A DNA stretch of 58,661 nt from an uncultured Verrucomicrobia subdivision 3 bacterium. GTDB lineage: Bacteria; Verrucomicrobiota; Verrucomicrobiia; Limisphaerales; UBA8199. Every line of letters begins with the position of its first letter. Position 1 is the stretch's first letter. Shown here piece after piece: positions 1 through 58,661 of this stretch. The translations under genes were made by a program, and so were the position numbers. Under the pieces are notes generated by a model. That model was not told the origin of the DNA. It did not search any database and saw nothing but the letters and a program-made list of their open reading frames with translations. The stretch lies in assembly GCA_903912925.1 (NCBI GenBank), contig CAIWJG010000374.1, positions 1 through 58,661 on the forward strand. Direction: 5' to 3'.

Positions 1-88
1 CCGAACAGACCCTGTGCGATCTAGAATGATCGAACTCACGTTCGATGCTACGTTCATTTCGGACTTCCGAACAGACCCTGTGCGATCT
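1..88. repeat. 22-bp perfect direct repeat (copies at 1-22 and 67-88) bracketing the rsmA stop codon
   Basis: CCGAACAGACCCTGTGCGATCT is read at 1-22 and again at 67-88. The second copy encodes the last residues of rsmA; the first lies just 3' of its stop (54-56). The repeat may extend past the window edge. Confidence 0.8.
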
Positions 89-899
89 GGGCGAACTGTT
101 CCAGTGAGACTGCCTCCGCGCGGATTTGAGGCGATAGCTTCAACCGCTCGAATTCCTCGACCAACCGCTGCCCAGGCCAGTCTTGCTTTAGCAGTTTGAG
201 CATCATCTTGCGTCGCTGCGAGAAGCTCCGTTTCACAATTCGGATGAACGCCCCGCGCGCTTCATCCCTCAGCAGCGGCTCCGCGCGGCGCACCAGGCAG
301 ACGCAGGCCGAATCCACGTCCGGCTCCGGGAAGAAACAACTGGCCGGAATCTTGAACCAGGGCTGCAGTTCGTAATTGAGTTGGATCAGCAGAGTGAGCA
401 CGCCGTAATCCGACGCGCCCGGTTTGGCGTGTAATCGCTTCGCCACCTCGACCTGCAGCGTGCCCACCATGCGCTCCGGACCACGAGCCGCCAGCGCCAG
501 TTCTACCAGCAGGGGCGAGGCAACCGAGAAGGGCAGATTGGCAACCAACTTCCACCCGCTCCAATCGCGTGCTTCGTGTTTCAGGTAGTCGAGGGCGTCG
601 TCGTGGAGCAAACGCAGAACCGGCGTCCCCCCGTTCTCGGTCTGGAAACGCTCCTTGAGCACCGCCACCAATCGAGCGTCCTTCTCGATGGCCAGAACCT
701 CGCTCACTTGCTCCAGCAATATCTCAGTCAGCGGCCCCAGCCCCGGCCCAATCTCCAACACTCGATCGGCTTTCTTCAGGTCCGCCGCCGCCACGATCCG
801 CCGTAACTGGTTGGCGTCATGGAGAAAGTTCTGTCCGAGCGACTTGGTCAGTTGGATGCTGCGCTCCGCCAGCACTTGCTTCATCTCGGTGAGCTTCAT
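54..899 (-). CDS. rsmA: 16S rRNA adenine dimethyltransferase RsmA/KsgA
   Basis: 281-aa ORF with 'LGQNFLHD', SAM-binding 'VLEIGPGLGPLT' and 'VANLPFSVASPLL', the KsgA/Erm family hallmarks. Its start overlaps the upstream stop by ATGA (896-899). Confidence 0.9.
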   Translation of the reverse strand: MKLTEMKQVLAERSIQLTKSLGQNFLHDANQLRRIVAAADLKKADRVLEIGPGLGPLTEILLEQVSEVLAIEKDARLVAVLKERFQTENGGTPVLRLLHDDALDYLKHEARDWSGWKLVANLPFSVASPLLVELALAARGPERMVGTLQVEVAKRLHAKPGASDYGVLTLLIQLNYELQPWFKIPASCFFPEPDVDSACVCLVRRAEPLLRDEARGAFIRIVKRSFSQRRKMMLKLLKQDWPGQRLVEEFERLKLSPQIRAEAVSLEQFAQIAQGLFGSPK

Positions 900-2269
900 C
901 GGGGTAAAAGCAATCCCAGCGCATGGACTGCCATCCAGAGTTGGTTCGAAGAAATGGTCAGCGGCGGGGTGAAGCCAATGACGTTCGAGTGCTCGCCCTC
1001 GGGCAGCAGAATGAACCCGCGCTCGTGAACCATGGCCTTAACCAGATTCAGCGCGACCTCTGTAGCGGGAGAGCCGTCCGGCAGACAAACTTCCAACCCA
1101 GCCAACAAGCCCAGGCCGCGCGGCGTCACAACGAGGGTCGAGGGCTGAGGGTCGAGGGCCGAGAGGGAGGCGAGCAAGAGTTCGCCAAGCTCCGCGCTGC
1201 GCTGCACCAGCTCGCGGTCTTTGATCTCCTTTATCTGCGCCAGCGCCATGGCGCAGCCGACGGGGTGGCCCAGGAATGTGCTGGTGTGGATGGCCTCGCC
1301 GCTGGACGGAGCCCACGCCGCGTCCATCAAGTCCGCATGTCCGACGCAGGCGGAGAGCGGGAAACCGCCCGTCAATGCCTTGCCCAGGCAAATTACGTCC
1401 GGCACCGTCCCGGAGTGTTCGCAGGCAAACCATCTGCCGGTGCGACCGAAGCCCGTGTAAATCTCATCCAGAATCAGCAGCGCGTGGTGCTCGTTGCAAA
1501 GCCGTCGCAGCAGGGGCAGAAACCCCGGCGGCGGAAGGTTGATGCCACCGCGCACTTGAACCGGTTCGACCAGAACCGCACCTATTCTCTCGCGCTGGAA
1601 AAGGCTCTGCATCTGGGCTTCAGTTTCTGCCAGAATAGAACCAGGTTGCTGCCCGCCCGGTGCGGCGGTATTTGCCTTGGGAAACGGCACAAAGTGCCCG
1701 AACTCGCGAAGCTGGTTGCGGAAAGGCGCCCGGAAATGTGCCCGCTGCGTCACATTGAGCGCGCCGTAGCCAAGGCCGTGATAGGCGCCTTCAAAGGCAA
1801 TCACGCCCGGCTTGCCCGTCGCCAACAGCGCTGTTTTGAGCGCGGCCTCCACTGCCTCGGAGCCTGAGTTGCAGAAGATGGTCTTGCCGGTGGTTGCCGG
1901 CGTGCGCCGATCGGCGACCTTGGACTTTGAACTTTTGGCTTCGGATTTGCCCTGCCACCGCTCGAAGGTGATTCGGCTCAACTCCCGCGCCAGCTCTGCC
2001 TTCAGCGCGTGTGGATGGACGTCGCCCATCGCATGCAGCAGCTTTGCCATTTGCTGCTGCCCGGCTTTGACCACGCGCGGGTTGGCGTGTCCAGTCGCCG
2101 CCACGCCGAATGCCGCTGTAAAATCCAGGTAATCCCTCCCATCCGCGTCCCAGACGCGCACTCCGCGCGCCCGCTCCCACACGATGGGCCACGAGCCATC
2201 CGGCGCGATGAACGTAACATTGCGCGACTCATAGGCGCGCAGCAGTTGAAGTGTTTCGCGAGTGGTCAT
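896..2269 (-). CDS. Class-III PLP-dependent aminotransferase (ArgD/GabT-like; substrate not assignable)
   Basis: 457-aa ORF with 'NSGSEAVEAALK', 'ILDEIYTGFGRTGRWFA' and the PLP-lysine context 'VICLGKALTGGFPLSA'. It carries an unusual Lys/Ser-rich segment 'QGKSEAKSSKSKV' (see findings). Confidence 0.8.
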   Translation of the reverse strand: MTTRETLQLLRAYESRNVTFIAPDGSWPIVWERARGVRVWDADGRDYLDFTAAFGVAATGHANPRVVKAGQQQMAKLLHAMGDVHPHALKAELARELSRITFERWQGKSEAKSSKSKVADRRTPATTGKTIFCNSGSEAVEAALKTALLATGKPGVIAFEGAYHGLGYGALNVTQRAHFRAPFRNQLREFGHFVPFPKANTAAPGGQQPGSILAETEAQMQSLFQRERIGAVLVEPVQVRGGINLPPPGFLPLLRRLCNEHHALLILDEIYTGFGRTGRWFACEHSGTVPDVICLGKALTGGFPLSACVGHADLMDAAWAPSSGEAIHTSTFLGHPVGCAMALAQIKEIKDRELVQRSAELGELLLASLSALDPQPSTLVVTPRGLGLLAGLEVCLPDGSPATEVALNLVKAMVHERGFILLPEGEHSNVIGFTPPLTISSNQLWMAVHALGLLLPR

Positions 2270-2275
2270 CGGCAG

Positions 2276-3016
2276 CTAAACTCCGCGCTCCTCCGGTGGC
2301 CAAATGACCTTGTGCAACTGCACTTGAAACCGCACGGGTAAGGCATCAGCGATGATCTTCTCCGCCAGTTGCCGACGCGAAATCAGCGTGTGCCCCGGCG
2401 GCACGAGCTTGAGCGACTTGTCCCGCTGCTCAGCAGCAAGCGGATGGGCCCACGAGAACAGCAACGGACAAAGGGATTCGAGCTTGTATTCGGCGATGCG
2501 TTCCCTGGCCCACTGGTAGTCTTCCCAGGTGGTGATGACGAACTTGATTTCATCCGTGCTCTTGAGATGAGACAGGTTCTCCCAGCGGTTGCGCCCGGCT
2601 TCGCCGCTGGAGGGGCATTTCAGGTCCATGATCCGCCGCACGCGCGGGTCAACGGGCGCAATGTCGTGTGCGCCGCTGGTTTCGAGCAGCACGGTGATGC
2701 CGTCGTCGCACAGCCCCTGCATCAGCGGAAGCGAGTTCTTCTGCAGCAAAGGTTCGCCGCCAGTCAGTTCGACGAGCGGCAAACGCTGCCCCACCGGGTT
2801 GCCGAATGGTTTGGCCAACTGGTGGACTTCAGCGCGTATGTCTGCCAGTGACTTCTTGGCGCCTTCAGTAAACGCATACGCCGTGTCGCAATACGAGCAG
2901 CGCAAATCACAGGCACCGAGCCGGACGAAGATGCACGGCAACCCCGCAAACGTGCTCTCGCCTTGCAGGCTCAGATAGATCTCGTTGACGACCAGCGTGT
3001 CAGACATCGCGCTCAA
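2276..3016 (-). CDS. queE: 7-carboxy-7-deazaguanine synthase QueE (radical SAM)
   Basis: 246-aa ORF. 'EIYLSLQGESTFAGLPCIFVRLGACDLRCSYCDT' matches the QueE N-terminus and contains the CX3CX2C radical-SAM cluster motif. Confidence 0.85.
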   Translation of the reverse strand: MSAMSDTLVVNEIYLSLQGESTFAGLPCIFVRLGACDLRCSYCDTAYAFTEGAKKSLADIRAEVHQLAKPFGNPVGQRLPLVELTGGEPLLQKNSLPLMQGLCDDGITVLLETSGAHDIAPVDPRVRRIMDLKCPSSGEAGRNRWENLSHLKSTDEIKFVITTWEDYQWARERIAEYKLESLCPLLFSWAHPLAAEQRDKSLKLVPPGHTLISRRQLAEKIIADALPVRFQVQLHKVIWPPEERGV

Positions 3017-3052
3017 TGTAATGGCCCGACGGGCGCGAGGGAAGCGGCATGA

Positions 3053-3169
3053 GTTGGGTTAGTTGCATGGTTGCACGGTTACAAGGTTACATGGTTACAC
3101 GGTTATCAAGTGCGCTTCCCCTTGTAACCATGTAACCGTGTAACCATGCAACTCTTGTAACCATGCAAC
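3053..3169. repeat. Two convergent arrays of ~6 octamers (GTTRCANG x6, 10-nt centre, CNTGYAAC x6) in the queE/gdh divergent intergenic region
   Basis: 3062-3110 reads GTTGCATG GTTGCACG GTTACAAG GTTACATG GTTACACG GTTATCAAG. 3121-3169 reads CTTGTAAC CATGTAAC CGTGTAAC CATGCAAC t CTTGTAAC CATGCAAC. This is a large imperfect inverted repeat made of tandem 8-mers. Confidence 0.85.
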
Positions 3170-3219
3170 TCACTTCCCGCACTCTCTTTTCTCTTTACCA
3201 AATCCCGGCCACTGACCCT

Positions 3220-4488
3220 ATGATGCCGGCCATGGAAATCTACGATCATCCCACCTTCCGGATGGCCTGCCAGCAGTTCGACCTGGTGGCGGACCGTCTG
3301 CAAATGCCCGCTGCCGAGCGCGACCGCATCAAATACCCCAAGCGCGCCATGACCGTGGCCCTGCCGATTCATCGTGACGACGGCTCCACGCAGGTATTCA
3401 CCGGCTACCGCGTGCAGCATCACCTCACCCTTGGCCCGACCAAGGGCGGCTTGCGCTTTCATCCCGACGTGACGATTGGCGAAGTCGCGGCGCTGGCGAT
3501 GTGGATGAGCTGGAAATGCGCCCTGACCGGTTTGCCCTACGGCGGCGCCAAGGGTGGGGTTGCCTGCGATCCCGGCAAATTGTCCATCACCGAGTTGGAG
3601 CGTGTGACCCGCCGTTACACGCAGGAGATGATCCCGTTCATCGGCCCGCAGGTTGATGTGATGGCGCCCGATCTGGGCACCAACGAACAGATCATGGCCT
3701 GGATGATGGACACCTACTCCGTCCACGTCGGCGCCACCGTGCCCAGCATTGTCACCGGCAAACCGGTCGCATTGGGCGGCTCGCTTGGCCGGCGCGAGGC
3801 CACCGGTCGCGGCGTCGGCTATCTCGTCAACCGCGCCACCGACACTATCGGGCTGGACATCAGCAAAGCCACCGCCGCAATCCAGGGCTTTGGCAACGTC
3901 GGCTCCGTCGCCGCGCTCTCCCTCGCTCGCTATGGAGTCAAGATTGTGGCCGTAACCGATGCCTTTGGCGGAGTCTATAACTCGAACGGCTTGGACCTCT
4001 GGGGACTCGAAAAGCATGTCGCCGGCAACAAGACCGTGGCCGGCTTTGCCGAAGCCGAGCCCATCACCAACGACCAATTGTTGGTGCTGCCCTGCGATAT
4101 CCTTGTGCCTGCCGCTATCGAGCGCCAGATCACCGCCGACAACGCCCCCAAGATCCAGTGCCGCATCATCGCCGAGGCCGCCAACGGCCCCACCACTCCC
4201 GAAGCGGACGTCATCCTGGACCAGCGCTCTGAAATCTTCATCATCCCCGACGTGCTGTGCAACGCCGGTGGCGTGGTGGTATCCTACTTCGAGTGGGTGC
4301 AGGACTTGCAGAGCTTCTTCTGGGGCGAGACCGAAGTTGTGGACAAACTGTTCCGCATCCTGGAGACGGCCTACACGCAAGTCGTGTCCCTAAGTCGCAA
4401 GCAGAAGATCTCCATGCGGCTGGCGGCCCTGAGCCTCGGCATCAAACGCGTGCAGGAGGCGAAGCGGCTCAGAGGGCTGTTCCCATGA
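3220..4488 (+). CDS. gdhA: Glutamate dehydrogenase (Glu/Leu/Phe/Val dehydrogenase family)
   Basis: '[47 protein letters not shown]' contains the catalytic Lys box; 'IQGFGNVGS' is the dinucleotide fold. The ORF is open from 3163, but that ATG lies inside the octamer array. ATGs at 3220, 3223 or 3232 give a normal-length N-terminus, so the start is uncertain. Confidence 0.85.
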
Positions 4489-5183
4489 TTACTTCAGAAG
4501 TGGGGTTCTTTACAGGGAAGCGGGCGCTGCGTGGCTTTACGCTGATCGAGCTGCTCGTCGTGATCGCCATTATCGCCATCCTGGCTGCGCTTCTGTTGCC
4601 GGCGCTGGCCAAAGCGAAGGCGAAAGCTCAAAGCATTTCCTGTTTGAACAACCTCAAGCAGTGGGGCTTGGCGACGCATCTCTACGTTTTGGATCACGAA
4701 GATTACCTGCCGCCAGACGGCGCTCCCAACCCGACCGATACCATGACCAACGTCGGCTGGTATGTGCAGCTTCCGGAGGTGCTCGGGATTCCCCGCTATT
4801 TCGACCTGCCCTGGCGCAAGGACTCCAATGCCGCGCCCGGCAATTCGGTCTGGATTTGTTCCTCCAATCCCAGGCGCAGCAATGGCAACAACCTCTTCCA
4901 CTACTGCCTCAACGAACATGTGAACGGGACCGGCGCCAACAATCGGCCGGCCAGGATAAGCTCCATTCCCAAGCCCTCGGCCGTCGTGTGGCTCTTTGAC
5001 ACGAAGAACCTCCCCGGCGTTGGCGCGTGGACTTACGTCCATACCAACCTGCACGGCCAGGGCGCGCAGTTCACGTTTCTTGACGGCCACGCCGCCCGCT
5101 TCCGCTGTTCAGCGTACTTGGATCTGACTACCGGTCATGCCCGCACTAATAACGTTGACCTGGTCTGGATACCATCACCATAA
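4485..5183 (+). CDS. Prepilin-type N-terminal cleavage/methylation domain protein of the H-X9-DG type (pseudopilin-like)
   Basis: The internal start at 4485 overlaps the gdh stop (ATGA). '[25 protein letters not shown]' is a type IV pilin-like leader and hydrophobic helix. The C-terminal '[13 protein letters not shown]' fits H-X9-DG exactly. The track ORF 4257-5183 begins in gdh in another frame. Confidence 0.8.
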
Positions 5184-5195
5184 CTCAGGCCCAGC

Positions 5196-6563
5196 TCACC
5201 TCGCGCCCGCAGCCGGGGATTCAATCCGGTAGAGGTGTGTCTTGGTTCTCAGGAAGAACGCCTTGCCGGAGACCGCCGGCGAAGCCATGAACCCGTCTTC
5301 CAGGATGTTCTTCGCCAGGACTTCGAAAGTGCGCCCGGGTTTGAGCACGGTGGTCGTGCCTTGCTGGCTGAAGAAATACAGCCGCCCATCGGCGTAGATC
5401 GGTGAAGCCGCGTCCTTGCCGCCGATTCTTTCCGTCCAGACCAGCTTCCCCGTCGCGGCTTCGAGGCAGGTGACGTAGTTGTCCTCGGCGACCGTGTAGA
5501 TCAAGCCGTCAACGAGCAGCGGCGAGCCGTAAACGCCCACATGGTTCTTGGACTTCCACGCTACGCCGGTGTCAGTGATGTCTCCCTGGCCGTCCGTCTT
5601 CACCGCCCACAATTCTCTCATGCCGAGGCCGGTGACAAAGAAGGCCAAGCCGTCGCCGAAAATCGGTCGGGGCGCGGTTGACCAGTCTTTATATTGCACC
5701 TTCCAGAGCTCTTTCCCAGTCCGCGGATCGTAGCCATAGGCGGCCTTGGCACCCGCGCTGAGCATCAGGGGCTTGCCGGCCGCGGTCACGATCAACGGCG
5801 TGCTGTGGGCCTTGCGCTGGTCCCCGTCTCGGGCCATCTGGCCAGGGACGTTTTCGTCGTTCCAGACCACGGAGCGGTTGACCTTCCAGACGGTCTCGCC
5901 GGTCTTCTTGTCCAGCGCGACGTGGTACTGCACGTCCACGCCGTCCATTGTCAGGATCAGCAGGTTCTCGAAGGTGATGAGCGATGACGCTGGGCCGCGG
6001 TAATGACGGCACTGTATGTCTTCCCGTTTCCAAAGTGCCTTGCCCGTGTTCGCGTCCAGACAGGCCGTCCCAAATCTGCCAAAGTGGACATAGACCCGCC
6101 CCGGCTCAATCACCGGCGAAGGCGTGGCATAACAGTTCATCGAGGCGCCGTTGTTGAGCGGTTCCGGGTTATCGCTGTGAAACACTTTCTCATTGAAGCG
6201 AATTGCGCCGGTTTCGGCGTCCAGGCCGATGGCGAAGAAGTCGTGGCCGTCGATAGTCGCAGTGGTCAGCCAAACTTGTCCTCCCATCACAACCGGCGTG
6301 GACCAGCCGCGATAGGGAATCTCCGTCTTCCATTTGACATTATTCGTCTCGCTCCAGTCAAGCGGCAGCCCCATGAGCTGCGTGTCGCCCGGTGCTGAGG
6401 CGTGGCCGTCGCCCCACGGCCCGCGGAACTCCGGCCAATCCGCTCGCGCCGCCACCCCGCCAACGACCACCAGTGCCAGCGTCAACCGGGAAAGCAATCT
6501 GCGTGGAACGCCGCGGCTTAACGCTTTGGCCGAATCGAATAACTGGCCTCTATCATAACTCAT
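5196..6563 (-). CDS. PQQ-like / BamB-like beta-propeller repeat protein, secreted
   Basis: 455-aa ORF with an N-terminal signal-like region ('RRLLSRLTLALVVVGGVAARA'), then 'DWPEFRGP...WSTPVVMGGQVWLTTA' and recurring propeller-blade patterns ('GKALWK', 'GKELWK', 'GKLVWT'). Confidence 0.7.
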   Translation of the reverse strand: MSYDRGQLFDSAKALSRGVPRRLLSRLTLALVVVGGVAARADWPEFRGPWGDGHASAPGDTQLMGLPLDWSETNNVKWKTEIPYRGWSTPVVMGGQVWLTTATIDGHDFFAIGLDAETGAIRFNEKVFHSDNPEPLNNGASMNCYATPSPVIEPGRVYVHFGRFGTACLDANTGKALWKREDIQCRHYRGPASSLITFENLLILTMDGVDVQYHVALDKKTGETVWKVNRSVVWNDENVPGQMARDGDQRKAHSTPLIVTAAGKPLMLSAGAKAAYGYDPRTGKELWKVQYKDWSTAPRPIFGDGLAFFVTGLGMRELWAVKTDGQGDITDTGVAWKSKNHVGVYGSPLLVDGLIYTVAEDNYVTCLEAATGKLVWTERIGGKDAASPIYADGRLYFFSQQGTTTVLKPGRTFEVLAKNILEDGFMASPAVSGKAFFLRTKTHLYRIESPAAGAR

Positions 6564-6603
6564 GGCGCCAGCGTGCCATGACGACCTTGCCAGGTCAATT
6601 ATC

Positions 6604-9600
6604 TCAGTATCCCAGCTCTTTGAGGGTCGCTTCGAAATCCGCCGGCAACGGTGCTGGCGCTGGCTTGACGGCCTTGGCGGCGTAGGCCACCAGGTTGAGC
6701 ACTAAGCGGTCCGCCGCCGGATGCTTGTCCAGGTTGGCAACCAGGTTGAAGGTGTTCAGCACAATCTTCCCCGCGCCCAGCGGATAGGCGCCCAGCATCA
6801 CGCCTGCGGCATAGCCGTCGGGGCGGCTGGAATGGCAGACGGCGAAAGCCGCCGCGGCCACATCCTCCGGCGTGTCCTGTCCTTCAAAGAAGCGGCTGCT
6901 GATCAGCGGCCCGTAATAGTCCCAATCCATGACGCCCTGCGGCGCCAACCCCGCAAACAGGGCGTGCTTCCTGGCGACGCATTCCTTGTGATAGAGCCAG
7001 TCGGAGAAGCTGGTCAGGTGCCCCTTGTTCTTCAGCGGCAGCCAGCCCACGGCATCGTTCCCCTTGCGGAATACGCCCGGGTCAAGAAACACCGCGACGC
7101 TCCCTTGTGCGACGCGCCGCAAGACCTCCGCGCGCTGGGTCGGCGTCACAGAAGGCTCGGGCGCGTTCCCCACCAGGATGACCCGGCAGGCTTCCGCGGG
7201 AGCTTTGTCCAACGGCACCGCGGAGATGTTTCGCCCCTTCAACCACTCCTGCACCCAGGAATCTATCGCCACGACCGCCACCTCAACTGCCACTTCCGCC
7301 TTGGGCGCTTCGCTGACCTGGAACATCAGTCTGCCGGCAGCCGGCGCGCCGCCACGTTCGAGCGTAGCGGCAAATTCATATCGCCCCGCAGGACCAGGAA
7401 TCGTCACCTCTTCTGCGAAGACAGGAACCGCCAATGGCCCGTCCTCCCCGGCCGCTGGCTGAGGGATGACCACCTCGATGCGCTTCTCCCATGCGACGCC
7501 CGCTGGCCCCAACACCCGCAGCCGCGCCGGGTAAGTGCCCGGCCCCAGCACGTCTTCGTTTGCCAGCACCGCTTCCAGTTTCACCGGTCGTCCTGCATAG
7601 GCGTGCATCGGTGCCGCGAACAGGCACCACCGCAGCGGCGCCCAACCCTCTTGCAGCGTGTCCATGATGCCGGGCTTGAACTCGCGCCAGAACGTCCACA
7701 ACCCTTCGCCCGTGTATCCGTGGTCCAGCAGCCCCGTCAGGTTATACCCGCAAATCTTCGGGTTCGAGCGTATCAAACTGAACCCCAACTCCCGCTGCCG
7801 GCAATGCAACCGCTGGCTCGCCCGGAGCATCTCCTCGGGGAACGCATACACCGCGTCCATACCCAGCCGCGTCCAGTCAGCGGTCAGCTTCTCCTCGGTT
7901 TGCTTGAAGAACTTGAAGTCATCCGCTTCCGGGTTCGCGCCGTTTTGTTCGTAATACCGCAGCTCGCGGATGGCGTTCATTAGGCTGCCGATGCCGTATT
8001 CGGAGAGAAACACCGGCTTGCTCTCCTTGCCCAGGTTGCGGATGCCCGCCTCGATGGATGGGGTGTGCGGCGTCGCCGGATACACATGCGCATCGCCCGC
8101 GCCCACAAAATAGCCGCCCCACGGACCGCCTTTGGCCGAGCCCTTGTAGTCCGGTCCCTCGACACCCCACACATACTCCCACTGCGCACCGCCGGGATTG
8201 CAGACCGACCCAATGTTGTATTGCCCGTCCCACCGTCCGCTCTGCTGCAACACCAGCCGCGAATCGTCCAGCGACCGCAGCAGCCCCAGGCTCGCCACCG
8301 CATGTTGGACCATCGGGCCGTTGCCCATCTCGTTGACCAGCCCGAAGATGACCACGCTCGGATGATTCCGGTCCCGCAGCACCATCTCCCGCAGATCGGC
8401 GTCAAAGCGTTCCGCCATCTTCGGCGAGTCGGCCAGCAACCACGACGCCAGGTTCTCTTCATAAACCATCAGCCCGATTTCGTCGCACAGCTCAAGCTGG
8501 TAGGGATGGGCGATCCCCGCAATGAACCGCACCGTATTGAACCCGCACGACTTCATATACAGCAAATCTTTGCGCAGGAGGTCCAGCGCCCCGGCGGGGG
8601 GAACAATTGCACCTATCGGACAATGGTTGCCGGTGTGCGAGCTTTTCAGAAAGACGCGTTTGCCGTTCAAGCGGAAATAACCCCGCTCCACACGGAAATC
8701 GCGGAACCCAAACCGCACCGCGCTTTCATGGCTGTCCGCGCTGCCGCCTGCACTCACCCGCGTGGTCAATCGATACAGACACGGCTCCTCCAACCGCCAC
8801 AAACGGTGCTGCGGCACGCTCAACCGACACTCCACCGTGCTGCTGCCGAGCGGGATCTCCTGGCTAAGCTGCATCCGCGCCACCGGCTCGCCGGCCCTGA
8901 CCGAGTCTTCAGTAATGACGAATTGAAACTGGCCGGACACTGCCGCCGGACCCGTGTTGCTCAGCGTCACTTGCACGCGCACCTCGCCGCTCTTCCAATC
9001 CGGGCGCACATACACATCATCAATCCGCGCCGCCGGGGTCCAGAAGACCTTGACTGGTTCAGTGATCCCGCCGCTGTTGTAAGAACCTCCGACGCCAATA
9101 CCAGTCGGGACCTTGTTCCGATGAGGCGTCTCGCCCAGGACGATGCCATCAATCGCCTGCCCCGTCGGGTTCAACACGCGCACCGCCAGCCGGTTCGCCA
9201 AGCCGGGCTTCACTGCGCTCGTGATATCCAGCGTGAACGGAGTCTCACCGCCCTCGTGGCCACCAACGGGGATGTCGTTCACCCAGACCTGCGCGAGGTA
9301 ATCCACCGTGTCAAACCGCAGCAGGCAACGCCCGTCCACATAGCCACTCTCGGGAGCGATGAACTCGCGCCAATACCACGCCACACCGTGATAGCCTGGC
9401 AGCGCCTCCTGCATGATACCCGGCACGCGCACGGGCCGGGCGTCCGCGACCGGCCCTTTCCACCACCCCTCCTCGCGTCCGGCGTTCTTCGGGTCCGCCG
9501 CCACCTTCCAATCGTTTCCTTCCAGCGAAACGACCGTCGCCGGCCACGTTCGGTTTTCCGCCTGTGCCACGCCCACAACGACCATGAGCGTCATCAGACC

Positions 9601-9630
9601 AATGAATCTCTCAGCATGCCTGCAGTTCAT
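6604..9630 (-). CDS. Glycoside hydrolase family 2 protein with a long C-terminal extension
   Basis: 1008-aa ORF with signal peptide '[12 protein letters not shown]'. The GH2 sugar-binding domain is 'GVAWYWREF...[35 protein letters not shown]'. The TIM-barrel acid/base region is '[16 protein letters not shown]'. Confidence 0.8.
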   Translation of the reverse strand: [1008 protein letters not shown]

Positions 9631-10095
9631 AAACGGAGCGATCTGCGCGCCTCAGCGCGCGCTCCAGCTTACAGACCCCCGTCAGCGATGCGAGCGGGAA
9701 GTAGCCGTTAGGGTCGCCTCGCCGAGACGGCCGCGCCCAGTCGTTTCAGCGAAACGCCTCTTCGACACTTCGGCAGAATCAATCGCCCGACGCTTTCCTC
9801 CCCGCTCGGCAACTCAGAAGCACCAGTTCAATACCAGCACCCCGAGAATCAGCACGCGATAGAGACAGCGGTCATTAATGACCTGCTTCATCGTTTTGAC
9901 CGGGTGCAATTGCGCGTAAATGACGGCTTTCATGCTCAGGTACATTCTCATGAACTGTTAGCCGCCCACTATTGCACACGGGGCGCCTCTCAATTCAGAG
10001 AATTGGGCCGTTTTGGCCCGAAAACAGACAAATCCTGAGGAAAACCGCAGACGGTTCAGCATCCCCACCCGCACACATCCCAAGCACCTCGCTAG

Positions 10096-10150
10096 TCCCT
10101 TAATGGTACCTTGATAGTACCTTGATAGTCCCTTAATAGTCCCATAATAC
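10096..10150. repeat. 11-bp tandem repeat x5 in a ~700-bp less GC-rich intergenic region
   Basis: TCCCTTAATGG TACCTTGATAG TACCTTGATAG TCCCTTAATAG TCCCATAATAC. The period is about one helical turn. It lies between the P1 stop (10326) and the GH2 start (9630). Confidence 0.85.
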
Positions 10151-10325
10151 CAACGGCAGACATCATGGCTTGCATGTCCCAATAGGCGGGCTGGTTCATC
10201 GCACCGGTTCCTTGCGGCGGCAGGCATCCCTTTATTTTGCGTTTCACGAGCGCAAATACGTGTCATCAGAAGGTGGGCTGACAGTCCTTTAAGCCGGATG
10301 ATCCAAATTCCCGGTCTGTTTCAAA

Positions 10326-12587
10326 TCAGGGGCTGGTAGATGTGCCTGGCGGGTGGGAGGAAGGGGCCGGAGCGGCAAGCGCGGCGTCCAGGTTCTTGCG
10401 GGCCTCCGCATAATCAGGCTTGAGTCTCAGGGCCTCCTGAAACTCCCGGATCGCCTCCCCGGTGCGTCCTTGCTTGTAAAGAGCGCTGCCCAGGTAATTG
10501 TGGGCCTCGGGGTAGCCGGGCCTCGCTTTCAGGGCTGCCTCAAAATGACGAACTGCCTCGGCCGTTTCGCCTCTCAGGCCGAGGGCAAGACCGAGGTTGA
10601 ACTGGGCCTCGGCATAATCCAATTTCAACCGGACCGCTTCCTGGAATTGGCGGATCGCCTCGTCCATTTGGCCCTTCCTGCCGAGGGCGATACCCAGCTC
10701 GTTGTGGGCCTCGGCGTAATCCGGTTTCAAGCGGATGGCCTCCTCCAATTGGCGGATGGCCTCCTCCATCTGGCCTTTCCTGTTGAGGACAATACCGAGG
10801 CCGTAGTGGGCGCCGACTTGATTTGGTTTCAAGCGGATAGCTTCCCGGAATTCGCGAATTGCCTCGTCCACCTGGCCGTTCTTGTTGAGGGCAATGCCGA
10901 GGTTGCAGTAGGCGCTGGAGTAACGCGGTTTCAAGCGGATGGCCTCCTCGAATTGGCGGATCGCCCCATCCATCTGGCCCTTCTGATCGAGCGCGATGCC
11001 AAGGCCATTGTGCGCGCCGTCATTGTTCTCGGTTACAGCGAGCGCATGTCGGAACAGGACCTCACTGTCGTGCCAATAGCCGATCTGTTGCCGCGTCATT
11101 GCCAGGCAGGCGAAGACCGCCACCCCGCCGGCCACCGATAGGAGGATGGGCGTGGAACGTGAAGCGTGGAGCGTGGAGCGTGCAAGCGCGTGTCCTACGC
11201 TCCCACGCTCCTCACGCTCCTCACGCTCCACGCCCCCTGCGGCCTTCCCCTGCATCAGTGCATACGCGCCCCAGACGGCGAGGATCACCACCCCCAGTGA
11301 CGGAAGATAAGTATAGCGATCTGCCATCGCGTGGCTGCCGGTCTGGATTATTTGGCTAACGGGCACCAGGGTCCCGCAATACCACAGCCAGCCCATCAGC
11401 AAGCAGGGATACCGCCGCCGCGCCGCCCAAAACAGCACCGAAATGCCCAGGATCACCGCCCCGGCCAGCAGCACCTTCTCCAATGGCCATTGCCCGGGGT
11501 GCGGATACACCACCGCCAGCTCCGCGGGCCAGAACAGCTTCCCCAAATAGCGGCCATAAGAAATCAGCGCGTTCCCGGCGCGCGCGCCCAAAGGCAGGCT
11601 TTCCCCCGCGTCCAACGCGCCGGTGTGCCGCTGCACCACGAAGGTCACCACGCTCGCCAGCGCCACGAGGAAAAAGAACGGGATCTTCTCGAAGAGCAAT
11701 GGAAGGTGAAACGTGAAACGTGAAATGGGTTGCGTGCCGGTGCCCGCTTCATTCTGCTTTCTGCATTCTGCATTCTGCATTCTTCGTAGCGGCCAATAAT
11801 CCAGTAGCAACATCACGAACGGCAACGTCACCAGCATCGGCTTGCTCATCAAGCCCAGGGCGAGGAAGCACAAGGATAGGAGATAGAAGATGCCGGTGTG
11901 AAACGTGAAACGTGAAACGTGAAACGTGAAACGGGTTGCGGGTTGCGTGTCGGTGGCCGCTTCATTCTGCATTCTGCCTTCTGCATTCTGCATTCTCCGT
12001 TGCGCGTAGCGGACGTAAGCGATTAAGGAAAGCAGTCCGAAGAACCCGCTGAGCACATCCTTCCGTTCGGACACCCAGGCCACCGATTCCACATGCAGCG
12101 GGTGCCACCCAAATAGCGCCGCCGCCAATACGCTCCGCCAAAGCGCTCCGGTAAGACCCCACAGAAACAGAAAGAATAGCATCGTGTTGACCGCGTGCAG
12201 CAGCACACTGGTCAGGTGATGTCCCCAGGGGTTCAAGCCAAACAGTTGGCAGTCCGCCATGTGCGACAAAACCGTCACCGGATGCCAAATGCAGTTTACC
12301 GGGGTGAGCAACGCCCACTTCACGCTTTCCCAGGTCAATCCCTTTTGGACCTGAGCATTTGCGGTGACGTGCAGATCGTCATCGTAGTTGACAAAGTCAC
12401 CGCGCGTCGCCGGCCAATAAATGGCAATTGTCACCAGCAACAGCAGTGCGGCAATCAGCCACAGCGGGATGCGCGGGGAATGGGAGTGAGGGGAGTGAGG
12501 GGCGGTATGGGGTGCGGCTTGAAACGTGAAACGTGAGGTCCGACCTTGGACCTCGGACTTCGGACTTTTGCCTTCTGCCTTCTTCAT
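10326..12587 (-). CDS. P1: TMTC-like GT-C membrane domain + ~8 TPR protein (putative protein O-glycosyltransferase)
   Basis: 753 aa. First-loop acidic motif 'FVNYDDDLHV'; 'WHPLHVESVAWVSERKDVLSGFFGLLSLIAY' is a DUF1736/TMTC-type block. C-terminal TPRs read 'AHNGLGIALDQKGQMDGAIRQFEEAIRLKP...'. The start lies 6 nt after the P2 stop. Confidence 0.75.
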   Translation of the reverse strand: MKKAEGKSPKSEVQGRTSRFTFQAAPHTAPHSPHSHSPRIPLWLIAALLLLVTIAIYWPATRGDFVNYDDDLHVTANAQVQKGLTWESVKWALLTPVNCIWHPVTVLSHMADCQLFGLNPWGHHLTSVLLHAVNTMLFFLFLWGLTGALWRSVLAAALFGWHPLHVESVAWVSERKDVLSGFFGLLSLIAYVRYAQRRMQNAEGRMQNEAATDTQPATRFTFHVSRFTFHTGIFYLLSLCFLALGLMSKPMLVTLPFVMLLLDYWPLRRMQNAECRKQNEAGTGTQPISRFTFHLPLLFEKIPFFFLVALASVVTFVVQRHTGALDAGESLPLGARAGNALISYGRYLGKLFWPAELAVVYPHPGQWPLEKVLLAGAVILGISVLFWAARRRYPCLLMGWLWYCGTLVPVSQIIQTGSHAMADRYTYLPSLGVVILAVWGAYALMQGKAAGGVEREEREERGSVGHALARSTLHASRSTPILLSVAGGVAVFACLAMTRQQIGYWHDSEVLFRHALAVTENNDGAHNGLGIALDQKGQMDGAIRQFEEAIRLKPRYSSAYCNLGIALNKNGQVDEAIREFREAIRLKPNQVGAHYGLGIVLNRKGQMEEAIRQLEEAIRLKPDYAEAHNELGIALGRKGQMDEAIRQFQEAVRLKLDYAEAQFNLGLALGLRGETAEAVRHFEAALKARPGYPEAHNYLGSALYKQGRTGEAIREFQEALRLKPDYAEARKNLDAALAAPAPSSHPPGTSTSP
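11148..11235 (-). repeat. In-frame imperfect palindromic insert (GGAGCGTG / CACGCTCC units) in P1
   Basis: GGGCGTGGAACGTGAAGCGTGGAGCGTGGAGCGTG-CAAGCGCGTGTCCTA-CGCTCCCACGCTCCTCACGCTCCTCACGCTCCACGCCC. It encodes 'GGVEREEREERGSVGHALARSTLHASRSTP' just before the last TM helix. Confidence 0.85.
11706..11785 (-). repeat. Heptamer cassette, P1 second loop site: (GTGAAAC)n - spacer - (TTCTGCA)n
   Basis: GTGAAAC GTGAAAC GTGAAAT GGGTTGC GTGCCGG ... TTCATTC TGCTTTC TGCATTC TGCATTC TGCATTC. It encodes 'RRMQNAECRKQNEAGTGTQPISRFTFH'. Confidence 0.9.
11898..11996 (-). repeat. Heptamer cassette, P1 first loop site
   Basis: GTGAAAC x5 (11898-11932), then GGGTTGC-type decayed units, then TTCTGCA-type units at 11961-11996. 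It encodes 'RRMQNAEGRMQNEAATDTQPATRFTFHVSRFTFH'. Confidence 0.9.
12531..12587 (-). repeat. Heptamer-built 5' end of P1
   Basis: GAAACGT x2, then CTTGGAC CTCGGAC TTCGGAC TTTTGCC TTCTGCC TTCTTCA up to the start codon. It encodes 'MKKAEGKSPKSEVQGRTSRFTF'. Confidence 0.8.
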
Positions 12588-12593
12588 TCTGCC

Positions 12594-15293
12594 TCAGCGG
12601 TTGGTGGCGGTGCCCGGAAGCCGCACAGAACCTGCGTGGGTGGCCAGCGCGGCCGCCAGGTTCGTGCGGGCATTGGCATAGTCAGGATTGAGTCTCAGGG
12701 CTTCCTGGAACTCTCGGATCGCTTCGCTCGTGCGTCCGTTCTGGCCGAGGGCAATTCCGAGGTTGTTGTGGGCGTTAGCCTGATCCGGTTTCAAGCGCAG
12801 AGCTTGCTGGAATTGGCTGATCGCCTCGTCCATCTGGCCTTTGCTCATGAACGCGGCGCCGAGGTTGTTGTGGGCGCTGGCGTAATCCGGTTTCAGGCGG
12901 ACGGCTTCCTGGTAATGGCGGATCGCTTCGTCAATCCGGCCTTTCCTGAAGAGGGCGATGCCGAGGTTGTAGTGCGCCTCCGCGTCAGCCGGTTTGAGTC
13001 GGACGGCTTCCTGGAATTCGCCTATCGCCGTGTCAACCTGGCCTTTCTTGAGGAGAGCGTGGCCAAGGTTATTGTGGGCGTCGGCGTAATCCGCTTTTAG
13101 GTGGATGGATAGCAAGTATTGGCCAATCGCCTCGTCAGTTTGGCCTCTCTGCTCGAGGGCGGCGCCAAGATTGTTGTGCCGGCTGGCGACTCCAGGCTTC
13201 AGGAGAAGCGCTTGCCGGAATTGACTGATCGCCTCGTCAATTTGGCCCTTCTTGACGAGGGCCGCGCCGAGGTTATCGCGGGCATCGGCATGTTCCGGGC
13301 TCAGGCGGAGCGCTTCCCGGTAGCGGCTCATCGCCGCATCAACCTGGCCTTCTTTGAAAAGCGCGATGCCAAGGTAGTTGTTAGCATCGGCAGAGTCGGG
13401 ATTGAGCTTCAGAGCTTCCTGGAGCTCCGGGATCGCTTCGCTGGGGTGGCCTTTCTGGCCGAGAGCAATTCCGAGGTTTCGGTGGGCATCGGCGCTATCC
13501 GGTTTCAGGCGGAGTGCTTCCCGTAATTGGCTGATCGCTGCGTCCACTTGGCCCTTCATGGCGAGGGCCTCGCCCAGGTGGTTGTGGGCATCGGCGTCCT
13601 CCGGTTTTAGGCGGAGGAATTCCTGCAAACGGTTAATCGCCTCGTCAACTTTGCCATTCTTGAGCAGCGCGAGGCCCAGGTTGTAGCGGCCGTAAATGTT
13701 ATCAGGTTTCAGGCGCAGCCCTTCCTGGAATTCGACGACCGCCTCACCGGCTTGGCCTTTTTCGACGAGGGCGATGCCGAGGTTGTTATGTGCGGCGGCA
13801 TTGTTCTCGGTGACTTCAAGCACATGGCGGAATAGGGTTTCGCTGTCCTTCCAATAACCAATCTGTTGCCGCGTCAACCCCAGGCACAGCACGATCGCCA
13901 CACCTCCTGCCACCGACAACGCCAGCACGGGATATCGCCAGCGTCGGGTCAGTTCGCAGGCGCCCCAAACCGTGATCATCAGCACCCCAACGGACGGCAA
14001 ATAAGTGAAACGATCCGCCATGAATGAAACCCAGCCCTTGGTCAAGCCAATCACCGGGATCAAGGTTCCCAAGAACCAGCACCAACCAACCAGCAGGTAA
14101 GGCCGCCGCCGCCCAAACCACAAGACGGCCAAACCCACGCCAACCAGCACCACAACCGATCCCCCCACCTCCAGCCACGACCAATGGCCGGGATTCACAT
14201 AGGGCACGGCCAGTTTGACTGGGCAGAAGGTCTTGCCCAGATAACGGGTGTAGGCCACCAACGCGTTCTCCAGCCGAAGCAGCGCCGGGGCCTCCTCAAA
14301 ACCAGCCGCTATCTGTCTCCCCCTTTCTGTCGAGTACGTGACGAAGCACGAGATCACGCTCAATGCAAAGAATGGGATCTTCTCGAAGAGCAAGGGGCGG
14401 ACGTGATGCGTGAAACCTGAAACGTGAAACGTGAAGGGTGTTGCGGGTTGCGTGTCGCTGGCTTCCACATTCTGCATTCTCTTCAGCGGCCAATAATCCA
14501 GCAGCAACATCACAAACGGCCAAGTCACGAGCGTCGCCTTGCTCATCAACCCGCAGGCGAAGAAGCACAAGGATAGGAGATAGAAGATGGAAGTTGGGAC
14601 TCGAACATCCAACATCCAACATCCAACATCGAACGCCGAACCTGGCACTACGGCCCGCGCCGCGCCCTCCGACTTCGGATTTCGGGTTTCGGGTTTCGGA
14701 TTTCCTTCGGATTTCGGGTTTCGGGTTTCGGATTTCCGCCTCCCCCTCCCTTGCGCGTAGCAGGCGTAAGCGATTAAGGAAAGCAGGCCAAAGCAGCCAC
14801 TGAGCACATCCTTCCGTTCCGTCACCCACGCCACCGACTCCACCCGCAGCGGATGCAGGGCAAACAGCGCCGCCACCACCACACTCCGCCACATCGCCCC
14901 CGTCAACCTCCGAAGCAGCAGGAACAACAACACGCCGTTGGCGGCGTGAAACGCTACATTCGTAAAGTGAAACCCCCCGGCCTTCCGGCCAAAGAGGCTC
15001 GCGTCCAACATCAACGAAAGCCAGGTCAGCGGATGCCAGTAATCCCCCTCATTCAGGCTAAACGCCCATTTCACCCCCTCCCAGTTCAAACCGCCCTGCA
15101 CGTGGGCGTTGGAGGTGACAAATTGAGGATCATCGTAGTTGATGAAATCAAAGCCCGTCACCGGCCAATACAGGACCAGCGTCACCAGCGCCAGCAAGAC
15201 GCCCATCAGCCACGCTGGTAGATGCGGCCAAGCCATCGCCGCGGTGGCTGCCCTCGTCGGGGTGGGTTCAGATTCGGTCTCTGGTTGGCGCAC
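12594..15293 (-). CDS. P2: TMTC-like GT-C membrane domain + ~13 TPR protein
   Basis: 899 aa with 'FINYDDPQFV' and 'LHPLRVESVAWVTERKDVLSGCFGLLSLIAY'. It has a long TPR domain and ends 'LPGTATNR'. Confidence 0.75.
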   Translation of the reverse strand: MRQPETESEPTPTRAATAAMAWPHLPAWLMGVLLALVTLVLYWPVTGFDFINYDDPQFVTSNAHVQGGLNWEGVKWAFSLNEGDYWHPLTWLSLMLDASLFGRKAGGFHFTNVAFHAANGVLLFLLLRRLTGAMWRSVVVAALFALHPLRVESVAWVTERKDVLSGCFGLLSLIAYACYAQGRGRRKSETRNPKSEGNPKPETRNPKSEGAARAVVPGSAFDVGCWMLDVRVPTSIFYLLSLCFFACGLMSKATLVTWPFVMLLLDYWPLKRMQNVEASDTQPATPFTFHVSGFTHHVRPLLFEKIPFFALSVISCFVTYSTERGRQIAAGFEEAPALLRLENALVAYTRYLGKTFCPVKLAVPYVNPGHWSWLEVGGSVVVLVGVGLAVLWFGRRRPYLLVGWCWFLGTLIPVIGLTKGWVSFMADRFTYLPSVGVLMITVWGACELTRRWRYPVLALSVAGGVAIVLCLGLTRQQIGYWKDSETLFRHVLEVTENNAAAHNNLGIALVEKGQAGEAVVEFQEGLRLKPDNIYGRYNLGLALLKNGKVDEAINRLQEFLRLKPEDADAHNHLGEALAMKGQVDAAISQLREALRLKPDSADAHRNLGIALGQKGHPSEAIPELQEALKLNPDSADANNYLGIALFKEGQVDAAMSRYREALRLSPEHADARDNLGAALVKKGQIDEAISQFRQALLLKPGVASRHNNLGAALEQRGQTDEAIGQYLLSIHLKADYADAHNNLGHALLKKGQVDTAIGEFQEAVRLKPADAEAHYNLGIALFRKGRIDEAIRHYQEAVRLKPDYASAHNNLGAAFMSKGQMDEAISQFQQALRLKPDQANAHNNLGIALGQNGRTSEAIREFQEALRLNPDYANARTNLAAALATHAGSVRLPGTATNR
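14403..14484 (-). repeat. Heptamer cassette, P2 second loop site (partly decayed)
   Basis: GTGATGC GTGAAAC CTGAAAC GTGAAAC GTGAAGG GTGTTGC GGGTTGC GTGTCGC ... CACATTCTGCATTCTC. It encodes 'KRMQNVEASDTQPATPFTFHVSGFTHH'. Confidence 0.85.
14603..14737 (-). repeat. Alternative heptamer cassette, P2 first loop site: ([CG]AACATC)n + (CGG[AG]TTT)n
   Basis: GAACATC CAACATC x3 GAACGCC (14603-14644). CTTCGGATTTCGGGTTTCGGGTTTCGGATTTC is duplicated in tandem (14672-14737). It encodes 'RRKSETRNPKSEGNPKPETRNPKSEG...SAFDVGCWMLDVRV'. Confidence 0.9.
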
Positions 15294-15311
15294 GGGACTC
15301 GCCAGAATAAC

Positions 15312-17519
15312 TCAGCGATTAGTGGAAACGCCGGACGGGCGGGGAGAGCCTGACTTGGCGCCAAGCGCGATGCCCAGGTTCGTACGGGCATCGGCAAAGT
15401 CAGGCCTGAGTCTCACGGCCTCCTCGAACTGCTTAATCGCATCGTCCAGTTGGCCTTTCCCGACGTAAGCGATGCCGAGGTTGTTATGAGCATCCGCGTA
15501 ATTCGTCTTCAGTTGAATGGCCGCCTTGAATCCAGCGATCGCCATCTCAATTTGGCCTTTCCCTAAGAGGGCGTTGCCGAGGTTATTGTGGGCATCCGCG
15601 TAATCGGGTTTCAGACGGACGGCTTGCTGGTATTGGCGAATCGCCTCGTTTATTTGGCCTTTCATGGCCAGGGCATTGCCAAGGTTGGAATGGAACCTGG
15701 CGTCCTCCGGTCTTAGGCGGACGGCTTCCTGAAGCTGGCGGATCGCCTCGTCGAGCCGGCCCCTCCTGCCGAGGACAACGCCGAAGTTGTTACGGGCCTC
15801 GGCATGATTCGGTTTCAGGCGGATGGCATCCTGGAAGTGGCGGATTGCCTCGTCGATTTGGCCTTTGTTGATGAGTGTGGCGCCAAGACTGTAGTAGGCC
15901 TCGGCGTAATCCGGCTGCAGGCGAATGGCTTCCTGGAACTGCCGGATCGCCTCGTCCAATTGGCCTTTCAGGTTGAGGGCGATGCCGAGGTTGTTGTGGG
16001 CGAGGGCGTAACCTGGCTCAATCCGGAGGGCTGCTTGGTATTCGCCGATCGCCTCGTCCATCTGGCCTTTCCTACCAAGCGCGTCGCCGAAAGCCGCGTG
16101 CGCGATTTGATTGTCTTTTGCGACTTCCAGCGCGTGTCCGAACAGGGCTACCCCGTCCTTCCAATAACCAATCTGTTGCCGCGTCAATGTCAGGCACAAA
16201 ACGATTGCCACCCCACTCGCCACCGACAACGCGATCACGTGATACCGCCAGCCTCGGGTTAATTCGCACACGCCCCAGACCGCCAGGATCAGCACCCCAA
16301 GCGTCGAAAGATAAGTGTAGCGATCCGCCATGGCCTGCTGGCCCACTTGCACCAAGCCAATCACCGGGACCAGCATCCCCAAAAACCAAAACCACCCCAT
16401 TAGCAAATAGGGATGCCGACGTCGCTGCATCCAGACCAGCACCGAAATCCCCAGGAGCACCCCCCCTGCCAGCAGCACCTTCCCCAGCGGCCATTGCCCG
16501 GGGTGCCAATAACAGGCCACCAAATCCACTGGGCGGAAGAGCTTCCATAGGTAGCGGCAATACGAAATCAGCGCGTTCCCCAGGCGCGCGCCCAGGGGCA
16601 GGCTGGTAACCCCCGTCATAGCGCCCCCTTGTCTCTGCACCACGAAGGTCACAGCGCTCATCAAGGCCACGAGCACGAAGAACGGGATCTTCTCGAAGAT
16701 CAAAGGGAGGAGCGCGGGGCGTGGAACGTGAACCGTGCTGCGTGGCGCTTGTTGCGTGCCGGTGGCCTCGGCATTCTGCATTCTTCGTAGCGGCCAGTAA
16801 TCCAGCAGCAACATCACCAGCGGCCAAGTCACCAGCATCGGCTTGCTCATCAAGCCCAAGGCGAGGAAGCACAAGGAGAGAAGATAGAAGAGGGAAGAGG
16901 GAAGAGGGGAGAGCGGGAGCGGACCACGAGCTTCCGGCTGCTGGCTTCCGCTTTCTGCATTCTGCATTCTCCGCTGCGCGTAGCGGACGTAAGCAATCAG
17001 CGCAAGCAGACCGAAGAAGCTGCTAAGCACATCCTTGCGTTCGGACACCCAAGCCACCGATTCGACGCGCAGCGGGTGCAGGGCGAACAAGGCCGCCACC
17101 AATAGACTCCGCCAGGGCGCGCCGGTCAACAGGTACAGCAACACGAAGACCAGGCCCGCGTTGAGCCCGTGCAGCAACACGCTGCTCAAATGATGTCCCC
17201 ACGGCTTCAAACCGAACATTTGACAGTCCAGCATGTGCGACATCCAGGTAAGCGGATGCCAGTTGGCGGCGTAGTCACTCCGAAATGCCCACCGGACATT
17301 TTCCAGGGTCAGTCCGCTGGTTACGTGCGTGTTATCCAGCACGTACATATAGTCATCATAGGTGACGAAATCACATCGCGTCGCCGACCAGTAAACGGCA
17401 ATCGTCACCAACACCAGAAATACGGCCATCAGCCACGCCGGGAAATGCCGCCGAGTCATCACATGGGGTGCTTCCGTCGCGGGATGGGTTTCGGCTTGGG
17501 TCGATGGTCGGGGCGGCAT
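15312..17519 (-). CDS. P3: TMTC-like GT-C membrane domain + ~8 TPR protein
   Basis: 735 aa with 'FVTYDDYMYV' and 'LHPLRVESVAWVSERKDVLSSFFGLLALIAY'. It ends 'PSGVSTNR'. A GGGGAG Shine-Dalgarno-like site lies upstream of the ATG. Confidence 0.75.
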   Translation of the reverse strand: MPPRPSTQAETHPATEAPHVMTRRHFPAWLMAVFLVLVTIAVYWSATRCDFVTYDDYMYVLDNTHVTSGLTLENVRWAFRSDYAANWHPLTWMSHMLDCQMFGLKPWGHHLSSVLLHGLNAGLVFVLLYLLTGAPWRSLLVAALFALHPLRVESVAWVSERKDVLSSFFGLLALIAYVRYAQRRMQNAESGSQQPEARGPLPLSPLPSSLFYLLSLCFLALGLMSKPMLVTWPLVMLLLDYWPLRRMQNAEATGTQQAPRSTVHVPRPALLPLIFEKIPFFVLVALMSAVTFVVQRQGGAMTGVTSLPLGARLGNALISYCRYLWKLFRPVDLVACYWHPGQWPLGKVLLAGGVLLGISVLVWMQRRRHPYLLMGWFWFLGMLVPVIGLVQVGQQAMADRYTYLSTLGVLILAVWGVCELTRGWRYHVIALSVASGVAIVLCLTLTRQQIGYWKDGVALFGHALEVAKDNQIAHAAFGDALGRKGQMDEAIGEYQAALRIEPGYALAHNNLGIALNLKGQLDEAIRQFQEAIRLQPDYAEAYYSLGATLINKGQIDEAIRHFQDAIRLKPNHAEARNNFGVVLGRRGRLDEAIRQLQEAVRLRPEDARFHSNLGNALAMKGQINEAIRQYQQAVRLKPDYADAHNNLGNALLGKGQIEMAIAGFKAAIQLKTNYADAHNNLGIAYVGKGQLDDAIKQFEEAVRLRPDFADARTNLGIALGAKSGSPRPSGVSTNR
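16891..16971 (-). repeat. Heptamer cassette, P3 first loop site: (AGGGAAG)n ... (TTCTGCA)n
   Basis: AGGGAAG AGGGAAG AGGGGAG AGCGGGA (16891-16918) and TTCTGCATTCTGCATTCTC (16952-16971). It encodes 'RRMQNAESGSQQPEARGPLPLSPLPSS'. Confidence 0.8.
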
Positions 17520-17577
17520 ACAACTCCCCTAACTATTGCTCAACCGCAGGACAAGGTCGGGACTTTAGCATGGCGAT

Positions 17578-17607
17578 TCTATAGCTGGAAAGCCGGTGCG
17601 TTGACAA
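17578..17607 (-). promoter_or_regulatory. Candidate sigma70-like promoter upstream of P3 in the 114-nt P4-P3 gap
   Basis: The minus strand reads AGCTTGTCAACGC-...-TATAGA: -35 TTGTCA, 18-nt spacer, -10 TATAGA. The 13-mer GCGTTGACAAGCT (plus strand, 17598-17610) recurs at 30633-30645 in front of P9. Confidence 0.35.
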
Positions 17608-17633
17608 GCTTGATCGTGCTGCCACCGGCACGG

Positions 17634-19922
17634 TCACTTCGCAGCATCGGTCTTGGCGGCGAGCACAGCGTTCAGGTTCTTGCGGGCCTCGGCATAGTCA
17701 GGCTTCAGTTTCAGAGCCTCCTGAAACTCGCGGATCGCCTCCCTGGGGCGGCCTTGCTGGTACCAGGCGCTGCCCAGGTAATTGTGCGCCTCGGGGTAGT
17801 CGGGTTTCGCTTTTAGGGCCGCCTCAAACTGGCGGATGGCCTCGGTCCTTTGGCCTTTCAGGCCGAAGGCGAGGCCGAGGTTGAAGTGCGCCTCGGCGTA
17901 ACCCGGTTTCAGCCGGGTGGCTTCCTGTAAATGGCGGAGCGCCTCTTCCATTTGACCTTTTCTGACAAAGGCGATGCCAAGGTCGTTATGAGCCTCGGCA
18001 TAATCGGGTTTGAGCTCGATGGCTTCCTGGAATTCGCGGATCGCTTCATCCATTTGGCCTTTCCGGCTGAGGACGATGCCGAGGTTGTAGCGAGCCTCGA
18101 TGTAAGCCGGGTTCAGGCGGACGGCTTCCTGGAATTGGCGCAGCGCACCCTCCATTTGGCCTGCTTTGTCGAGGGCGATGCCGAGATTGTAGTGGGCGTT
18201 GGCATGATCCGGCTTGAGCCGGAGGGCTTCCCGGAATTCGCGGATCGCCTCATCGGTTTGGCCTCGCTTGGCGAGGGCGACCCCGAGGTTGCTGTGAGCG
18301 TCGGCGTAACCTGGTCTCAGGCGGATGGCTGCCTGGAATTGCTGAATCGCTTCGTCGGTTTGGCCCTTCTTGTCGAGCGCGTCGCCGAGGACTTTGTACG
18401 CGATTTGATTGTTCCCCGTGACCTCGATCGCATGCCGGAACAGGGTTTCCCCGTCCTTCCAATGCCCGAGCTGCTGCCGTGTCAGCGCCAGGCACGCGAA
18501 GACCGCCACCCCGCCGGCCACCGATAGGAGGATGGGCGTGGAGCATGAAGCGTGGAGCGTGGAGCGTGCAAGCGCGTGTCCTACGCTCCCACGCTCCTCA
18601 CGCTCCTCACGCTCCACGCCCCCTGCGGCCTTCCCCTGCATCAGTTCATACACGCCCCAGACGACGAGGATCAGCACCCCGAGCGACGGAAGATAAGTAT
18701 ATCGATCCGCCATCGCCTGGCCGCCGGCTTGCACCAGCCCAATCACCGGTACCAGCGTCCCAACAAACCACAGCCACCCCATCAGCAAATAGGGATGCCG
18801 CCACCGCCGCACCCAAACCAGCACCGAAAGGCCCAGGATCAACCCGCCCGCCAGCAGCACCTTAACCAGCGGCCATTGGTCAGGGCGCGGATAGTAAACC
18901 GCCAGATCCATGGGCCAGAACAGTTTCCCCAGATAGCAGCCGTACGAAATCAGCGCGTTGGCGACGCGCGCGCCGACGGACAGCCTTTCAGCCCCCATCA
19001 CAGCGCCTGCCTGCTTCTGCACCAGGAAGGTCACGACGCTCACCGCCGCGGCAAGGGCAAAGAAGGGGAGTTTTTCGAGGAGCAGGGAAACGTGAGGCGT
19101 GAAACGTGAAACGTGAAACGTGAAACGTGAAACGTGTTGCGTGTCGGTGGCCTCTTCATTCTGCATTCTCCGTAGCGGCCAGTAATCCAGCAGCAACATC
19201 ACGCACGGCCACGTCACCAGCATCGGTTTGCTCAGCAAGCCGAGGGCGAAGAAGCACAAGGATAGGAGATAGAAGTTGCCGGTGTGAAACGTGAAACGTG
19301 TTGCGTGTTGTGTGTCGGTGGCCTCTTCATTCTGCATTCTGCATTCTGAATTCTGCATTCTCCGTTGCGCGTAGCAGGCGTAAGCGATTAAGGAAAGCAG
19401 GCCAAAGCAGCCACTGAGCACATCCTTGCGTTCCGACACCCAGGCCACCGACTCGACGCGCAGCGGGTGAACTGCGAACAACGCCGCCACCCACAGGCTC
19501 CGCCACGTCGCTCCCGTCAACAGTTGCAGCAACGCCAGGACCAGCCCGGCATTGAGCGCGTGCAGCACCACGTTGGTCAAATGATGCCCCCAGGGCTGCA
19601 AACCGAACAGTTGGCAGTCGGCCATGTGGGACCACACCGTTACGGGGTGCCAATTGGCGGCCACCGGGTTCAAACAAGCCCATTTTATGCTCTCCCAGGT
19701 CAGCCCGTTTTGGACGTGAACATTCGAGGTAACGTAGGAATCATCATCATAGTTGACGAAGTTACCTCGCGTCGCCGGCCAGAACGTGGCAATCGTCACG
19801 AGCACCAGCAATGCGGCCAGCAGCCACACCGGGGGAGGGGAGATTTGCGATTTGCGATTCGCGACTGCACCCTGGTGCGTGTTGCATGCCGTCTTCTGCA
19901 TTCTGCATTCTGCATTCTTCAT
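17634..19922 (-). CDS. P4: TMTC-like GT-C membrane domain + ~8 TPR protein
   Basis: 762 aa with 'FVNYDDDSYV' and 'VHPLRVESVAWVSERKDVLSGCFGLLSLIAY'. The start lies 5 nt after the P5 stop. Confidence 0.75.
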   Translation of the reverse strand: MKNAECRMQKTACNTHQGAVANRKSQISPPPVWLLAALLVLVTIATFWPATRGNFVNYDDDSYVTSNVHVQNGLTWESIKWACLNPVAANWHPVTVWSHMADCQLFGLQPWGHHLTNVVLHALNAGLVLALLQLLTGATWRSLWVAALFAVHPLRVESVAWVSERKDVLSGCFGLLSLIAYACYAQRRMQNSECRMQNEEATDTQHATRFTFHTGNFYLLSLCFFALGLLSKPMLVTWPCVMLLLDYWPLRRMQNEEATDTQHVSRFTFHVSRFTPHVSLLLEKLPFFALAAAVSVVTFLVQKQAGAVMGAERLSVGARVANALISYGCYLGKLFWPMDLAVYYPRPDQWPLVKVLLAGGLILGLSVLVWVRRWRHPYLLMGWLWFVGTLVPVIGLVQAGGQAMADRYTYLPSLGVLILVVWGVYELMQGKAAGGVEREEREERGSVGHALARSTLHASCSTPILLSVAGGVAVFACLALTRQQLGHWKDGETLFRHAIEVTGNNQIAYKVLGDALDKKGQTDEAIQQFQAAIRLRPGYADAHSNLGVALAKRGQTDEAIREFREALRLKPDHANAHYNLGIALDKAGQMEGALRQFQEAVRLNPAYIEARYNLGIVLSRKGQMDEAIREFQEAIELKPDYAEAHNDLGIAFVRKGQMEEALRHLQEATRLKPGYAEAHFNLGLAFGLKGQRTEAIRQFEAALKAKPDYPEAHNYLGSAWYQQGRPREAIREFQEALKLKPDYAEARKNLNAVLAAKTDAAK
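18534..18621 (-). repeat. In-frame palindromic insert in P4 (same element as in P1)
   Basis: GGGCGTGGAGCATGAAGCGTGGAGCGTGGAGCGTGCAAGCGCGTGTCCTACGCTCCCACGCTCCTCACGCTCCTCACGCTCCACGCCC. It has the same flanks as the P1 copy. Confidence 0.85.
19085..19170 (-). repeat. Heptamer cassette, P4 second loop site
   Basis: GGGAAAC GTGAGGC then GTGAAAC x5 (19099-19133), then GTGTTGC GTGTCGG ... TTCATTCTGCATTCTCC. It encodes 'RRMQNEEATDTQHVSRFTFHVSRFTPHVS'. Confidence 0.9.
19284..19372 (-). repeat. Heptamer cassette, P4 first loop site
   Basis: GTGAAAC x2, GTGTTGC, GTGTTGT, GTGTCGG ... TTCATTC TGCATTC TGCATTC TGAATTC TGCATTC. It encodes 'RRMQNSECRMQNEEATDTQHATRFTFH'. Confidence 0.9.
19842..19922 (-). repeat. 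Heptamer-built 5' end of P4
   Basis: GATTTGC GATTTGC GATTCGC (19842-19862) and a (TTCTGCA)n tract running into the start codon (19893-19927). It encodes 'MKNAECRMQKT...ANRKSQI'. Confidence 0.9.
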
Positions 19923-19927
19923 TCTGA

Positions 19928-22609
19928 CTAGCGGTTAGTGGCGGCTCCGGGCGGCGGTAAAGCAGCGGCCTGAGTGGCGAGCGCGGCTTCCAGGTTGGTG
20001 CGGGCATTGGCGTAGTCAGGATTGAGTCTCAGGGCTTCCCGGAACTCGCGGATCGCTTCGCTGGTGCGGCCGTTCTGGCCGAGGGCAATTCCGAGGTTGT
20101 TGTGGGGGTTGGCCTGATCCGGTTTCAGGCGGAGCGCGTGCTGGAATTGGCCGATCGCCTCGTCAATTTGGCCTTTGCTCATGAAGGCGGCCCCGAGGTT
20201 ATTGTAGGCACTGGCGTAATCCGGTTTGAGGCGGAGGGCTTCCTGGTAATGGCGGATCGCTTCGTCAATCTGGCCCTTCCTGAAGAGGGCGATGCCGAGG
20301 TTGTAGTGGGCCTCAGCGTCAGCCGGCTTGAGACGGACAGTTTCCTGGAATTCGCCTATCACCGTGTCGATTTGGCCTTTCTTGAGGAGGGCGTGCCCGA
20401 GGTTGTTGTGGGCGTCAGCGTAATCCACTTTCAGGTGGATGGCCTGTTGGTATTGGACAATCGCCTCGTCAATTTGGCCTTTCTGCTCGAGGGCGGCGCC
20501 AAGATTGTTGTGCATGTTGGCATCCATCGGCTTCAGGCGGCCGGCTTCCCGGAATTGACTGATCGCCTCATCAACTTGGCCCTTCTTGATGAGGGCCGCG
20601 CCGAGGTTGTCGCGGACGCCGGCATGATGCGGTCTCAGGCGAAGGGCCTGCTGGTAGTGGCTGATCGCCTCATCAACCTGGCCTTGTTTGAAAAGGGCGA
20701 CGCCGAGGTGGTTGTGGGCCTCGGCGTGATCCGGCTTCAGGCGGAGCGCTTCCCGAAACTCCGGGCTCGCCTCACTGGTGCGGCCGTCCTGGCCCAGGGC
20801 AATTCCGAGGTTGTTGTGGGCATCGGCATTATCCGGTTTAAGGCGGAGGGCTTCCCGTAGTTGGCTGATCGCTGCGCCGACCTGGCCTTTCATGGCGAGT
20901 GCCTCACCGAGGTGGTTGTGGGCATCGGCGTCATCCGGTTTCAGGCGGAGAGTTTCCTTCAATTGGTGAATCGCCTCGTCGCTTTGACCTTGCTTTGCGA
21001 AGACGGCGCCGAGGTTGTAGTGGTTCGCCGCATCGTCAGGTTGCAACACCACGGCCTTTTGCAAATGCTCGACGGCCTCGTCAACCTGCCCGCGATCGAG
21101 AAGCAAGCTGCCGAGCCTCGAGTGATATTCCGCATGATAGATAGCGCTCGCCAAGAGGTTAAAGGCCAGCGAGATAGCCAGGAGCAGGCCCCAGGCACAT
21201 CGGGCCACCCACCGCCAAGCCAACCGGCTGACCAGAGTGCGCTCCAAGCCGAGGATGCCAACGACGGCCAGCAGTACCAACGCGGGACAGAAGTCCACCT
21301 CATAGCGAAGACTCCCGTTCAAGAAGAGGCCAAGCACCAAGGCGCGAGCCGCGAAGAGCAAAGCGACGGCCACCAGAAACCCGCGCAGAATGCGGCGCCC
21401 GTCTGCCGAGCGATCTCGCCAGGCCAGTGGCGCCGCTAGCGCTAGCCAAACTAAAGGATTGCTGGTCAGGACGCCAAAGGGATGCTCACAGTTCCCATAG
21501 CCGTCCGGCAGGGGTGGCAACTTGATGTCCTGAACGAAAGGAAAATGAGCACTCCAGCGGGCCGGCGCCAGGAAGTAAACCCAGAAGTTGGCTCCCAGGA
21601 AGTGATAACTCCAGGCGTGAGCAAACCGGACCGAGGCTAACAGATAGGGTTGCCCGAATTCCAACGGATTCTCAAATCGCAGGGTGTTGTAGAGCATGAG
21701 TCCCAGCCCGATGCACGTGATCGGACCAGTCGCCGCCAGCAAGGAAACCCAAACCCGGTGAAACGTGAAACGTGAAACGTGAAACGTGAAGCCAGACCCG
21801 ACGCAGCGCGGCGAGCCCTCCCGCCAGGCCAGCGCCACCGGCAGCAACAGAATCACGGCCCCAAATAGCACGTTCGGTCGCGCCCCAATCGCCAACCCGT
21901 ATGCCAGACTGGCCGCGGCCAACCATCGCCCCCGTTGATTGGGGCGGTGGCACGCCCCCCAAAGCGCCAGCAAGGCCAGCATCGTCAACGCATAGCAGCA
22001 AGTGATCGCCACCTCGTAAACCTCAGCCCTTGGCAGAATGATCGGCGTGAACCCCGCCAGCCCCAGCGCCAGCGTGCCCGCCGCCACCACCGCGAGGCCG
22101 ATTCCCGGGAAGTAGCGGCACCGCATCAACCAGAGCAAGCCGACGCTGGCTAAAAAACCTACAGCGCAAAAGACCACCACGGCAGCTTTATGCCCGAGGT
22201 AATGGCCCGTCAGGGCCGCATAGGGCCAAAACAGCACCAGGGCAGGCGTAATCCCATAATAGAGATATAGTTTGCCGTGATAGTAACTCAGATCCCATAA
22301 CGGATGCCCGTCAATCAGCAGGTAGTCGGCGTTGGCTATCGGATCATAGGGATCGGCCAACCGAGCAAGTCCGGGAGGCACCTCTGTTTTCAAATCGAGC
22401 TGGCCAGCGCGAAACCCCCGCACCAATAGGTTGTAGTAGGCGTCCTCGGCACGCATGGTACGCATTCCCAGGAATCCCGGTCTGGCGCTCCAAGCGAAAA
22501 AGCCGATCACCACCGCGCAAATTGCACCTATAGTCACCCACGGTGCCCAGCGCATGCTGCGACCGGATGCTCCCACTTGGTTTTGACTGTTTGGCACGTC
22601 ACTGTTCAT
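19928..22609 (-). CDS. P5: different polytopic membrane domain (GT-C/ArnT-like candidate, family unassigned) + ~12 TPR protein
   Basis: 893 aa. The N-terminal ~480 aa ('EDAYYNLLVRGFRAGQLDL...ADPYDPIANADYLLIDGHPLWDLSYYHGKLYLYYGITPAL') lack the YDD / HPLRVES blocks of the other eight paralogs. The TPR domain is collinear and nearly identical to that of P2. It ends 'PPGAATNR'. Confidence 0.7.
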   Translation of the reverse strand: MNSDVPNSQNQVGASGRSMRWAPWVTIGAICAVVIGFFAWSARPGFLGMRTMRAEDAYYNLLVRGFRAGQLDLKTEVPPGLARLADPYDPIANADYLLIDGHPLWDLSYYHGKLYLYYGITPALVLFWPYAALTGHYLGHKAAVVVFCAVGFLASVGLLWLMRCRYFPGIGLAVVAAGTLALGLAGFTPIILPRAEVYEVAITCCYALTMLALLALWGACHRPNQRGRWLAAASLAYGLAIGARPNVLFGAVILLLPVALAWREGSPRCVGSGFTFHVSRFTFHRVWVSLLAATGPITCIGLGLMLYNTLRFENPLEFGQPYLLASVRFAHAWSYHFLGANFWVYFLAPARWSAHFPFVQDIKLPPLPDGYGNCEHPFGVLTSNPLVWLALAAPLAWRDRSADGRRILRGFLVAVALLFAARALVLGLFLNGSLRYEVDFCPALVLLAVVGILGLERTLVSRLAWRWVARCAWGLLLAISLAFNLLASAIYHAEYHSRLGSLLLDRGQVDEAVEHLQKAVVLQPDDAANHYNLGAVFAKQGQSDEAIHQLKETLRLKPDDADAHNHLGEALAMKGQVGAAISQLREALRLKPDNADAHNNLGIALGQDGRTSEASPEFREALRLKPDHAEAHNHLGVALFKQGQVDEAISHYQQALRLRPHHAGVRDNLGAALIKKGQVDEAISQFREAGRLKPMDANMHNNLGAALEQKGQIDEAIVQYQQAIHLKVDYADAHNNLGHALLKKGQIDTVIGEFQETVRLKPADAEAHYNLGIALFRKGQIDEAIRHYQEALRLKPDYASAYNNLGAAFMSKGQIDEAIGQFQHALRLKPDQANPHNNLGIALGQNGRTSEAIREFREALRLNPDYANARTNLEAALATQAAALPPPGAATNR
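21743..21792 (-). repeat. Heptamer tract inside the unrelated membrane domain of P5
   Basis: GGAAACC CAAACCC G then GTGAAAC x4 (21758-21785) and GTGAAGC. It encodes 'SGFTFHVSRFTFHRVWV'. Confidence 0.9.
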
Positions 22610-22655
22610 GCTTTAGATCTTGGTCGCGGCTTGGCTCATAGAACTCCCAACCAAC

Positions 22656-24581
22656 TCACCGGTTGGTGGCCGAGGCGGGCGGCAGCGCAGAACGGACCTT
22701 GGCAGCAATTACAAGGTCCAGGTTCTTCCGGGTTTCGGCATTGTCCGGCTGGAGCCGGAGGGCTTCCTGGAACTGGCGGATCGCCTCCTCGGTTTGGCCG
22801 CTCCTGGCGAGGGCGACGCCGAGGTTATTGTACGCCATGGTGTAATTCGGTTTCAGGCGAGTCGCTTGCTGGAATTGCCGGATCGCCTCGGCGACGCGGC
22901 CTTGCTGGTAGAAGGCGATGCCGAGGTGGTAGTACGCGATGGCAATATCCGGTCTCAAACGGACGGCTTCCTGGAATTGGATGGTCGCCTCGTCTAGCCG
23001 GCCTTTTTCGAAGAGAGCGATGCCCAGGTTCTTGTGGGCGACATAATTGTCCGCCGTGACTTCCAGGGCGTGGCGGAGAAGGGCTTCACTGTTAATCCAA
23101 TAACCAATTTGGTACCGCGTCAACGGCAGGCAGAGGACGATTACCGCACCACCCGCCACGCATGAAATCCGAAGCCCGAAACCTGAAATAAGGCCTGCGG
23201 GACCGCCCTTCGGATTTCCTTCGGCCTTCGGATTTCGGATTTCGGCCTTCCCCTGCATCAGTTCACACGCGCCCCAGACCGCGAGGATGAGCACCCCCAG
23301 AGACGGAAGGTAAGTATAGCGGTCTGCCATTGGGTGGGCGCCGGTCTGGACCAATTGGCTCACCGGCACTAGCGTCCCGCAATACCACAGCCAGCCCATG
23401 AGCAACCAGGGATGCCGCCGCCGCTGCACCCATCCCAACACCGATATTCCCAAAATCAACCCAGCCGCCAGCAGCACCTTACCAAGTGGCCAGTGCCCGG
23501 GATGCACATAGCAAACCGACAGACCCGTGGGCCAGACCAACTTCCCGAGGTAGCGGCCATAGGAAACAATCGCGTTCCCGCTGCGAACACCCAAAGACAG
23601 TCTCTCACCGACCGCCAAAACGCCGGCGCTCTTCTGCACCAGGAAGGTCACCACCCCCATCACCGCCGCGAGGAAAAAGAACGGCAGCTTTTCGAGGAGG
23701 AGGGAAGGGTGAAACGTGAAACGTGAAACGTGAAACGTGTTGCGTGGCGCGTGTTGCGTGTCGGTGGCCTCTTCATTCTTCATTCTGCATTCTGCATTCT
23801 GCATTCTCCCCAGCGGCCAGTAATCCAGCAGCAACATCACAAACGGCCACGTCACCAACATCGGCTTGCTCATCAAGCCCAGAGCGAAGAAGCACAAGGA
23901 TAGGAGATAGAAGATGCCGGTGTGAAACGTGAAACGTGAAACGTGAAACGTGTTGCGTGTTGCGTGTCGCGTGTCGGTGGCCTCTTCATTCTGCATTCTG
24001 CATTCTGCATTCTGCATTCTCCGTTGCGCGTAGCGCACATAAGCAATCAGCGCGAGCAGTCCGAAGAACCCGCTAAGCACGTCCTTGCGTTCCGCCACAA
24101 AGGCTACCGATTCCACCCGCAGCGGGTGCCACCCGAACAGCGCCGCCACCAACAGGCTCCGCCAAACCGCTCCCGTTAGACCACGCAGCAACAGAAAAAC
24201 TAGCGCGGTGTTAACTGCGTGAAGCAACACGCTGGTCAAGTGATGCCCCCAGGGCTTCAAACCAAACAGTTGGCAGTCCAACATGTGGGACCATACCGTT
24301 AGCGGATGCCAAAGGCAGTTTACAGGGTTCAGCAAGCCCCATTTGATGTTTTCCAAGGTCAGCCCCTTTTGGACCTGCACATTCGCGGTAACGTGGAGAT
24401 TGTCGTCGAGGTTGACGAATTCACAGTGCGTCGCCGGCCAGAACGTGGCAATCGTCACGAGCACCAGCAATGCGGCCAGCAGCCACACCGGGGGAGGGGG
24501 GATTTGCGATTTGCGATTCGCGACTGCACCCTGGTGCGTGTTGCATGCCGTCTTCTGCATTCTGCATTCTTCATTCTTCAT
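22656..24581 (-). CDS. P6: TMTC-like GT-C membrane domain + ~4 TPR protein
   Basis: 641 aa with 'FVNLDDNLHV' and 'WHPLRVESVAFVAERKDVLSGFFGLLALIAY'. It ends 'PPASATNR'. Its N-terminal 50 aa are almost identical to P4 and P7. Confidence 0.75.
   Translation of the reverse strand: MKNEECRMQKTACNTHQGAVANRKSQIPPPPVWLLAALLVLVTIATFWPATHCEFVNLDDNLHVTANVQVQKGLTLENIKWGLLNPVNCLWHPLTVWSHMLDCQLFGLKPWGHHLTSVLLHAVNTALVFLLLRGLTGAVWRSLLVAALFGWHPLRVESVAFVAERKDVLSGFFGLLALIAYVRYAQRRMQNAECRMQNEEATDTRHATRNTFHVSRFTFHTGIFYLLSLCFFALGLMSKPMLVTWPFVMLLLDYWPLGRMQNAECRMKNEEATDTQHAPRNTFHVSRFTFHPSLLLEKLPFFFLAAVMGVVTFLVQKSAGVLAVGERLSLGVRSGNAIVSYGRYLGKLVWPTGLSVCYVHPGHWPLGKVLLAAGLILGISVLGWVQRRRHPWLLMGWLWYCGTLVPVSQLVQTGAHPMADRYTYLPSLGVLILAVWGACELMQGKAEIRNPKAEGNPKGGPAGLISGFGLRISCVAGGAVIVLCLPLTRYQIGYWINSEALLRHALEVTADNYVAHKNLGIALFEKGRLDEATIQFQEAVRLRPDIAIAYYHLGIAFYQQGRVAEAIRQFQQATRLKPNYTMAYNNLGVALARSGQTEEAIRQFQEALRLQPDNAETRKNLDLVIAAKVRSALPPASATNR
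23164..23258 (-). repeat. In-frame inverted repeat of GAAATCC/GGATTTC heptamers in P6, at the same site as the P1/P4/P7/P8 palindromic insert
   Basis: GAAATCCGAAGCCCGAAACCTGAAATAAGGCCTGCGGGACCGCCCTTCGGATTTCCTTCGGCCTTCGGATTTCGGATTTCGGCC. It shares the 'LMQGKA' flank and encodes 'EIRNPKAEGNPKGGPAGLISGFGLRIS'. Confidence 0.85.
23709..23810 (-). repeat. Heptamer cassette, P6 second loop site
   Basis: GTGAAAC x4, GTGTTGC GTGGCGC GTGTTGC GTGTCGG ... TTCATTC x2, TGCATTC x3. Confidence 0.9.
23922..24022 (-). repeat. Heptamer cassette, P6 first loop site
   Basis: GTGAAAC x4 (23922-23949), GTGTTGC x2, GTGTCGC, GTGTCGG, spacer, then (TTCTGCA)~5 (23986-24021). Confidence 0.9.
24501..24581 (-). repeat. 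Heptamer-built 5' end of P6
   Basis: GATTTGC GATTTGC GATTCGC, then CTTCTGCATTCTGCATTCTTCATTCTTCATTCTGA running into the start codon. It encodes 'MKNEECRMQKT...ANRKSQI'. Confidence 0.9.
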
Positions 24582-24586
24582 TCTGA

Positions 24587-26563
24587 CTAGCGGTTGGTGG
24601 AGGAGGCGGGCGGCGGTGAAGCAGTGCCTCTGGTGGCCAGCACAATCGCCAGATTCTTGCGGGCCTCGGCATAGTCCGGCCTCAGTCTCAGGGCTTCCTG
24701 GAAGTGGCGGATCGCCTCGTCGGTTTGGCCCGTTAGGCCCAGGGCGGTGCCCAGGTTGTTGTGGGCCTCGGCGTAATCCGCGTTCAGGCGGATGGTTTCC
24801 TGGAATTGACGGATCGCCTCGCCGGTGCGGCCCCGCTGGAAGAAGGCGACCCCAAGGTTGTAGTGGACGCTGGCGTTAGCCGGGCTGAGGCGGAGGGCTT
24901 CCTCCAGTTGGCGAATCGCCTCGTCAATCTGGCCTCTTTCGTCGAGCGCGACGCCGAGGCCATAGTGAGCGAGCGTGTTGTTCTGCGTGACTTCGAGCGC
25001 ATGCCGGAAAAGGGCTTCACTGTCTCTCCAGTAACCAATCTGTTGCCGCGTCAACGCCAGGCACGCGAAGACCGCCACCCCGCCGACCACCGATAGGAGG
25101 ATGGGCGTGGAGCGTGCAAGCGCGTGTCCTACGCTCCCACGCTCCTCACGCTCCTCACGCTCCGCGCCCCCTGCGGCCTTCCCCTGCATCAGTTCATACG
25201 CGCCCCAGACAGTGAGGATCAGCACGCCAAGCGAAGGAAGATAAGTATAGCGATCCGCCATTGCCTGCGCGCCCACTTGCACCAACCCAATCACCGGGAC
25301 CAGCATCCCGACAAACCACAGCCATCCCACTAGCAAATAGGGATGCCTCCGCCGCTGCACCCAAGCCACCACCGAAAGGCCCGCGATCACCCCCCCCGCC
25401 AGGGCCACCTTCCCCAATGGCCAATGCCCCGGGTGCGGATAGTAAACCGCCAGATCCGCGGGCCAGAACAGCTTCCCCAGATAGCGGCCATACGAAATCA
25501 ACGCATTCACAACGCGTGCGCCGACGGACAGGCTTTCAGCCCCCATCACCGCGCTTGCCTGCTTCTGCACCAGGAAGGTCACCACACTCGACAACGCCGC
25601 GAGGAAAAAGAATGGCAGCTTTTCGAGGAGGAGGGAAACGTGAGGCGTGAAACGTGAGGCGTGCTGCGTGTCGGTGGCCGCTTCATTCTGCATTCTGCAT
25701 TCTGCATTCTGCATTCTCCCCAGCGGCCAGTAATCCAGCAGCAACATCACCAACGGCCACGTCACCAGCATCGGCTTGCTCATCAAGCCCAGAGCGAAGA
25801 AGCACAAGGATAGGAGATAGAAGATGCCGGTGTGAATCGTGAAACGTGAAACGTGAAACGTGAAACGTGTTGCGTGTTGCGTGTCGGTGGCCTCTTCATT
25901 CTGCATTCTGCATTCTGCATTCTGCATTCTCCGTTGCCCGTAGCGGGCGTAAGCGATTAAGGAAAGCAGGCCGAAGAACCCGCTGAGCACATCCTTGCGT
26001 TCCGACACCCAGGCCACCGACTCGACGCGCAGCGGGTGAAGGGCGAACAGCGCCGCCACCAACAGACTCCGCCACGCCGCGCCGGTCATAAGTTGCAGCA
26101 AGGCGAAGACCAACCCGGCGTTGAGCGCGTGCAGCAACACGCTGGTCAAATGATGTCCCCACGGCTTCAAACCGAATAGCTGGCAGTCCACCATGTGAGA
26201 CCACACCGTTAGGGGATGCCAATTGCAGTTCACCGGGTTAAACCAGGCCCATTTCAGGCTTTCCCAGGTCAGTCCCTTTTGGACCTGCATATTCGCGGTG
26301 ACGTGGGGACCGTCATCGTAGTTGACGAAGTCACCGCGCGTCGCCGGCCAGAACGTGGCAATCGTCACGAGCACCAGCAATGCGGCCAGCAGCCACACCG
26401 GGGGAGGGGGGATTTGCGATTCGCGATTCGCGACTGCACCCTGGTGCGTGGTGCATGCCGTCTTCTGCATTCTGCATTCTTCATTCTTCATTCTTCTCCC
26501 TAGTGGCAGCGGCATCCTGCCGCTCACAGGAGTCTTCTGCATTCTGCATTCTTCATTCTTCAT
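24587..26563 (-). CDS. P7: TMTC-like GT-C membrane domain + ~4 TPR protein
   Basis: 658 aa with 'FVNYDDGPHV' and 'LHPLRVESVAWVSERKDVLSGFFGLLSLIAY'. It has a duplicated leader 'MKNEECRMQKT...RRMKNEECRMQKT' and ends 'PPASSTNR'. The stop lies 5 nt before the P6 start. Confidence 0.75.
   Translation of the reverse strand: MKNEECRMQKTPVSGRMPLPLGRRMKNEECRMQKTACTTHQGAVANRESQIPPPPVWLLAALLVLVTIATFWPATRGDFVNYDDGPHVTANMQVQKGLTWESLKWAWFNPVNCNWHPLTVWSHMVDCQLFGLKPWGHHLTSVLLHALNAGLVFALLQLMTGAAWRSLLVAALFALHPLRVESVAWVSERKDVLSGFFGLLSLIAYARYGQRRMQNAECRMQNEEATDTQHATRFTFHVSRFTIHTGIFYLLSLCFFALGLMSKPMLVTWPLVMLLLDYWPLGRMQNAECRMQNEAATDTQHASRFTPHVSLLLEKLPFFFLAALSSVVTFLVQKQASAVMGAESLSVGARVVNALISYGRYLGKLFWPADLAVYYPHPGHWPLGKVALAGGVIAGLSVVAWVQRRRHPYLLVGWLWFVGMLVPVIGLVQVGAQAMADRYTYLPSLGVLILTVWGAYELMQGKAAGGAEREEREERGSVGHALARSTPILLSVVGGVAVFACLALTRQQIGYWRDSEALFRHALEVTQNNTLAHYGLGVALDERGQIDEAIRQLEEALRLSPANASVHYNLGVAFFQRGRTGEAIRQFQETIRLNADYAEAHNNLGTALGLTGQTDEAIRHFQEALRLRPDYAEARKNLAIVLATRGTASPPPASSTNR
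25103..25169 (-). repeat. In-frame palindromic insert in P7 (short left arm)
   Basis: GGGCGTGGAGCGTGCAAGCGCGTGTCCTACGCTCCCACGCTCCTCACGCTCCTCACGCTCCGCGCCC. Confidence 0.85.
25633..25718 (-). repeat. Heptamer cassette, P7 second loop site
   Basis: GGGAAAC GTGAGGC GTGAAAC GTGAGGC GTGCTGC GTGTCGG ... then (TTCTGCA)~5. Confidence 0.85.
25832..25931 (-). repeat. Heptamer cassette, P7 first loop site
   Basis: GTGAATC, GTGAAAC x4, GTGTTGC x2, GTGTCGG, spacer, then (TTCTGCA)~5. Confidence 0.9.
26411..26563 (-). repeat. Heptamer-built, internally duplicated 5' end of P7
   Basis: GATTTGC GATTCGC GATTCGC (26411-26431). Two TTCTGCA/TTCTTCA tracts (26462-26496 and 26534-26575) are separated by a short hairpin-capable spacer. 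Confidence 0.9.
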
Positions 26564-26575
26564 TCTTCATTCTGA

Positions 26576-28681
26576 CTAGCGGTTGGTGGTAGTGCCCGGC
26601 GGCGGCGAAGCCCGGGCCTTGGTCGCCAGCACCACGGCCAGGTTCGTGCGGGCCTCGCCATAGTCCGGCTTGAGGCGCAGGGCTTCCTGGAAGTGCCGGA
26701 TCGCCTCGTCCGTTTGCCCGTTCAGACCCACCGCCGTGCCCAGATTGTTGTGGGCCTGGTGGTGATCCGGTTGCAGGCGGATCGTTTCCCGAAATTGGCC
26801 GATTGCCTCGGCGGTGCGGCCTTGCTGGAAAAAGGCGACGCCGAGATTGTAGTGGGCGTCGGCGTAATCCGGTTCCAGGCGGAGGGCTTCCTGCAATTGG
26901 CCGATGGCTTTGTCACCTTGGCCTTGCTTGTCGAAGGCGATGCCGAGGTTGTAGTGGGTGTAGGCGTCATCCGGTTTCAAGCGAACGCCTTCCTCGAATT
27001 GGATGATCGCCTCGTCGGTTTGTCCTTTCTCGTAGAGCGCAACCCCAAGGTTTCTGTGTGCAAGCTCATTGTTCTCAGTCACTTCGATCGCATGCCGAAG
27101 CAGGACCTCGCTGTCCCGCCAATAGCCTAATTGGTAACGCGTCATGGCCAGGCACGCGAAGACCGCCACCCCGCCGACCACCGATAGGAGGATGGGCGTG
27201 GAGCGTGCAAGCGCGTGTCCTACGCTCCCACGCTCCTCACGCTCCTCACGCTCCAAGCCCCCTGCGGCCTTCCCCTGCATCAGTTCATACGCACCCCAGA
27301 TCGCCAGGATCAGTATCCCCAGCGACGGCACGTAGGTCCACCGATCCGCCATTGCGTGGCCGCCCGTTTGGATTACCTGGCTCACCGGCACCAGCGTCCC
27401 GCAATACCACAGCCAGCCCACCAGAAGAAAGGGATGCCGCCGCCGCTGCATCCAAACCAGCACCGAAATGCCCACAATCAAACCGGCTGCGGCCACCACC
27501 TTCCCCAGCGCCCAATGTCCGGGGTGCGGATAGACCACGGCCAGGTCCGAGGGCCAGAACAGCTTCCCCAGATAGCGGCAATAGGAAATCACCGCGTTCC
27601 CCAGGCGCGCGCCCAAGGGCAGGCTCTCGCCGGCCGCCAAAGCGCCGCCACGGTGCTGCACCACAAAGGTCAGGATGCTCATCAACGCCGCGAGGACAAA
27701 GAACGGGATCTTCTCGAAGAGCAAAGCGCGGGGAAGGTGAAACGTGAAACGTGAAACGTGAGGCGTGATGCGTGGCGCTTGTTGCGTGCCGGTGGCCTCT
27801 TCATTCTGCATTCTGCATTCTGCATTCTGCATTCTCCCCAGCGGCCAGTAATCCAGCAGCAACATCACCAAGGGCCACGTCACCAGCATCGGCTTGCTCA
27901 TCAAGCCCAAGGCGAGGAAGCACAAGGAGAGAAGATAGAAGATAGAAGATGGGGCTCGAACATCGAACGCCGAATCTGGCAATGCGGCCCGCGCCGAGCC
28001 TTCCGGCTTCGGATTTCGGGTTTCGGGTTTCGGATTTCCTTCGGGCTTCGGGTTTCGGGTTTCGGATTTCCGCCTCCCCCTGCCTTGCGCGTAGCAGACG
28101 TAAGCAATCAGCGCGAGCAAACCGAAGAAGCCGCTGAGCACATCTTTGCGTTCAGTCACCCAAGCCACCGATTCGACGCGCAACGGGTGAAAGGCGAACA
28201 ACGCCGCCACCAACAGGCTCCGCCACGCCGCGCCGGTCATCCGTTGCAGCAGGGCGAACACCAGCCCCGCGTTAAGCGCATGCAACAACACGTTAGCCAA
28301 ATGATGTCCCCAGGGATTCAAACCGCACATTTGACAGACCGCCATGTGAGACAACGCGGTTAAGGGGTGCCAATTGTTGGCGACCGGATGTAAGAGAACC
28401 CAGCTTATCCCCTCCCAGGTCAGTCCCTTTTGCACCAGAACATTCGAGGTGACGTGGAGACTGTCATCCAGGTTGACGAAGTCACATCGCGTCGCCGGCC
28501 AGTACAGGGCAACCGTCCCCAGCACCAGCAATACGCCCATCAGCCACCAGGGGATTTGCGATTTCCGATTTCCGATTTCCGATTGAGCGGTAAGGGCTGT
28601 GGCCTGCGGCGGGAGCGGCACTTCTACCTTCTGCATTCTGCATTCTGCATTCTGCATTCTCTGGGTCGTTGGTCGGCGCAT
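26576..28681 (-). CDS. P8: TMTC-like GT-C membrane domain + ~4-5 TPR protein
   Basis: 701 aa with 'FVNLDDSLHV' and 'FHPLRVESVAWVTERKDVLSGFFGLLALIAY'. It ends 'PPGTTTNR'. Confidence 0.75.
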   Translation of the reverse strand: MRRPTTQRMQNAECRMQKVEVPLPPQATALTAQSEIGNRKSQIPWWLMGVLLVLGTVALYWPATRCDFVNLDDSLHVTSNVLVQKGLTWEGISWVLLHPVANNWHPLTALSHMAVCQMCGLNPWGHHLANVLLHALNAGLVFALLQRMTGAAWRSLLVAALFAFHPLRVESVAWVTERKDVLSGFFGLLALIAYVCYAQGRGRRKSETRNPKPEGNPKPETRNPKPEGSARAALPDSAFDVRAPSSIFYLLSLCFLALGLMSKPMLVTWPLVMLLLDYWPLGRMQNAECRMQNEEATGTQQAPRITPHVSRFTFHLPRALLFEKIPFFVLAALMSILTFVVQHRGGALAAGESLPLGARLGNAVISYCRYLGKLFWPSDLAVVYPHPGHWALGKVVAAAGLIVGISVLVWMQRRRHPFLLVGWLWYCGTLVPVSQVIQTGGHAMADRWTYVPSLGILILAIWGAYELMQGKAAGGLEREEREERGSVGHALARSTPILLSVVGGVAVFACLAMTRYQLGYWRDSEVLLRHAIEVTENNELAHRNLGVALYEKGQTDEAIIQFEEGVRLKPDDAYTHYNLGIAFDKQGQGDKAIGQLQEALRLEPDYADAHYNLGVAFFQQGRTAEAIGQFRETIRLQPDHHQAHNNLGTAVGLNGQTDEAIRHFQEALRLKPDYGEARTNLAVVLATKARASPPPGTTTNR
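27194..27260 (-). repeat. In-frame palindromic insert in P8
   Basis: GGGCGTGGAGCGTGCAAGCGCGTGTCCTACGCTCCCACGCTCCTCACGCTCCTCACGCTCCAAGCCC. Confidence 0.85.
27737..27835 (-). repeat. Heptamer cassette, P8 second loop site
   Basis: GTGAAAC x3, GTGAGGC GTGATGC GTGGCGC ... then (TTCTGCA)~5. Confidence 0.9.
27958..28071 (-). repeat. Alternative heptamer cassette, P8 first loop site (as in P2)
   Basis: GAACATC GAACGCC GAATCTG, then a (CGG[AG]TTT)n block at 28007-28071. It encodes 'RRKSETRNPKPEGNPKPETRNPKPEG...SAFDV'. Confidence 0.9.
28552..28661 (-). repeat. Heptamer tracts in the 5' end of P8
   Basis: GATTTGC then GATTTCC x3 (28552-28584, 'SEIGNRKSQI') and (TTCTGCA)~5 (28628-28661, 'RMQNAECRMQK'). 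Confidence 0.9.
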
Positions 28682-28702
28682 AGAGCAGCTCGGTAAATGA
28701 AC

Positions 28703-30550
28703 TCAGGGCTTCAGAGCGCCGCCGGGCGGCGGCGAAGCCGCGGCCTTGTTGGCCAGCAGGAGGTTCAGGTTCTTACGGGCCTCGGCATTGTCCGGCTGGA
28801 GTCTCAGGGCTTCCTGGAACTGGCGGATCGCCTCGTCAGTTTGGCCCTGCCGGCCAAGAGCGGCCCCCAGGTTGTTGTGGGCCTGGGGGTGATCCGGCAC
28901 CAGCCGGAGGGCTTCCTGAAATTGGCGGATCGCCTCGTCGATGCGGCCCCGCTGGAAAAAGGCGACCCCGAGGTTGTAGTGGGCGTTAGCATACGCCGGA
29001 TTCAAGCGGACGGCTTCCTGGAATTGGCAAATCGCCTCGTCGATCTGGCCTTGGTTGTTGAGGGCGACACCGAGACCGTCGTGCGCGACGGCATTGTTCT
29101 GCGTGACTGCAAGCGTATGCCGAAACAAGGTCTCTCCGTCCTTCCAATAACCAATTTGTTGCCGCGTCAAGGCCAGGCACAGGAAGATCGCAGCCCCTCC
29201 TGCTACCGACCATGCCACCACCTGATACCGCCAGCCTCGCGTCAGGTCGCACCCGCCCCAGACCACCAGGATCAGCACCCCAAGGGACGGCAGATAAGTC
29301 CACCGATCCGCCATCGCGTGGGTGCCGGTCTGGATCACCTGACTGAGCGGCACCAGCGTCCCACAATACCACAACCACCCCATCAGCAAAAACGGAAAGC
29401 GCCGCCGCTGCGCCCAAACCAGCACCGAGATGCCGAGGATCAACCCGCCCGCCAGCAACACCTCGCCCAGCGGCCAATGCCCGGGATGTGGATAATAGAC
29501 CGCCAGATCCGTTGGCCAGAGCAGCTTCCCCAAATAGCGGCTATAGGAAATCAGCGCGTTCGCGAGGCGCGCGCTCAGGGGCAGGCTTTCGCCGACCGCC
29601 AAACCGCCGCCATGCTTCTGCACCACGATGGTCACGACGCTCTCCAAGGCCGCGAGCACAAAGAACGGGATCTTCTCGAAGAGCAAAGGGCGTGGAACGT
29701 GAAACGTGAAACGTGAGGTGTGAAACGTGAAACGTGAAACGTGAGGCGGGGTGCTGGCGGCTGCATTCGGCATTCGGCATTCGGCATTCGGCATTCTTCG
29801 TAGCGGCCAATAATCCAGCAACAACATCACGAACGGCCACGTCACCAGCGTCGGCTTGCTCATCAAGCCGAGGGCGAGGAAGAACAGGGAGAGGAGGTAG
29901 AAGATAGAAGATGGGATTCGAACATCCAACATCGAACATCCAACATCGAACGCCGAACCCAGACCGGCGGCCTGCACGGAGCCTTCGGGCTTCTGCATTC
30001 TGCATTCTGCATTCTGCATTCTCCGTTGGGCGTAGCCCACGTAGGCCATGAGCGAGAGGAGGCCGAAGAACACGCAGAGCACCTCCCGGCGTTCCGTCAC
30101 CCAGACGACAGCTTCGACGCGCAGCGGGTGAACGGCGAAGCAGGCCGCCACCAACAGGCTCCGCCACCTCGCGCCGGTCATCTGTTGCAGCAGGGAAAAA
30201 ACCAGCGCCACGTTGAGGGCGTGCAGCAGCACGTTGACCAAATGATGTCCCCCGGGGGCTGAACCGCACACCTGATAGACCAGCATGTGGGACCACACCG
30301 TTAGGGGAAGCCACCCCCCGTTCAGCGGGTGGAACAATGCCCATTTTATGCTTTCCCAGGTCAGTCCCTGTTGGACGTGAACATTCGCGGCAACGTTGAC
30401 CCCGTCATCCAGGTTGACGAAGCCGCAGCGCGTGGCGGGCCAGTACACGGCCAAAGTGACCAGCACCAGCATCACCGCCAGCAGCCACGTCGCCAACGGC
30501 GCAGCGGCCTTCATCCGAACAGGCGAGGCTTGGGTCACGGGTCGGCGCAT
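28703..30550 (-). CDS. P9: TMTC-like GT-C membrane domain + ~4 TPR protein (first gene of the array)
   Basis: 615 aa with 'FVNLDDGVNV' and 'VHPLRVEAVVWVTERREVLCVFFGLLSLMAY'. A strong GGAGG Shine-Dalgarno site lies ~8 nt upstream of the ATG (30557-30561). Confidence 0.75.
   Translation of the reverse strand: MRRPVTQASPVRMKAAAPLATWLLAVMLVLVTLAVYWPATRCGFVNLDDGVNVAANVHVQQGLTWESIKWALFHPLNGGWLPLTVWSHMLVYQVCGSAPGGHHLVNVLLHALNVALVFSLLQQMTGARWRSLLVAACFAVHPLRVEAVVWVTERREVLCVFFGLLSLMAYVGYAQRRMQNAECRMQKPEGSVQAAGLGSAFDVGCSMLDVRIPSSIFYLLSLFFLALGLMSKPTLVTWPFVMLLLDYWPLRRMPNAECRMPNAAASTPPHVSRFTFHTSRFTFHVPRPLLFEKIPFFVLAALESVVTIVVQKHGGGLAVGESLPLSARLANALISYSRYLGKLLWPTDLAVYYPHPGHWPLGEVLLAGGLILGISVLVWAQRRRFPFLLMGWLWYCGTLVPLSQVIQTGTHAMADRWTYLPSLGVLILVVWGGCDLTRGWRYQVVAWSVAGGAAIFLCLALTRQQIGYWKDGETLFRHTLAVTQNNAVAHDGLGVALNNQGQIDEAICQFQEAVRLNPAYANAHYNLGVAFFQRGRIDEAIRQFQEALRLVPDHPQAHNNLGAALGRQGQTDEAIRQFQEALRLQPDNAEARKNLNLLLANKAAASPPPGGALKP
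29702..29808 (-). repeat. Heptamer cassette, P9 second loop site, with a (GGCATTC)n variant
   Basis: GTGGAAC, GTGAAAC x2, GTGAGGT, GTGAAAC x3, GTGAGGC ... CTGCATTC then GGCATTC x4. It encodes 'RRMPNAECRMPNAAASTPPHVSRFTFHTSRFTFH'. Confidence 0.9.
29920..30022 (-). repeat. Hybrid heptamer cassette, P9 first loop site
   Basis: GAACATC CAACATC GAACATC CAACATC GAACGCC (29920-29954), then (TTCTGCA)~4 (29990-30022). It encodes 'RRMQNAECRMQKPEGS...SAFDVGCSMLDVRI'. Confidence 0.9.
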
Positions 30551-30612
30551 AGGAGTCCTCCAGCATACTACTGCGGGACCACACCCGGAGGTCGAAACTT
30601 AAGCACAACCAC

Positions 30613-30642
30613 TTTGTAGCGGCAAGGCAGGGGCGTTGACAA
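30613..30642 (-). promoter_or_regulatory. Candidate sigma70-like promoter for the P9-P1 array
   Basis: The minus strand reads AGCTTGTCAACGC-...-TACAAA: -35 TTGTCA (30637-30642), 18-nt spacer, -10 TACAAA (30613-30618). It sits immediately 3' of the giant-gene terminator and shares a 13-mer with the P3-upstream site. Confidence 0.4.
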
Positions 30643-30650
30643 GCTCCAAC

Positions 30651-30678
30651 AAAAAACCGGGCCCCACTGGGGGCCCGG
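30651..30678 (-). terminator. Rho-independent terminator of the giant gene
   Basis: The minus strand reads CCGGGCCCC-CAGT-GGGGCCCGG followed by TTTTTT. This is a perfect 9-bp GC stem and 4-nt loop, starting ~66 nt after the stop codon. Confidence 0.8.
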
Positions 30679-30743
30679 CTGTAATTGCTTTCTATTCTAT
30701 CGCGCCGTTCTTCTCAAAGGTTCGAAGTCCGGGCGCAGTCCGG

Positions 30744-33700
30744 TTACGGAGCCGGGTTAACTGCGATCGACCGGTAGAAGACCGGCGCAGGATTGCTCAC
30801 CACGCAGGACCACGTGCCGCTCGGGCTGGACGCGGTATTCGTGCCACCCACCACCGGTATCCACGCCGACATGGGCGCCTTGATATTTCCGCTCGCCACC
30901 ACGTAATACAGCGCTCCCGGCGTGCCGAGCGCGTTGAGGCTGTAGGTGCCGATGCCGTTCTTGGTGAGGGACTTAATCACGTTGACGTAACTGTAGATAA
31001 CACTGCTCGTCACCACTTGATCCAGCGCGCTGGAAGAGTTGGCCGGGAAAGCACCATTGCCCAGATACTGAGCTATGATGGCGTTGTGCCCTATCGGCAG
31101 GGCGGTGGTGCTGGCAGTGGCGATCCCGCCGCTCAGCGCGTTGGTGGCAAACGGCGTGCCGTTGGCCAGGAAGACCACATTCCCCGTCGGGAGAGCCAAC
31201 GGCGGCACTCCGGTCACCGTGGCAGTAAACGTCACGCTGGCCAACTCCACCGAAGGATTGGTGCTGGAGACGAGGCCCACTGAGCTGCTCGATCCGGTAA
31301 TGACGCCGGTGTGGTCCGGAGCGTAGGTGTAGCTGTAATTGGCTCCACCATTGCCGTCATTAACCAGGCCCGCCGGGGTCAGCGTCTTGCTCACACCCGC
31401 GTTCGAGTTGTCATAGCTCTCGGTCCAGGCTGGCGCAGTGTCGCCGTGCTGAATGTTGCCCGCCGTGAGGGCCGGTATCGCCGCTGCCGTGGTCGTGCCG
31501 TCGTAGGCCTTGGTGTTGGTGGCTGCCGTCACCGTCAGGTTCGTCGCAACGACCGTCACCGTGCCGCTCACACCGGCCACCGTGTAGTTGGCCGCTGCTG
31601 ACCCGCCCAGTGACAGGCCAGGCACACCATAGAAGGTCGCCACCGCGCCCGCCCAGATCGCAGGCCCGCTGATCGTGCCGCCCGAATTCGCGGTTCCAGT
31701 TCCCGAGACGATCTTTTCGAGCGCATACACCCTCGAGTTAAAGGTCGACTGGAAGTAGCTGGACTGCGCATTGGTGACCGTGCTGAAGGAGTTCAAGACA
31801 CTCCCCAGCGTTTGGGCGCTGTTGGTAAGCCCGATCGCGCCGATCCACAGCTCGTTCCCCAGCGACGTGCTGGACGTAGTGCCGGTTACCGCGTTGGTGC
31901 CGATGCCCGTTGCATTGGCCGTCTGATCCACAGCGGCGCTCGTCAACATCCCGCTATACTCGACCACGATCGCACAGGAGCGGAGCGATGCGGCCTGACT
32001 GATGGTCACCGCGGTACCCGCACTGGCGCCGACTGGCGCATACCAGATTTCGGTGGTCACGCCGTTGGTATTATTCCCCGGGTTCGCCGCTTGTGACGCA
32101 CGTTTCCAAGTGGTCACATTGGCCTGGGTAATCGAGGTGACAGTGTTGTTAGTGGTGCCGCGCGTGGCGATCACCGCGACCAGGGTGTTCCCGCTCGTGG
32201 GAGCACGGCCCAAGGTCACCGCGAAGGTGGCCGCGCCGTTGCCGGAGACGCCGAAGGTAGCGACCTGCACCCGCGCCGGTGCCGCGTAGGTGGCGGACAG
32301 GACAGCTTCCGGTCCGGCATTCCTGCCGGCAATCACCGCGGTGCCCGACAGAGTCAGATTCGCACCATCAAGGTTGTTCGGAATCGAGAGGTTGCTCGAA
32401 TCGATCACCGGGAACCCATCGTAGTTCTTGCTGCCGGCCACCGTGATCGGCCGGGCGGTAATGACTAGATTGGAAACCGCCGACGAGCTACCCGCATAAA
32501 CCACTGCCGGATCGCTGAACAGCGCCTGGATGGCGTGAGGCGCCCCACCGTTGACCGCGAGGTTAACGGTCAGACTGGCCGTCCCGCCACTCACCGGTGC
32601 CGTGCCCACAACGATTCCGCTGTCCTTGAACGACACGTTCCCGCTCACCGTGCTAAGATCGCTGGCGACAACGTTCGCGCTCAGGACCGTAGCGCCGTAA
32701 ACCTGCGGTGTGGCAATCGTGCCCAGAGTCGTGGTCGTCGGAGTCGCGGTGGAGATGATATGGAGATTCACCTGACCGCCGCTGACTACGATGCTGCCGG
32801 CAAATCCGAGCCCAATGCTCGTGCCGATGACCGTGCAAGGGCCGGTGGCGACGACATCGCCGCTGGCCTGCTGGATCACCGGGTAATCGCCCACCTCTAA
32901 CGGGTTGGCGGTGTTGACCGTGAACTGGTTGCCGCCCAGCGACACCGTGCCCTGCGAGACGCTGATGGCAGGATGCGTCCCGTCGTAAGTTAGAACGATC
33001 GGCCGTGAACCCAGATCGACCGTGCCGCCAACCGGCCCGACGATCGTGGCGGCGCTGGCGTTTCCATCCGCGGTTATTGTCGCGGCGCCGCCCAGCGTGT
33101 AGGTGCCCGAGACAGCAGACACGTCAAGGGTCGCGCCGGCCGCCAGGGTGACACTGGAGGAGCTGGCTAGCGAATGGCCCAGTGCCAGCGTGCCCGCGTT
33201 GATGAGGGTGTTGCCGGCGTAGGTGTTGACGCCCGATAGCGTCTGCTTGCCGATGCCGTTCTTGATCACGGCCAGGTGGCCGTCCACCGTGCCGCTGTAG
33301 GCATAGGCACCCGAGCCGCCGAGCGTCAGGAGGCTCGCCGTGCCACTCGAATTGCGGACGCTACGGATGCCCGCGGTCGCCCCGAAGTCGGCCACGCCAA
33401 CCAGGGTCTGGCTGTTGCCGTTGAGATCCAGCACCGAGCTGTTGCCCGGAGCCGACAAATACACCACGGTGCTGGCAGGCAACCGGTTGTTGCCGCCGCT
33501 GAGTTTCACGTCCGCGATGGCGCCCGAGTTGGTGATGTAGGTGTTGCCGCCATAGGTGGCGATGTTCGTGACTGTGGTCGCCGTAAAGAAGTTCGCGCCA
33601 GGGATCGGACTGAAGTCTACGTCGCTGGGCGCCTTCCACAGCACCTGCAAGCCGTTGCCGCCAGTGCCCTCATTGTAACGAACGATAATATCGTGGTAAC

Positions 33701-36700
33701 CGACCGACATATCTTTGCTGCCACTGGCCAATACATTGACACTACCGTTATACGCCGTGGCCTGAGCCGTGATCGGATTATCCGAAGGCGGGTCAATCCA
33801 TATAGAGCTGCTGTCGTCGCTTATGGTCCCGAACGAGTAAGTGCCGGCGCTGGCAATGTAAACCTTGCCGCGGTATTCCACCGTGTAGGTATTCACGTAG
33901 TTCGTCGGGAACGGCCCCGGGGCAGCCACACCGCAGCCATTGGTCTCGCTGAAGGCCTCTTGGTCCACGAGCGCCATGTTGATAGACTGCGTCGCGTAGC
34001 CGATCGTCCCGGCGGCCGTGGAATCGGTCGGCGCGGGACTGGGACTGGTTACGCTGAATCTTGCGCCCTGTAACAAGGCATCAGATACGTTTGCCCAGGC
34101 CCGAATGGATAGGCCATTCGCGTAAGTGGTGCTGTAACTATAATTAGTCCCCAGCGTGTAGCTATTCGCAGCGGCCACCACAAACGTGACCTGATCGCTG
34201 CCATCGCCCGCGCCAAAGAACGTGACGTCGCCACTTCCGCTAATGGCTGAGTCAAAGTTCACCGTGGAGGACGCCGCGGCTTGCCCGCGAATCTGGGTAT
34301 TGCCCTGCAACGTCAGCGGACCGGTGAAGGTGATCTCGCCACCAGGCACGAAGGTGTGCAACGCACCGCCGTCAACACCCATGCCGCTAAGCTGCATTGG
34401 CGTGCTGACGGTCTGACCAGCAAAGCCTGAGGCAAAGCTCACCTCAGCTCCATTCTGCACGGTGATTGCGCTCGTGGAGCCCATGGCGCCCAAAGCACTG
34501 TATTCCAACGTGCCGGCGCCAACGGTCGTCGCACCAGCGTAGGTGTTCACGCCCGAGAGCGTCAGCTTGCCGCCGCCCCACTTGTTGAGGCTGCCCGACA
34601 CAATCGCGCCGGAGATGACCGCGTCCGCGTCGTTCGTGATGGCGCTCTGGCTCGCCAGTGACAGCGAGCTGCCCGTGATGGTGTGGCCCGCGCCCTGGAT
34701 GTCAAGCGCACCTGCCGTCATCGGCTGGACCAGCGTGACTGTCCCGGTCTTGTTCGACGGGAAGATGGCGGTGTCCGTGGCGCCCCGGTTATTGTCCCAA
34801 GCCGTCGAGCCATTATTCCAGTTGAGGTCGATGCTGTTCCACTGGCCGGTGCCGGCGCCGTTGTTCCACACCATGTAGCGCGGCACAGTCGTCCGCCCGG
34901 TCGCATCAATGACGACGTGGAAGGCGGCGAAGCCCGTGACTTGCAGCTCGCCGCTCACGAGGAAGTACTCGTAGACCGTGTAGTCCATATGCACCGAGGC
35001 TACCTCATTGCTGACCGCGATCGTGCCCGGCACGTCATTCGTGAGTGCTGCTCCGTAGCCGCTCAAGTCAATGCTGCCACTGGCCGTCCCGCCGTAGTAG
35101 GCCAGGGCGGACACAGCAAACACCACGTTGGACAACGTGAATGACCCGTCGGCGGGGTTGATCGGGGCTAGCGTCGCTTTGCCCGGGTTGCCATTGTAGA
35201 GCGTGGCGGGCTGTTCGAGCGTGCCGACCGTGGCGGTCACTGGAACTACCAGTGAACCCAGTGTCCACGTCAGACTCAGGACATAGGGTTGCATGGCGAC
35301 GTAGCGGAAGTCCTGCATCGCGATCTGCGTCGGGTGGCTGATCGAATCAAGCTGGAAGGACATAGAACCATTCAGGTTCTGCGTCTGGTTGGTACATTGC
35401 ATCCCGAGGTCAATAATAGTGCCCCCCAGGTCGCTGCTCGGATCGAGGCAGATGTTAATGTTCAGGGAGCTATTGGTCGCCAACTGCAGCGTGAACTCCG
35501 GCATGACGGTGAACATCATGCTGCTGGTTGCGCTGCCACATGGCGAGCCGGTGCTGGTCAGGGTCAGCGCCCAAGAGCCCGCCGATTTCTCCGATGCCGA
35601 CGGGGTGTAGGCCGCGTTCAACGTGGTGGCATCCGGGCTGAAAGTGCCCGCACCGCCGCTCCACGTGCCGCCCGTGGCCGTGCCGCCCACGCTGCCAGCC
35701 AACACGATATTGGTCGACAGCGAGGCGAGCAGGGTCTGGTTCGGCCCCGCGTTGGCGGTAGGCAGCGCCCGAATGGTCACGATCACTTGCGCCGTGCCCG
35801 GTGAGACCTCCGCAGGTTGGCCCGTGGTCGTTAGGGTGAGCGTAACCGTGCCGCTCGAATCATCCGCTGCCGACGGAGCATAGCTCGCGTTCAGCGTGGT
35901 ATTGTCTGGCGCGAAGGTGCCCGTGCCCAAAGACGTCCAGATGCCGCCCGTGGCGCCGTTGCCCACCGAGCCCCCTAGCCCCGCTGTGCTATGCGTAGCG
36001 CAGATGGTCTGGTCGCCGCCCGCACTCGCGGACGCCGCCGAACGGATCGTCACTACCACTTGTGCCGTAGCGCCCGCGCAAGGCAGGGCGGTCAACGTCA
36101 GTGTGACGGTGCCCGCCGTATTGTCGGCTGCCGTCGGAGTATAAGTCGCGTTCAGCGTCGTTGCATCCGGCACGAAGGTGCCCGTGCCCGAAGACGTCCA
36201 GAGGCCGCCCGTGGCGGTGGCGCCCACGCTGCCGCCCAACGGCGCCGTGCTGTGGCCCACGTAGATCGTCTGGTTGCCGCCCGTGCTGGCCGCCTCCAGC
36301 GGGTTCACCGTCAGCACCGCCGGCGGCACCGAGGTCTGCGAAGGAGTGCAGGCGCCACTAACGATCACCTGGTATTGGTTACCGCTGTTGGCCACCGTTG
36401 TGACTTCGTTGGTGTAGCAGGCATTCGTCGCCGTGTCGCTGATGTTGGTGAACGTCACCCCGCCATCCGCGCTCACCTGCCATTGATAGGTCAAGGCTGT
36501 GCCCGTGGCCGTCACGCAGAAGCTGGCTGGCGATCCGGCGCAAACCGTGGCATTGGCCGGGTGGCCTGCAATCGCTGGCAGCGCATGGATGGTCACCACC
36601 ACGTGCGCCGTGGCCGCGCTGCAAGGCGCTTGTTGACCCGTCGAGGTCAGCGTCAGCGTCACGGTGCCCGCCGAATTATCCGCCGCCGACGGAGTATATG

Positions 36701-39700
36701 TTGCGCCCAGCGCAGTCGCATCCGGCGCGAACGTGCCGGTGCCCGTGGACGACCAGTCGCCGCCCGTGGCGCCGCCGCTCACGGTGCCGCCCAAAGCAGC
36801 TGTGCTCTGGCCCGCACAGATCGTCTGGTTAGCCCCCGCGCTGGCCACCGCCGCCGCGTGGATGGTGATCGTCATCGCGGAACTCACCGGCCCGCAAGGC
36901 GCAACCTGACCGCTCGTGGTCAAAGTCACCGTCGCGCTACCAGCCGAGATCTCGGCCGCCGTGGGAGTGTAGGTCGCGCTCAGGCTCGTATGGTCCGGCG
37001 CGAAGGCGCCTGCGCCGCTCCAGGCTGCACCGGTCGCCCCGCCGCCGATTGAGCCGGCCAGCGTCACGGTCGGGCTGCTCGAGCAGACCGTCTGGTTAGC
37101 ACCGGCGTTAGCCGTGGCCACCGGGTGGATGGAGACAATGACGTGCGCCGTCGCTGCGCTGCAAGGTTCCTGGCCTGTCGTGGTCAGTGTCAGCGTCACG
37201 GTGCCCGCCGAGGTATCGGCTGCCGTCGGAGTATAGCTCGCGTTGAGTGTCGTCGCGTTCGGCACGAAGGAGCCTGTGCCCGAGGACGTCCATGTGCCAG
37301 TCGTCGCACCGCCGCTCACCGTGCCGCCCAGGCCCGCTGTGGGGGTATCCGAGCAGATTGTCTGGTTGCCGCCGGCGCTGGCGGTGGCCGCCTGGTGGAT
37401 CGTAATCGTCATCGACGCGCTCACCGCCCCGCAAGGGCCGATTGGATCGTCGGTCGTCAACGTCACCGTTGCGGTGCCCGCCGCAATTTCGGACGCCGTG
37501 GGAATGTAAACCGCGTTCATAATAAACGCGTTCTGCACAAACCGGCCGGCCCCGGACCACTTCGCGCTGGTCGCCGCGCCACCGAATGAGCCCGCCAACT
37601 GCGTGTTGGGGCTGGTCGCGCAAACCGTCTGGTTCGGCCCCGCATTCACCTGCGCTGCCGGGTTAATGGTAATCGTGCTGGTCGCGATCGCTGGCGTGCA
37701 AATCGCCGTCGGATCATGTGCCGTCAAGGTCACCGTCGTGGTGTGCGCGGCGATTTCATCCGCGCTGGGCGTGTAAACCGCGTTCAGGGACGTGGCATTC
37801 GGCGCGAATGTGCCGGCGCCGCTCCACGCGGCGGTGGTTGCTCCGCCACCGAACGAGCCCAGCAACGGGACGCTAGGACTGCTCGCACAAACCACCGTCT
37901 GATTCCCGACGATCACGATCTGGGCCGTAGGCGGCTGATCAACGGTCAGTTCGGCTGGCGGTGCGGAAGTAACCGCCGGACTGCAGGCGCCACTGACGAT
38001 GACCTGGTAGAACTTCCCGCTGTCGGCCAGCGTGGGAGTCAGGTTCGTGTAGTTCGCATTGGTTGCGGTGTCGCTCACGTTCGTGAAGGTGACGCCGTAA
38101 TCGAGGCTCACCTGCCACTGATAGGTCAAAGCCGTGCCCGTGGTTTCCACGGAGAGGACGACCGGGGATCCGGCACAAACCGTCTGGTTGGCCGGTTGAC
38201 CCGTGATGGCCGGCAGCGCATGGACAGCTACCACCAATTGCGCCGTGGCTGGCGTGCAAGGCGTAAGCTGGCCCGTTGTGCTCAGGGTCAGCGTCGCCGC
38301 GCCCGCCGTCTTATCGGCGGCCGACGGAGTGTAGGTCGCATTGAGTGCCGTCGCGTTTGGCGTGAAGGTGCCGCCCGTGGTTGACGACCAGGTGCCGCCC
38401 GTGGCCCCGCCGCCCACCGTGCCGCCCAGCCCGGTCGTGATCTGGTCCGCGCAGATGGTCTGGTTGCCGCCCGTGCTGGCCGTTGCCGCCGGATGGATGG
38501 TGACCGTCACATGCGCGACGGCTTCGGCGCAAGGCGTAAGCTGGCCCGTCGAACTGAGCGTCAGCGTCACCGCGTTCGCCGAAATATCGGCTGCCGACGG
38601 AGTGTAGGTCGCATTGAGCGTCGTTGCGTTTGGCGTGAAGGTGCCGCCCGTCGCCGACGACCAAGTGCCGCCCGTAGCAGCGCCGCCCACCGTGCCGCCC
38701 AGGCCCGCTGTGCTGCTGCCCGCACAGATCGTCTGGTTGGCGCCCGCGCTGGCCGTCGCCACCGGGTGGATCGTAATCGTCATCGTGGAAGTCACTGCCT
38801 CGCAAGGCCCAACCGGATCATTGCTCGTCAAGGTCACCGTCGCGCTGCCCGCTGAGATTTCGGACGCGGTAGGTGTATAGGTCGGGCTCATACCGAATGG
38901 ATTCGGCGTAAACCTGCCGGCACCACTCCAGACCGCGTTGGTTGCCGCGCCACCGAATGACCCAGCCAACTGCGTGATCGGACTGCTCGCGCAGACCGAC
39001 TGGTTCGGCCCCGCATTCACTGTCGGCGCCGGGTCGATCTTAATGGCCGTCGTGGAGACTGCCGGCCGGCAATCGCCGAGATCGCTCACGGCCGTTAAAC
39101 TGACCGTTGCGGTGCCCGCCAGGATTTCGGCGGCGGTGGGAGTGTAAGTGACGTTCAGGACGTTGTTGGTCGGCGAGAACGTGCCGGCACCGCTCCAGGT
39201 GGCGCTGGTCGCCGAGCCTCCGGTCGAGCCGATCAGCGCCGTCGCGGCACTGGTGGCGCACACCGTGTGATTGACGCCGGCGTCAGCCGTCGGCGCTGTC
39301 AGTATGGTCAGCCACACCGGCGAGGAGGTCAGCGGCGGACAGGAGGCCACCGTGACAACGACCTGGTAGAGGTTGTTGTCCTCGGCGAATGAAGGCGCCG
39401 GGTTCGTGTAGCTCGCGTGGGTCGCGTTGACAATGAGGTTCGTGAAGGTGATGCCGTAATCGACGCTCACCTGCCACTGATACGTCGCGCCCACGCCCGT
39501 CGCGATCACGGAGTACACCGCGGGCGTGCCCGCGCAAACGGTCACGCTGGCCGGCTGCCCGGTAATCGCCGGAGCCGCATGGATGGTCACGGTCATTTGC
39601 GTCACGGCTGCACTGCAAGCCGGATTCTGGCCCGAGGTGGTCAACGTCAGCGTCGCCGTGCCCGCCGCAACTTCGGCGACCGACGGAGTATAGGTCGCGT

Positions 39701-42700
39701 TCAAGGTCGTCGCGTTCGGCGTGAAGACGCCCGCGCCCGACGATGTCCAGGTGCCGCCCGTGGCGCCGCCGCCCACCGTCCCGCCCAAGCCCGCCGTGGG
39801 GCTGCCCGCGCAGATGGTCTGGTTGCCGCCCGAACTCGCCGTGACCGGCGCGCCAGTGGTCAGCACCGCCGGCGGTGCGGACGTCACCGAGCCCGTGCCT
39901 TCGGCAACAATCACCTGGTATTGTTTGCCATTGTCGACGGGCGGCGTGGTTAGGTTCGTGTAGCTGGCATACGTCCCGTTGGCGAGGATGTTGGTGAAGG
40001 TCACGCCGTTATCCATGCTCGCCTGCCATTGATAGGTCAAACCCACCGCGTTGGTCAGCACCACGGTAAAGATGGCCGGGGTCCCGGAACAAACTTCCAC
40101 ATTGGTCGGTTGCTGGGAAATCTGCAGCAGGCTGATCTCACCCGTGCTCACGGGCGTGTAGGTGTAGCTGTAATTCAGCCCGGTGTTGCCGTCGGTCACC
40201 TTGAGCGCCACCGGAGTCATCGTCTTGCCCGTGCCCGGGTTCGAATTGTCGTAGGTCTCCGTCCAGGTTGGCGCGGTGTCGCCGGTCTGAATGGTGCCCG
40301 CCGTGATGGTGGGATTCGCCGCGGCGCTGGTCGTGCCGTCGAAGATCTTGGTGTTGGCCACGGCCGTCACCGTCAGGTTGGTCGCGTTGATCACACCCGT
40401 GATGATCGGCGCGTAGGTGTAGCTGTAATTATTGCCGCTATTGCCGTCGGTCACCTTCAGCGGCGCCGGCGTCAGCGTCTTGCCCGTGCCCGCGTTCTTG
40501 TCGCTGTAAGCCTCCGTCCAGATCGGCGCACTGTCGCCGGCCTGAATGGCACCCGCCGTGATGGTGGGATTCGCCGCGGCACTGGCCGTGCCATCGTAGA
40601 TCTTGGTGTTGACCGCAGCCGTCACCGTCAGGTTGGTCGCGTTGATCGCGCCCGTGACCACCGGCGTGTAGGTGTAGCTGTAGTTGTTGCCGCTATTGCC
40701 GTCGGTCACCTTCAGCGCCGCCGGGGTCAGCGTCTTGCCCGTGCCCACGTTCTTGTCGCTGTAGGCCTCCGTCCAGGTCGGCGCACTGTCGCCGGTCTGG
40801 ATGGCGCCTGCCGTGATGGTGGGATTTGCCGCGGCAGTCGCATTGCCGTTGTAGATCCTAGTGTTGACCACCGCCGTCACCGTCAGGTTGGTCGCGTTGA
40901 TCACACCCGTGATGATCGGCGTGTAGGTGTAGCTGTAGTTGTTGCCGCTGTTGCCATCGGTGACTACACCGGCCGGCGTCAGCGTCTTGCCCGTGCCCGC
41001 GTGCTTGTCGCTGTAGGTCTCCGTCCAGCTCGTGGCCGTATCGCCGGTCTGGATGGTGCCCGCTGTGATCGTCGGTATAGCGGCAGCGCTGGTCGTGCCA
41101 TTGTAAACCTTGGTGTTAGCGGCGGCCGTCACCGTCAGGTTGCTCTGCGCGACCGCCACCGTGCCGCTGGTAGTCAGCGTGTAGTTGGATGCTGCGGCCC
41201 CAGCCAGGGTCAACACTGAGTATTTCGCCCGGAAGGTCGCAATCGCGCCCGACCATTGCGAGGACGCGCTGACCGTGCCGCCCGAAGTCGCGGCTCCCGA
41301 TGCCGCCACAACCAGCTCGAGCGCATAGACCTTGGCATTGGCGCTGGCGCTGGCACCAGCGGACACTGCATTGGTGGGCGAGGTGAATCCACCATTAGTG
41401 CTCGTCAAGGTATAGGTGCTGTTGACAAGCCCGATGCCGCCCACCCACACCTCGTTCGCCTGCGTGGTCGCGGGCGTCGTGCCCGTGACTGCGGCCGTAC
41501 TGTTGGCGTTGGAATTGGCAACCTGGTCCAGCGCGCCGGCAGTCAGCACGCCGCTATATTCCATCACGATCGCCGCGGAACGAAGGCTGGCCTGAGTGAT
41601 GGTCACCAACGCTGCCGCGTTCAACACATTGGGCGCATACCAGATTTCGGTGGTCGAACCGCCAGTGCCCACGGATTGCGACGCGCGCGACCACGTGGCC
41701 CCGGTTTGTGCGATACTTGTCACCCTGCCGCTGGAAGTGCCGCGCGTGGAGATCACCGCGATCATCGTGTTCCCGTTGGCCGGAGCAGCCGACATTGTCA
41801 CCGCGATGGTGGTTGCGGCCGCGGCGGGCGTGGCGCCAGTGGCAAACCGCACGCGCGTCGGCGTAGTCGGCGTGTAGCTGACGGCCTGTGATCCGCTATT
41901 CCTGCCGGCCAACAGAACGAGACCGGTGGCGGGCGCCAGAGAAACACTGTCTCCACCAACGACGCCCGACAGGGCCAGACCTTGCGCGGGCGTAACGTTA
42001 GTTCCGCCGTCGTAGGTCTTGGTGCCGGCCAGCGTTAGCGCCTTGGCCGTGATGACCACGTTGGAGACTGCGGACACACTGTTCGTATAACGACCGGTGG
42101 GGTCATTGAACAGGGCTTGGATGGGATGAGCTGCTCCCCCGTTTACCGTCAGGTTAGTGGCCAGACTAGCTGTTCCGCCGGACAATGGGACGACCGCCAG
42201 GGTGGTGGTGCTGTCCATGAACGTCACGCTCCCGGTCGCTCCGCTGGGGAGAACCGTAGCGCTCAGGACCGTGGTGCCGTAGGCCTTTGGAGAGCTAACA
42301 CTGGCAGGAACCAGCGCTACGGTCGTGTTAGTCGGGGTCAGGATAGTCACGACCAAATTCGTCGTAGCGACACAAGGCGCCTGCTGGCCCGTGGCGGTCA
42401 ACGTCAGCGTGACCGTGCCGGCCGTCTTATCGGCTGCCGACGGAGTATAGGTCGCGTTGAGCGTCGTCGCGTTCGGATTGAATGTTCCGAGGCCCGGGGA
42501 CGACCAGGTGCCGCCCGTGGCACCGCCGCCATAGGTGCCGCCCAAGCCCGTCGTGCTTACGCCCGCGTAGATCTGCTGGTTGCCGCCCGCGCCCACCGTG
42601 GCCGCCAGGCGAATCGTCACCACCACTTGCGCCGTCACGGCACCGCAAGGCGTTTGCTGGCCCGCCGTAGTCAGCGTCAGCGTCACCGTCCCGGCACTGA

Positions 42701-45700
42701 TATCCGCTGCCGTCGGCGTATAGGTCGCGCTGAGCGTGGTCGCGTTCGGCGTGAACGTGCCACTGGTCGGAGACGACCACGTCCCGCCCGTAGCCCCGCC
42801 GCCCACGGTGCCGCCCAGGCCCGCCGTCACACCGGTCGAGCAGATCGTCTGGTTGCCGCTCGCGCCCACCGTGGCCGCCGGGCGAATCGTCACTACCACT
42901 TGCGCCGTCGCGGCGCCGCAAGGCGTTTGCTGGCCCGTTGTCGTCAGTGTCAGCGTGACCGTGCCCGCCGTCTTATCGGCTGCCGACGGAGTATAGGTCG
43001 CGTTGAGTGTCGTCGCGTTCGGAGTGAATGTTCCGGCGCCCGGAGACGACCAGGTGCCGCCCGTGGCGCCGCCGCCCACCGTGCCGCCCAAACCGGCTGT
43101 CAGACCACTCGAACAGATCGTCTGATTGGCACCCGCGCTGGCGGTAGCCAGCGCGTTCACGGTCAGCACTGCCGGCGGGGTGGAGGTCTGCGCCGGACTG
43201 CACGCGCCGCTGACGATGACCTGGTACTTGAGGCCGCTCTCCGCCAACGTGGTGGCGGCGATCGTGTAGCTCGTATTCGTTTCGGTGTCGCTGATGTTGG
43301 TGAAGGTCACCCCACCATTGGCGCTGACCTGCCACTGGTAGGTCAGGTCCGTGCCGGTGGCCGTTACGGAGAAGGTCGCCGCCGAGCCCGCACACTTCGT
43401 CAGGCTCGCCGGTTGCGACGTAATTGTCGGCAACCCGTGGACGGTCAGGACCGCCGGCGGCGCTGAGGTAATCGCGCTGCATGCGGCGTTGTCAATGATG
43501 ACGTGATATTGATAGCCGCTTTCCGCTACCGTGGTGGCCGCTATCGTGTAGCTCGTATTGGTCGCGGTGGAGCTGACATTCGCGAAGGTCGCTCCGCCGT
43601 TCGTGCTGACCTGCCATTGATACTGCAAGCCGGTGCCCGTGGCGGTCGCCGTGAGGGTCGCCGGTGATCCGGCGCAATTGGTCTGACTCTGCGGCTGCCC
43701 TGTAATGTGCGGCGGCGCATTGATGGTCATGGTCATGGACGCGGTGGCTGCTCCGCAAGGTGCAAGCTGTCCACTGCTGGTCAGCGTCACTGTGGCGCTA
43801 CCCGCCGCCAGCTCCGTCTCGGTGGGAGAGTAGGCTGCGTTCATCGTCGTGCTATTCGGTGCGAATGAGCCCGCCCCGCTCCAGGTCGCGCCGGTCGCCG
43901 CGCCCCCATACGAGCCGTTGAGCGTCACCGTGCTGCCGCTGGCGCAGATCGTCTGGTTGCCGCCCGCGTTGACCGTGGCCGCTGCGCGGATCGTCACCAC
44001 CACTTGCGCGGTGGCTGCCAGACAAGGCGACTGCTGGCCGGTCGAGGTCAGCGTCAGCGTCACTGTCCCGGACGTAATGTCGTTTGCCGACGCCTGATAG
44101 GTCGCGTTCAACGTGGTAGCATTCGGGTTGAAGGTGCCCGAGCCGCCACTCCAGGTGCCGCCCGTGGCGCCGCTCACCGTGCCGCCCAGGCCCGCCGTGG
44201 CGCTGCCCGCGCAGATCGTCTGGTTGCCGCCTGCGCTGGCCGTGGCCGCCGGGTGGATGGTAATCGTCATGGAATTAGTCGCCGCGCCGCAAGGCCCGGG
44301 CGGATCATTGCTAAACAAGCTCAACGTCGCGCTGCCGGCCGCAATTTCGGTTGCGGTAGGAGTGTAAATGGCGTTGGTCGCATAGATGTTCGGCAGGAAC
44401 AAGCCCGCGCCGCTCCAGTAGGCCAGCGTCGCCCCGCCGCCGAATGAGCCGGCCAACTGAGTGGCCGGACTGATCGAGCAAACTGTCTGGTTCGGCCCCG
44501 CATTCACCTGCGCGGTCGGGTTGATCGTAATGGTCATGGTCGAGCTCACCGATCCGGGCGGGTGGGTCGTCAAAGTCAGCGTCGCACTGCCCGCCGAGAT
44601 TTCACTCGCGCTCGGGGTGTAAATCGCGTTCATGGTCGTGCTGTTTGGCGCGAAGCTGCCGCCACTGGTCCAGATGGCGCCCATCGCGCCATTCCCGTAC
44701 TGGCCGGCCAACTGCGTGGATTCGCCCGCACAAATCGTCTGATCCGGGCCGGCGTAAACCGTGTACGGCAAGCCCACGGTCAGCACCGCCACCGTTGACG
44801 TCTGCCCCGGGCTGCACGAGCCCGTGACGACCACCCGGTATTGCTTGGCGTCGTCGGCCAGCGTCGTGGCCGGGTTCGTATAGCAGGCATTCGTGGCGAT
44901 GGCGCTGATATTGGTGAAGGTTACGCCGTTGTTCCCGCTCACTTCCCACTGATAGGACAGGCTCGCGCCCGTGGCTCCCACGCAGAAGGTCGCCGGCACG
45001 CCGGAGTTCACCGTTACATTGGCGGGCTGGCTCTCAATGGCCGGCGTGGCGTTGATAGCCACGATGACCTGCGCCGTGAGGGCGCCGCAAGGCGTCTGCT
45101 GGCCCGTCGAGGAGAGCGTCAGCGTCACCGAGCCGACGGTGATGTCGTTTGCCGACGGCTGGTAAGTCGCGTTCAACGTGGTGGCGTTCGGGCTGAAGGT
45201 TCCCGAGCCGCCACTCCAGGTGCCGCCCGTGGCGCCGCCGCCCACCGTGCCGTTCAGGCTAGCGGTGGCGCTGCCCGCGCAGATCGTCTGATTCCCGCCC
45301 GCGCTGGCCGTGGCCGCCGGGTGGATGGTGATAGTCATGGACGCGTTCACCGACCCGCAAGGTCCGGATGGACGCAGAGTTTGCGGTTCATCCGTCGTCA
45401 ACGTCACCGTGGCGCTCTGCGCCGCAATCTCACCCGCGGTCGGCGTGTAGGTAGCGTTCATGGTCGTGCGATTCGGCGCGAATGAGCCCGCTCCGCTCCA
45501 GGTGGCACTGGGCGCCCCGCCACCGAAGCTGCCGGCCAGCGTGACGCTGGGGCTGCTCGAACACACCGTCTGATTCGGGCCCGCCGCCACCGTGGCCGCC
45601 GGGCTGATCGTAATGGTCATGGACGCGCTCGCCAGCCCGCAAGGCCCAGGCGGGTTGTCCGTCGTCAGGGTCACCGTCGCGTTGCCGGCGGTAATCTCAC

Positions 45701-48700
45701 CCGCGGACGGCGTGTAGGTCGCGTTCATGGCCGAGTTATTCGGCGCAAACGAGCCCGCTCCGCTCCAGGTGGCACTGGTCGCCCCGCCACCGAAGCTGCC
45801 GGCCAGCGTGACGGTGGGACTGCTCGAGCACACCGTCTGGTTCGGACCGGCATTCACCTGCGCCGCCGGGTTGATGGTCACCACCACTTGCACCGCGACC
45901 TGGGGGCAGGGCGCCGGCGCGTCTGTCGTAATCAGCGTCAGGGTCACCGTGCCCGCGGTGATGTCCGCGGCCGACGGAGTATAGATCGCATTGGGCGTGA
46001 TGCTGTTCGGCGTGAAAGCGCCGCTGCCCGAAGTCGTCCAGATGCCATTGGTGGCGCTGCCGTCAACGATGCCGCCCAGGGCCGCCGTGGGCAGTCCCGA
46101 GCAGATCGTCTGGTTGCCACCCGCGCTCGCTGTGGCTTCCGGGTGGATGGTCACCACCACGGTCGCCGTGGCCGCGCCACAAGGCGCCTGCTGGCCCGTC
46201 GCGGTCAGCGTCAGCGTCACCGTCCCCGTTCCGATTAGATCATCCATGGACGGAGTATAGGTCGCATTCAACGACGTTGCGTCCGGGATGAAGTCGCCCG
46301 TGCCGGAGGATGTCCACGTGCCGCCCGTGGCGCCGCCGCCCACCGTGCCGCCGAGCGCGGCCGTGTCGTTGCCCGAGCAGATTGTCTGCGGACCGATCGC
46401 GCTTGCCGTGGCCGGCGCGTAAACGGTCAGCGCCGCAATCTCGGAGGTCTGGGACGGCGTGCAGGCGCCGCCGACGACGACCTTATATCTATTGCCGTTG
46501 TCGGCCAGGGCGGTCACTGCGTTGGTGTAGCTTGCATTGGTCGCCGTGGCGCTGACGTTGGTGAACGTGAGACCGCTATCCTGGCTCACCTCCCACTGAT
46601 AGGTCAAACTGGCACCCGTGGCGGTCGCCGCGAAGATCGCCGGCGAGCCGGCGCAAACTGTCAGGTTGTTCGGCTGGCTCGTAATCGCCGGCACCGCGTG
46701 GATGGTCACCACGAGATTCGTCGAGGTGGCGCTGCAAGGCGATAGCTGCCCCGTAGTGGTCAGCGTCAGCGTCACCGTGCCCGCTGACTTATCGGCATCC
46801 GACGGACTATACGTTGCATTCAGCGTCGTCGCGTCCGGCGTCAGCGTGCCCGTGCCCGAGGAGGTCCAAGTGCCGCCGGTGGCGCCGCCGCTCACCGCGC
46901 CGCCCAGACCGGCCGTGCTTTGGTTGGCGCAGATCGTCTGGTTGCCGCCCGTGCTCGCCACGGCCGCCTTATGCACTGTCACTACCACTTGCGCGGTCTG
47001 CGCCGTGCAGGTGGACAGGTCGCCCGTCGAAGTCAGCGTCAGCGTCACCGTGCCCGCCGTCGCATCGGCCGCAGTCGGCGCATAGGTCGCGTTCAGAGTC
47101 GTTGCGTTCGGCGCAAACGTGCCGGTGCCCGAGGTCGTCCACTGGCCCGTCGTCGTGCCGCCGCTCACGGTCCCGCCTAATCCAACGGTGGTTCCACTCG
47201 AACAGATCGTCTGGTTGCCGCCCGCACTCACCACGGCCACCTTATGCACCGTCACTACTACCTGTGCGGTCTGTGCGGCGCAGGTTGACTGGTTGCCCGT
47301 CGAAGTCAGCGTCAACGTCACCGTGCCCGCCGTCGCATCGTCCGTGGACGGCGCATAAGTCGCGTTCAGAGTTGTCGCATCCGGCGAGAACGTGCCGGTG
47401 CCCGCGGTCGTCCACTGGCCCGTTGTCGTGCCGCCGCTCACCGCCCCGCCTAAACCGAGGGTGGACGCAGTGGAACAGATCGTCTGATTGGCCCCCGCGC
47501 TAACCACCGCCACCGGCTGGATGGACACCACCATTTGCGAGGTGACTGCCGGACAAGGAGTTAGCTGGCCCGTCGTGGTCAGCGTCAGGGTCACTGATCC
47601 CGCGGAGATATCTGCCGGCGAGGGGTGATACGTTGCGTTGAGCGCGGTTGGGTTGGGCTGGAAGGAGCCCGTGCCGCCGCTCCATTTGCCGCCGGTAGCC
47701 CCGCCGTTGACCGTGCCGCTCAAGTCGGCGGTGCCGATGGAGCAGATCGTCTGGTTGGCGCCCGCGCTGGCCGTGGCAGGCGTGTGAATAGTCAGCACCG
47801 CCGGCGGCGCGGAGGTGGCCGACGGAGTGCAGGTGCCGCTAACGATGACCCGGTATTCATTGCCGTTTTCGGCCACCGTGGTGACATATTCCCCGTAGGT
47901 TGGATTGGTCGAGGAATAGCCATTGCTCGCGTCGGGGAGGATGTTGGCGTAAGTCGTGCCGCCATCGGTACTCACCTGCCATTGATAGCTCAGGCCCACA
48001 CCCGTGGAGGTGGAGTAGAAGATGGCCGGGGACCCGGCGCAGAGCGTCAGGTTGGTCGGTGAGCTGGTAACTGCCGGCAGTTCATAAACTGTCAGCGTCG
48101 CCGCGTCAGAAGTGTGGGAGCCGGGGCACCCGGCGCTGCTGACGATGACCTGGAATTGATTGCCGCTCTGGCTGATCGTGGGGGCCGGGATCGTGTAGCT
48201 CGCGTTGGTCGCGCTGTCGCTGATGGGCGTCCAGTTCGTGCCGTTATCCTGGCTTAGCTGCCAGAGATAGAGCCAGCCCGTGCCCGAGGCGGCCACGGTG
48301 AAGGTCGCTGGAGAGCCGGCGCAATTGGTCAGGCTAACCGGTTGGCTGGTAATGGCTGACGGGTGATTGATGGTAACCGTCATGGTCGAGATAGCCCTCG
48401 GGCAAGGCCCGTTCGGATCGTCGGTAGTCAGGGTCACCGTCGCGCTGCCCGCGGTAATTTCGGCCGCTGAGGGAGTGTAAACCGGGTTCATGACGTAAAT
48501 GCTTGGCACAAACGTGCCTGCGCCGCTCCAGGTTGCGCTGGTCGCAACTCCACCGAAGGAGCCCCCCAATTGCGCGGCCGGGCTGATCGAGCAAAGCGTC
48601 TGGTTCGGCCCTGCGTTCGCCGTCGCCACCGGGTTGATCGTAATCGTCATTGACGCAAACGCCGCCGGGCAGGTCCCGCCCGGGTTGTCGGTCGTCAGGG

Positions 48701-51700
48701 TCACCGTTGCGCTGCCCGCCGCGATCTCGGTAGCCGTGGGGGTGTAAACCGCGTGCAAGGTCGTGGCGTTCGGCACGAAGGCGCCGGCGCCGCTCCAGGT
48801 GGCGGTGGTCGCCAGGCCACCGAACGAGCCCGCCAACAGGGTGGCCGGGCTGCTCGCACAAACGGTCTGGTCGGGGCCGGCCTGAACCGTCGGCGCTTCG
48901 TTGACCGTCAACTCAGCCGGCGGAGTGGAGGTAACTGCCGGAACGCACGCGCCACTGACGATGACCTGGATGAGCTTGCCATCGTCGGTGATCAACCCAG
49001 CGGCCGGGATCGTGTAGCTCGCATTAGTCGCGTCGGTGACGCTGCTCCAGCTCCCGCCGAAATCAAGGCTCTCCTGCCACTGATAGGTTAGGGCGGTTCC
49101 CGTGGTGGATACGGCGAACGCCGCCGGATGACCGGCGCAAACGGTCAGGTTGACCGGCTGACTCGTTATGGCTGGCAGAGCATGGATGGTTACTACCAAT
49201 TGGATGGTGGCGGGCGTGCAAGGCGAAAGCTGGCCCGTCGTGGTCAGGGTCAGCGTCTCCGCGCGCGCCGTCTTATCGCTCGCCAAAGGATGGTAGGTTG
49301 CGTTCAGCGCGGTATTGTTCGGCACGAAGGTGCCCGTGCCGGCCGTGGACCACGTGCCGCCCGTGGCGCCGCCGCCCACCGTGCCGCCCAGGCCGGCCGT
49401 GACCTGGTCCGCGCAAATCGTCTGGTTGCCGCCCGTGGTGACGGTGGCCAACGGGTGGATGGTGACCAGCACATGGGCCGTCTCCAAACAAGGCAGAAGC
49501 TGGCCCGTGGCGTGCAACGTCAGCGTGACCGCTTGCGCCGTCTTATCGGCTGCCGACGGCGTATAGGTCGCATTCAGCGACGTCGCGTCTGGCAGGAACG
49601 TGCCGCCGCCCGGCGACGCCGTCCAGAGTCCGCCCGTAGCCGCGCCGCCCACTGTGCCGCCCAGGGCGGCCGTAACGTCGCTCGAGCAGATGGTCTGATT
49701 GGGACCCACCGCGGCCGTTGCGGCCGGGCTGATCGAGATTGTCATCGTGGAAGTCACCGGCGCGCAAGGCCCGCTCGGAGCATTGGCCGTCAAGGTCACC
49801 GTCGCGCTGCCCGCCGCGATTTCGCCCGCGGTGGGGACGTAAATCGCGTTCGTCTCATAGACGTTCTTTACGAACGTGCCGGCGCCGCTCCAGTAGAAGG
49901 AGTTCGCCGTGCCGCCGATGGCACCCGCCAACTGCGTTCTGGGTGCGTCCGCGCAAACCGTCTGGTTCGGGCCCGCATGTACAACCGGCCCCGGCAGGAT
50001 CACAATCGTTGCCGTCGAGACGGCCGGCACGCAAACCGAGCCCGGTTGGCTGCCCGTCAAACTCACCGTCGCGCTGCCTGCCGAGATTTCGGAGGCGCTG
50101 GGAGTGTAGGTCACGTCCAGGACGTTGTTGGTCGGCGAGAAGGTGCCAGCGCCGCTCCACAGGGCCACGTAGGCCCCGTTCCCGATAATGCCGTGCAATA
50201 CGGCCGTCGGCGCACCCGAGCAGACCGTCTGGTTCACCGGGTTGGCCGAGGACGAAAGCCCGATGCTCACGGTCAATTCGGCTGGCGGGGCGGAGGTAAT
50301 GGTCGCAGTGCCCGGGCCGCTCACAATGACCTGGTAGAAGTTGCCGCTGTCGGCTAGCGTGACCGCGGGGTTCGTGTAGCTCGCATTGGTCGCATTGACC
50401 AGGTTGGTGTAGGTGAGGGCGTAATCATAGCTCACCTGCCACTGATAGCTCAGGCCCACACCCGGCACGGTCGTCGTGAAGACGGCCGGGGAGCCGAGAC
50501 ACCCGGTGAAGCTTACTGGCTGCTCGCTGGGAGTGATCACCAGGTTGGTAATCGCGCCCGCATGGTTCTGCACGTAATTGTAGCTGTAATTCAACCCGGC
50601 GTTGCCGTCAGCCACCACGCCGGACGGCGTCAGTGTCTTGCTCGTGCCCACATTGATATTGTCGTAGGTCTCCGGCCAGACGGACACGATGTCCGGGCTG
50701 ATGATATTGGTGACCGCCAGAATCCCGCGCGTCACCGCGGTCGTCGTGCCATCGTACATCTTGGTGTTGGGCTGTGCCGTGATCGTCAGCGGTATCTGGG
50801 TGATCGTGCCGATATTCTGCGGCACGTAGCTGTAGGCATAATTCGCCCCGCTATTGCCGTCGCTCACCAGCAGCGCCGCCGGGGTCAGCGTCTTACCCGT
50901 GCCCGCGTTCCGGTTGTCGTAGGTCTCTGTCCAACTCGGCGCGATGTCACTCGGCTGGATGCCGCCCGGCTGCACCGTGGCCACGGCCAAGGCAATAATT
51001 GCACCGTCGTAAAGCTTGGTGTTGGCGCTCGCCGTCACGGTCAGGTTGGTCTTTGCAACCGCTACGGTGCCGCTCGCACCGACCAGTGTATAGTTGGTTG
51101 ACAACGCGCCTCCCAAGGTCAGCCCATTAGTGCTAACGATAGCTATCGTCCCCCCGATATTCCGGTTGCCTAGTGTCGCGCTGCCCGACAAGGTGAGATT
51201 TCCGCCGTCCAGGTTGTTGGGAGCAGTCAGGTTCCCGGCTATCACGGCTGTAATGCCGTTATAGGTTTTTGTGCCGACCAACTGCACGGGCCGGGCCGTG
51301 ATAGTGGCGGTCAGCCCCGTCTGCTGGGTCACGCTGTAATTGCTTGCCCCCGACCCGGTGGCGGTTACGCCCGAGACAGTCACCGGTTTGGCTGCTCCTA
51401 CATATGGGGTCGCAAACACCCCGACTGGCGGTCCGAGCGCGGCCACCGAGTCCACCGTGTAGGGCTTGCCGTCGGCCGTGGTGCCGGTGCCCGCGGCCTC
51501 GCCGGCTTGGAAGGCCGGCGTGCCGCTTAAAACATCCGCCGTCGTAGCATCATACGTCTTGTTGCTCGCAATCGAGCCGCTCACCGTCAATGCCTTCGGA
51601 GTTATGGTGCCGGTGCCATTGACTCTCACGGCCGTGTAGTTGGCGCCTGCATTCCCGTCAGTAAAGACGAGGTTCGGTATAAGATTTATACCCGAGCCCA

Positions 51701-54700
51701 CGCCTCGCGTCGCATATGTCTGGCTAGCCACCGCAGTATCTCCGCAATAGAGTTGCCCGGTATCGTAGGTCGGTAACACGGCACTGGTCGTAGTGCCGTC
51801 ATATATCTTGGTAGCTGTCGCCGCCGTCACCGTTATCGGCTTCCCGGTGACCGCCACGGTTCCGCCGACCGCGGTCGAGTTGGTGTAGTTCGAAGCTGCT
51901 GAACCGCTCAGGGCGAGCGTGTTTACCCATTGGTTCTGCCGGAAGGTGGCAATACACGAAGCCCAATCCACAGCCCAGCCGGCAGTAAAGTTGTTCATCG
52001 GAGCGTTGAATTGCGCCGAGCCTGCGGACGGCGCCGCATAATAGTATCCCAGGGTCCTGATTCGATCCGAATAGTTACAGGAGCTGCTGCCCGAGTCCGT
52101 CGTCCCGATCGAGACAAACAAGCTGGGAGTCGTAGGCGTCGGATAGGACAAGCCGCCAGTGGCGCAGGAGGATGTGGAGGTCGTGCCAGAACCGTAACCC
52201 TTCATACTTCCGCCGGCCACCCAAAGTTCCGGCGCCGCTGTCGTCGTGATCGCCGGGCCGGAGTCAAAGGCGCCATTTGGGCCCGAGTTGCCGGAGTTGC
52301 CTCCCGACACGTCCAGCGGGCTGCCATACAATACGCCACTGAATTCTGAAATCTGAGCGCCGGCCCGAACCGTGTAAGAACCGAAATTGATCGTCACGGC
52401 CGTGCCAGGAGTGCCCCGGCACGTAACGTTGCCATACCAGATTTCTTCGGAGATCAGGCCGTTGGGCTTATACCACCCTGCGGCGCGAGTCCAGGTCACT
52501 CCGGTCTGAGTAACGTTCAGCACGGCGTTAGACGTATCGGTAGCATTGCGGTAGCCGATCGTCGCGATCAGGGTGTTCCCGATCGCCGGAGCGGCACTCA
52601 GAGTTATCGGTATGGACGTGCCGGTATCGATGAGGCCGGTGCCGCGGTTGGCCACAAAACTCGGGGTTTGACTGCCGGGTGCCTGGACTATGGTGGATCC
52701 GGCATTCTGGTTGCCCGCCTTGGCGTCGCCCGATACAAACAACGCCGCGCCGTCCAGGTTGCCCACGACCGACATGTTCGTGCCGGACAGGACCGTGGTG
52801 TTATCGAACGCCTTGGTGCCGCTTAGGGTCACCGGCTTGGGACTGATGGTCAGCGGGGCCGGATCGGAAACACTTCCTGCATAACCTATGATACCCAGAC
52901 CCGGATTACCTTCGCGACCGCTGTACACGGCAACGATGGCATGCGGATTATCCGGCACCGTCAACTGGGTGGGGGTGGGTGTGTAATGCGCGACCCCAGT
53001 GGTCCCATCCAGGGTAACGACGCCCACGACAACGCCGTTGTCCTTGAAGGTTACCGTCCCGGTTGCATCGATAGGGGTCACTCTGGCGGTAAACTGTGCC
53101 ACGGAACCGTAGATCTGCGGCGTGGCAACCGGGTCCAACGTGGTAGTCGAGGGCAGTGACAGTTGCACCACGTTGAGCATCAGAGTATTGCCGTTGACTT
53201 CGATAAAGCCACCAAACCCGGTGGCAATGGCCGGACCACTCGCCGTGAATGTCCCGTTCGTCGCCAGGCTGCCGGTGGCGACCTGGATCAACGGGTAGAT
53301 GCCTACGCGCAGCGGCGCATCGGCGTCGATCGTAAAGGCGTTGCCGTTCAAGGACAAGCTGCTCTGCGAAACGGTTAGGGCTGGTCGCACCGTATCGATG
53401 TACAGGTAGATAGGCTGGACGGCATCGATCGTGCCGCCGGCGGGGCCTTTAAGGGTGGCGACACCCGTGTTGTCGGCAAGACCGCCCAGCGGAGGGCTGA
53501 AGAACGGGCTGGCCTGGGCAGAAACGTCAAAGGTCGATCCCGGTCCGACCCGGACCTGAGAAAGGAGCGAACCGCCGCTGAGCAAAGCTAGCGTGCCGCC
53601 ATTGACGAGGGTATTGCCGACGTAAGAGTTGGCATTGGCGAGACTGAACGTGCCCGTGCCGATCTTGGTGAGAGCCACTGTGCCGGCGGTGTTCTGCATA
53701 ATGCCGCTGAACGTGCTGCTGGCATTGCCATTCCCCACCGTTAGCGTCGCAGCGCCTGCGGCCAAGTTGTCCACGATCGCATTGGCGCCGCCGGTGAGGC
53801 GGGCGACCGTGTTGGCGGTGCCGTGGAGGTCGAGGCTCGCAGTGTTCGCGTTCGCGCTGGTACCGAAGATCAGATCGGTCCCGGGCAAAGCGCCCGAGCG
53901 GTTCAGTTGCAGCGTGGGATTGGCGCCCGCGCTATTGTTAAAGGCGTTTCCGGTCACGCCGATGGTGGTGACGCCCGCGTAAGAGCCTGCGCCATTCAGC
54001 ACCACGGTGCCACTATCCCAAACCACGCCCAGGCCGTCTGCGCCGCTAATGGCACCATTGATCGTGAAGGTGGTGCCCGCACCCGCAGCGAGGTACGCGC
54101 CGCCGCCCGGCAGGGAGACGCTGCGGTTGGCAGCCAGTGACAGCGACGAGCTGCTCAATAGTTGGCCGCCGCTGAGGGTGACGTTGACGGCTGGGGTGCC
54201 CGGCACAGCGCCCAACGCGGCGTTGTCGTTGATTTCGAGCACGCCGGCGTTGACGAAGGTCCCGCCGCTGTAGGTGTTCGCGCTGGAGAGTACCAGGGTG
54301 CCGACGCCCCATTTGCGCCAGCCGGCACTGCCCGCAATTGAGGCGGAGATTAGAGCGTTCGCGTCGTTTGTAATGGCGGGTAGATTGGCTAGAACGTTGT
54401 CCAGAACCTGAACCGAGCTGGGGGCCAGGGTCAGAACATTAGCGCCACTGCCCACAACCGTGTAGCCCGGAACCTGGAACCAGATCGAGCCGGCAGTAAT
54501 GGGAGTGTTCAGATTGACCGTGCCGCTCCCGGTTGCGCCGAAGGTGGCGGAGTCAGGCCGCATGTTATTCCATTTAGCCGTACCTAAATTCCAGTTCGTG
54601 TCGGTGGTATTCCAGTTGAAGGTGCCGCCATTCCACACCATATTGCGGGGCAGGATCGTCGGTCCGACCATGTCGGCGTGGCCCACAAAAGTGGGCACCG

Positions 54701-57353
54701 CTGAGACGGAAATGCTGCCGGTGACCACGATATTCGTAGTGATCGTGAAGTCAATATGCGCCGTCGCCATGTCGTTGGTGACATAGATACTGCCGGTCAT
54801 ATTGACCGGAGCATAGTCCAAGCTTAGGTCCAAGACGCCGCTGGCCGTGCCACCGTAATAGGCCACGCCGGAGCTGCTAAAGGGCAGACTTACGGTGAAC
54901 GTGCCACCATTGGCCCCGGGGGTCTGGCTAATCGTGGTTGTCGCCGCAGGGCTCGCCACAGTTTTGAGGATCGAAAACGGATGGCCAGGGCCGCCGATCG
55001 TGGCCGTTACGGGAATATTCACACTCGCAAAAGTGAACGTGTACGCAAAAAGATACGGGGCCAGAGCGGTCATTTGAAGGTTCTGCACCGTGATCTTCGT
55101 CGGGCTGTCGGGGTTGTCCAATTCGACCGCGAGATAGCCAGTTACCTTGTTGTTTCCGCTGGTGGTCTTCGAGCCAAGGTCCGTGCTGCCGCTGGCAGGG
55201 TGCATCATGAGGGAAATGGCGAGCGTGGAGGTGTTGGTATTGAAGGGCAGCGATACCAACTGCTGATAGGTGATGGTCAATGAACTCGACGGGGTGCCGC
55301 CGCCGCACGGCGAGGCGTCAGCGGTCAGGGTCATCACCCACGAGCCCGCCGCGCGCTCGACGGCACTCGGCGTATAGACCGCGTTCAACTGCCGGGCATT
55401 CGGGCTGTAGGTGCCCGAGCCGCCACTCCAGGTGGCGCCGGGGCTGTTGCCGATGCTGCCGGCCAGTTGCACGGCGCCGTAGGTGCCGGATACCATCTGG
55501 TTCGGCCCCGCGTTGACGGTCGCGTTGCCGGTGGCCAGGTAGGCCGTGACCGGGTTAGCCGCACCCTGGCAGCCAATCGCGCTGGTTTCAGTCACGTAGT
55601 AAGTCGTCGTGGCGCTGATGTTCGGGCTAAAGGTGGGGCCCGTGCCTACCTGCGAAGTCGCGCCCGCATTGGACCACCACTTCAACACGGCCCCGGGGCT
55701 GCCGGTGCCGATGGCGCTCAGGTTCACCACGCCGGGGCCGCAGGTGGCGCCCCCAGTCGTAAGCGGCGCGACGGGTGGGACACCGTAGCCGAGCACGACC
55801 TGCGAGGTCGCATCGCCGCAAGGCTGCGCGGTTAGTGTCAGCGTGACGCCGCCCGACACCACCTCCGCCAGCGTGGGCGTGTAGGTTGCGTTCAGGGTCG
55901 TGTTATTCGGGGAGAACGTGCCGGCCCCGCCGCTCCAGATTGCCCCGGTCGCCCCGCCGCTTTTCGTGCCGGCCAACTGCACTGGGAGTCCGGTGGGACG
56001 GAAGAACAGGCTGCCCGGGATGTTGGCCCAGCTTGTGCCGCCGGTCGGATCCCAATACACAGCCAAGCCGTTCCCGCCGCCGCCCTGATTAAAACGAATA
56101 ATGATGTCGTGGTAACCCGCCGTCAAGGCGATCTGGCCGGAACTCACGGGAGTATTGTAGCCTTGACAAAAGTTGTTCTTCACAATGGCCTGGGCGAAGG
56201 TCGGATTAGCCGTGCCCGGGTCAATCCAAACCGCGCTGCCGTCGTCGCTCTGGGTTGCGAAGTTATAATTGCCGTCGGTGGCGATGTAGAGTTTGCCGCG
56301 GTATTCCACCGCATAGTTGGTCGTGTAGCCCGTCGGGAACGGGCCAGGAGAGGCCACGCCGCAACCGTTGCCCGCCAGGAAGTGCTCCAAGGGACCGGCG
56401 CCACTCATGCTGAGGGACTGCGTCGCGTAGCCGATCGTCCCGGCGGCCGTGGAAGCGGTCGGCGCCGGATTAGGACTGGTGGCATCGAACTGCACGCCCT
56501 CCATGGTGCCGCCACACTGATCGCCCGCGGGCAACCCAGTTGCGGCATTCCACTGGTTCCACGCCCGAACGAGGAGCCCCGCCGGAGCCGTGGGGTTGCA
56601 GACCGGCGGAATCGTGCCCGCATTCACCGTCGCCGCCGCCCGAATGGTCACCACCACCTGCGCCGACGCCGGCGAGCACAGCACATTCTGGCCCACCGAG
56701 GTTAGCGTCAAGGTCACCGTCGCAGCGTCGCCCGCTGAAGGTGTGTAGGTCGCGTTCAGTGTGGTCGCGTCCGGTACAAAGCTGCCCGTGCCGGTGGTTG
56801 TCCAGGTGCCGCCCGTCGCGCCGCCGCCCACCTGGCCGCCCAAGCCGGTAGTGCTGGCGTTTCGACAGATCGTCTGGTTGGGACCCACCGCCACCGTGGG
56901 AGGCGCATAAACCGTCAGCGTCACCGGGGTGGTTTCCTGCATGTCCTCATCGTCGGCCAGAATGACCTTGACCAGCCAGCCGTTCTCGCTCGCCGTGGTA
57001 GGCGAGAACGCAGTGCTGAGATTGTTGCCGCCATCCGGGGTAGCGGTCCAATTGGCGCCAGCATCCGAACTATACTGCCACTGAATGAGCAGGGTGCCTG
57101 CCGACGCTGTGGCGTCCACCGTGAAGGTGGCCGTCGTCGGGGCGCAAACCGTCTGGGCGGTTGGCGGGCTATTAATGGTCACCATGGCCTGGGCCACCTG
57201 GCTCAGGGCAAACAACACTCCGAGCACGGCAAGCCAGCCGAGCGCGAAGCGTGGGCGTGACGCGGCGCATCTCGGTTTGATGTTGATGGCTGTTTTAGGG
57301 GATGACTGTTTCATGGCAATACTTGGGCGGGGGGTCACCTGTGAGGTTTTCAT
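30744..57353 (-). CDS. Giant secreted repetitive surface/adhesin-like protein (8869 aa)
   Basis: A single uninterrupted ORF with a Sec-like N-terminus ('FALGWLAVLGVLFALSQVAQA'). By my manual count it has ~38 modules of ~85 aa ('NAGPNQTIC...GGATGGTWS..G.GTF.PNATTLNATYTPSAAD..AGTVTLTLT..GQ..C...AQVVVTI') and at least 13 Ig-like modules ('...LTYQWQVS.DGG.TF.N....TNASYT......D.G..Y.V.VSG.C'). It also has MBG-like 'K.YDGTT' modules, Big_3-like modules ('G.V.F.D......'), two PATR regions ('G.GTL.LSG.NTY.G.T.V.AGTL') and two PA14 domains. An alternative start at codon 14 (MKQSS) is possible. Confidence 0.9.
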   Translation of the reverse strand: MKTSQVTPRPSIAMKQSSPKTAINIKPRCAASRPRFALGWLAVLGVLFALSQVAQAMVTINSPPTAQTVCAPTTATFTVDATASAGTLLIQWQYSSDAGANWTATPDGGNNLSTAFSPTTASENGWLVKVILADDEDMQETTPVTLTVYAPPTVAVGPNQTICRNASTTGLGGQVGGGATGGTWTTTGTGSFVPDATTLNATYTPSAGDAATVTLTLTSVGQNVLCSPASAQVVVTIRAAATVNAGTIPPVCNPTAPAGLLVRAWNQWNAATGLPAGDQCGGTMEGVQFDATSPNPAPTASTAAGTIGYATQSLSMSGAGPLEHFLAGNGCGVASPGPFPTGYTTNYAVEYRGKLYIATDGNYNFATQSDDGSAVWIDPGTANPTFAQAIVKNNFCQGYNTPVSSGQIALTAGYHDIIIRFNQGGGGNGLAVYWDPTGGTSWANIPGSLFFRPTGLPVQLAGTKSGGATGAIWSGGAGTFSPNNTTLNATYTPTLAEVVSGGVTLTLTAQPCGDATSQVVLGYGVPPVAPLTTGGATCGPGVVNLSAIGTGSPGAVLKWWSNAGATSQVGTGPTFSPNISATTTYYVTETSAIGCQGAANPVTAYLATGNATVNAGPNQMVSGTYGAVQLAGSIGNSPGATWSGGSGTYSPNARQLNAVYTPSAVERAAGSWVMTLTADASPCGGGTPSSSLTITYQQLVSLPFNTNTSTLAISLMMHPASGSTDLGSKTTSGNNKVTGYLAVELDNPDSPTKITVQNLQMTALAPYLFAYTFTFASVNIPVTATIGGPGHPFSILKTVASPAATTTISQTPGANGGTFTVSLPFSSSGVAYYGGTASGVLDLSLDYAPVNMTGSIYVTNDMATAHIDFTITTNIVVTGSISVSAVPTFVGHADMVGPTILPRNMVWNGGTFNWNTTDTNWNLGTAKWNNMRPDSATFGATGSGTVNLNTPITAGSIWFQVPGYTVVGSGANVLTLAPSSVQVLDNVLANLPAITNDANALISASIAGSAGWRKWGVGTLVLSSANTYSGGTFVNAGVLEINDNAALGAVPGTPAVNVTLSGGQLLSSSSLSLAANRSVSLPGGGAYLAAGAGTTFTINGAISGADGLGVVWDSGTVVLNGAGSYAGVTTIGVTGNAFNNSAGANPTLQLNRSGALPGTDLIFGTSANANTASLDLHGTANTVARLTGGANAIVDNLAAGAATLTVGNGNASSTFSGIMQNTAGTVALTKIGTGTFSLANANSYVGNTLVNGGTLALLSGGSLLSQVRVGPGSTFDVSAQASPFFSPPLGGLADNTGVATLKGPAGGTIDAVQPIYLYIDTVRPALTVSQSSLSLNGNAFTIDADAPLRVGIYPLIQVATGSLATNGTFTASGPAIATGFGGFIEVNGNTLMLNVVQLSLPSTTTLDPVATPQIYGSVAQFTARVTPIDATGTVTFKDNGVVVGVVTLDGTTGVAHYTPTPTQLTVPDNPHAIVAVYSGREGNPGLGIIGYAGSVSDPAPLTISPKPVTLSGTKAFDNTTVLSGTNMSVVGNLDGAALFVSGDAKAGNQNAGSTIVQAPGSQTPSFVANRGTGLIDTGTSIPITLSAAPAIGNTLIATIGYRNATDTSNAVLNVTQTGVTWTRAAGWYKPNGLISEEIWYGNVTCRGTPGTAVTINFGSYTVRAGAQISEFSGVLYGSPLDVSGGNSGNSGPNGAFDSGPAITTTAAPELWVAGGSMKGYGSGTTSTSSCATGGLSYPTPTTPSLFVSIGTTDSGSSSCNYSDRIRTLGYYYAAPSAGSAQFNAPMNNFTAGWAVDWASCIATFRQNQWVNTLALSGSAASNYTNSTAVGGTVAVTGKPITVTAATATKIYDGTTTSAVLPTYDTGQLYCGDTAVASQTYATRGVGSGINLIPNLVFTDGNAGANYTAVRVNGTGTITPKALTVSGSIASNKTYDATTADVLSGTPAFQAGEAAGTGTTADGKPYTVDSVAALGPPVGVFATPYVGAAKPVTVSGVTATGSGASNYSVTQQTGLTATITARPVQLVGTKTYNGITAVIAGNLTAPNNLDGGNLTLSGSATLGNRNIGGTIAIVSTNGLTLGGALSTNYTLVGASGTVAVAKTNLTVTASANTKLYDGAIIALAVATVQPGGIQPSDIAPSWTETYDNRNAGTGKTLTPAALLVSDGNSGANYAYSYVPQNIGTITQIPLTITAQPNTKMYDGTTTAVTRGILAVTNIISPDIVSVWPETYDNINVGTSKTLTPSGVVADGNAGLNYSYNYVQNHAGAITNLVITPSEQPVSFTGCLGSPAVFTTTVPGVGLSYQWQVSYDYALTYTNLVNATNASYTNPAVTLADSGNFYQVIVSGPGTATITSAPPAELTVSIGLSSSANPVNQTVCSGAPTAVLHGIIGNGAYVALWSGAGTFSPTNNVLDVTYTPSASEISAGSATVSLTGSQPGSVCVPAVSTATIVILPGPVVHAGPNQTVCADAPRTQLAGAIGGTANSFYWSGAGTFVKNVYETNAIYVPTAGEIAAGSATVTLTANAPSGPCAPVTSTMTISISPAATAAVGPNQTICSSDVTAALGGTVGGAATGGLWTASPGGGTFLPDATSLNATYTPSAADKTAQAVTLTLHATGQLLPCLETAHVLVTIHPLATVTTGGNQTICADQVTAGLGGTVGGGATGGTWSTAGTGTFVPNNTALNATYHPLASDKTARAETLTLTTTGQLSPCTPATIQLVVTIHALPAITSQPVNLTVCAGHPAAFAVSTTGTALTYQWQESLDFGGSWSSVTDATNASYTIPAAGLITDDGKLIQVIVSGACVPAVTSTPPAELTVNEAPTVQAGPDQTVCASSPATLLAGSFGGLATTATWSGAGAFVPNATTLHAVYTPTATEIAAGSATVTLTTDNPGGTCPAAFASMTITINPVATANAGPNQTLCSISPAAQLGGSFGGVATSATWSGAGTFVPSIYVMNPVYTPSAAEITAGSATVTLTTDDPNGPCPRAISTMTVTINHPSAITSQPVSLTNCAGSPATFTVAASGTGWLYLWQLSQDNGTNWTPISDSATNASYTIPAPTISQSGNQFQVIVSSAGCPGSHTSDAATLTVYELPAVTSSPTNLTLCAGSPAIFYSTSTGVGLSYQWQVSTDGGTTYANILPDASNGYSSTNPTYGEYVTTVAENGNEYRVIVSGTCTPSATSAPPAVLTIHTPATASAGANQTICSIGTADLSGTVNGGATGGKWSGGTGSFQPNPTALNATYHPSPADISAGSVTLTLTTTGQLTPCPAVTSQMVVSIQPVAVVSAGANQTICSTASTLGLGGAVSGGTTTGQWTTAGTGTFSPDATTLNATYAPSTDDATAGTVTLTLTSTGNQSTCAAQTAQVVVTVHKVAVVSAGGNQTICSSGTTVGLGGTVSGGTTTGQWTTSGTGTFAPNATTLNATYAPTAADATAGTVTLTLTSTGDLSTCTAQTAQVVVTVHKAAVASTGGNQTICANQSTAGLGGAVSGGATGGTWTSSGTGTLTPDATTLNATYSPSDADKSAGTVTLTLTTTGQLSPCSATSTNLVVTIHAVPAITSQPNNLTVCAGSPAIFAATATGASLTYQWEVSQDSGLTFTNVSATATNASYTNAVTALADNGNRYKVVVGGACTPSQTSEIAALTVYAPATASAIGPQTICSGNDTAALGGTVGGGATGGTWTSSGTGDFIPDATSLNATYTPSMDDLIGTGTVTLTLTATGQQAPCGAATATVVVTIHPEATASAGGNQTICSGLPTAALGGIVDGSATNGIWTTSGSGAFTPNSITPNAIYTPSAADITAGTVTLTLITTDAPAPCPQVAVQVVVTINPAAQVNAGPNQTVCSSSPTVTLAGSFGGGATSATWSGAGSFAPNNSAMNATYTPSAGEITAGNATVTLTTDNPPGPCGLASASMTITISPAATVAAGPNQTVCSSSPSVTLAGSFGGGAPSATWSGAGSFAPNRTTMNATYTPTAGEIAAQSATVTLTTDEPQTLRPSGPCGSVNASMTITIHPAATASAGGNQTICAGSATASLNGTVGGGATGGTWSGGSGTFSPNATTLNATYQPSANDITVGSVTLTLSSTGQQTPCGALTAQVIVAINATPAIESQPANVTVNSGVPATFCVGATGASLSYQWEVSGNNGVTFTNISAIATNACYTNPATTLADDAKQYRVVVTGSCSPGQTSTVAVLTVGLPYTVYAGPDQTICAGESTQLAGQYGNGAMGAIWTSGGSFAPNSTTMNAIYTPSASEISAGSATLTLTTHPPGSVSSTMTITINPTAQVNAGPNQTVCSISPATQLAGSFGGGATLAYWSGAGLFLPNIYATNAIYTPTATEIAAGSATLSLFSNDPPGPCGAATNSMTITIHPAATASAGGNQTICAGSATAGLGGTVSGATGGTWSGGSGTFNPNATTLNATYQASANDITSGTVTLTLTSTGQQSPCLAATAQVVVTIRAAATVNAGGNQTICASGSTVTLNGSYGGAATGATWSGAGSFAPNSTTMNAAYSPTETELAAGSATVTLTSSGQLAPCGAATASMTMTINAPPHITGQPQSQTNCAGSPATLTATATGTGLQYQWQVSTNGGATFANVSSTATNTSYTIAATTVAESGYQYHVIIDNAACSAITSAPPAVLTVHGLPTITSQPASLTKCAGSAATFSVTATGTDLTYQWQVSANGGVTFTNISDTETNTSYTIAATTLAESGLKYQVIVSGACSPAQTSTPPAVLTVNALATASAGANQTICSSGLTAGLGGTVGGGATGGTWSSPGAGTFTPNATTLNATYTPSAADKTAGTVTLTLTTTGQQTPCGAATAQVVVTIRPAATVGASGNQTICSTGVTAGLGGTVGGGATGGTWSSPTSGTFTPNATTLSATYTPTAADISAGTVTLTLTTAGQQTPCGAVTAQVVVTIRLAATVGAGGNQQIYAGVSTTGLGGTYGGGATGGTWSSPGLGTFNPNATTLNATYTPSAADKTAGTVTLTLTATGQQAPCVATTNLVVTILTPTNTTVALVPASVSSPKAYGTTVLSATVLPSGATGSVTFMDSTTTLAVVPLSGGTASLATNLTVNGGAAHPIQALFNDPTGRYTNSVSAVSNVVITAKALTLAGTKTYDGGTNVTPAQGLALSGVVGGDSVSLAPATGLVLLAGRNSGSQAVSYTPTTPTRVRFATGATPAAAATTIAVTMSAAPANGNTMIAVISTRGTSSGRVTSIAQTGATWSRASQSVGTGGSTTEIWYAPNVLNAAALVTITQASLRSAAIVMEYSGVLTAGALDQVANSNANSTAAVTGTTPATTQANEVWVGGIGLVNSTYTLTSTNGGFTSPTNAVSAGASASANAKVYALELVVAASGAATSGGTVSASSQWSGAIATFRAKYSVLTLAGAAASNYTLTTSGTVAVAQSNLTVTAAANTKVYNGTTSAAAIPTITAGTIQTGDTATSWTETYSDKHAGTGKTLTPAGVVTDGNSGNNYSYTYTPIITGVINATNLTVTAVVNTRIYNGNATAAANPTITAGAIQTGDSAPTWTEAYSDKNVGTGKTLTPAALKVTDGNSGNNYSYTYTPVVTGAINATNLTVTAAVNTKIYDGTASAAANPTITAGAIQAGDSAPIWTEAYSDKNAGTGKTLTPAPLKVTDGNSGNNYSYTYAPIITGVINATNLTVTAVANTKIFDGTTSAAANPTITAGTIQTGDTAPTWTETYDNSNPGTGKTMTPVALKVTDGNTGLNYSYTYTPVSTGEISLLQISQQPTNVEVCSGTPAIFTVVLTNAVGLTYQWQASMDNGVTFTNILANGTYASYTNLTTPPVDNGKQYQVIVAEGTGSVTSAPPAVLTTGAPVTASSGGNQTICAGSPTAGLGGTVGGGATGGTWTSSGAGVFTPNATTLNATYTPSVAEVAAGTATLTLTTSGQNPACSAAVTQMTVTIHAAPAITGQPASVTVCAGTPAVYSVIATGVGATYQWQVSVDYGITFTNLIVNATHASYTNPAPSFAEDNNLYQVVVTVASCPPLTSSPVWLTILTAPTADAGVNHTVCATSAATALIGSTGGSATSATWSGAGTFSPTNNVLNVTYTPTAAEILAGTATVSLTAVSDLGDCRPAVSTTAIKIDPAPTVNAGPNQSVCASSPITQLAGSFGGAATNAVWSGAGRFTPNPFGMSPTYTPTASEISAGSATVTLTSNDPVGPCEAVTSTMTITIHPVATASAGANQTICAGSSTAGLGGTVGGAATGGTWSSATGGTFTPNATTLNATYTPSAADISANAVTLTLSSTGQLTPCAEAVAHVTVTIHPAATASTGGNQTICADQITTGLGGTVGGGATGGTWSSTTGGTFTPNATALNATYTPSAADKTAGAATLTLSTTGQLTPCTPATAQLVVAVHALPAITGQPANQTVCAGSPVVLSVETTGTALTYQWQVSLDYGVTFTNVSDTATNANYTNLTPTLADSGKFYQVIVSGACSPAVTSAPPAELTVDQPPTAQIVIVGNQTVVCASSPSVPLLGSFGGGATTAAWSGAGTFAPNATSLNAVYTPSADEIAAHTTTVTLTAHDPTAICTPAIATSTITINPAAQVNAGPNQTVCATSPNTQLAGSFGGAATSAKWSGAGRFVQNAFIMNAVYIPTASEIAAGTATVTLTTDDPIGPCGAVSASMTITIHQAATASAGGNQTICSDTPTAGLGGTVSGGATTGTWTSSGTGSFVPNATTLNASYTPTAADTSAGTVTLTLTTTGQEPCSAATAHVIVSIHPVATANAGANQTVCSSSPTVTLAGSIGGGATGAAWSGAGAFAPDHTSLSATYTPTAAEISAGSATVTLTTSGQVAPCGPVSSAMTITIHAAAVASAGANQTICAGQSTAALGGTVSGGATGGDWSSTGTGTFAPDATALGATYTPSAADNSAGTVTLTLTSTGQQAPCSAATAHVVVTIHALPAIAGHPANATVCAGSPASFCVTATGTALTYQWQVSADGGVTFTNISDTATNACYTNEVTTVANSGNQYQVIVSGACTPSQTSVPPAVLTVNPLEAASTGGNQTIYVGHSTAPLGGSVGATATGGLWTSSGTGTFVPDATTLNATYTPTAADNTAGTVTLTLTALPCAGATAQVVVTIRSAASASAGGDQTICATHSTAGLGGSVGNGATGGIWTSLGTGTFAPDNTTLNASYAPSAADDSSGTVTLTLTTTGQPAEVSPGTAQVIVTIRALPTANAGPNQTLLASLSTNIVLAGSVGGTATGGTWSGGAGTFSPDATTLNAAYTPSASEKSAGSWALTLTSTGSPCGSATSSMMFTVMPEFTLQLATNSSLNINICLDPSSDLGGTIIDLGMQCTNQTQNLNGSMSFQLDSISHPTQIAMQDFRYVAMQPYVLSLTWTLGSLVVPVTATVGTLEQPATLYNGNPGKATLAPINPADGSFTLSNVVFAVSALAYYGGTASGSIDLSGYGAALTNDVPGTIAVSNEVASVHMDYTVYEYFLVSGELQVTGFAAFHVVIDATGRTTVPRYMVWNNGAGTGQWNSIDLNWNNGSTAWDNNRGATDTAIFPSNKTGTVTLVQPMTAGALDIQGAGHTITGSSLSLASQSAITNDADAVISGAIVSGSLNKWGGGKLTLSGVNTYAGATTVGAGTLEYSALGAMGSTSAITVQNGAEVSFASGFAGQTVSTPMQLSGMGVDGGALHTFVPGGEITFTGPLTLQGNTQIRGQAAASSTVNFDSAISGSGDVTFFGAGDGSDQVTFVVAAANSYTLGTNYSYSTTYANGLSIRAWANVSDALLQGARFSVTSPSPAPTDSTAAGTIGYATQSINMALVDQEAFSETNGCGVAAPGPFPTNYVNTYTVEYRGKVYIASAGTYSFGTISDDSSSIWIDPPSDNPITAQATAYNGSVNVLASGSKDMSVGYHDIIVRYNEGTGGNGLQVLWKAPSDVDFSPIPGANFFTATTVTNIATYGGNTYITNSGAIADVKLSGGNNRLPASTVVYLSAPGNSSVLDLNGNSQTLVGVADFGATAGIRSVRNSSGTASLLTLGGSGAYAYSGTVDGHLAVIKNGIGKQTLSGVNTYAGNTLINAGTLALGHSLASSSSVTLAAGATLDVSAVSGTYTLGGAATITADGNASAATIVGPVGGTVDLGSRPIVLTYDGTHPAISVSQGTVSLGGNQFTVNTANPLEVGDYPVIQQASGDVVATGPCTVIGTSIGLGFAGSIVVSGGQVNLHIISTATPTTTTLGTIATPQVYGATVLSANVVASDLSTVSGNVSFKDSGIVVGTAPVSGGTASLTVNLAVNGGAPHAIQALFSDPAVVYAGSSSAVSNLVITARPITVAGSKNYDGFPVIDSSNLSIPNNLDGANLTLSGTAVIAGRNAGPEAVLSATYAAPARVQVATFGVSGNGAATFAVTLGRAPTSGNTLVAVIATRGTTNNTVTSITQANVTTWKRASQAANPGNNTNGVTTEIWYAPVGASAGTAVTISQAASLRSCAIVVEYSGMLTSAAVDQTANATGIGTNAVTGTTSSTSLGNELWIGAIGLTNSAQTLGSVLNSFSTVTNAQSSYFQSTFNSRVYALEKIVSGTGTANSGGTISGPAIWAGAVATFYGVPGLSLGGSAAANYTVAGVSGTVTVVATNLTVTAATNTKAYDGTTTAAAIPALTAGNIQHGDTAPAWTESYDNSNAGVSKTLTPAGLVNDGNGGANYSYTYAPDHTGVITGSSSSVGLVSSTNPSVELASVTFTATVTGVPPLALPTGNVVFLANGTPFATNALSGGIATASTTALPIGHNAIIAQYLGNGAFPANSSSALDQVVTSSVIYSYVNVIKSLTKNGIGTYSLNALGTPGALYYVVASGNIKAPMSAWIPVVGGTNTASSPSGTWSCVVSNPAPVFYRSIAVNPAP
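30747..31010 (-). other. Unassigned ~88-aa C-terminal domain of the giant protein
   Basis: 'SSVIYSYVNVIKSLTKNGIGTYSLNALGTPGALYYVVASGNIKAPMSAWIPVVGGTNTASSPSGTWSCVVSNPAPVFYRSIAVNPAP'. No PEP-CTERM, LPXTG, beta-barrel or RTX-type signal was recognised. Confidence 0.5.
31620..32240 (-). other. Unassigned 'X' domain, copy 3 of 3 (giant protein)
   Basis: 'TFAVTLGRAPTSGNTLVAVIATRGTTNNTVTSITQANVTTWKRASQ...TEIWYAPVG...AIVVEYSGMLTSAAVDQTANATG...NELWIGAIGLTN...RVYALEKIVSGTGTANSGGTISGPAIWAGAVATF'. It is collinear with the copies at 41225-41840 and 51935-52620. Confidence 0.6.
32760..34870 (-). other. PATR (autotransporter-associated beta-strand repeat) region 2, interrupted by PA14 #2
   Basis: Contains 'GGGKLTLSGVNTYAGATTVGAGTLEY' and 'GIGKQTLSGVNTYAGNTLINAGTLALG', and ends '...VVSGGQVNLHII'. 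Confidence 0.65.
33585..34080 (-). other. PA14 domain #2
   Basis: 'YTVEYRGKVYIASAGTYSFGTISDDSSSIWIDPPSDNP...SVGYHDIIVRYNEGTGGNGLQVLWKAP'. This is the PA14/GLEYA-type pattern and a paralog of 56005-56510. Confidence 0.7.
34880..35500 (-). other. Unassigned 'U' domain, copy 2 of 2
   Basis: 'EFTLQLATNSSLNINICLDP...VVPVTATVGTLEQP...ALAYYGGTASGSIDLSGYGA...VASVHMDYTVYEYFLVSGELQV...PRYMVWNNG'. It is collinear with 54640-55260. Confidence 0.6.
35500..40130 (-). repeat. Module array 2: alternating ~85-aa Cys-pair modules and Ig-like modules
   Basis: Repeated 'NAGPNQT[IV]C...[LM]NA[TV]Y.P[ST]...TLT...C' modules interleave with 'YQWQ[VA]S' Ig-like modules. Several neighbouring copies are very similar at the DNA level. 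Confidence 0.8.
40135..41160 (-). repeat. ~4.5 tandem copies of a 252-255-bp repeat (MBG-like modules)
   Basis: GTAGGTGTAGCTGTA recurs at 40158, 40413, 40668 and 40923 (spacing 255 nt). The protein reads 'NLTVTA.ANTK[VI]Y[ND]GT.SAAA.PTITAG.IQ.GD.A..WTE.YSDK..GTGKTLTPA...VTDGNSGNNYSYTYTP..TG.INAT'. Confidence 0.9.
41225..41840 (-). other. Unassigned 'X' domain, copy 2 of 3
   Basis: 'TIAVTMSAAPANGNTMIAVISTRGTSSGRVTSIAQTGATWSRASQSVGTGGSTTEIWYAPNV...AIVMEYSGVLTAGALDQVANSNANS...NEVWVGGIGLVN...KVYALELVVAASGAATSGGTVSASSQWSGAIATF'. Confidence 0.6.
42345..50545 (-). repeat. Module array 1: ~22 Cys-pair ~85-aa modules interleaved with ~8 Ig-like modules
   Basis: Same module types as array 2. For example, 46960-47480 holds two nearly identical adjacent modules ('SAGANQTICSTASTLGLGGAVSGGTTTGQWTTAGTGTFSPDATTLNATYAPS...'). 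Confidence 0.8.
51935..52620 (-). other. Unassigned 'X' domain, copy 1 of 3
   Basis: 'IPITLSAAPAIGNTLIATIGYRNATDTSNAVLNVTQTGVTWTRAAGWYKPNGLISEEIWYGNVT...AQISEFSGVLYGSPLDVSGGNSGNSG...PELWVAGGSMKG...WAVDWASCIATF'. Confidence 0.55.
53170..54560 (-). other. PATR (autotransporter-associated beta-strand repeat) region 1
   Basis: Contains 'WGVGTLVLSSANTYSGGTFVNAGVLEINDNAALG' and 'GTGTFSLANANSYVGNTLVNGGTLALL', and ends '...IEVNGNTLMLNVV'. Confidence 0.65.
54640..55260 (-). other. Unassigned 'U' domain, copy 1 of 2
   Basis: 'LVSLPFNTNTSTLAISLMMHP...NIPVTATIGGPGHP...GVAYYGGTASGVLDLSLDYA...MATAHIDFTITTNIVVTGSISV...PRNMVWNGG'. Confidence 0.6.
56005..56510 (-). other. PA14 domain #1
   Basis: 'YAVEYRGKLYIATDGNYNFATQSDDGSAVWIDPGTANP...TAGYHDIIIRFNQGGGGNGLAVYWDP'. 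It is preceded by 'SPNPAPTASTAAGTIGYATQS', matching 'SPSPAPTDSTAAGTIGYATQS' in copy #2. Confidence 0.7.
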
Positions 57354-57438
57354 AACAGAACGCGGGCTATAGCTTTTCGTTTGTTTCCTGGCACTATTTT
57401 GCTACTGAAACTGCACTACTAGATTCCACACTGTCACG

Positions 57439-57466
57439 GTTGTAGCAAATTTCGGCAATTTGTCAA
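57439..57466 (-). promoter_or_regulatory. Candidate sigma70-like promoter of the giant gene in an AT-rich 150-bp stretch
   Basis: The minus strand reads GGTGTTGACA-AATTGCCGAAATTTGC-TACAAC: a perfect -35 TTGACA, 16-nt spacer, and TGC immediately before TACAAC (extended -10-like). It lies ~85 nt upstream of the first ATG. Confidence 0.45.
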
Positions 57467-57661
57467 CACCTTTGTGGTTTATTTGTTTCACTATTTATGA
57501 CCTATTATTCTGCCATGAAGCGACTTAACTCATGCATTGTCCCGGCGCTGGTCGCGGCGGGGAGGAATGGGAGGAAGGATGGCGATCCGGGCACGGGCAC
57601 GGCGCTGGGCGAGGTTGTCCGCCGCCGCCGCAGGCCCGACAGGGATGCGGCTGCGGCGCGC

Positions 57662-58108
57662 TCAGGCAGCCGCGACCAGCCGCAACTCCGGCCGGCGCAA
57701 GAGCCGTTGACATTGGCGGAGCCCGAGGCGGACGTCGTAATGCTGGCTGAGATGCTGGGCGAGCAAGGAGCCGTCCCAGGTGTCCTGATCGTAGCCCAGC
57801 GCGCGCGGGGAAGCCCGCAATTCCTGCGCGACTTTCTCCCAATCCACCGCGGCCAGCCGGCCAGGACGGCCGGCGCGGGGGCCTTCCCGCAACGCGCCGC
57901 GGCCGCCGGCGGCAAAACGATGCACCCACCGCTGGACCGTGGCCGGATGCTCGCCCAGCCACGCGGCCACCGCCGCACAAGGGTGGCCCTGGCATACCAG
58001 CAGCACCCCGTGCAGCCGATGATCATACCGCGATTCCACCGAGCGGCCGATCTCTTGCTGCAAGGAGATCCTCGCCGCCTCCGCATTGGCGATTCGCAAT
58101 GCTTTCAT
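57662..58108 (-). pseudogene. Truncated IS630-family transposase gene (N-terminal HTH part only)
   Basis: From the ATG at 58108: 'MKALRI...HGVLLVCQGHPCAAVAAWLGEHPATVQRWVHRFAAGGRGALREGPRAGRPGRL...DTWDGSLLAQHLSQHYDVRLGLRQCQRLLRR'. This is the typical IS630/Tc1-like paired HTH region. The ORF stops after 148 aa, and no DDE-domain-like sequence was seen in any downstream frame. Confidence 0.6.
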
Positions 58109-58567
58109 GCCCCCACCGTCAGGGAACAACGGAACAATGGCAAGCGCATTATGCCGCACCACTTCTGTCGCCAAGGAAATCGAAGGCGGCGGCAGCGCCG
58201 AAGATCTCGATCTAATCCCTCGAAAGAAGGCACTTTCATGGCTGCGAATGGACCAGAAATTGCAGAAGCCCAGCCTATTTGCCGGCAATTCTCATTTTGG
58301 CTGGTCTGGGAAGTTTGGAGTCCACCCTTGTTAGCGTGTCTGAGGCCGCAACCACGCTAAAGCGTGAACTCCGAACCTGGGGTGCCTCGATCTCGGATTA
58401 ACACATTCCGGCGCGGGGTGAGCCTCTCATATTGGTCCGGAGCGCGGACATTCTTGCCCAATGCCGCTAGGATTTGAGCGACATGTTCCAGTGGCAATGA
58501 TTCTGTCGCTTCCGGTAATAGCTTTCCCCAAGATCCCGCATAGCATCGAACAACTTCCACCAATTGA

Positions 58568-58612
58568 GACGCCAAGGGCGTCGCTCATACCAGCCCAGGG
58601 CAACGCCCTGGG
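58568..58612. repeat. Two adjacent short GC-rich hairpins (REP-like) at the window edge
   Basis: GACGCC-AAG-GGCGTC (58568-58582) and CCCAGGGC-AAC-GCCCTGGG (58594-58612). The element is possibly cut by the window end. Confidence 0.4.
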
Positions 58613-58661
58613 TTCATGGCCCCAACAACCATCTGGAGCGCTGAAGGCGCGGCTCATCCTC

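Follow-up and report, generated by a model that had tools for sequence, protein, structure and literature searches.

The 58,661-nucleotide stretch of DNA analysed here (the window) carries a giant gene whose product is probably a Sec-exported, very long and modular adhesive fibre, at the surface of a Verrucomicrobiota bacterium or outside its cell, and this fibre may be disulfide-stapled and possibly O-glycosylated. Judging by sequence, its domain content (PA14, Ig_7, PATR, YDG and Big_3_5) would be of the adhesin type. A preliminary description of the same DNA had proposed a secreted fibre-like adhesin built via segmental duplication, a view supported by the domain content, the Cys pairs and the Sec-type N-terminus. 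The features, which bear out that description almost throughout, are collected in Table 1.

Table 1. Features of the giant gene, listed from the N- to the C-terminus of its product, and of the region downstream (window positions; aa, amino acids of the giant protein).
Feature	Position	Strand	Extent and basis
Giant ORF	30744..57353	minus	8869 aa + stop, ATG start
Putative Sec-type signal peptide	57183..57353	minus	aa 1-57; manual sequence reading
Class B (classical Ig) module	56910..57179	minus	aa 59-148; window-built HMM
Class A Cys-pair module	56643..56897	minus	aa 153-237; window-built HMM
PA14 #1 region	56025..56642	minus	aa 238-443; Pfam PA14 at aa 345-439
Class A (partial) + Ig_7 + class A	55272..56024	minus	aa 444-694, Ig_7 at aa 527-604; Pfam and window HMM
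U domain #1	54621..55256	minus	aa 700-911; profile searches
PATR region #1, presumed β-helix	53169..54620	minus	aa 912-1395; Pfam/NCBIfam
Super-repeat block 1	50547..53126	minus	aa 1410-2269: Big_3_5 1410-1482; weak YDG-like ~1495-1573; X #1 1574-1814; about five YDG 1840-2269
Array 1	42342..50528	minus	aa 2276-5004, 2729 aa; 30 modules of ~90 aa (22 class A, 8 class B)
Super-repeat block 2	40131..42341	minus	aa 5005-5741: Big_3-like; YDG-like 5102-5161; X #2 5166-5384; four tandem YDG 5405-5741
Array 2	35505..40124	minus	aa 5744-7283, 1540 aa; 17 modules (13 class A, 4 class B)
U domain #2	34842..35480	minus	aa 7292-7504
PATR region #2	32754..34841	minus	aa 7505-8200; PA14 #2 embedded, aa 7719-7926
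Super-repeat block 3	31008..32714	minus	aa 8214-8782: Big_3_5-like; YDG-like; X #3 8360-8581; YDG 8605-8686; Big_3_5 8695-8782
C-terminal domain	30747..31007	minus	aa 8783-8869, 87 aa, ends ..PVFYRSIAVNPAP; no family match
Terminator-like hairpin	30655..30680	minus	11-bp stem with 9 G-C pairs, followed by TTTTGTT; separates the giant gene from the first TPR gene
Nine same-strand genes	10326..30550	minus	each a multi-TM domain + TPR

The giant ORF is real and intact, with a coding signal along its whole length. Direct reading of the frame gives 0 internal stops, upstream of the ATG it stays open for only 16 codons, and the GC3 of each 1000-codon block lies between 0.74 and 0.83, matching the range (0.73-0.81) of the window's housekeeping genes. 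The contig ERZ25039538:contig_45660, from a second assembly, carries an ortholog collinear with aa 1050-8869 at 44-78% identity, with shorter arrays (~20 vs 30 and ~13 vs 17 modules), and metagenome fragments preserve the same order (PA14-Ig_7-U and U-PATR). A GTDB search with the C-terminal 469 aa retrieved no whole-gene ortholog, only scattered relatives of X and YDG. The ORF of 8869 aa in the preliminary description is thus borne out by its open frame, its uniform GC3, its lack of exact repeats of 50 nt or more and its collinear ortholog. An assembly artefact or pseudogene, where a repeat mis-join or hidden frameshifts would produce a falsely long ORF, is very improbable and already largely refuted. 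Repeats abound in the gene (periods of 255-273 nt, 77-86% identical), the source contig is metagenome-assembled, and the sole long ortholog found is split over many frames, by what look like long-read indel errors; however, an open frame of 26.6 kb is not credible by chance, GC3 does not vary from end to end, the longest exact internal DNA repeat is below 50 nt, the Pfam and HMM domain matches follow one single frame throughout, and the ortholog keeps the domain order over ~7800 aa. The exact module count could be one unit off. Upstream of the gene, a consensus sigma-70 scan did not find a promoter; a TTGACA-N16-TACAAC motif was spotted there by eye.

Regarding the domain order, the self-BLAST was done fragment against fragment, as the whole protein against itself returned the identity match alone. 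It paired the two PA14 regions (aa 230-454 with 7719-7926, 47% identity), the class A module plus U (aa 614-968 with 7201-7561, 41%), aa 1201-1599 with 8006-8395 (39%), aa 5022-5399 with 8216-8599 (50%), and aa 1395-1907 with both 5001-5473 and 8200-8674 (~34%). Therefore, Big_3-YDG-X-YDG occurs three times and U-PATR twice, as the preliminary description had read by hand, and these three-fold and two-fold super-repeats appear to have arisen by segmental duplication. Its arrays of ~2700 and ~1500 aa agree with the extents given by the window HMMs, and its two PA14 and its PATR regions could be located by the Pfam scan and the self-BLAST; the modules that it called MBG-like are present as well, but the Pfam family name is YDG (PF18657).

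The HMMs built from the window's own modules count 38 class A, 13 class B, 3 X and 2 U, and a Cys pair at fixed positions is present in 30 of the class A and 9 of the class B modules. Classes A and B together amount to 51 modules of ~90 aa, probably of the β-sandwich type, the majority of them (39/51) with a conserved Cys pair. The giant protein is rich in Thr/Ala/Gly/Ser and acidic (D+E 339 vs K+R 177), with S+T reaching 26-28% in the Thr/Ser-rich modules. Class A has no Pfam assignment (scans of single modules gave nothing significant), and its best PDB match is a weak PKD-like one (E=0.57), while hhalign relates it to class B with a probability of only 48%. It is common in giant adhesins of Bacteroidota: large surface-protein ORFs rich in repeats carry relatives at 45-69% identity, and, as read by eye, one of these ORFs opens with SprB-type repeats and another apparently closes with a C-terminal sorting domain of the T9SS type. 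Class B is I-set-like, having the strand B Cys, the core Trp and the Y-x-V/C motif of strand F, and its Pfam Ig_3 and I-set matches stay below cut-off. Searching the PDB, the class B profile reached phage Ig-like tail proteins with E=2.5e-20 for 9ncf_S and 1.2e-10 for a second (9c2d_S is among the matches), then, more weakly, MyBP-C (4e-5) and titin (0.08). The label of eukaryote-like Ig modules does not hold in this respect, since the closest solved relatives of these classical I-set-like modules are phage Ig-like proteins; this Ig type is found in phages and bacteria too.

With 28.1-31.6 bits, the PA14 #1 match (PF07691) exceeds its cut-off of 24, and it is overlapped by a GLEYA match just under its own cut-off. 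PA14 #2 is sub-cut-off at 17.8 bits, yet its identity to the first, extending over 225 aa, makes the two homologous. Pfam places PATR at ~1014-1041, 7589-7617 and 8030-8058, with three stretches in aa 900-1400 (60 and 52 bits for PF12951, 50 bits for TIGR02601), and a W-x6-W lead-in (W907/914/921/928) opens PATR region #1. Big_3_5 is above cut-off at 1410-1482 and 8695-8782, and the copy at 8214-8297 is sub-threshold. YDG scores 108, 71, 38 and 36 bits in four chunks, above the gathering score, and the copies directly before every X domain are sub-threshold; the four tandem copies of block 2 share 75-77% identity and repeat in the DNA with a period of 255 nt (x 4.0). The U domain has no Pfam family and gave no homolog in a word-indexed search, whereas an exhaustive profile search among 1.84 billion proteins recovered 27 representatives, so that the domain is rare.

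The AF2 model of the X domain is all-β and confident (pLDDT 95.6). It has no fold match in the PDB, and at the sequence level X has no match in PHROG; against BFVD, the model gave 71 matches with TM up to 0.81, among them predicted minor tail proteins of mycobacteriophages. In phage structural modules, genes for stand-alone X proteins lie directly after the capsid, portal and tail-fibre-like genes. One Asp is invariant, and Glu and Trp residues are nearly so. From the predicted model, X would share its fold family with phage minor tail and tail-fibre-associated proteins; with such a phage-tail-type fold it would therefore probably be a binding domain, making it a candidate for recognition of a receptor or glycan.

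At the N-terminus, as read by eye, a basic N-region is followed by the hydrophobic core LGWLAVLGVLFAL and then AQA|M, without a lipobox Cys; M14 is an alternative start. The C-terminal domain is 64% identical to that of the ortholog, and its motifs weakly resemble the C-terminal end of a different surface protein from Verrucomicrobiota. When the final 769 aa, and separately the last 87 aa, were scanned with Pfam and NCBIfam, YDG and Big_3_5 were the only families matched, with no autotransporter β-barrel. A type V autotransporter was rejected, as the PATR/β-helical passenger is present but a C-terminal outer-membrane barrel was matched in neither database. The RTX/T1SS giant adhesins (LapA, SiiE, MpIBP type), defined by C-terminal RTX nonapeptides, an uncleaved T1SS signal, no N-terminal Sec and linked ABC/MFP/TolC genes, were set aside too, with no HemolysinCabind match and a Sec-type N-terminus present; the scanned ORFs of the window included no T1SS genes. 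For a SprB-like T9SS adhesin, aa 8783-8869 had no sorting-domain match (Pfam, NCBIfam), and the class A module alone is in common. Neither PEP-CTERM nor LPXTG was seen by eye in the giant protein. For anchoring or sorting of the protein, the conserved C-terminal domain is the foremost candidate.

Of the neighbouring genes, eight are paralogous (62-67% identity) and TMTC-like GT-C, and the ninth (19928-22609, fifth among the TPR proteins) has an apparently distinct membrane domain, its hhalign match to the eight being the repeat-encoded peptide FTFHVSRFTFH only. Sequence searches of Pfam, NCBIfam and the PDB with the neighbour TM domain returned nothing, with no match to Pfam PMT or DUF1736, so the GT-C fold is visible by structure comparison only: the AF2 model (pTM 0.84) places GT-C enzymes at all Foldseek ranks 1-18 of the PDB search, at TM 0.33-0.49 and a probability of 0.99-1.00 (1.00 down to rank 17). 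The DD motif after TM1 (D55 and D56) is invariant in 60 sequences, the membrane domain is followed by a TPR array (TPR families up to 1e-101), and JGI labels close relatives as 'protein O-mannosyl-transferase'; the TMTC features used as reference, including the DD motif definition, are from PMC7801869. On the modelled fold, the eight neighbours are putative TMTC-like protein O-glycosyltransferases. The most intriguing side observation concerns the heptanucleotide repeats located inside and at the 5' ends of the glycosyltransferase genes.

The proximity of these genes makes the giant protein a plausible, although unproven, substrate. The link is plausible because the synteny is conserved, a TMTC-like array following the ortholog's giant gene too, and unproven because a strong terminator-like hairpin lies between and the family is large (>8000 close relatives), often occurring as arrays or singletons without a nearby giant gene. 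Calling the protein the obvious candidate substrate was consequently an overstatement in view of the terminator and the unlinked relatives, while as a candidate it is reasonable, given the GT-C fold and the synteny.

In the proposed mode of action, the Ig-like arrays would be stiff, disulfide-stapled spacers, with a length of ~0.2 micrometres for both arrays alone at ~4 nm per module, holding ligand-binding heads (PA14, X and YDG) away from the cell. The PA14 head would be of the carbohydrate-binding type, and the super-repeats (x3 and x2) would render the protein multivalent. In addition, the adjacent TMTC-like GT-C/TPR enzymes may attach O-glycans to the Thr/Ser-rich modules in the periplasm, a modification that would be comparable to the O-mannosylation of cadherin domains by eukaryotic TMTCs. 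A joint reading, rather unlikely as a whole, would have the fibre as the dedicated substrate of the eight enzymes, a bacterial counterpart of cadherin O-mannosylation, with the heptanucleotide repeats switching paralogs on and off or re-reading loops, giving a clonal population with combinatorial glycoforms, and with X as a structurally unsolved receptor-binding fold that phage tails share with cellular adhesins.

The protein could otherwise be a structural cell-envelope or S-layer-like coat, its arrays forming a lattice or sheath with no projected heads. A very large, repetitive, acidic and Thr/Ala/Gly/Ser-rich protein with a conserved C-terminal domain would suit such a coat, as would the possible glycosylation, many S-layer proteins being glycoproteins. 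This is nevertheless unlikely: no SLH or other S-layer or cell-wall anchor family was matched in Pfam or NCBIfam, the combination of PA14, the phage-tail-type X, YDG and Ig spacers is a typical adhesin set, and an array copy number that varies between orthologs is more in keeping with a spacer than with a lattice unit. The S-layer association raised in the preliminary description found no specific support. Capture and degradation of prey or substrate, as proposed for predatory Omnitrophota, with X or U acting as polysaccharide or cell-wall enzymes, is a distinctly unlikely role, as no catalytic family was matched across the 8869 aa (Pfam, NCBIfam) and the transmembrane regions and SecA-like domains of the Omnitrophota giants are missing. 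It draws on the proposal that giant proteins bearing attachment and carbohydrate-active domains serve predation (bioRxiv 10.1101/2023.11.21.568195), on a GH2 gene at 6604-9630 of the window and on the invariant Asp and near-invariant Glu and Trp of X, but in structure X is related to phage tail proteins of binding or unassigned function.

The protein offers a clean, fully open and internally well-ordered case of a PVC giant surface protein, a good template to annotate its many fragmentary metagenome relatives. Three domain families without a Pfam model are delimited, namely class A (widespread in Bacteroidota adhesins), X and the rare U, and X, with its confident model, no PDB relative and its occurrence in phage tail proteins, is a good target for structure determination and glycan arrays. 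If the neighbours truly modify the giant protein, the locus would be a tractable bacterial model of domain-specific O-glycosylation by TPR-bearing GT-C enzymes.

Comparing with known systems, the neighbours resemble eukaryotic TMTC1-4 in the GT-C fold, the DD motif in the first extracytoplasmic loop and the C-terminal TPR array (PMC7801869), and their putative substrate resembles the TMTC1-4 cadherins in its repeated small β-sandwich modules; they differ in being bacterial, in the eight tandem paralogs, in having no Pfam PMT/DUF1736 match and in the heptanucleotide repeats within the genes. With type V autotransporter passengers, the giant protein shares PATR (PF12951/TIGR02601) and the W-rich lead-in typical of β-helical passengers, although its PATR regions are internal and two, with no C-terminal β-barrel translocator. 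The class A 'AGxNQTxC...W...C' module (45-69% identity) and the long repetitive surface filaments are shared with the SprB-like/T9SS adhesins of Bacteroidota, from which it differs by phylum, by having no SprB repeat match nor a recognised T9SS sorting domain, and by the addition of PATR, PA14 and X. Class B resembles phage Ig-like decoration and tail proteins (9ncf_S and 9c2d_S) and the X fold resembles predicted mycobacteriophage minor tail proteins; unlike in phages, these modules sit within a cellular protein of 8869 aa, and X has no sequence-level PHROG match. Among giant surface proteins of PVC and other bacteria (PMC11573180; bioRxiv 10.1101/2023.11.21.568195), the multi-kilobase ORF, the signal peptide, the Ig-like arrays with lectin-type domains, the PVC lineage and the inferred attachment role are all familiar. 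Its ranking among the largest bacterial ORFs was overstated, as the bacterial proteins described so far reach 85,804 aa (bioRxiv 10.1101/2023.11.21.568195) and >41,000 proteins >5000 aa are catalogued across all life, with the PVC superphylum among the enriched phyla (PMC11573180); it is far smaller than the record giants and lacks their many TM regions and SecA-like domains. It stands apart from the known giants by its three domain types outside Pfam (class A, U and X) and by an unusually regular architecture (3x Big_3-YDG-X-YDG, 2x U-PATR-PA14). It is most likely a large member, with an unusually orderly build, of a known class of proteins rather than a new class.

The giant ORF (30744..57353, minus strand; ORF listing of the window) is intact as first described, running from an ATG through 8869 aa in a single frame whose lone stop is the terminal one, with 16 in-frame codons open 5' of the ATG. 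Its product is rich in T (16.2%), A (14.2%), G (11.9%) and S (9.6%), with 113 Cys and 108 Trp. That it might be an assembly artefact, the objection raised in the preliminary description, is not borne out: the third-position GC is uniform (0.74-0.83 across all 1000-codon blocks) and level with the housekeeping genes of the window (0.73-0.81), the longest exact DNA repeats within the gene measure between 40 and 49 nt, none reaching 50 nt, and Tandem Repeats Finder reports periods of 255-273 nt with matches of just 77-86%. It follows that the repeats are old and diverged, making collapse or expansion during assembly unlikely, although the module count could still differ by one from the contig. 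Upstream of the gene lies a divergent 287-aa ORF (57497-58360, plus strand), with no match in Pfam or NCBIfam.

The domain map rests on fragment-against-fragment BLASTP, on HMMs trained on modules of the window itself, and on scans against Pfam and NCBIfam. In the table, A denotes Cys-pair modules and B classical Ig modules, while U and X are domains without Pfam assignment.

Domain map of the giant protein (aa) and heptanucleotide tract examples in the neighbouring genes (window nt)
Feature	Position	Remark
Signal-like N-terminus	1-57	
Class B module	59-148	
Class A module	153-237	
PA14 #1 region	238-443	Pfam match 345-439
Class A module	444-521	
Ig_7	527-604	
Class A module	611-694	
U #1	700-911	
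PATR region 1	912-1395	
Big_3_5	1410-1482	
YDG-like	~1495-1573	weak
X #1	1574-1814	
YDG	1840-2269	about five
Array 1	2276-5004	30 modules, 22 A + 8 B
Big_3-like	5005-5100	
YDG-like	5102-5161	
X #2	5166-5384	
YDG	5405-5741	four in tandem, 75-77% identical
Array 2	5744-7283	17 modules, 13 A + 4 B
U #2	7292-7504	
PATR region 2	7505-8200	contains PA14 #2 at 7719-7926
Big_3_5-like	8214-8297	
YDG-like	8302-8352	
X #3	8360-8581	
YDG	8605-8686	
Big_3_5	8695-8782	
C-terminal domain	8783-8869	unassigned
Heptanucleotide tracts (nt)	11898-11933, 11963-11996, 14674-14736, 19087-19136, 19324-19361, 19894-19926, 23709-23739, 23770-23807, 25832-25869, 25893-25930, 26535-26574, 28008-28070, 28629-28660, 29691-29744, 29991-30022	

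In fragment BLASTP, the PA14 regions share 47% identity, class A plus U 41%, the PATR tail with Big_3 and X 39% and 50%, and the three Big_3-YDG-X-YDG blocks about 34% with each other. Together with the HMM map, these values confirm the threefold Big_3-YDG-X-YDG and twofold U-PATR super-repeats, and the two arrays match the ~2700 and ~1500 aa first estimated. The run of 4.5 tandem MBG-like modules is likewise borne out; the Pfam name of the segments called MBG-like is YDG (PF18657).

The gene is conserved beyond this contig. The protein seems to be missing from the searched protein collection, as its own U domain used as query retrieved no protein at all, itself included. Among GTDB species representatives, a search with the C-terminal 469 aa gave no ortholog. 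Through an X match, the ENA contig ERZ25039538:contig_45660 (153.9 kb) was reached, which tblastn aligns collinearly with aa 1050-8869 (44-78% identity), in the same order: PATR, Big_3, X, YDG, array, Big_3-X-YDG, array, U-PATR-PA14, Big_3-X-YDG and C-terminal domain. This copy differs in its shorter arrays (about 20 modules where the giant protein has 30, and about 13 where it has 17) and in lacking the last Big_3_5. It is split into many frames; as its contig name and pattern suggest, long-read indel errors are the probable cause. TPR membrane proteins of the same kind form an array downstream; therefore, both gene and neighbourhood are conserved in a second organism.

Regarding the array modules, the class B profile (13 copies) matches in the PDB a phage 'immunoglobulin-like domain protein' (9ncf_S, E=2.5e-20) and the phage tail protein 9c2d_S (1.2e-10), more weakly cardiac MyBP-C (4e-5) and titin (0.08), and in Pfam Ig_3 and I-set under the cut-off. 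Class B is thus a classical Ig domain of a type found before in phages and bacteria, and its earlier label 'eukaryote-like' is only partly apt, because its best relatives are phage proteins. Class A (38 copies; consensus ..AGxNQTICxxxxTxxLxGxxGGGATGGTWSxGAGTFxPNATTLNATYTPSAxEIxAGxxTLTLTxxGxxxPC..) has no family in the Pfam scan and nothing convincing among solved structures by profile search (best, the KIAA0319L PKD domain, E=0.57), and its relation to class B is borderline (hhalign probability 48%). A search of GTDB species genomes with a class B plus class A query gave 184 relatives; identity over class A was 45-69% in many Bacteroidota, as well as in Eisenbacteria and Verrucomicrobiota, so that class A is common despite the absence of a Pfam family. 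It occurs, for example, in an Ohtaekwangia ORF of >2300 aa that, read by eye, starts with SprB-type repeats and in a Gilvirhabdus ORF of >3200 aa whose end resembles, by eye, a T9SS-type sorting domain. A pair of Cys spaced by about 63-65 residues is kept in 30/38 class A and 9/13 class B modules, which would fit disulfide stapling in an oxidising compartment. The U domain is rare, as a word-indexed search gave no match and an exhaustive profile search found 27 proteins, 4 of them close, among 1.84 billion representatives. The close ones show the local order PA14-Ig_7-U or U-PATR, as in the giant protein, and the remote ones carry U just behind the N-terminus of Big_7 or PATR proteins.

Of the 64 relatives of the X domain, many are stand-alone proteins of ~230 aa and none carries a Pfam domain over the X stretch. 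Relatives are also found in genomes of Bacteroidota and even Bathyarchaeota. One Asp is invariant, and Glu and Trp residues are nearly so. The AlphaFold2 model (43-sequence alignment) is all-beta, with pLDDT 95.6 and pTM 0.92. Foldseek found no match in the PDB (best E=0.028, TM <0.3) and 71 in BFVD (E<=0.001, highest TM 0.81), among them minor tail proteins from mycobacteriophages PP, Gaia, Tonenili, Tweety and Hawkeye; PHROG gave no sequence match. Moreover, two stand-alone X proteins of ~230 aa from other genomes (loci L092, 6001-6711, and L093, 6001-6693) are encoded in phage or prophage structural clusters, directly downstream of portal and capsid genes and of a 468-613-aa gene, one of the latter having a weak tail-fibre-like YadA_head match and the other no family match. 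We read X as a putative binding module of phage-tail type. In L092, the X gene is followed by GT4 glycosyltransferase and radical-SAM/SPASM genes.

The nine same-strand genes at 10326-30550 each combine a ~500-aa membrane domain with a TPR array, eight being 62-67% identical to each other. Near-identical database proteins are named 'MAG: tetratricopeptide repeat protein [Verrucomicrobiota bacterium]', and many of the >8000 close relatives are called 'protein O-mannosyl-transferase' by JGI; the membrane domain went unrecognised in Pfam, NCBIfam and PDB sequence searches. In Foldseek, the AlphaFold2 model (pLDDT 79, pTM 0.84) retrieved GT-C glycosyltransferases at all of ranks 1-18 with probability 0.99-1.00 (Pmt4, ArnT, AftA, PglB/STT3/AglB, DPY19, Pmt1/2), and two Asp directly after TM1, invariant in 60 sequences, correspond to the DD motif defining TMTC and PMT enzymes. 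Fold and motif together point to the eight as putative TMTC-like GT-C/TPR glycosyltransferases, giving the 'neighbouring enzymes' a probable identity. Prokaryotic full-length TMTC-like proteins are mentioned in the literature without characterisation (PMC7801869), and cadherin domains are O-mannosylated by eukaryotic TMTCs (PMC7001481, PMC11292533). The ninth gene (19928-22609, minus strand, fifth of the array) has a different, unassigned ~500-aa membrane domain and ~11 TPRs; it still carries a (GTGAAAC)n repeat at 21758-21790, and its hhalign match to the other eight is limited to the repeat-encoded peptide.

The TMTC-like genes contain numerous heptanucleotide tandem repeats in 3-9 copies, with the units (GTGAAAC)n, (TCTGCAT)n, (TTCGGAT)n and (GCGTGGA)n, plus a 9-mer, at equivalent loop-coding positions and across start codons. 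They encode peptides such as RMQNAECRMQN and SRFTFHVSRFTFH, and the unit ATGCAGA gives ATG in every one of the three frames. Orthologs at least 95% identical in other assemblies differ only within the repeats, by 7-aa indels and locally frame-shifted re-readings, and in one contig a gene is split at a repeat. The repeats may represent phase variation or hypervariable glycosyltransferase loops. Heptanucleotide repeats with other units also occur in TMTC-like genes at loci elsewhere, some of them without a giant gene; across the window and three other Verrucomicrobiota loci (L010, the ortholog contig, L011 and L012; units AGAATGC, CCGAAGC, CACGCAC, CTCAACT, GGTGTCA and others), the 7-nt period is kept while the unit sequence varies. 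Elsewhere in the window, two adjoining 8-nt tracts, (GGTTACAC)n and the complement-like (TGTAACCA)n, form an inverted pair of arrays at 3062-3171, intergenic between 2276-3016 and ORFs starting at ~3106/3163, and an 11/22-nt repeat, (TAGTACCTTAA)n x5, lies at 10086-10149 between a GH2 gene (6604-9630) and the last TPR gene. Pseudopilin-like proteins with a methylation motif and DUF1559 are typical of PVC bacteria; one such ORF, its motif N-terminal, at 4257-5183 (plus strand), overlaps minus-strand ORFs 3106-4380 and 4494-5090, both without family matches, and the real gene may lie on either strand.

Whether the giant protein is the substrate of these enzymes was weighed on both sides. Shared strand, adjacency, conserved synteny and the Ser/Thr-rich beta-sandwich nature of the candidate argue for the link, as does a third locus where TMTC-like genes adjoin a >2105-aa protein with PA14 and Ig matches. 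Against it stand a terminator-like hairpin 3' of the giant gene's stop codon, a ten-gene TMTC-like array elsewhere with no giant gene within 10 kb, and a single TMTC-like copy among housekeeping genes at another locus. The link is thus plausible but not, as had been put, obvious. N-x-S/T sequons number 182, more than in shuffles (127 +/- 10), although this enrichment is not independent evidence of glycosylation because they sit in repeated consensus motifs.

Concerning secretion, a classical autotransporter is ruled out because the barrel is missing, and an RTX/T1SS adhesin because RTX repeats are absent, a Sec signal is present and T1SS genes are absent nearby; a T9SS substrate was likewise rejected by the features tested. 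The conserved C-terminal domain, which shows weak motif similarity to a different surface protein of Verrucomicrobiota (pairwise E=1e-4), is the candidate element for outer-membrane passage or anchoring. The protein would be exported via Sec and fold into disulfide-stapled Ig-like rods, its multivalent binding heads being two PATR/PA14 and three X/YDG units that are possibly O-glycosylated before display.

Proteins >5000 aa have been catalogued in tens of thousands across all life, most of them eukaryotic; among bacterial ones, surface attachment is one of the leading functions, and PVC bacteria are enriched for such proteins (PMC11573180). As reported bacterial proteins reach 85,804 aa (bioRxiv 10.1101/2023.11.21.568195), ranking this ORF among the largest was overstated. 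The giant protein is one more of an already known kind, noteworthy for its regular super-repeat plan, its three domain families without Pfam models and an X fold common to phage tails yet missing from the PDB.
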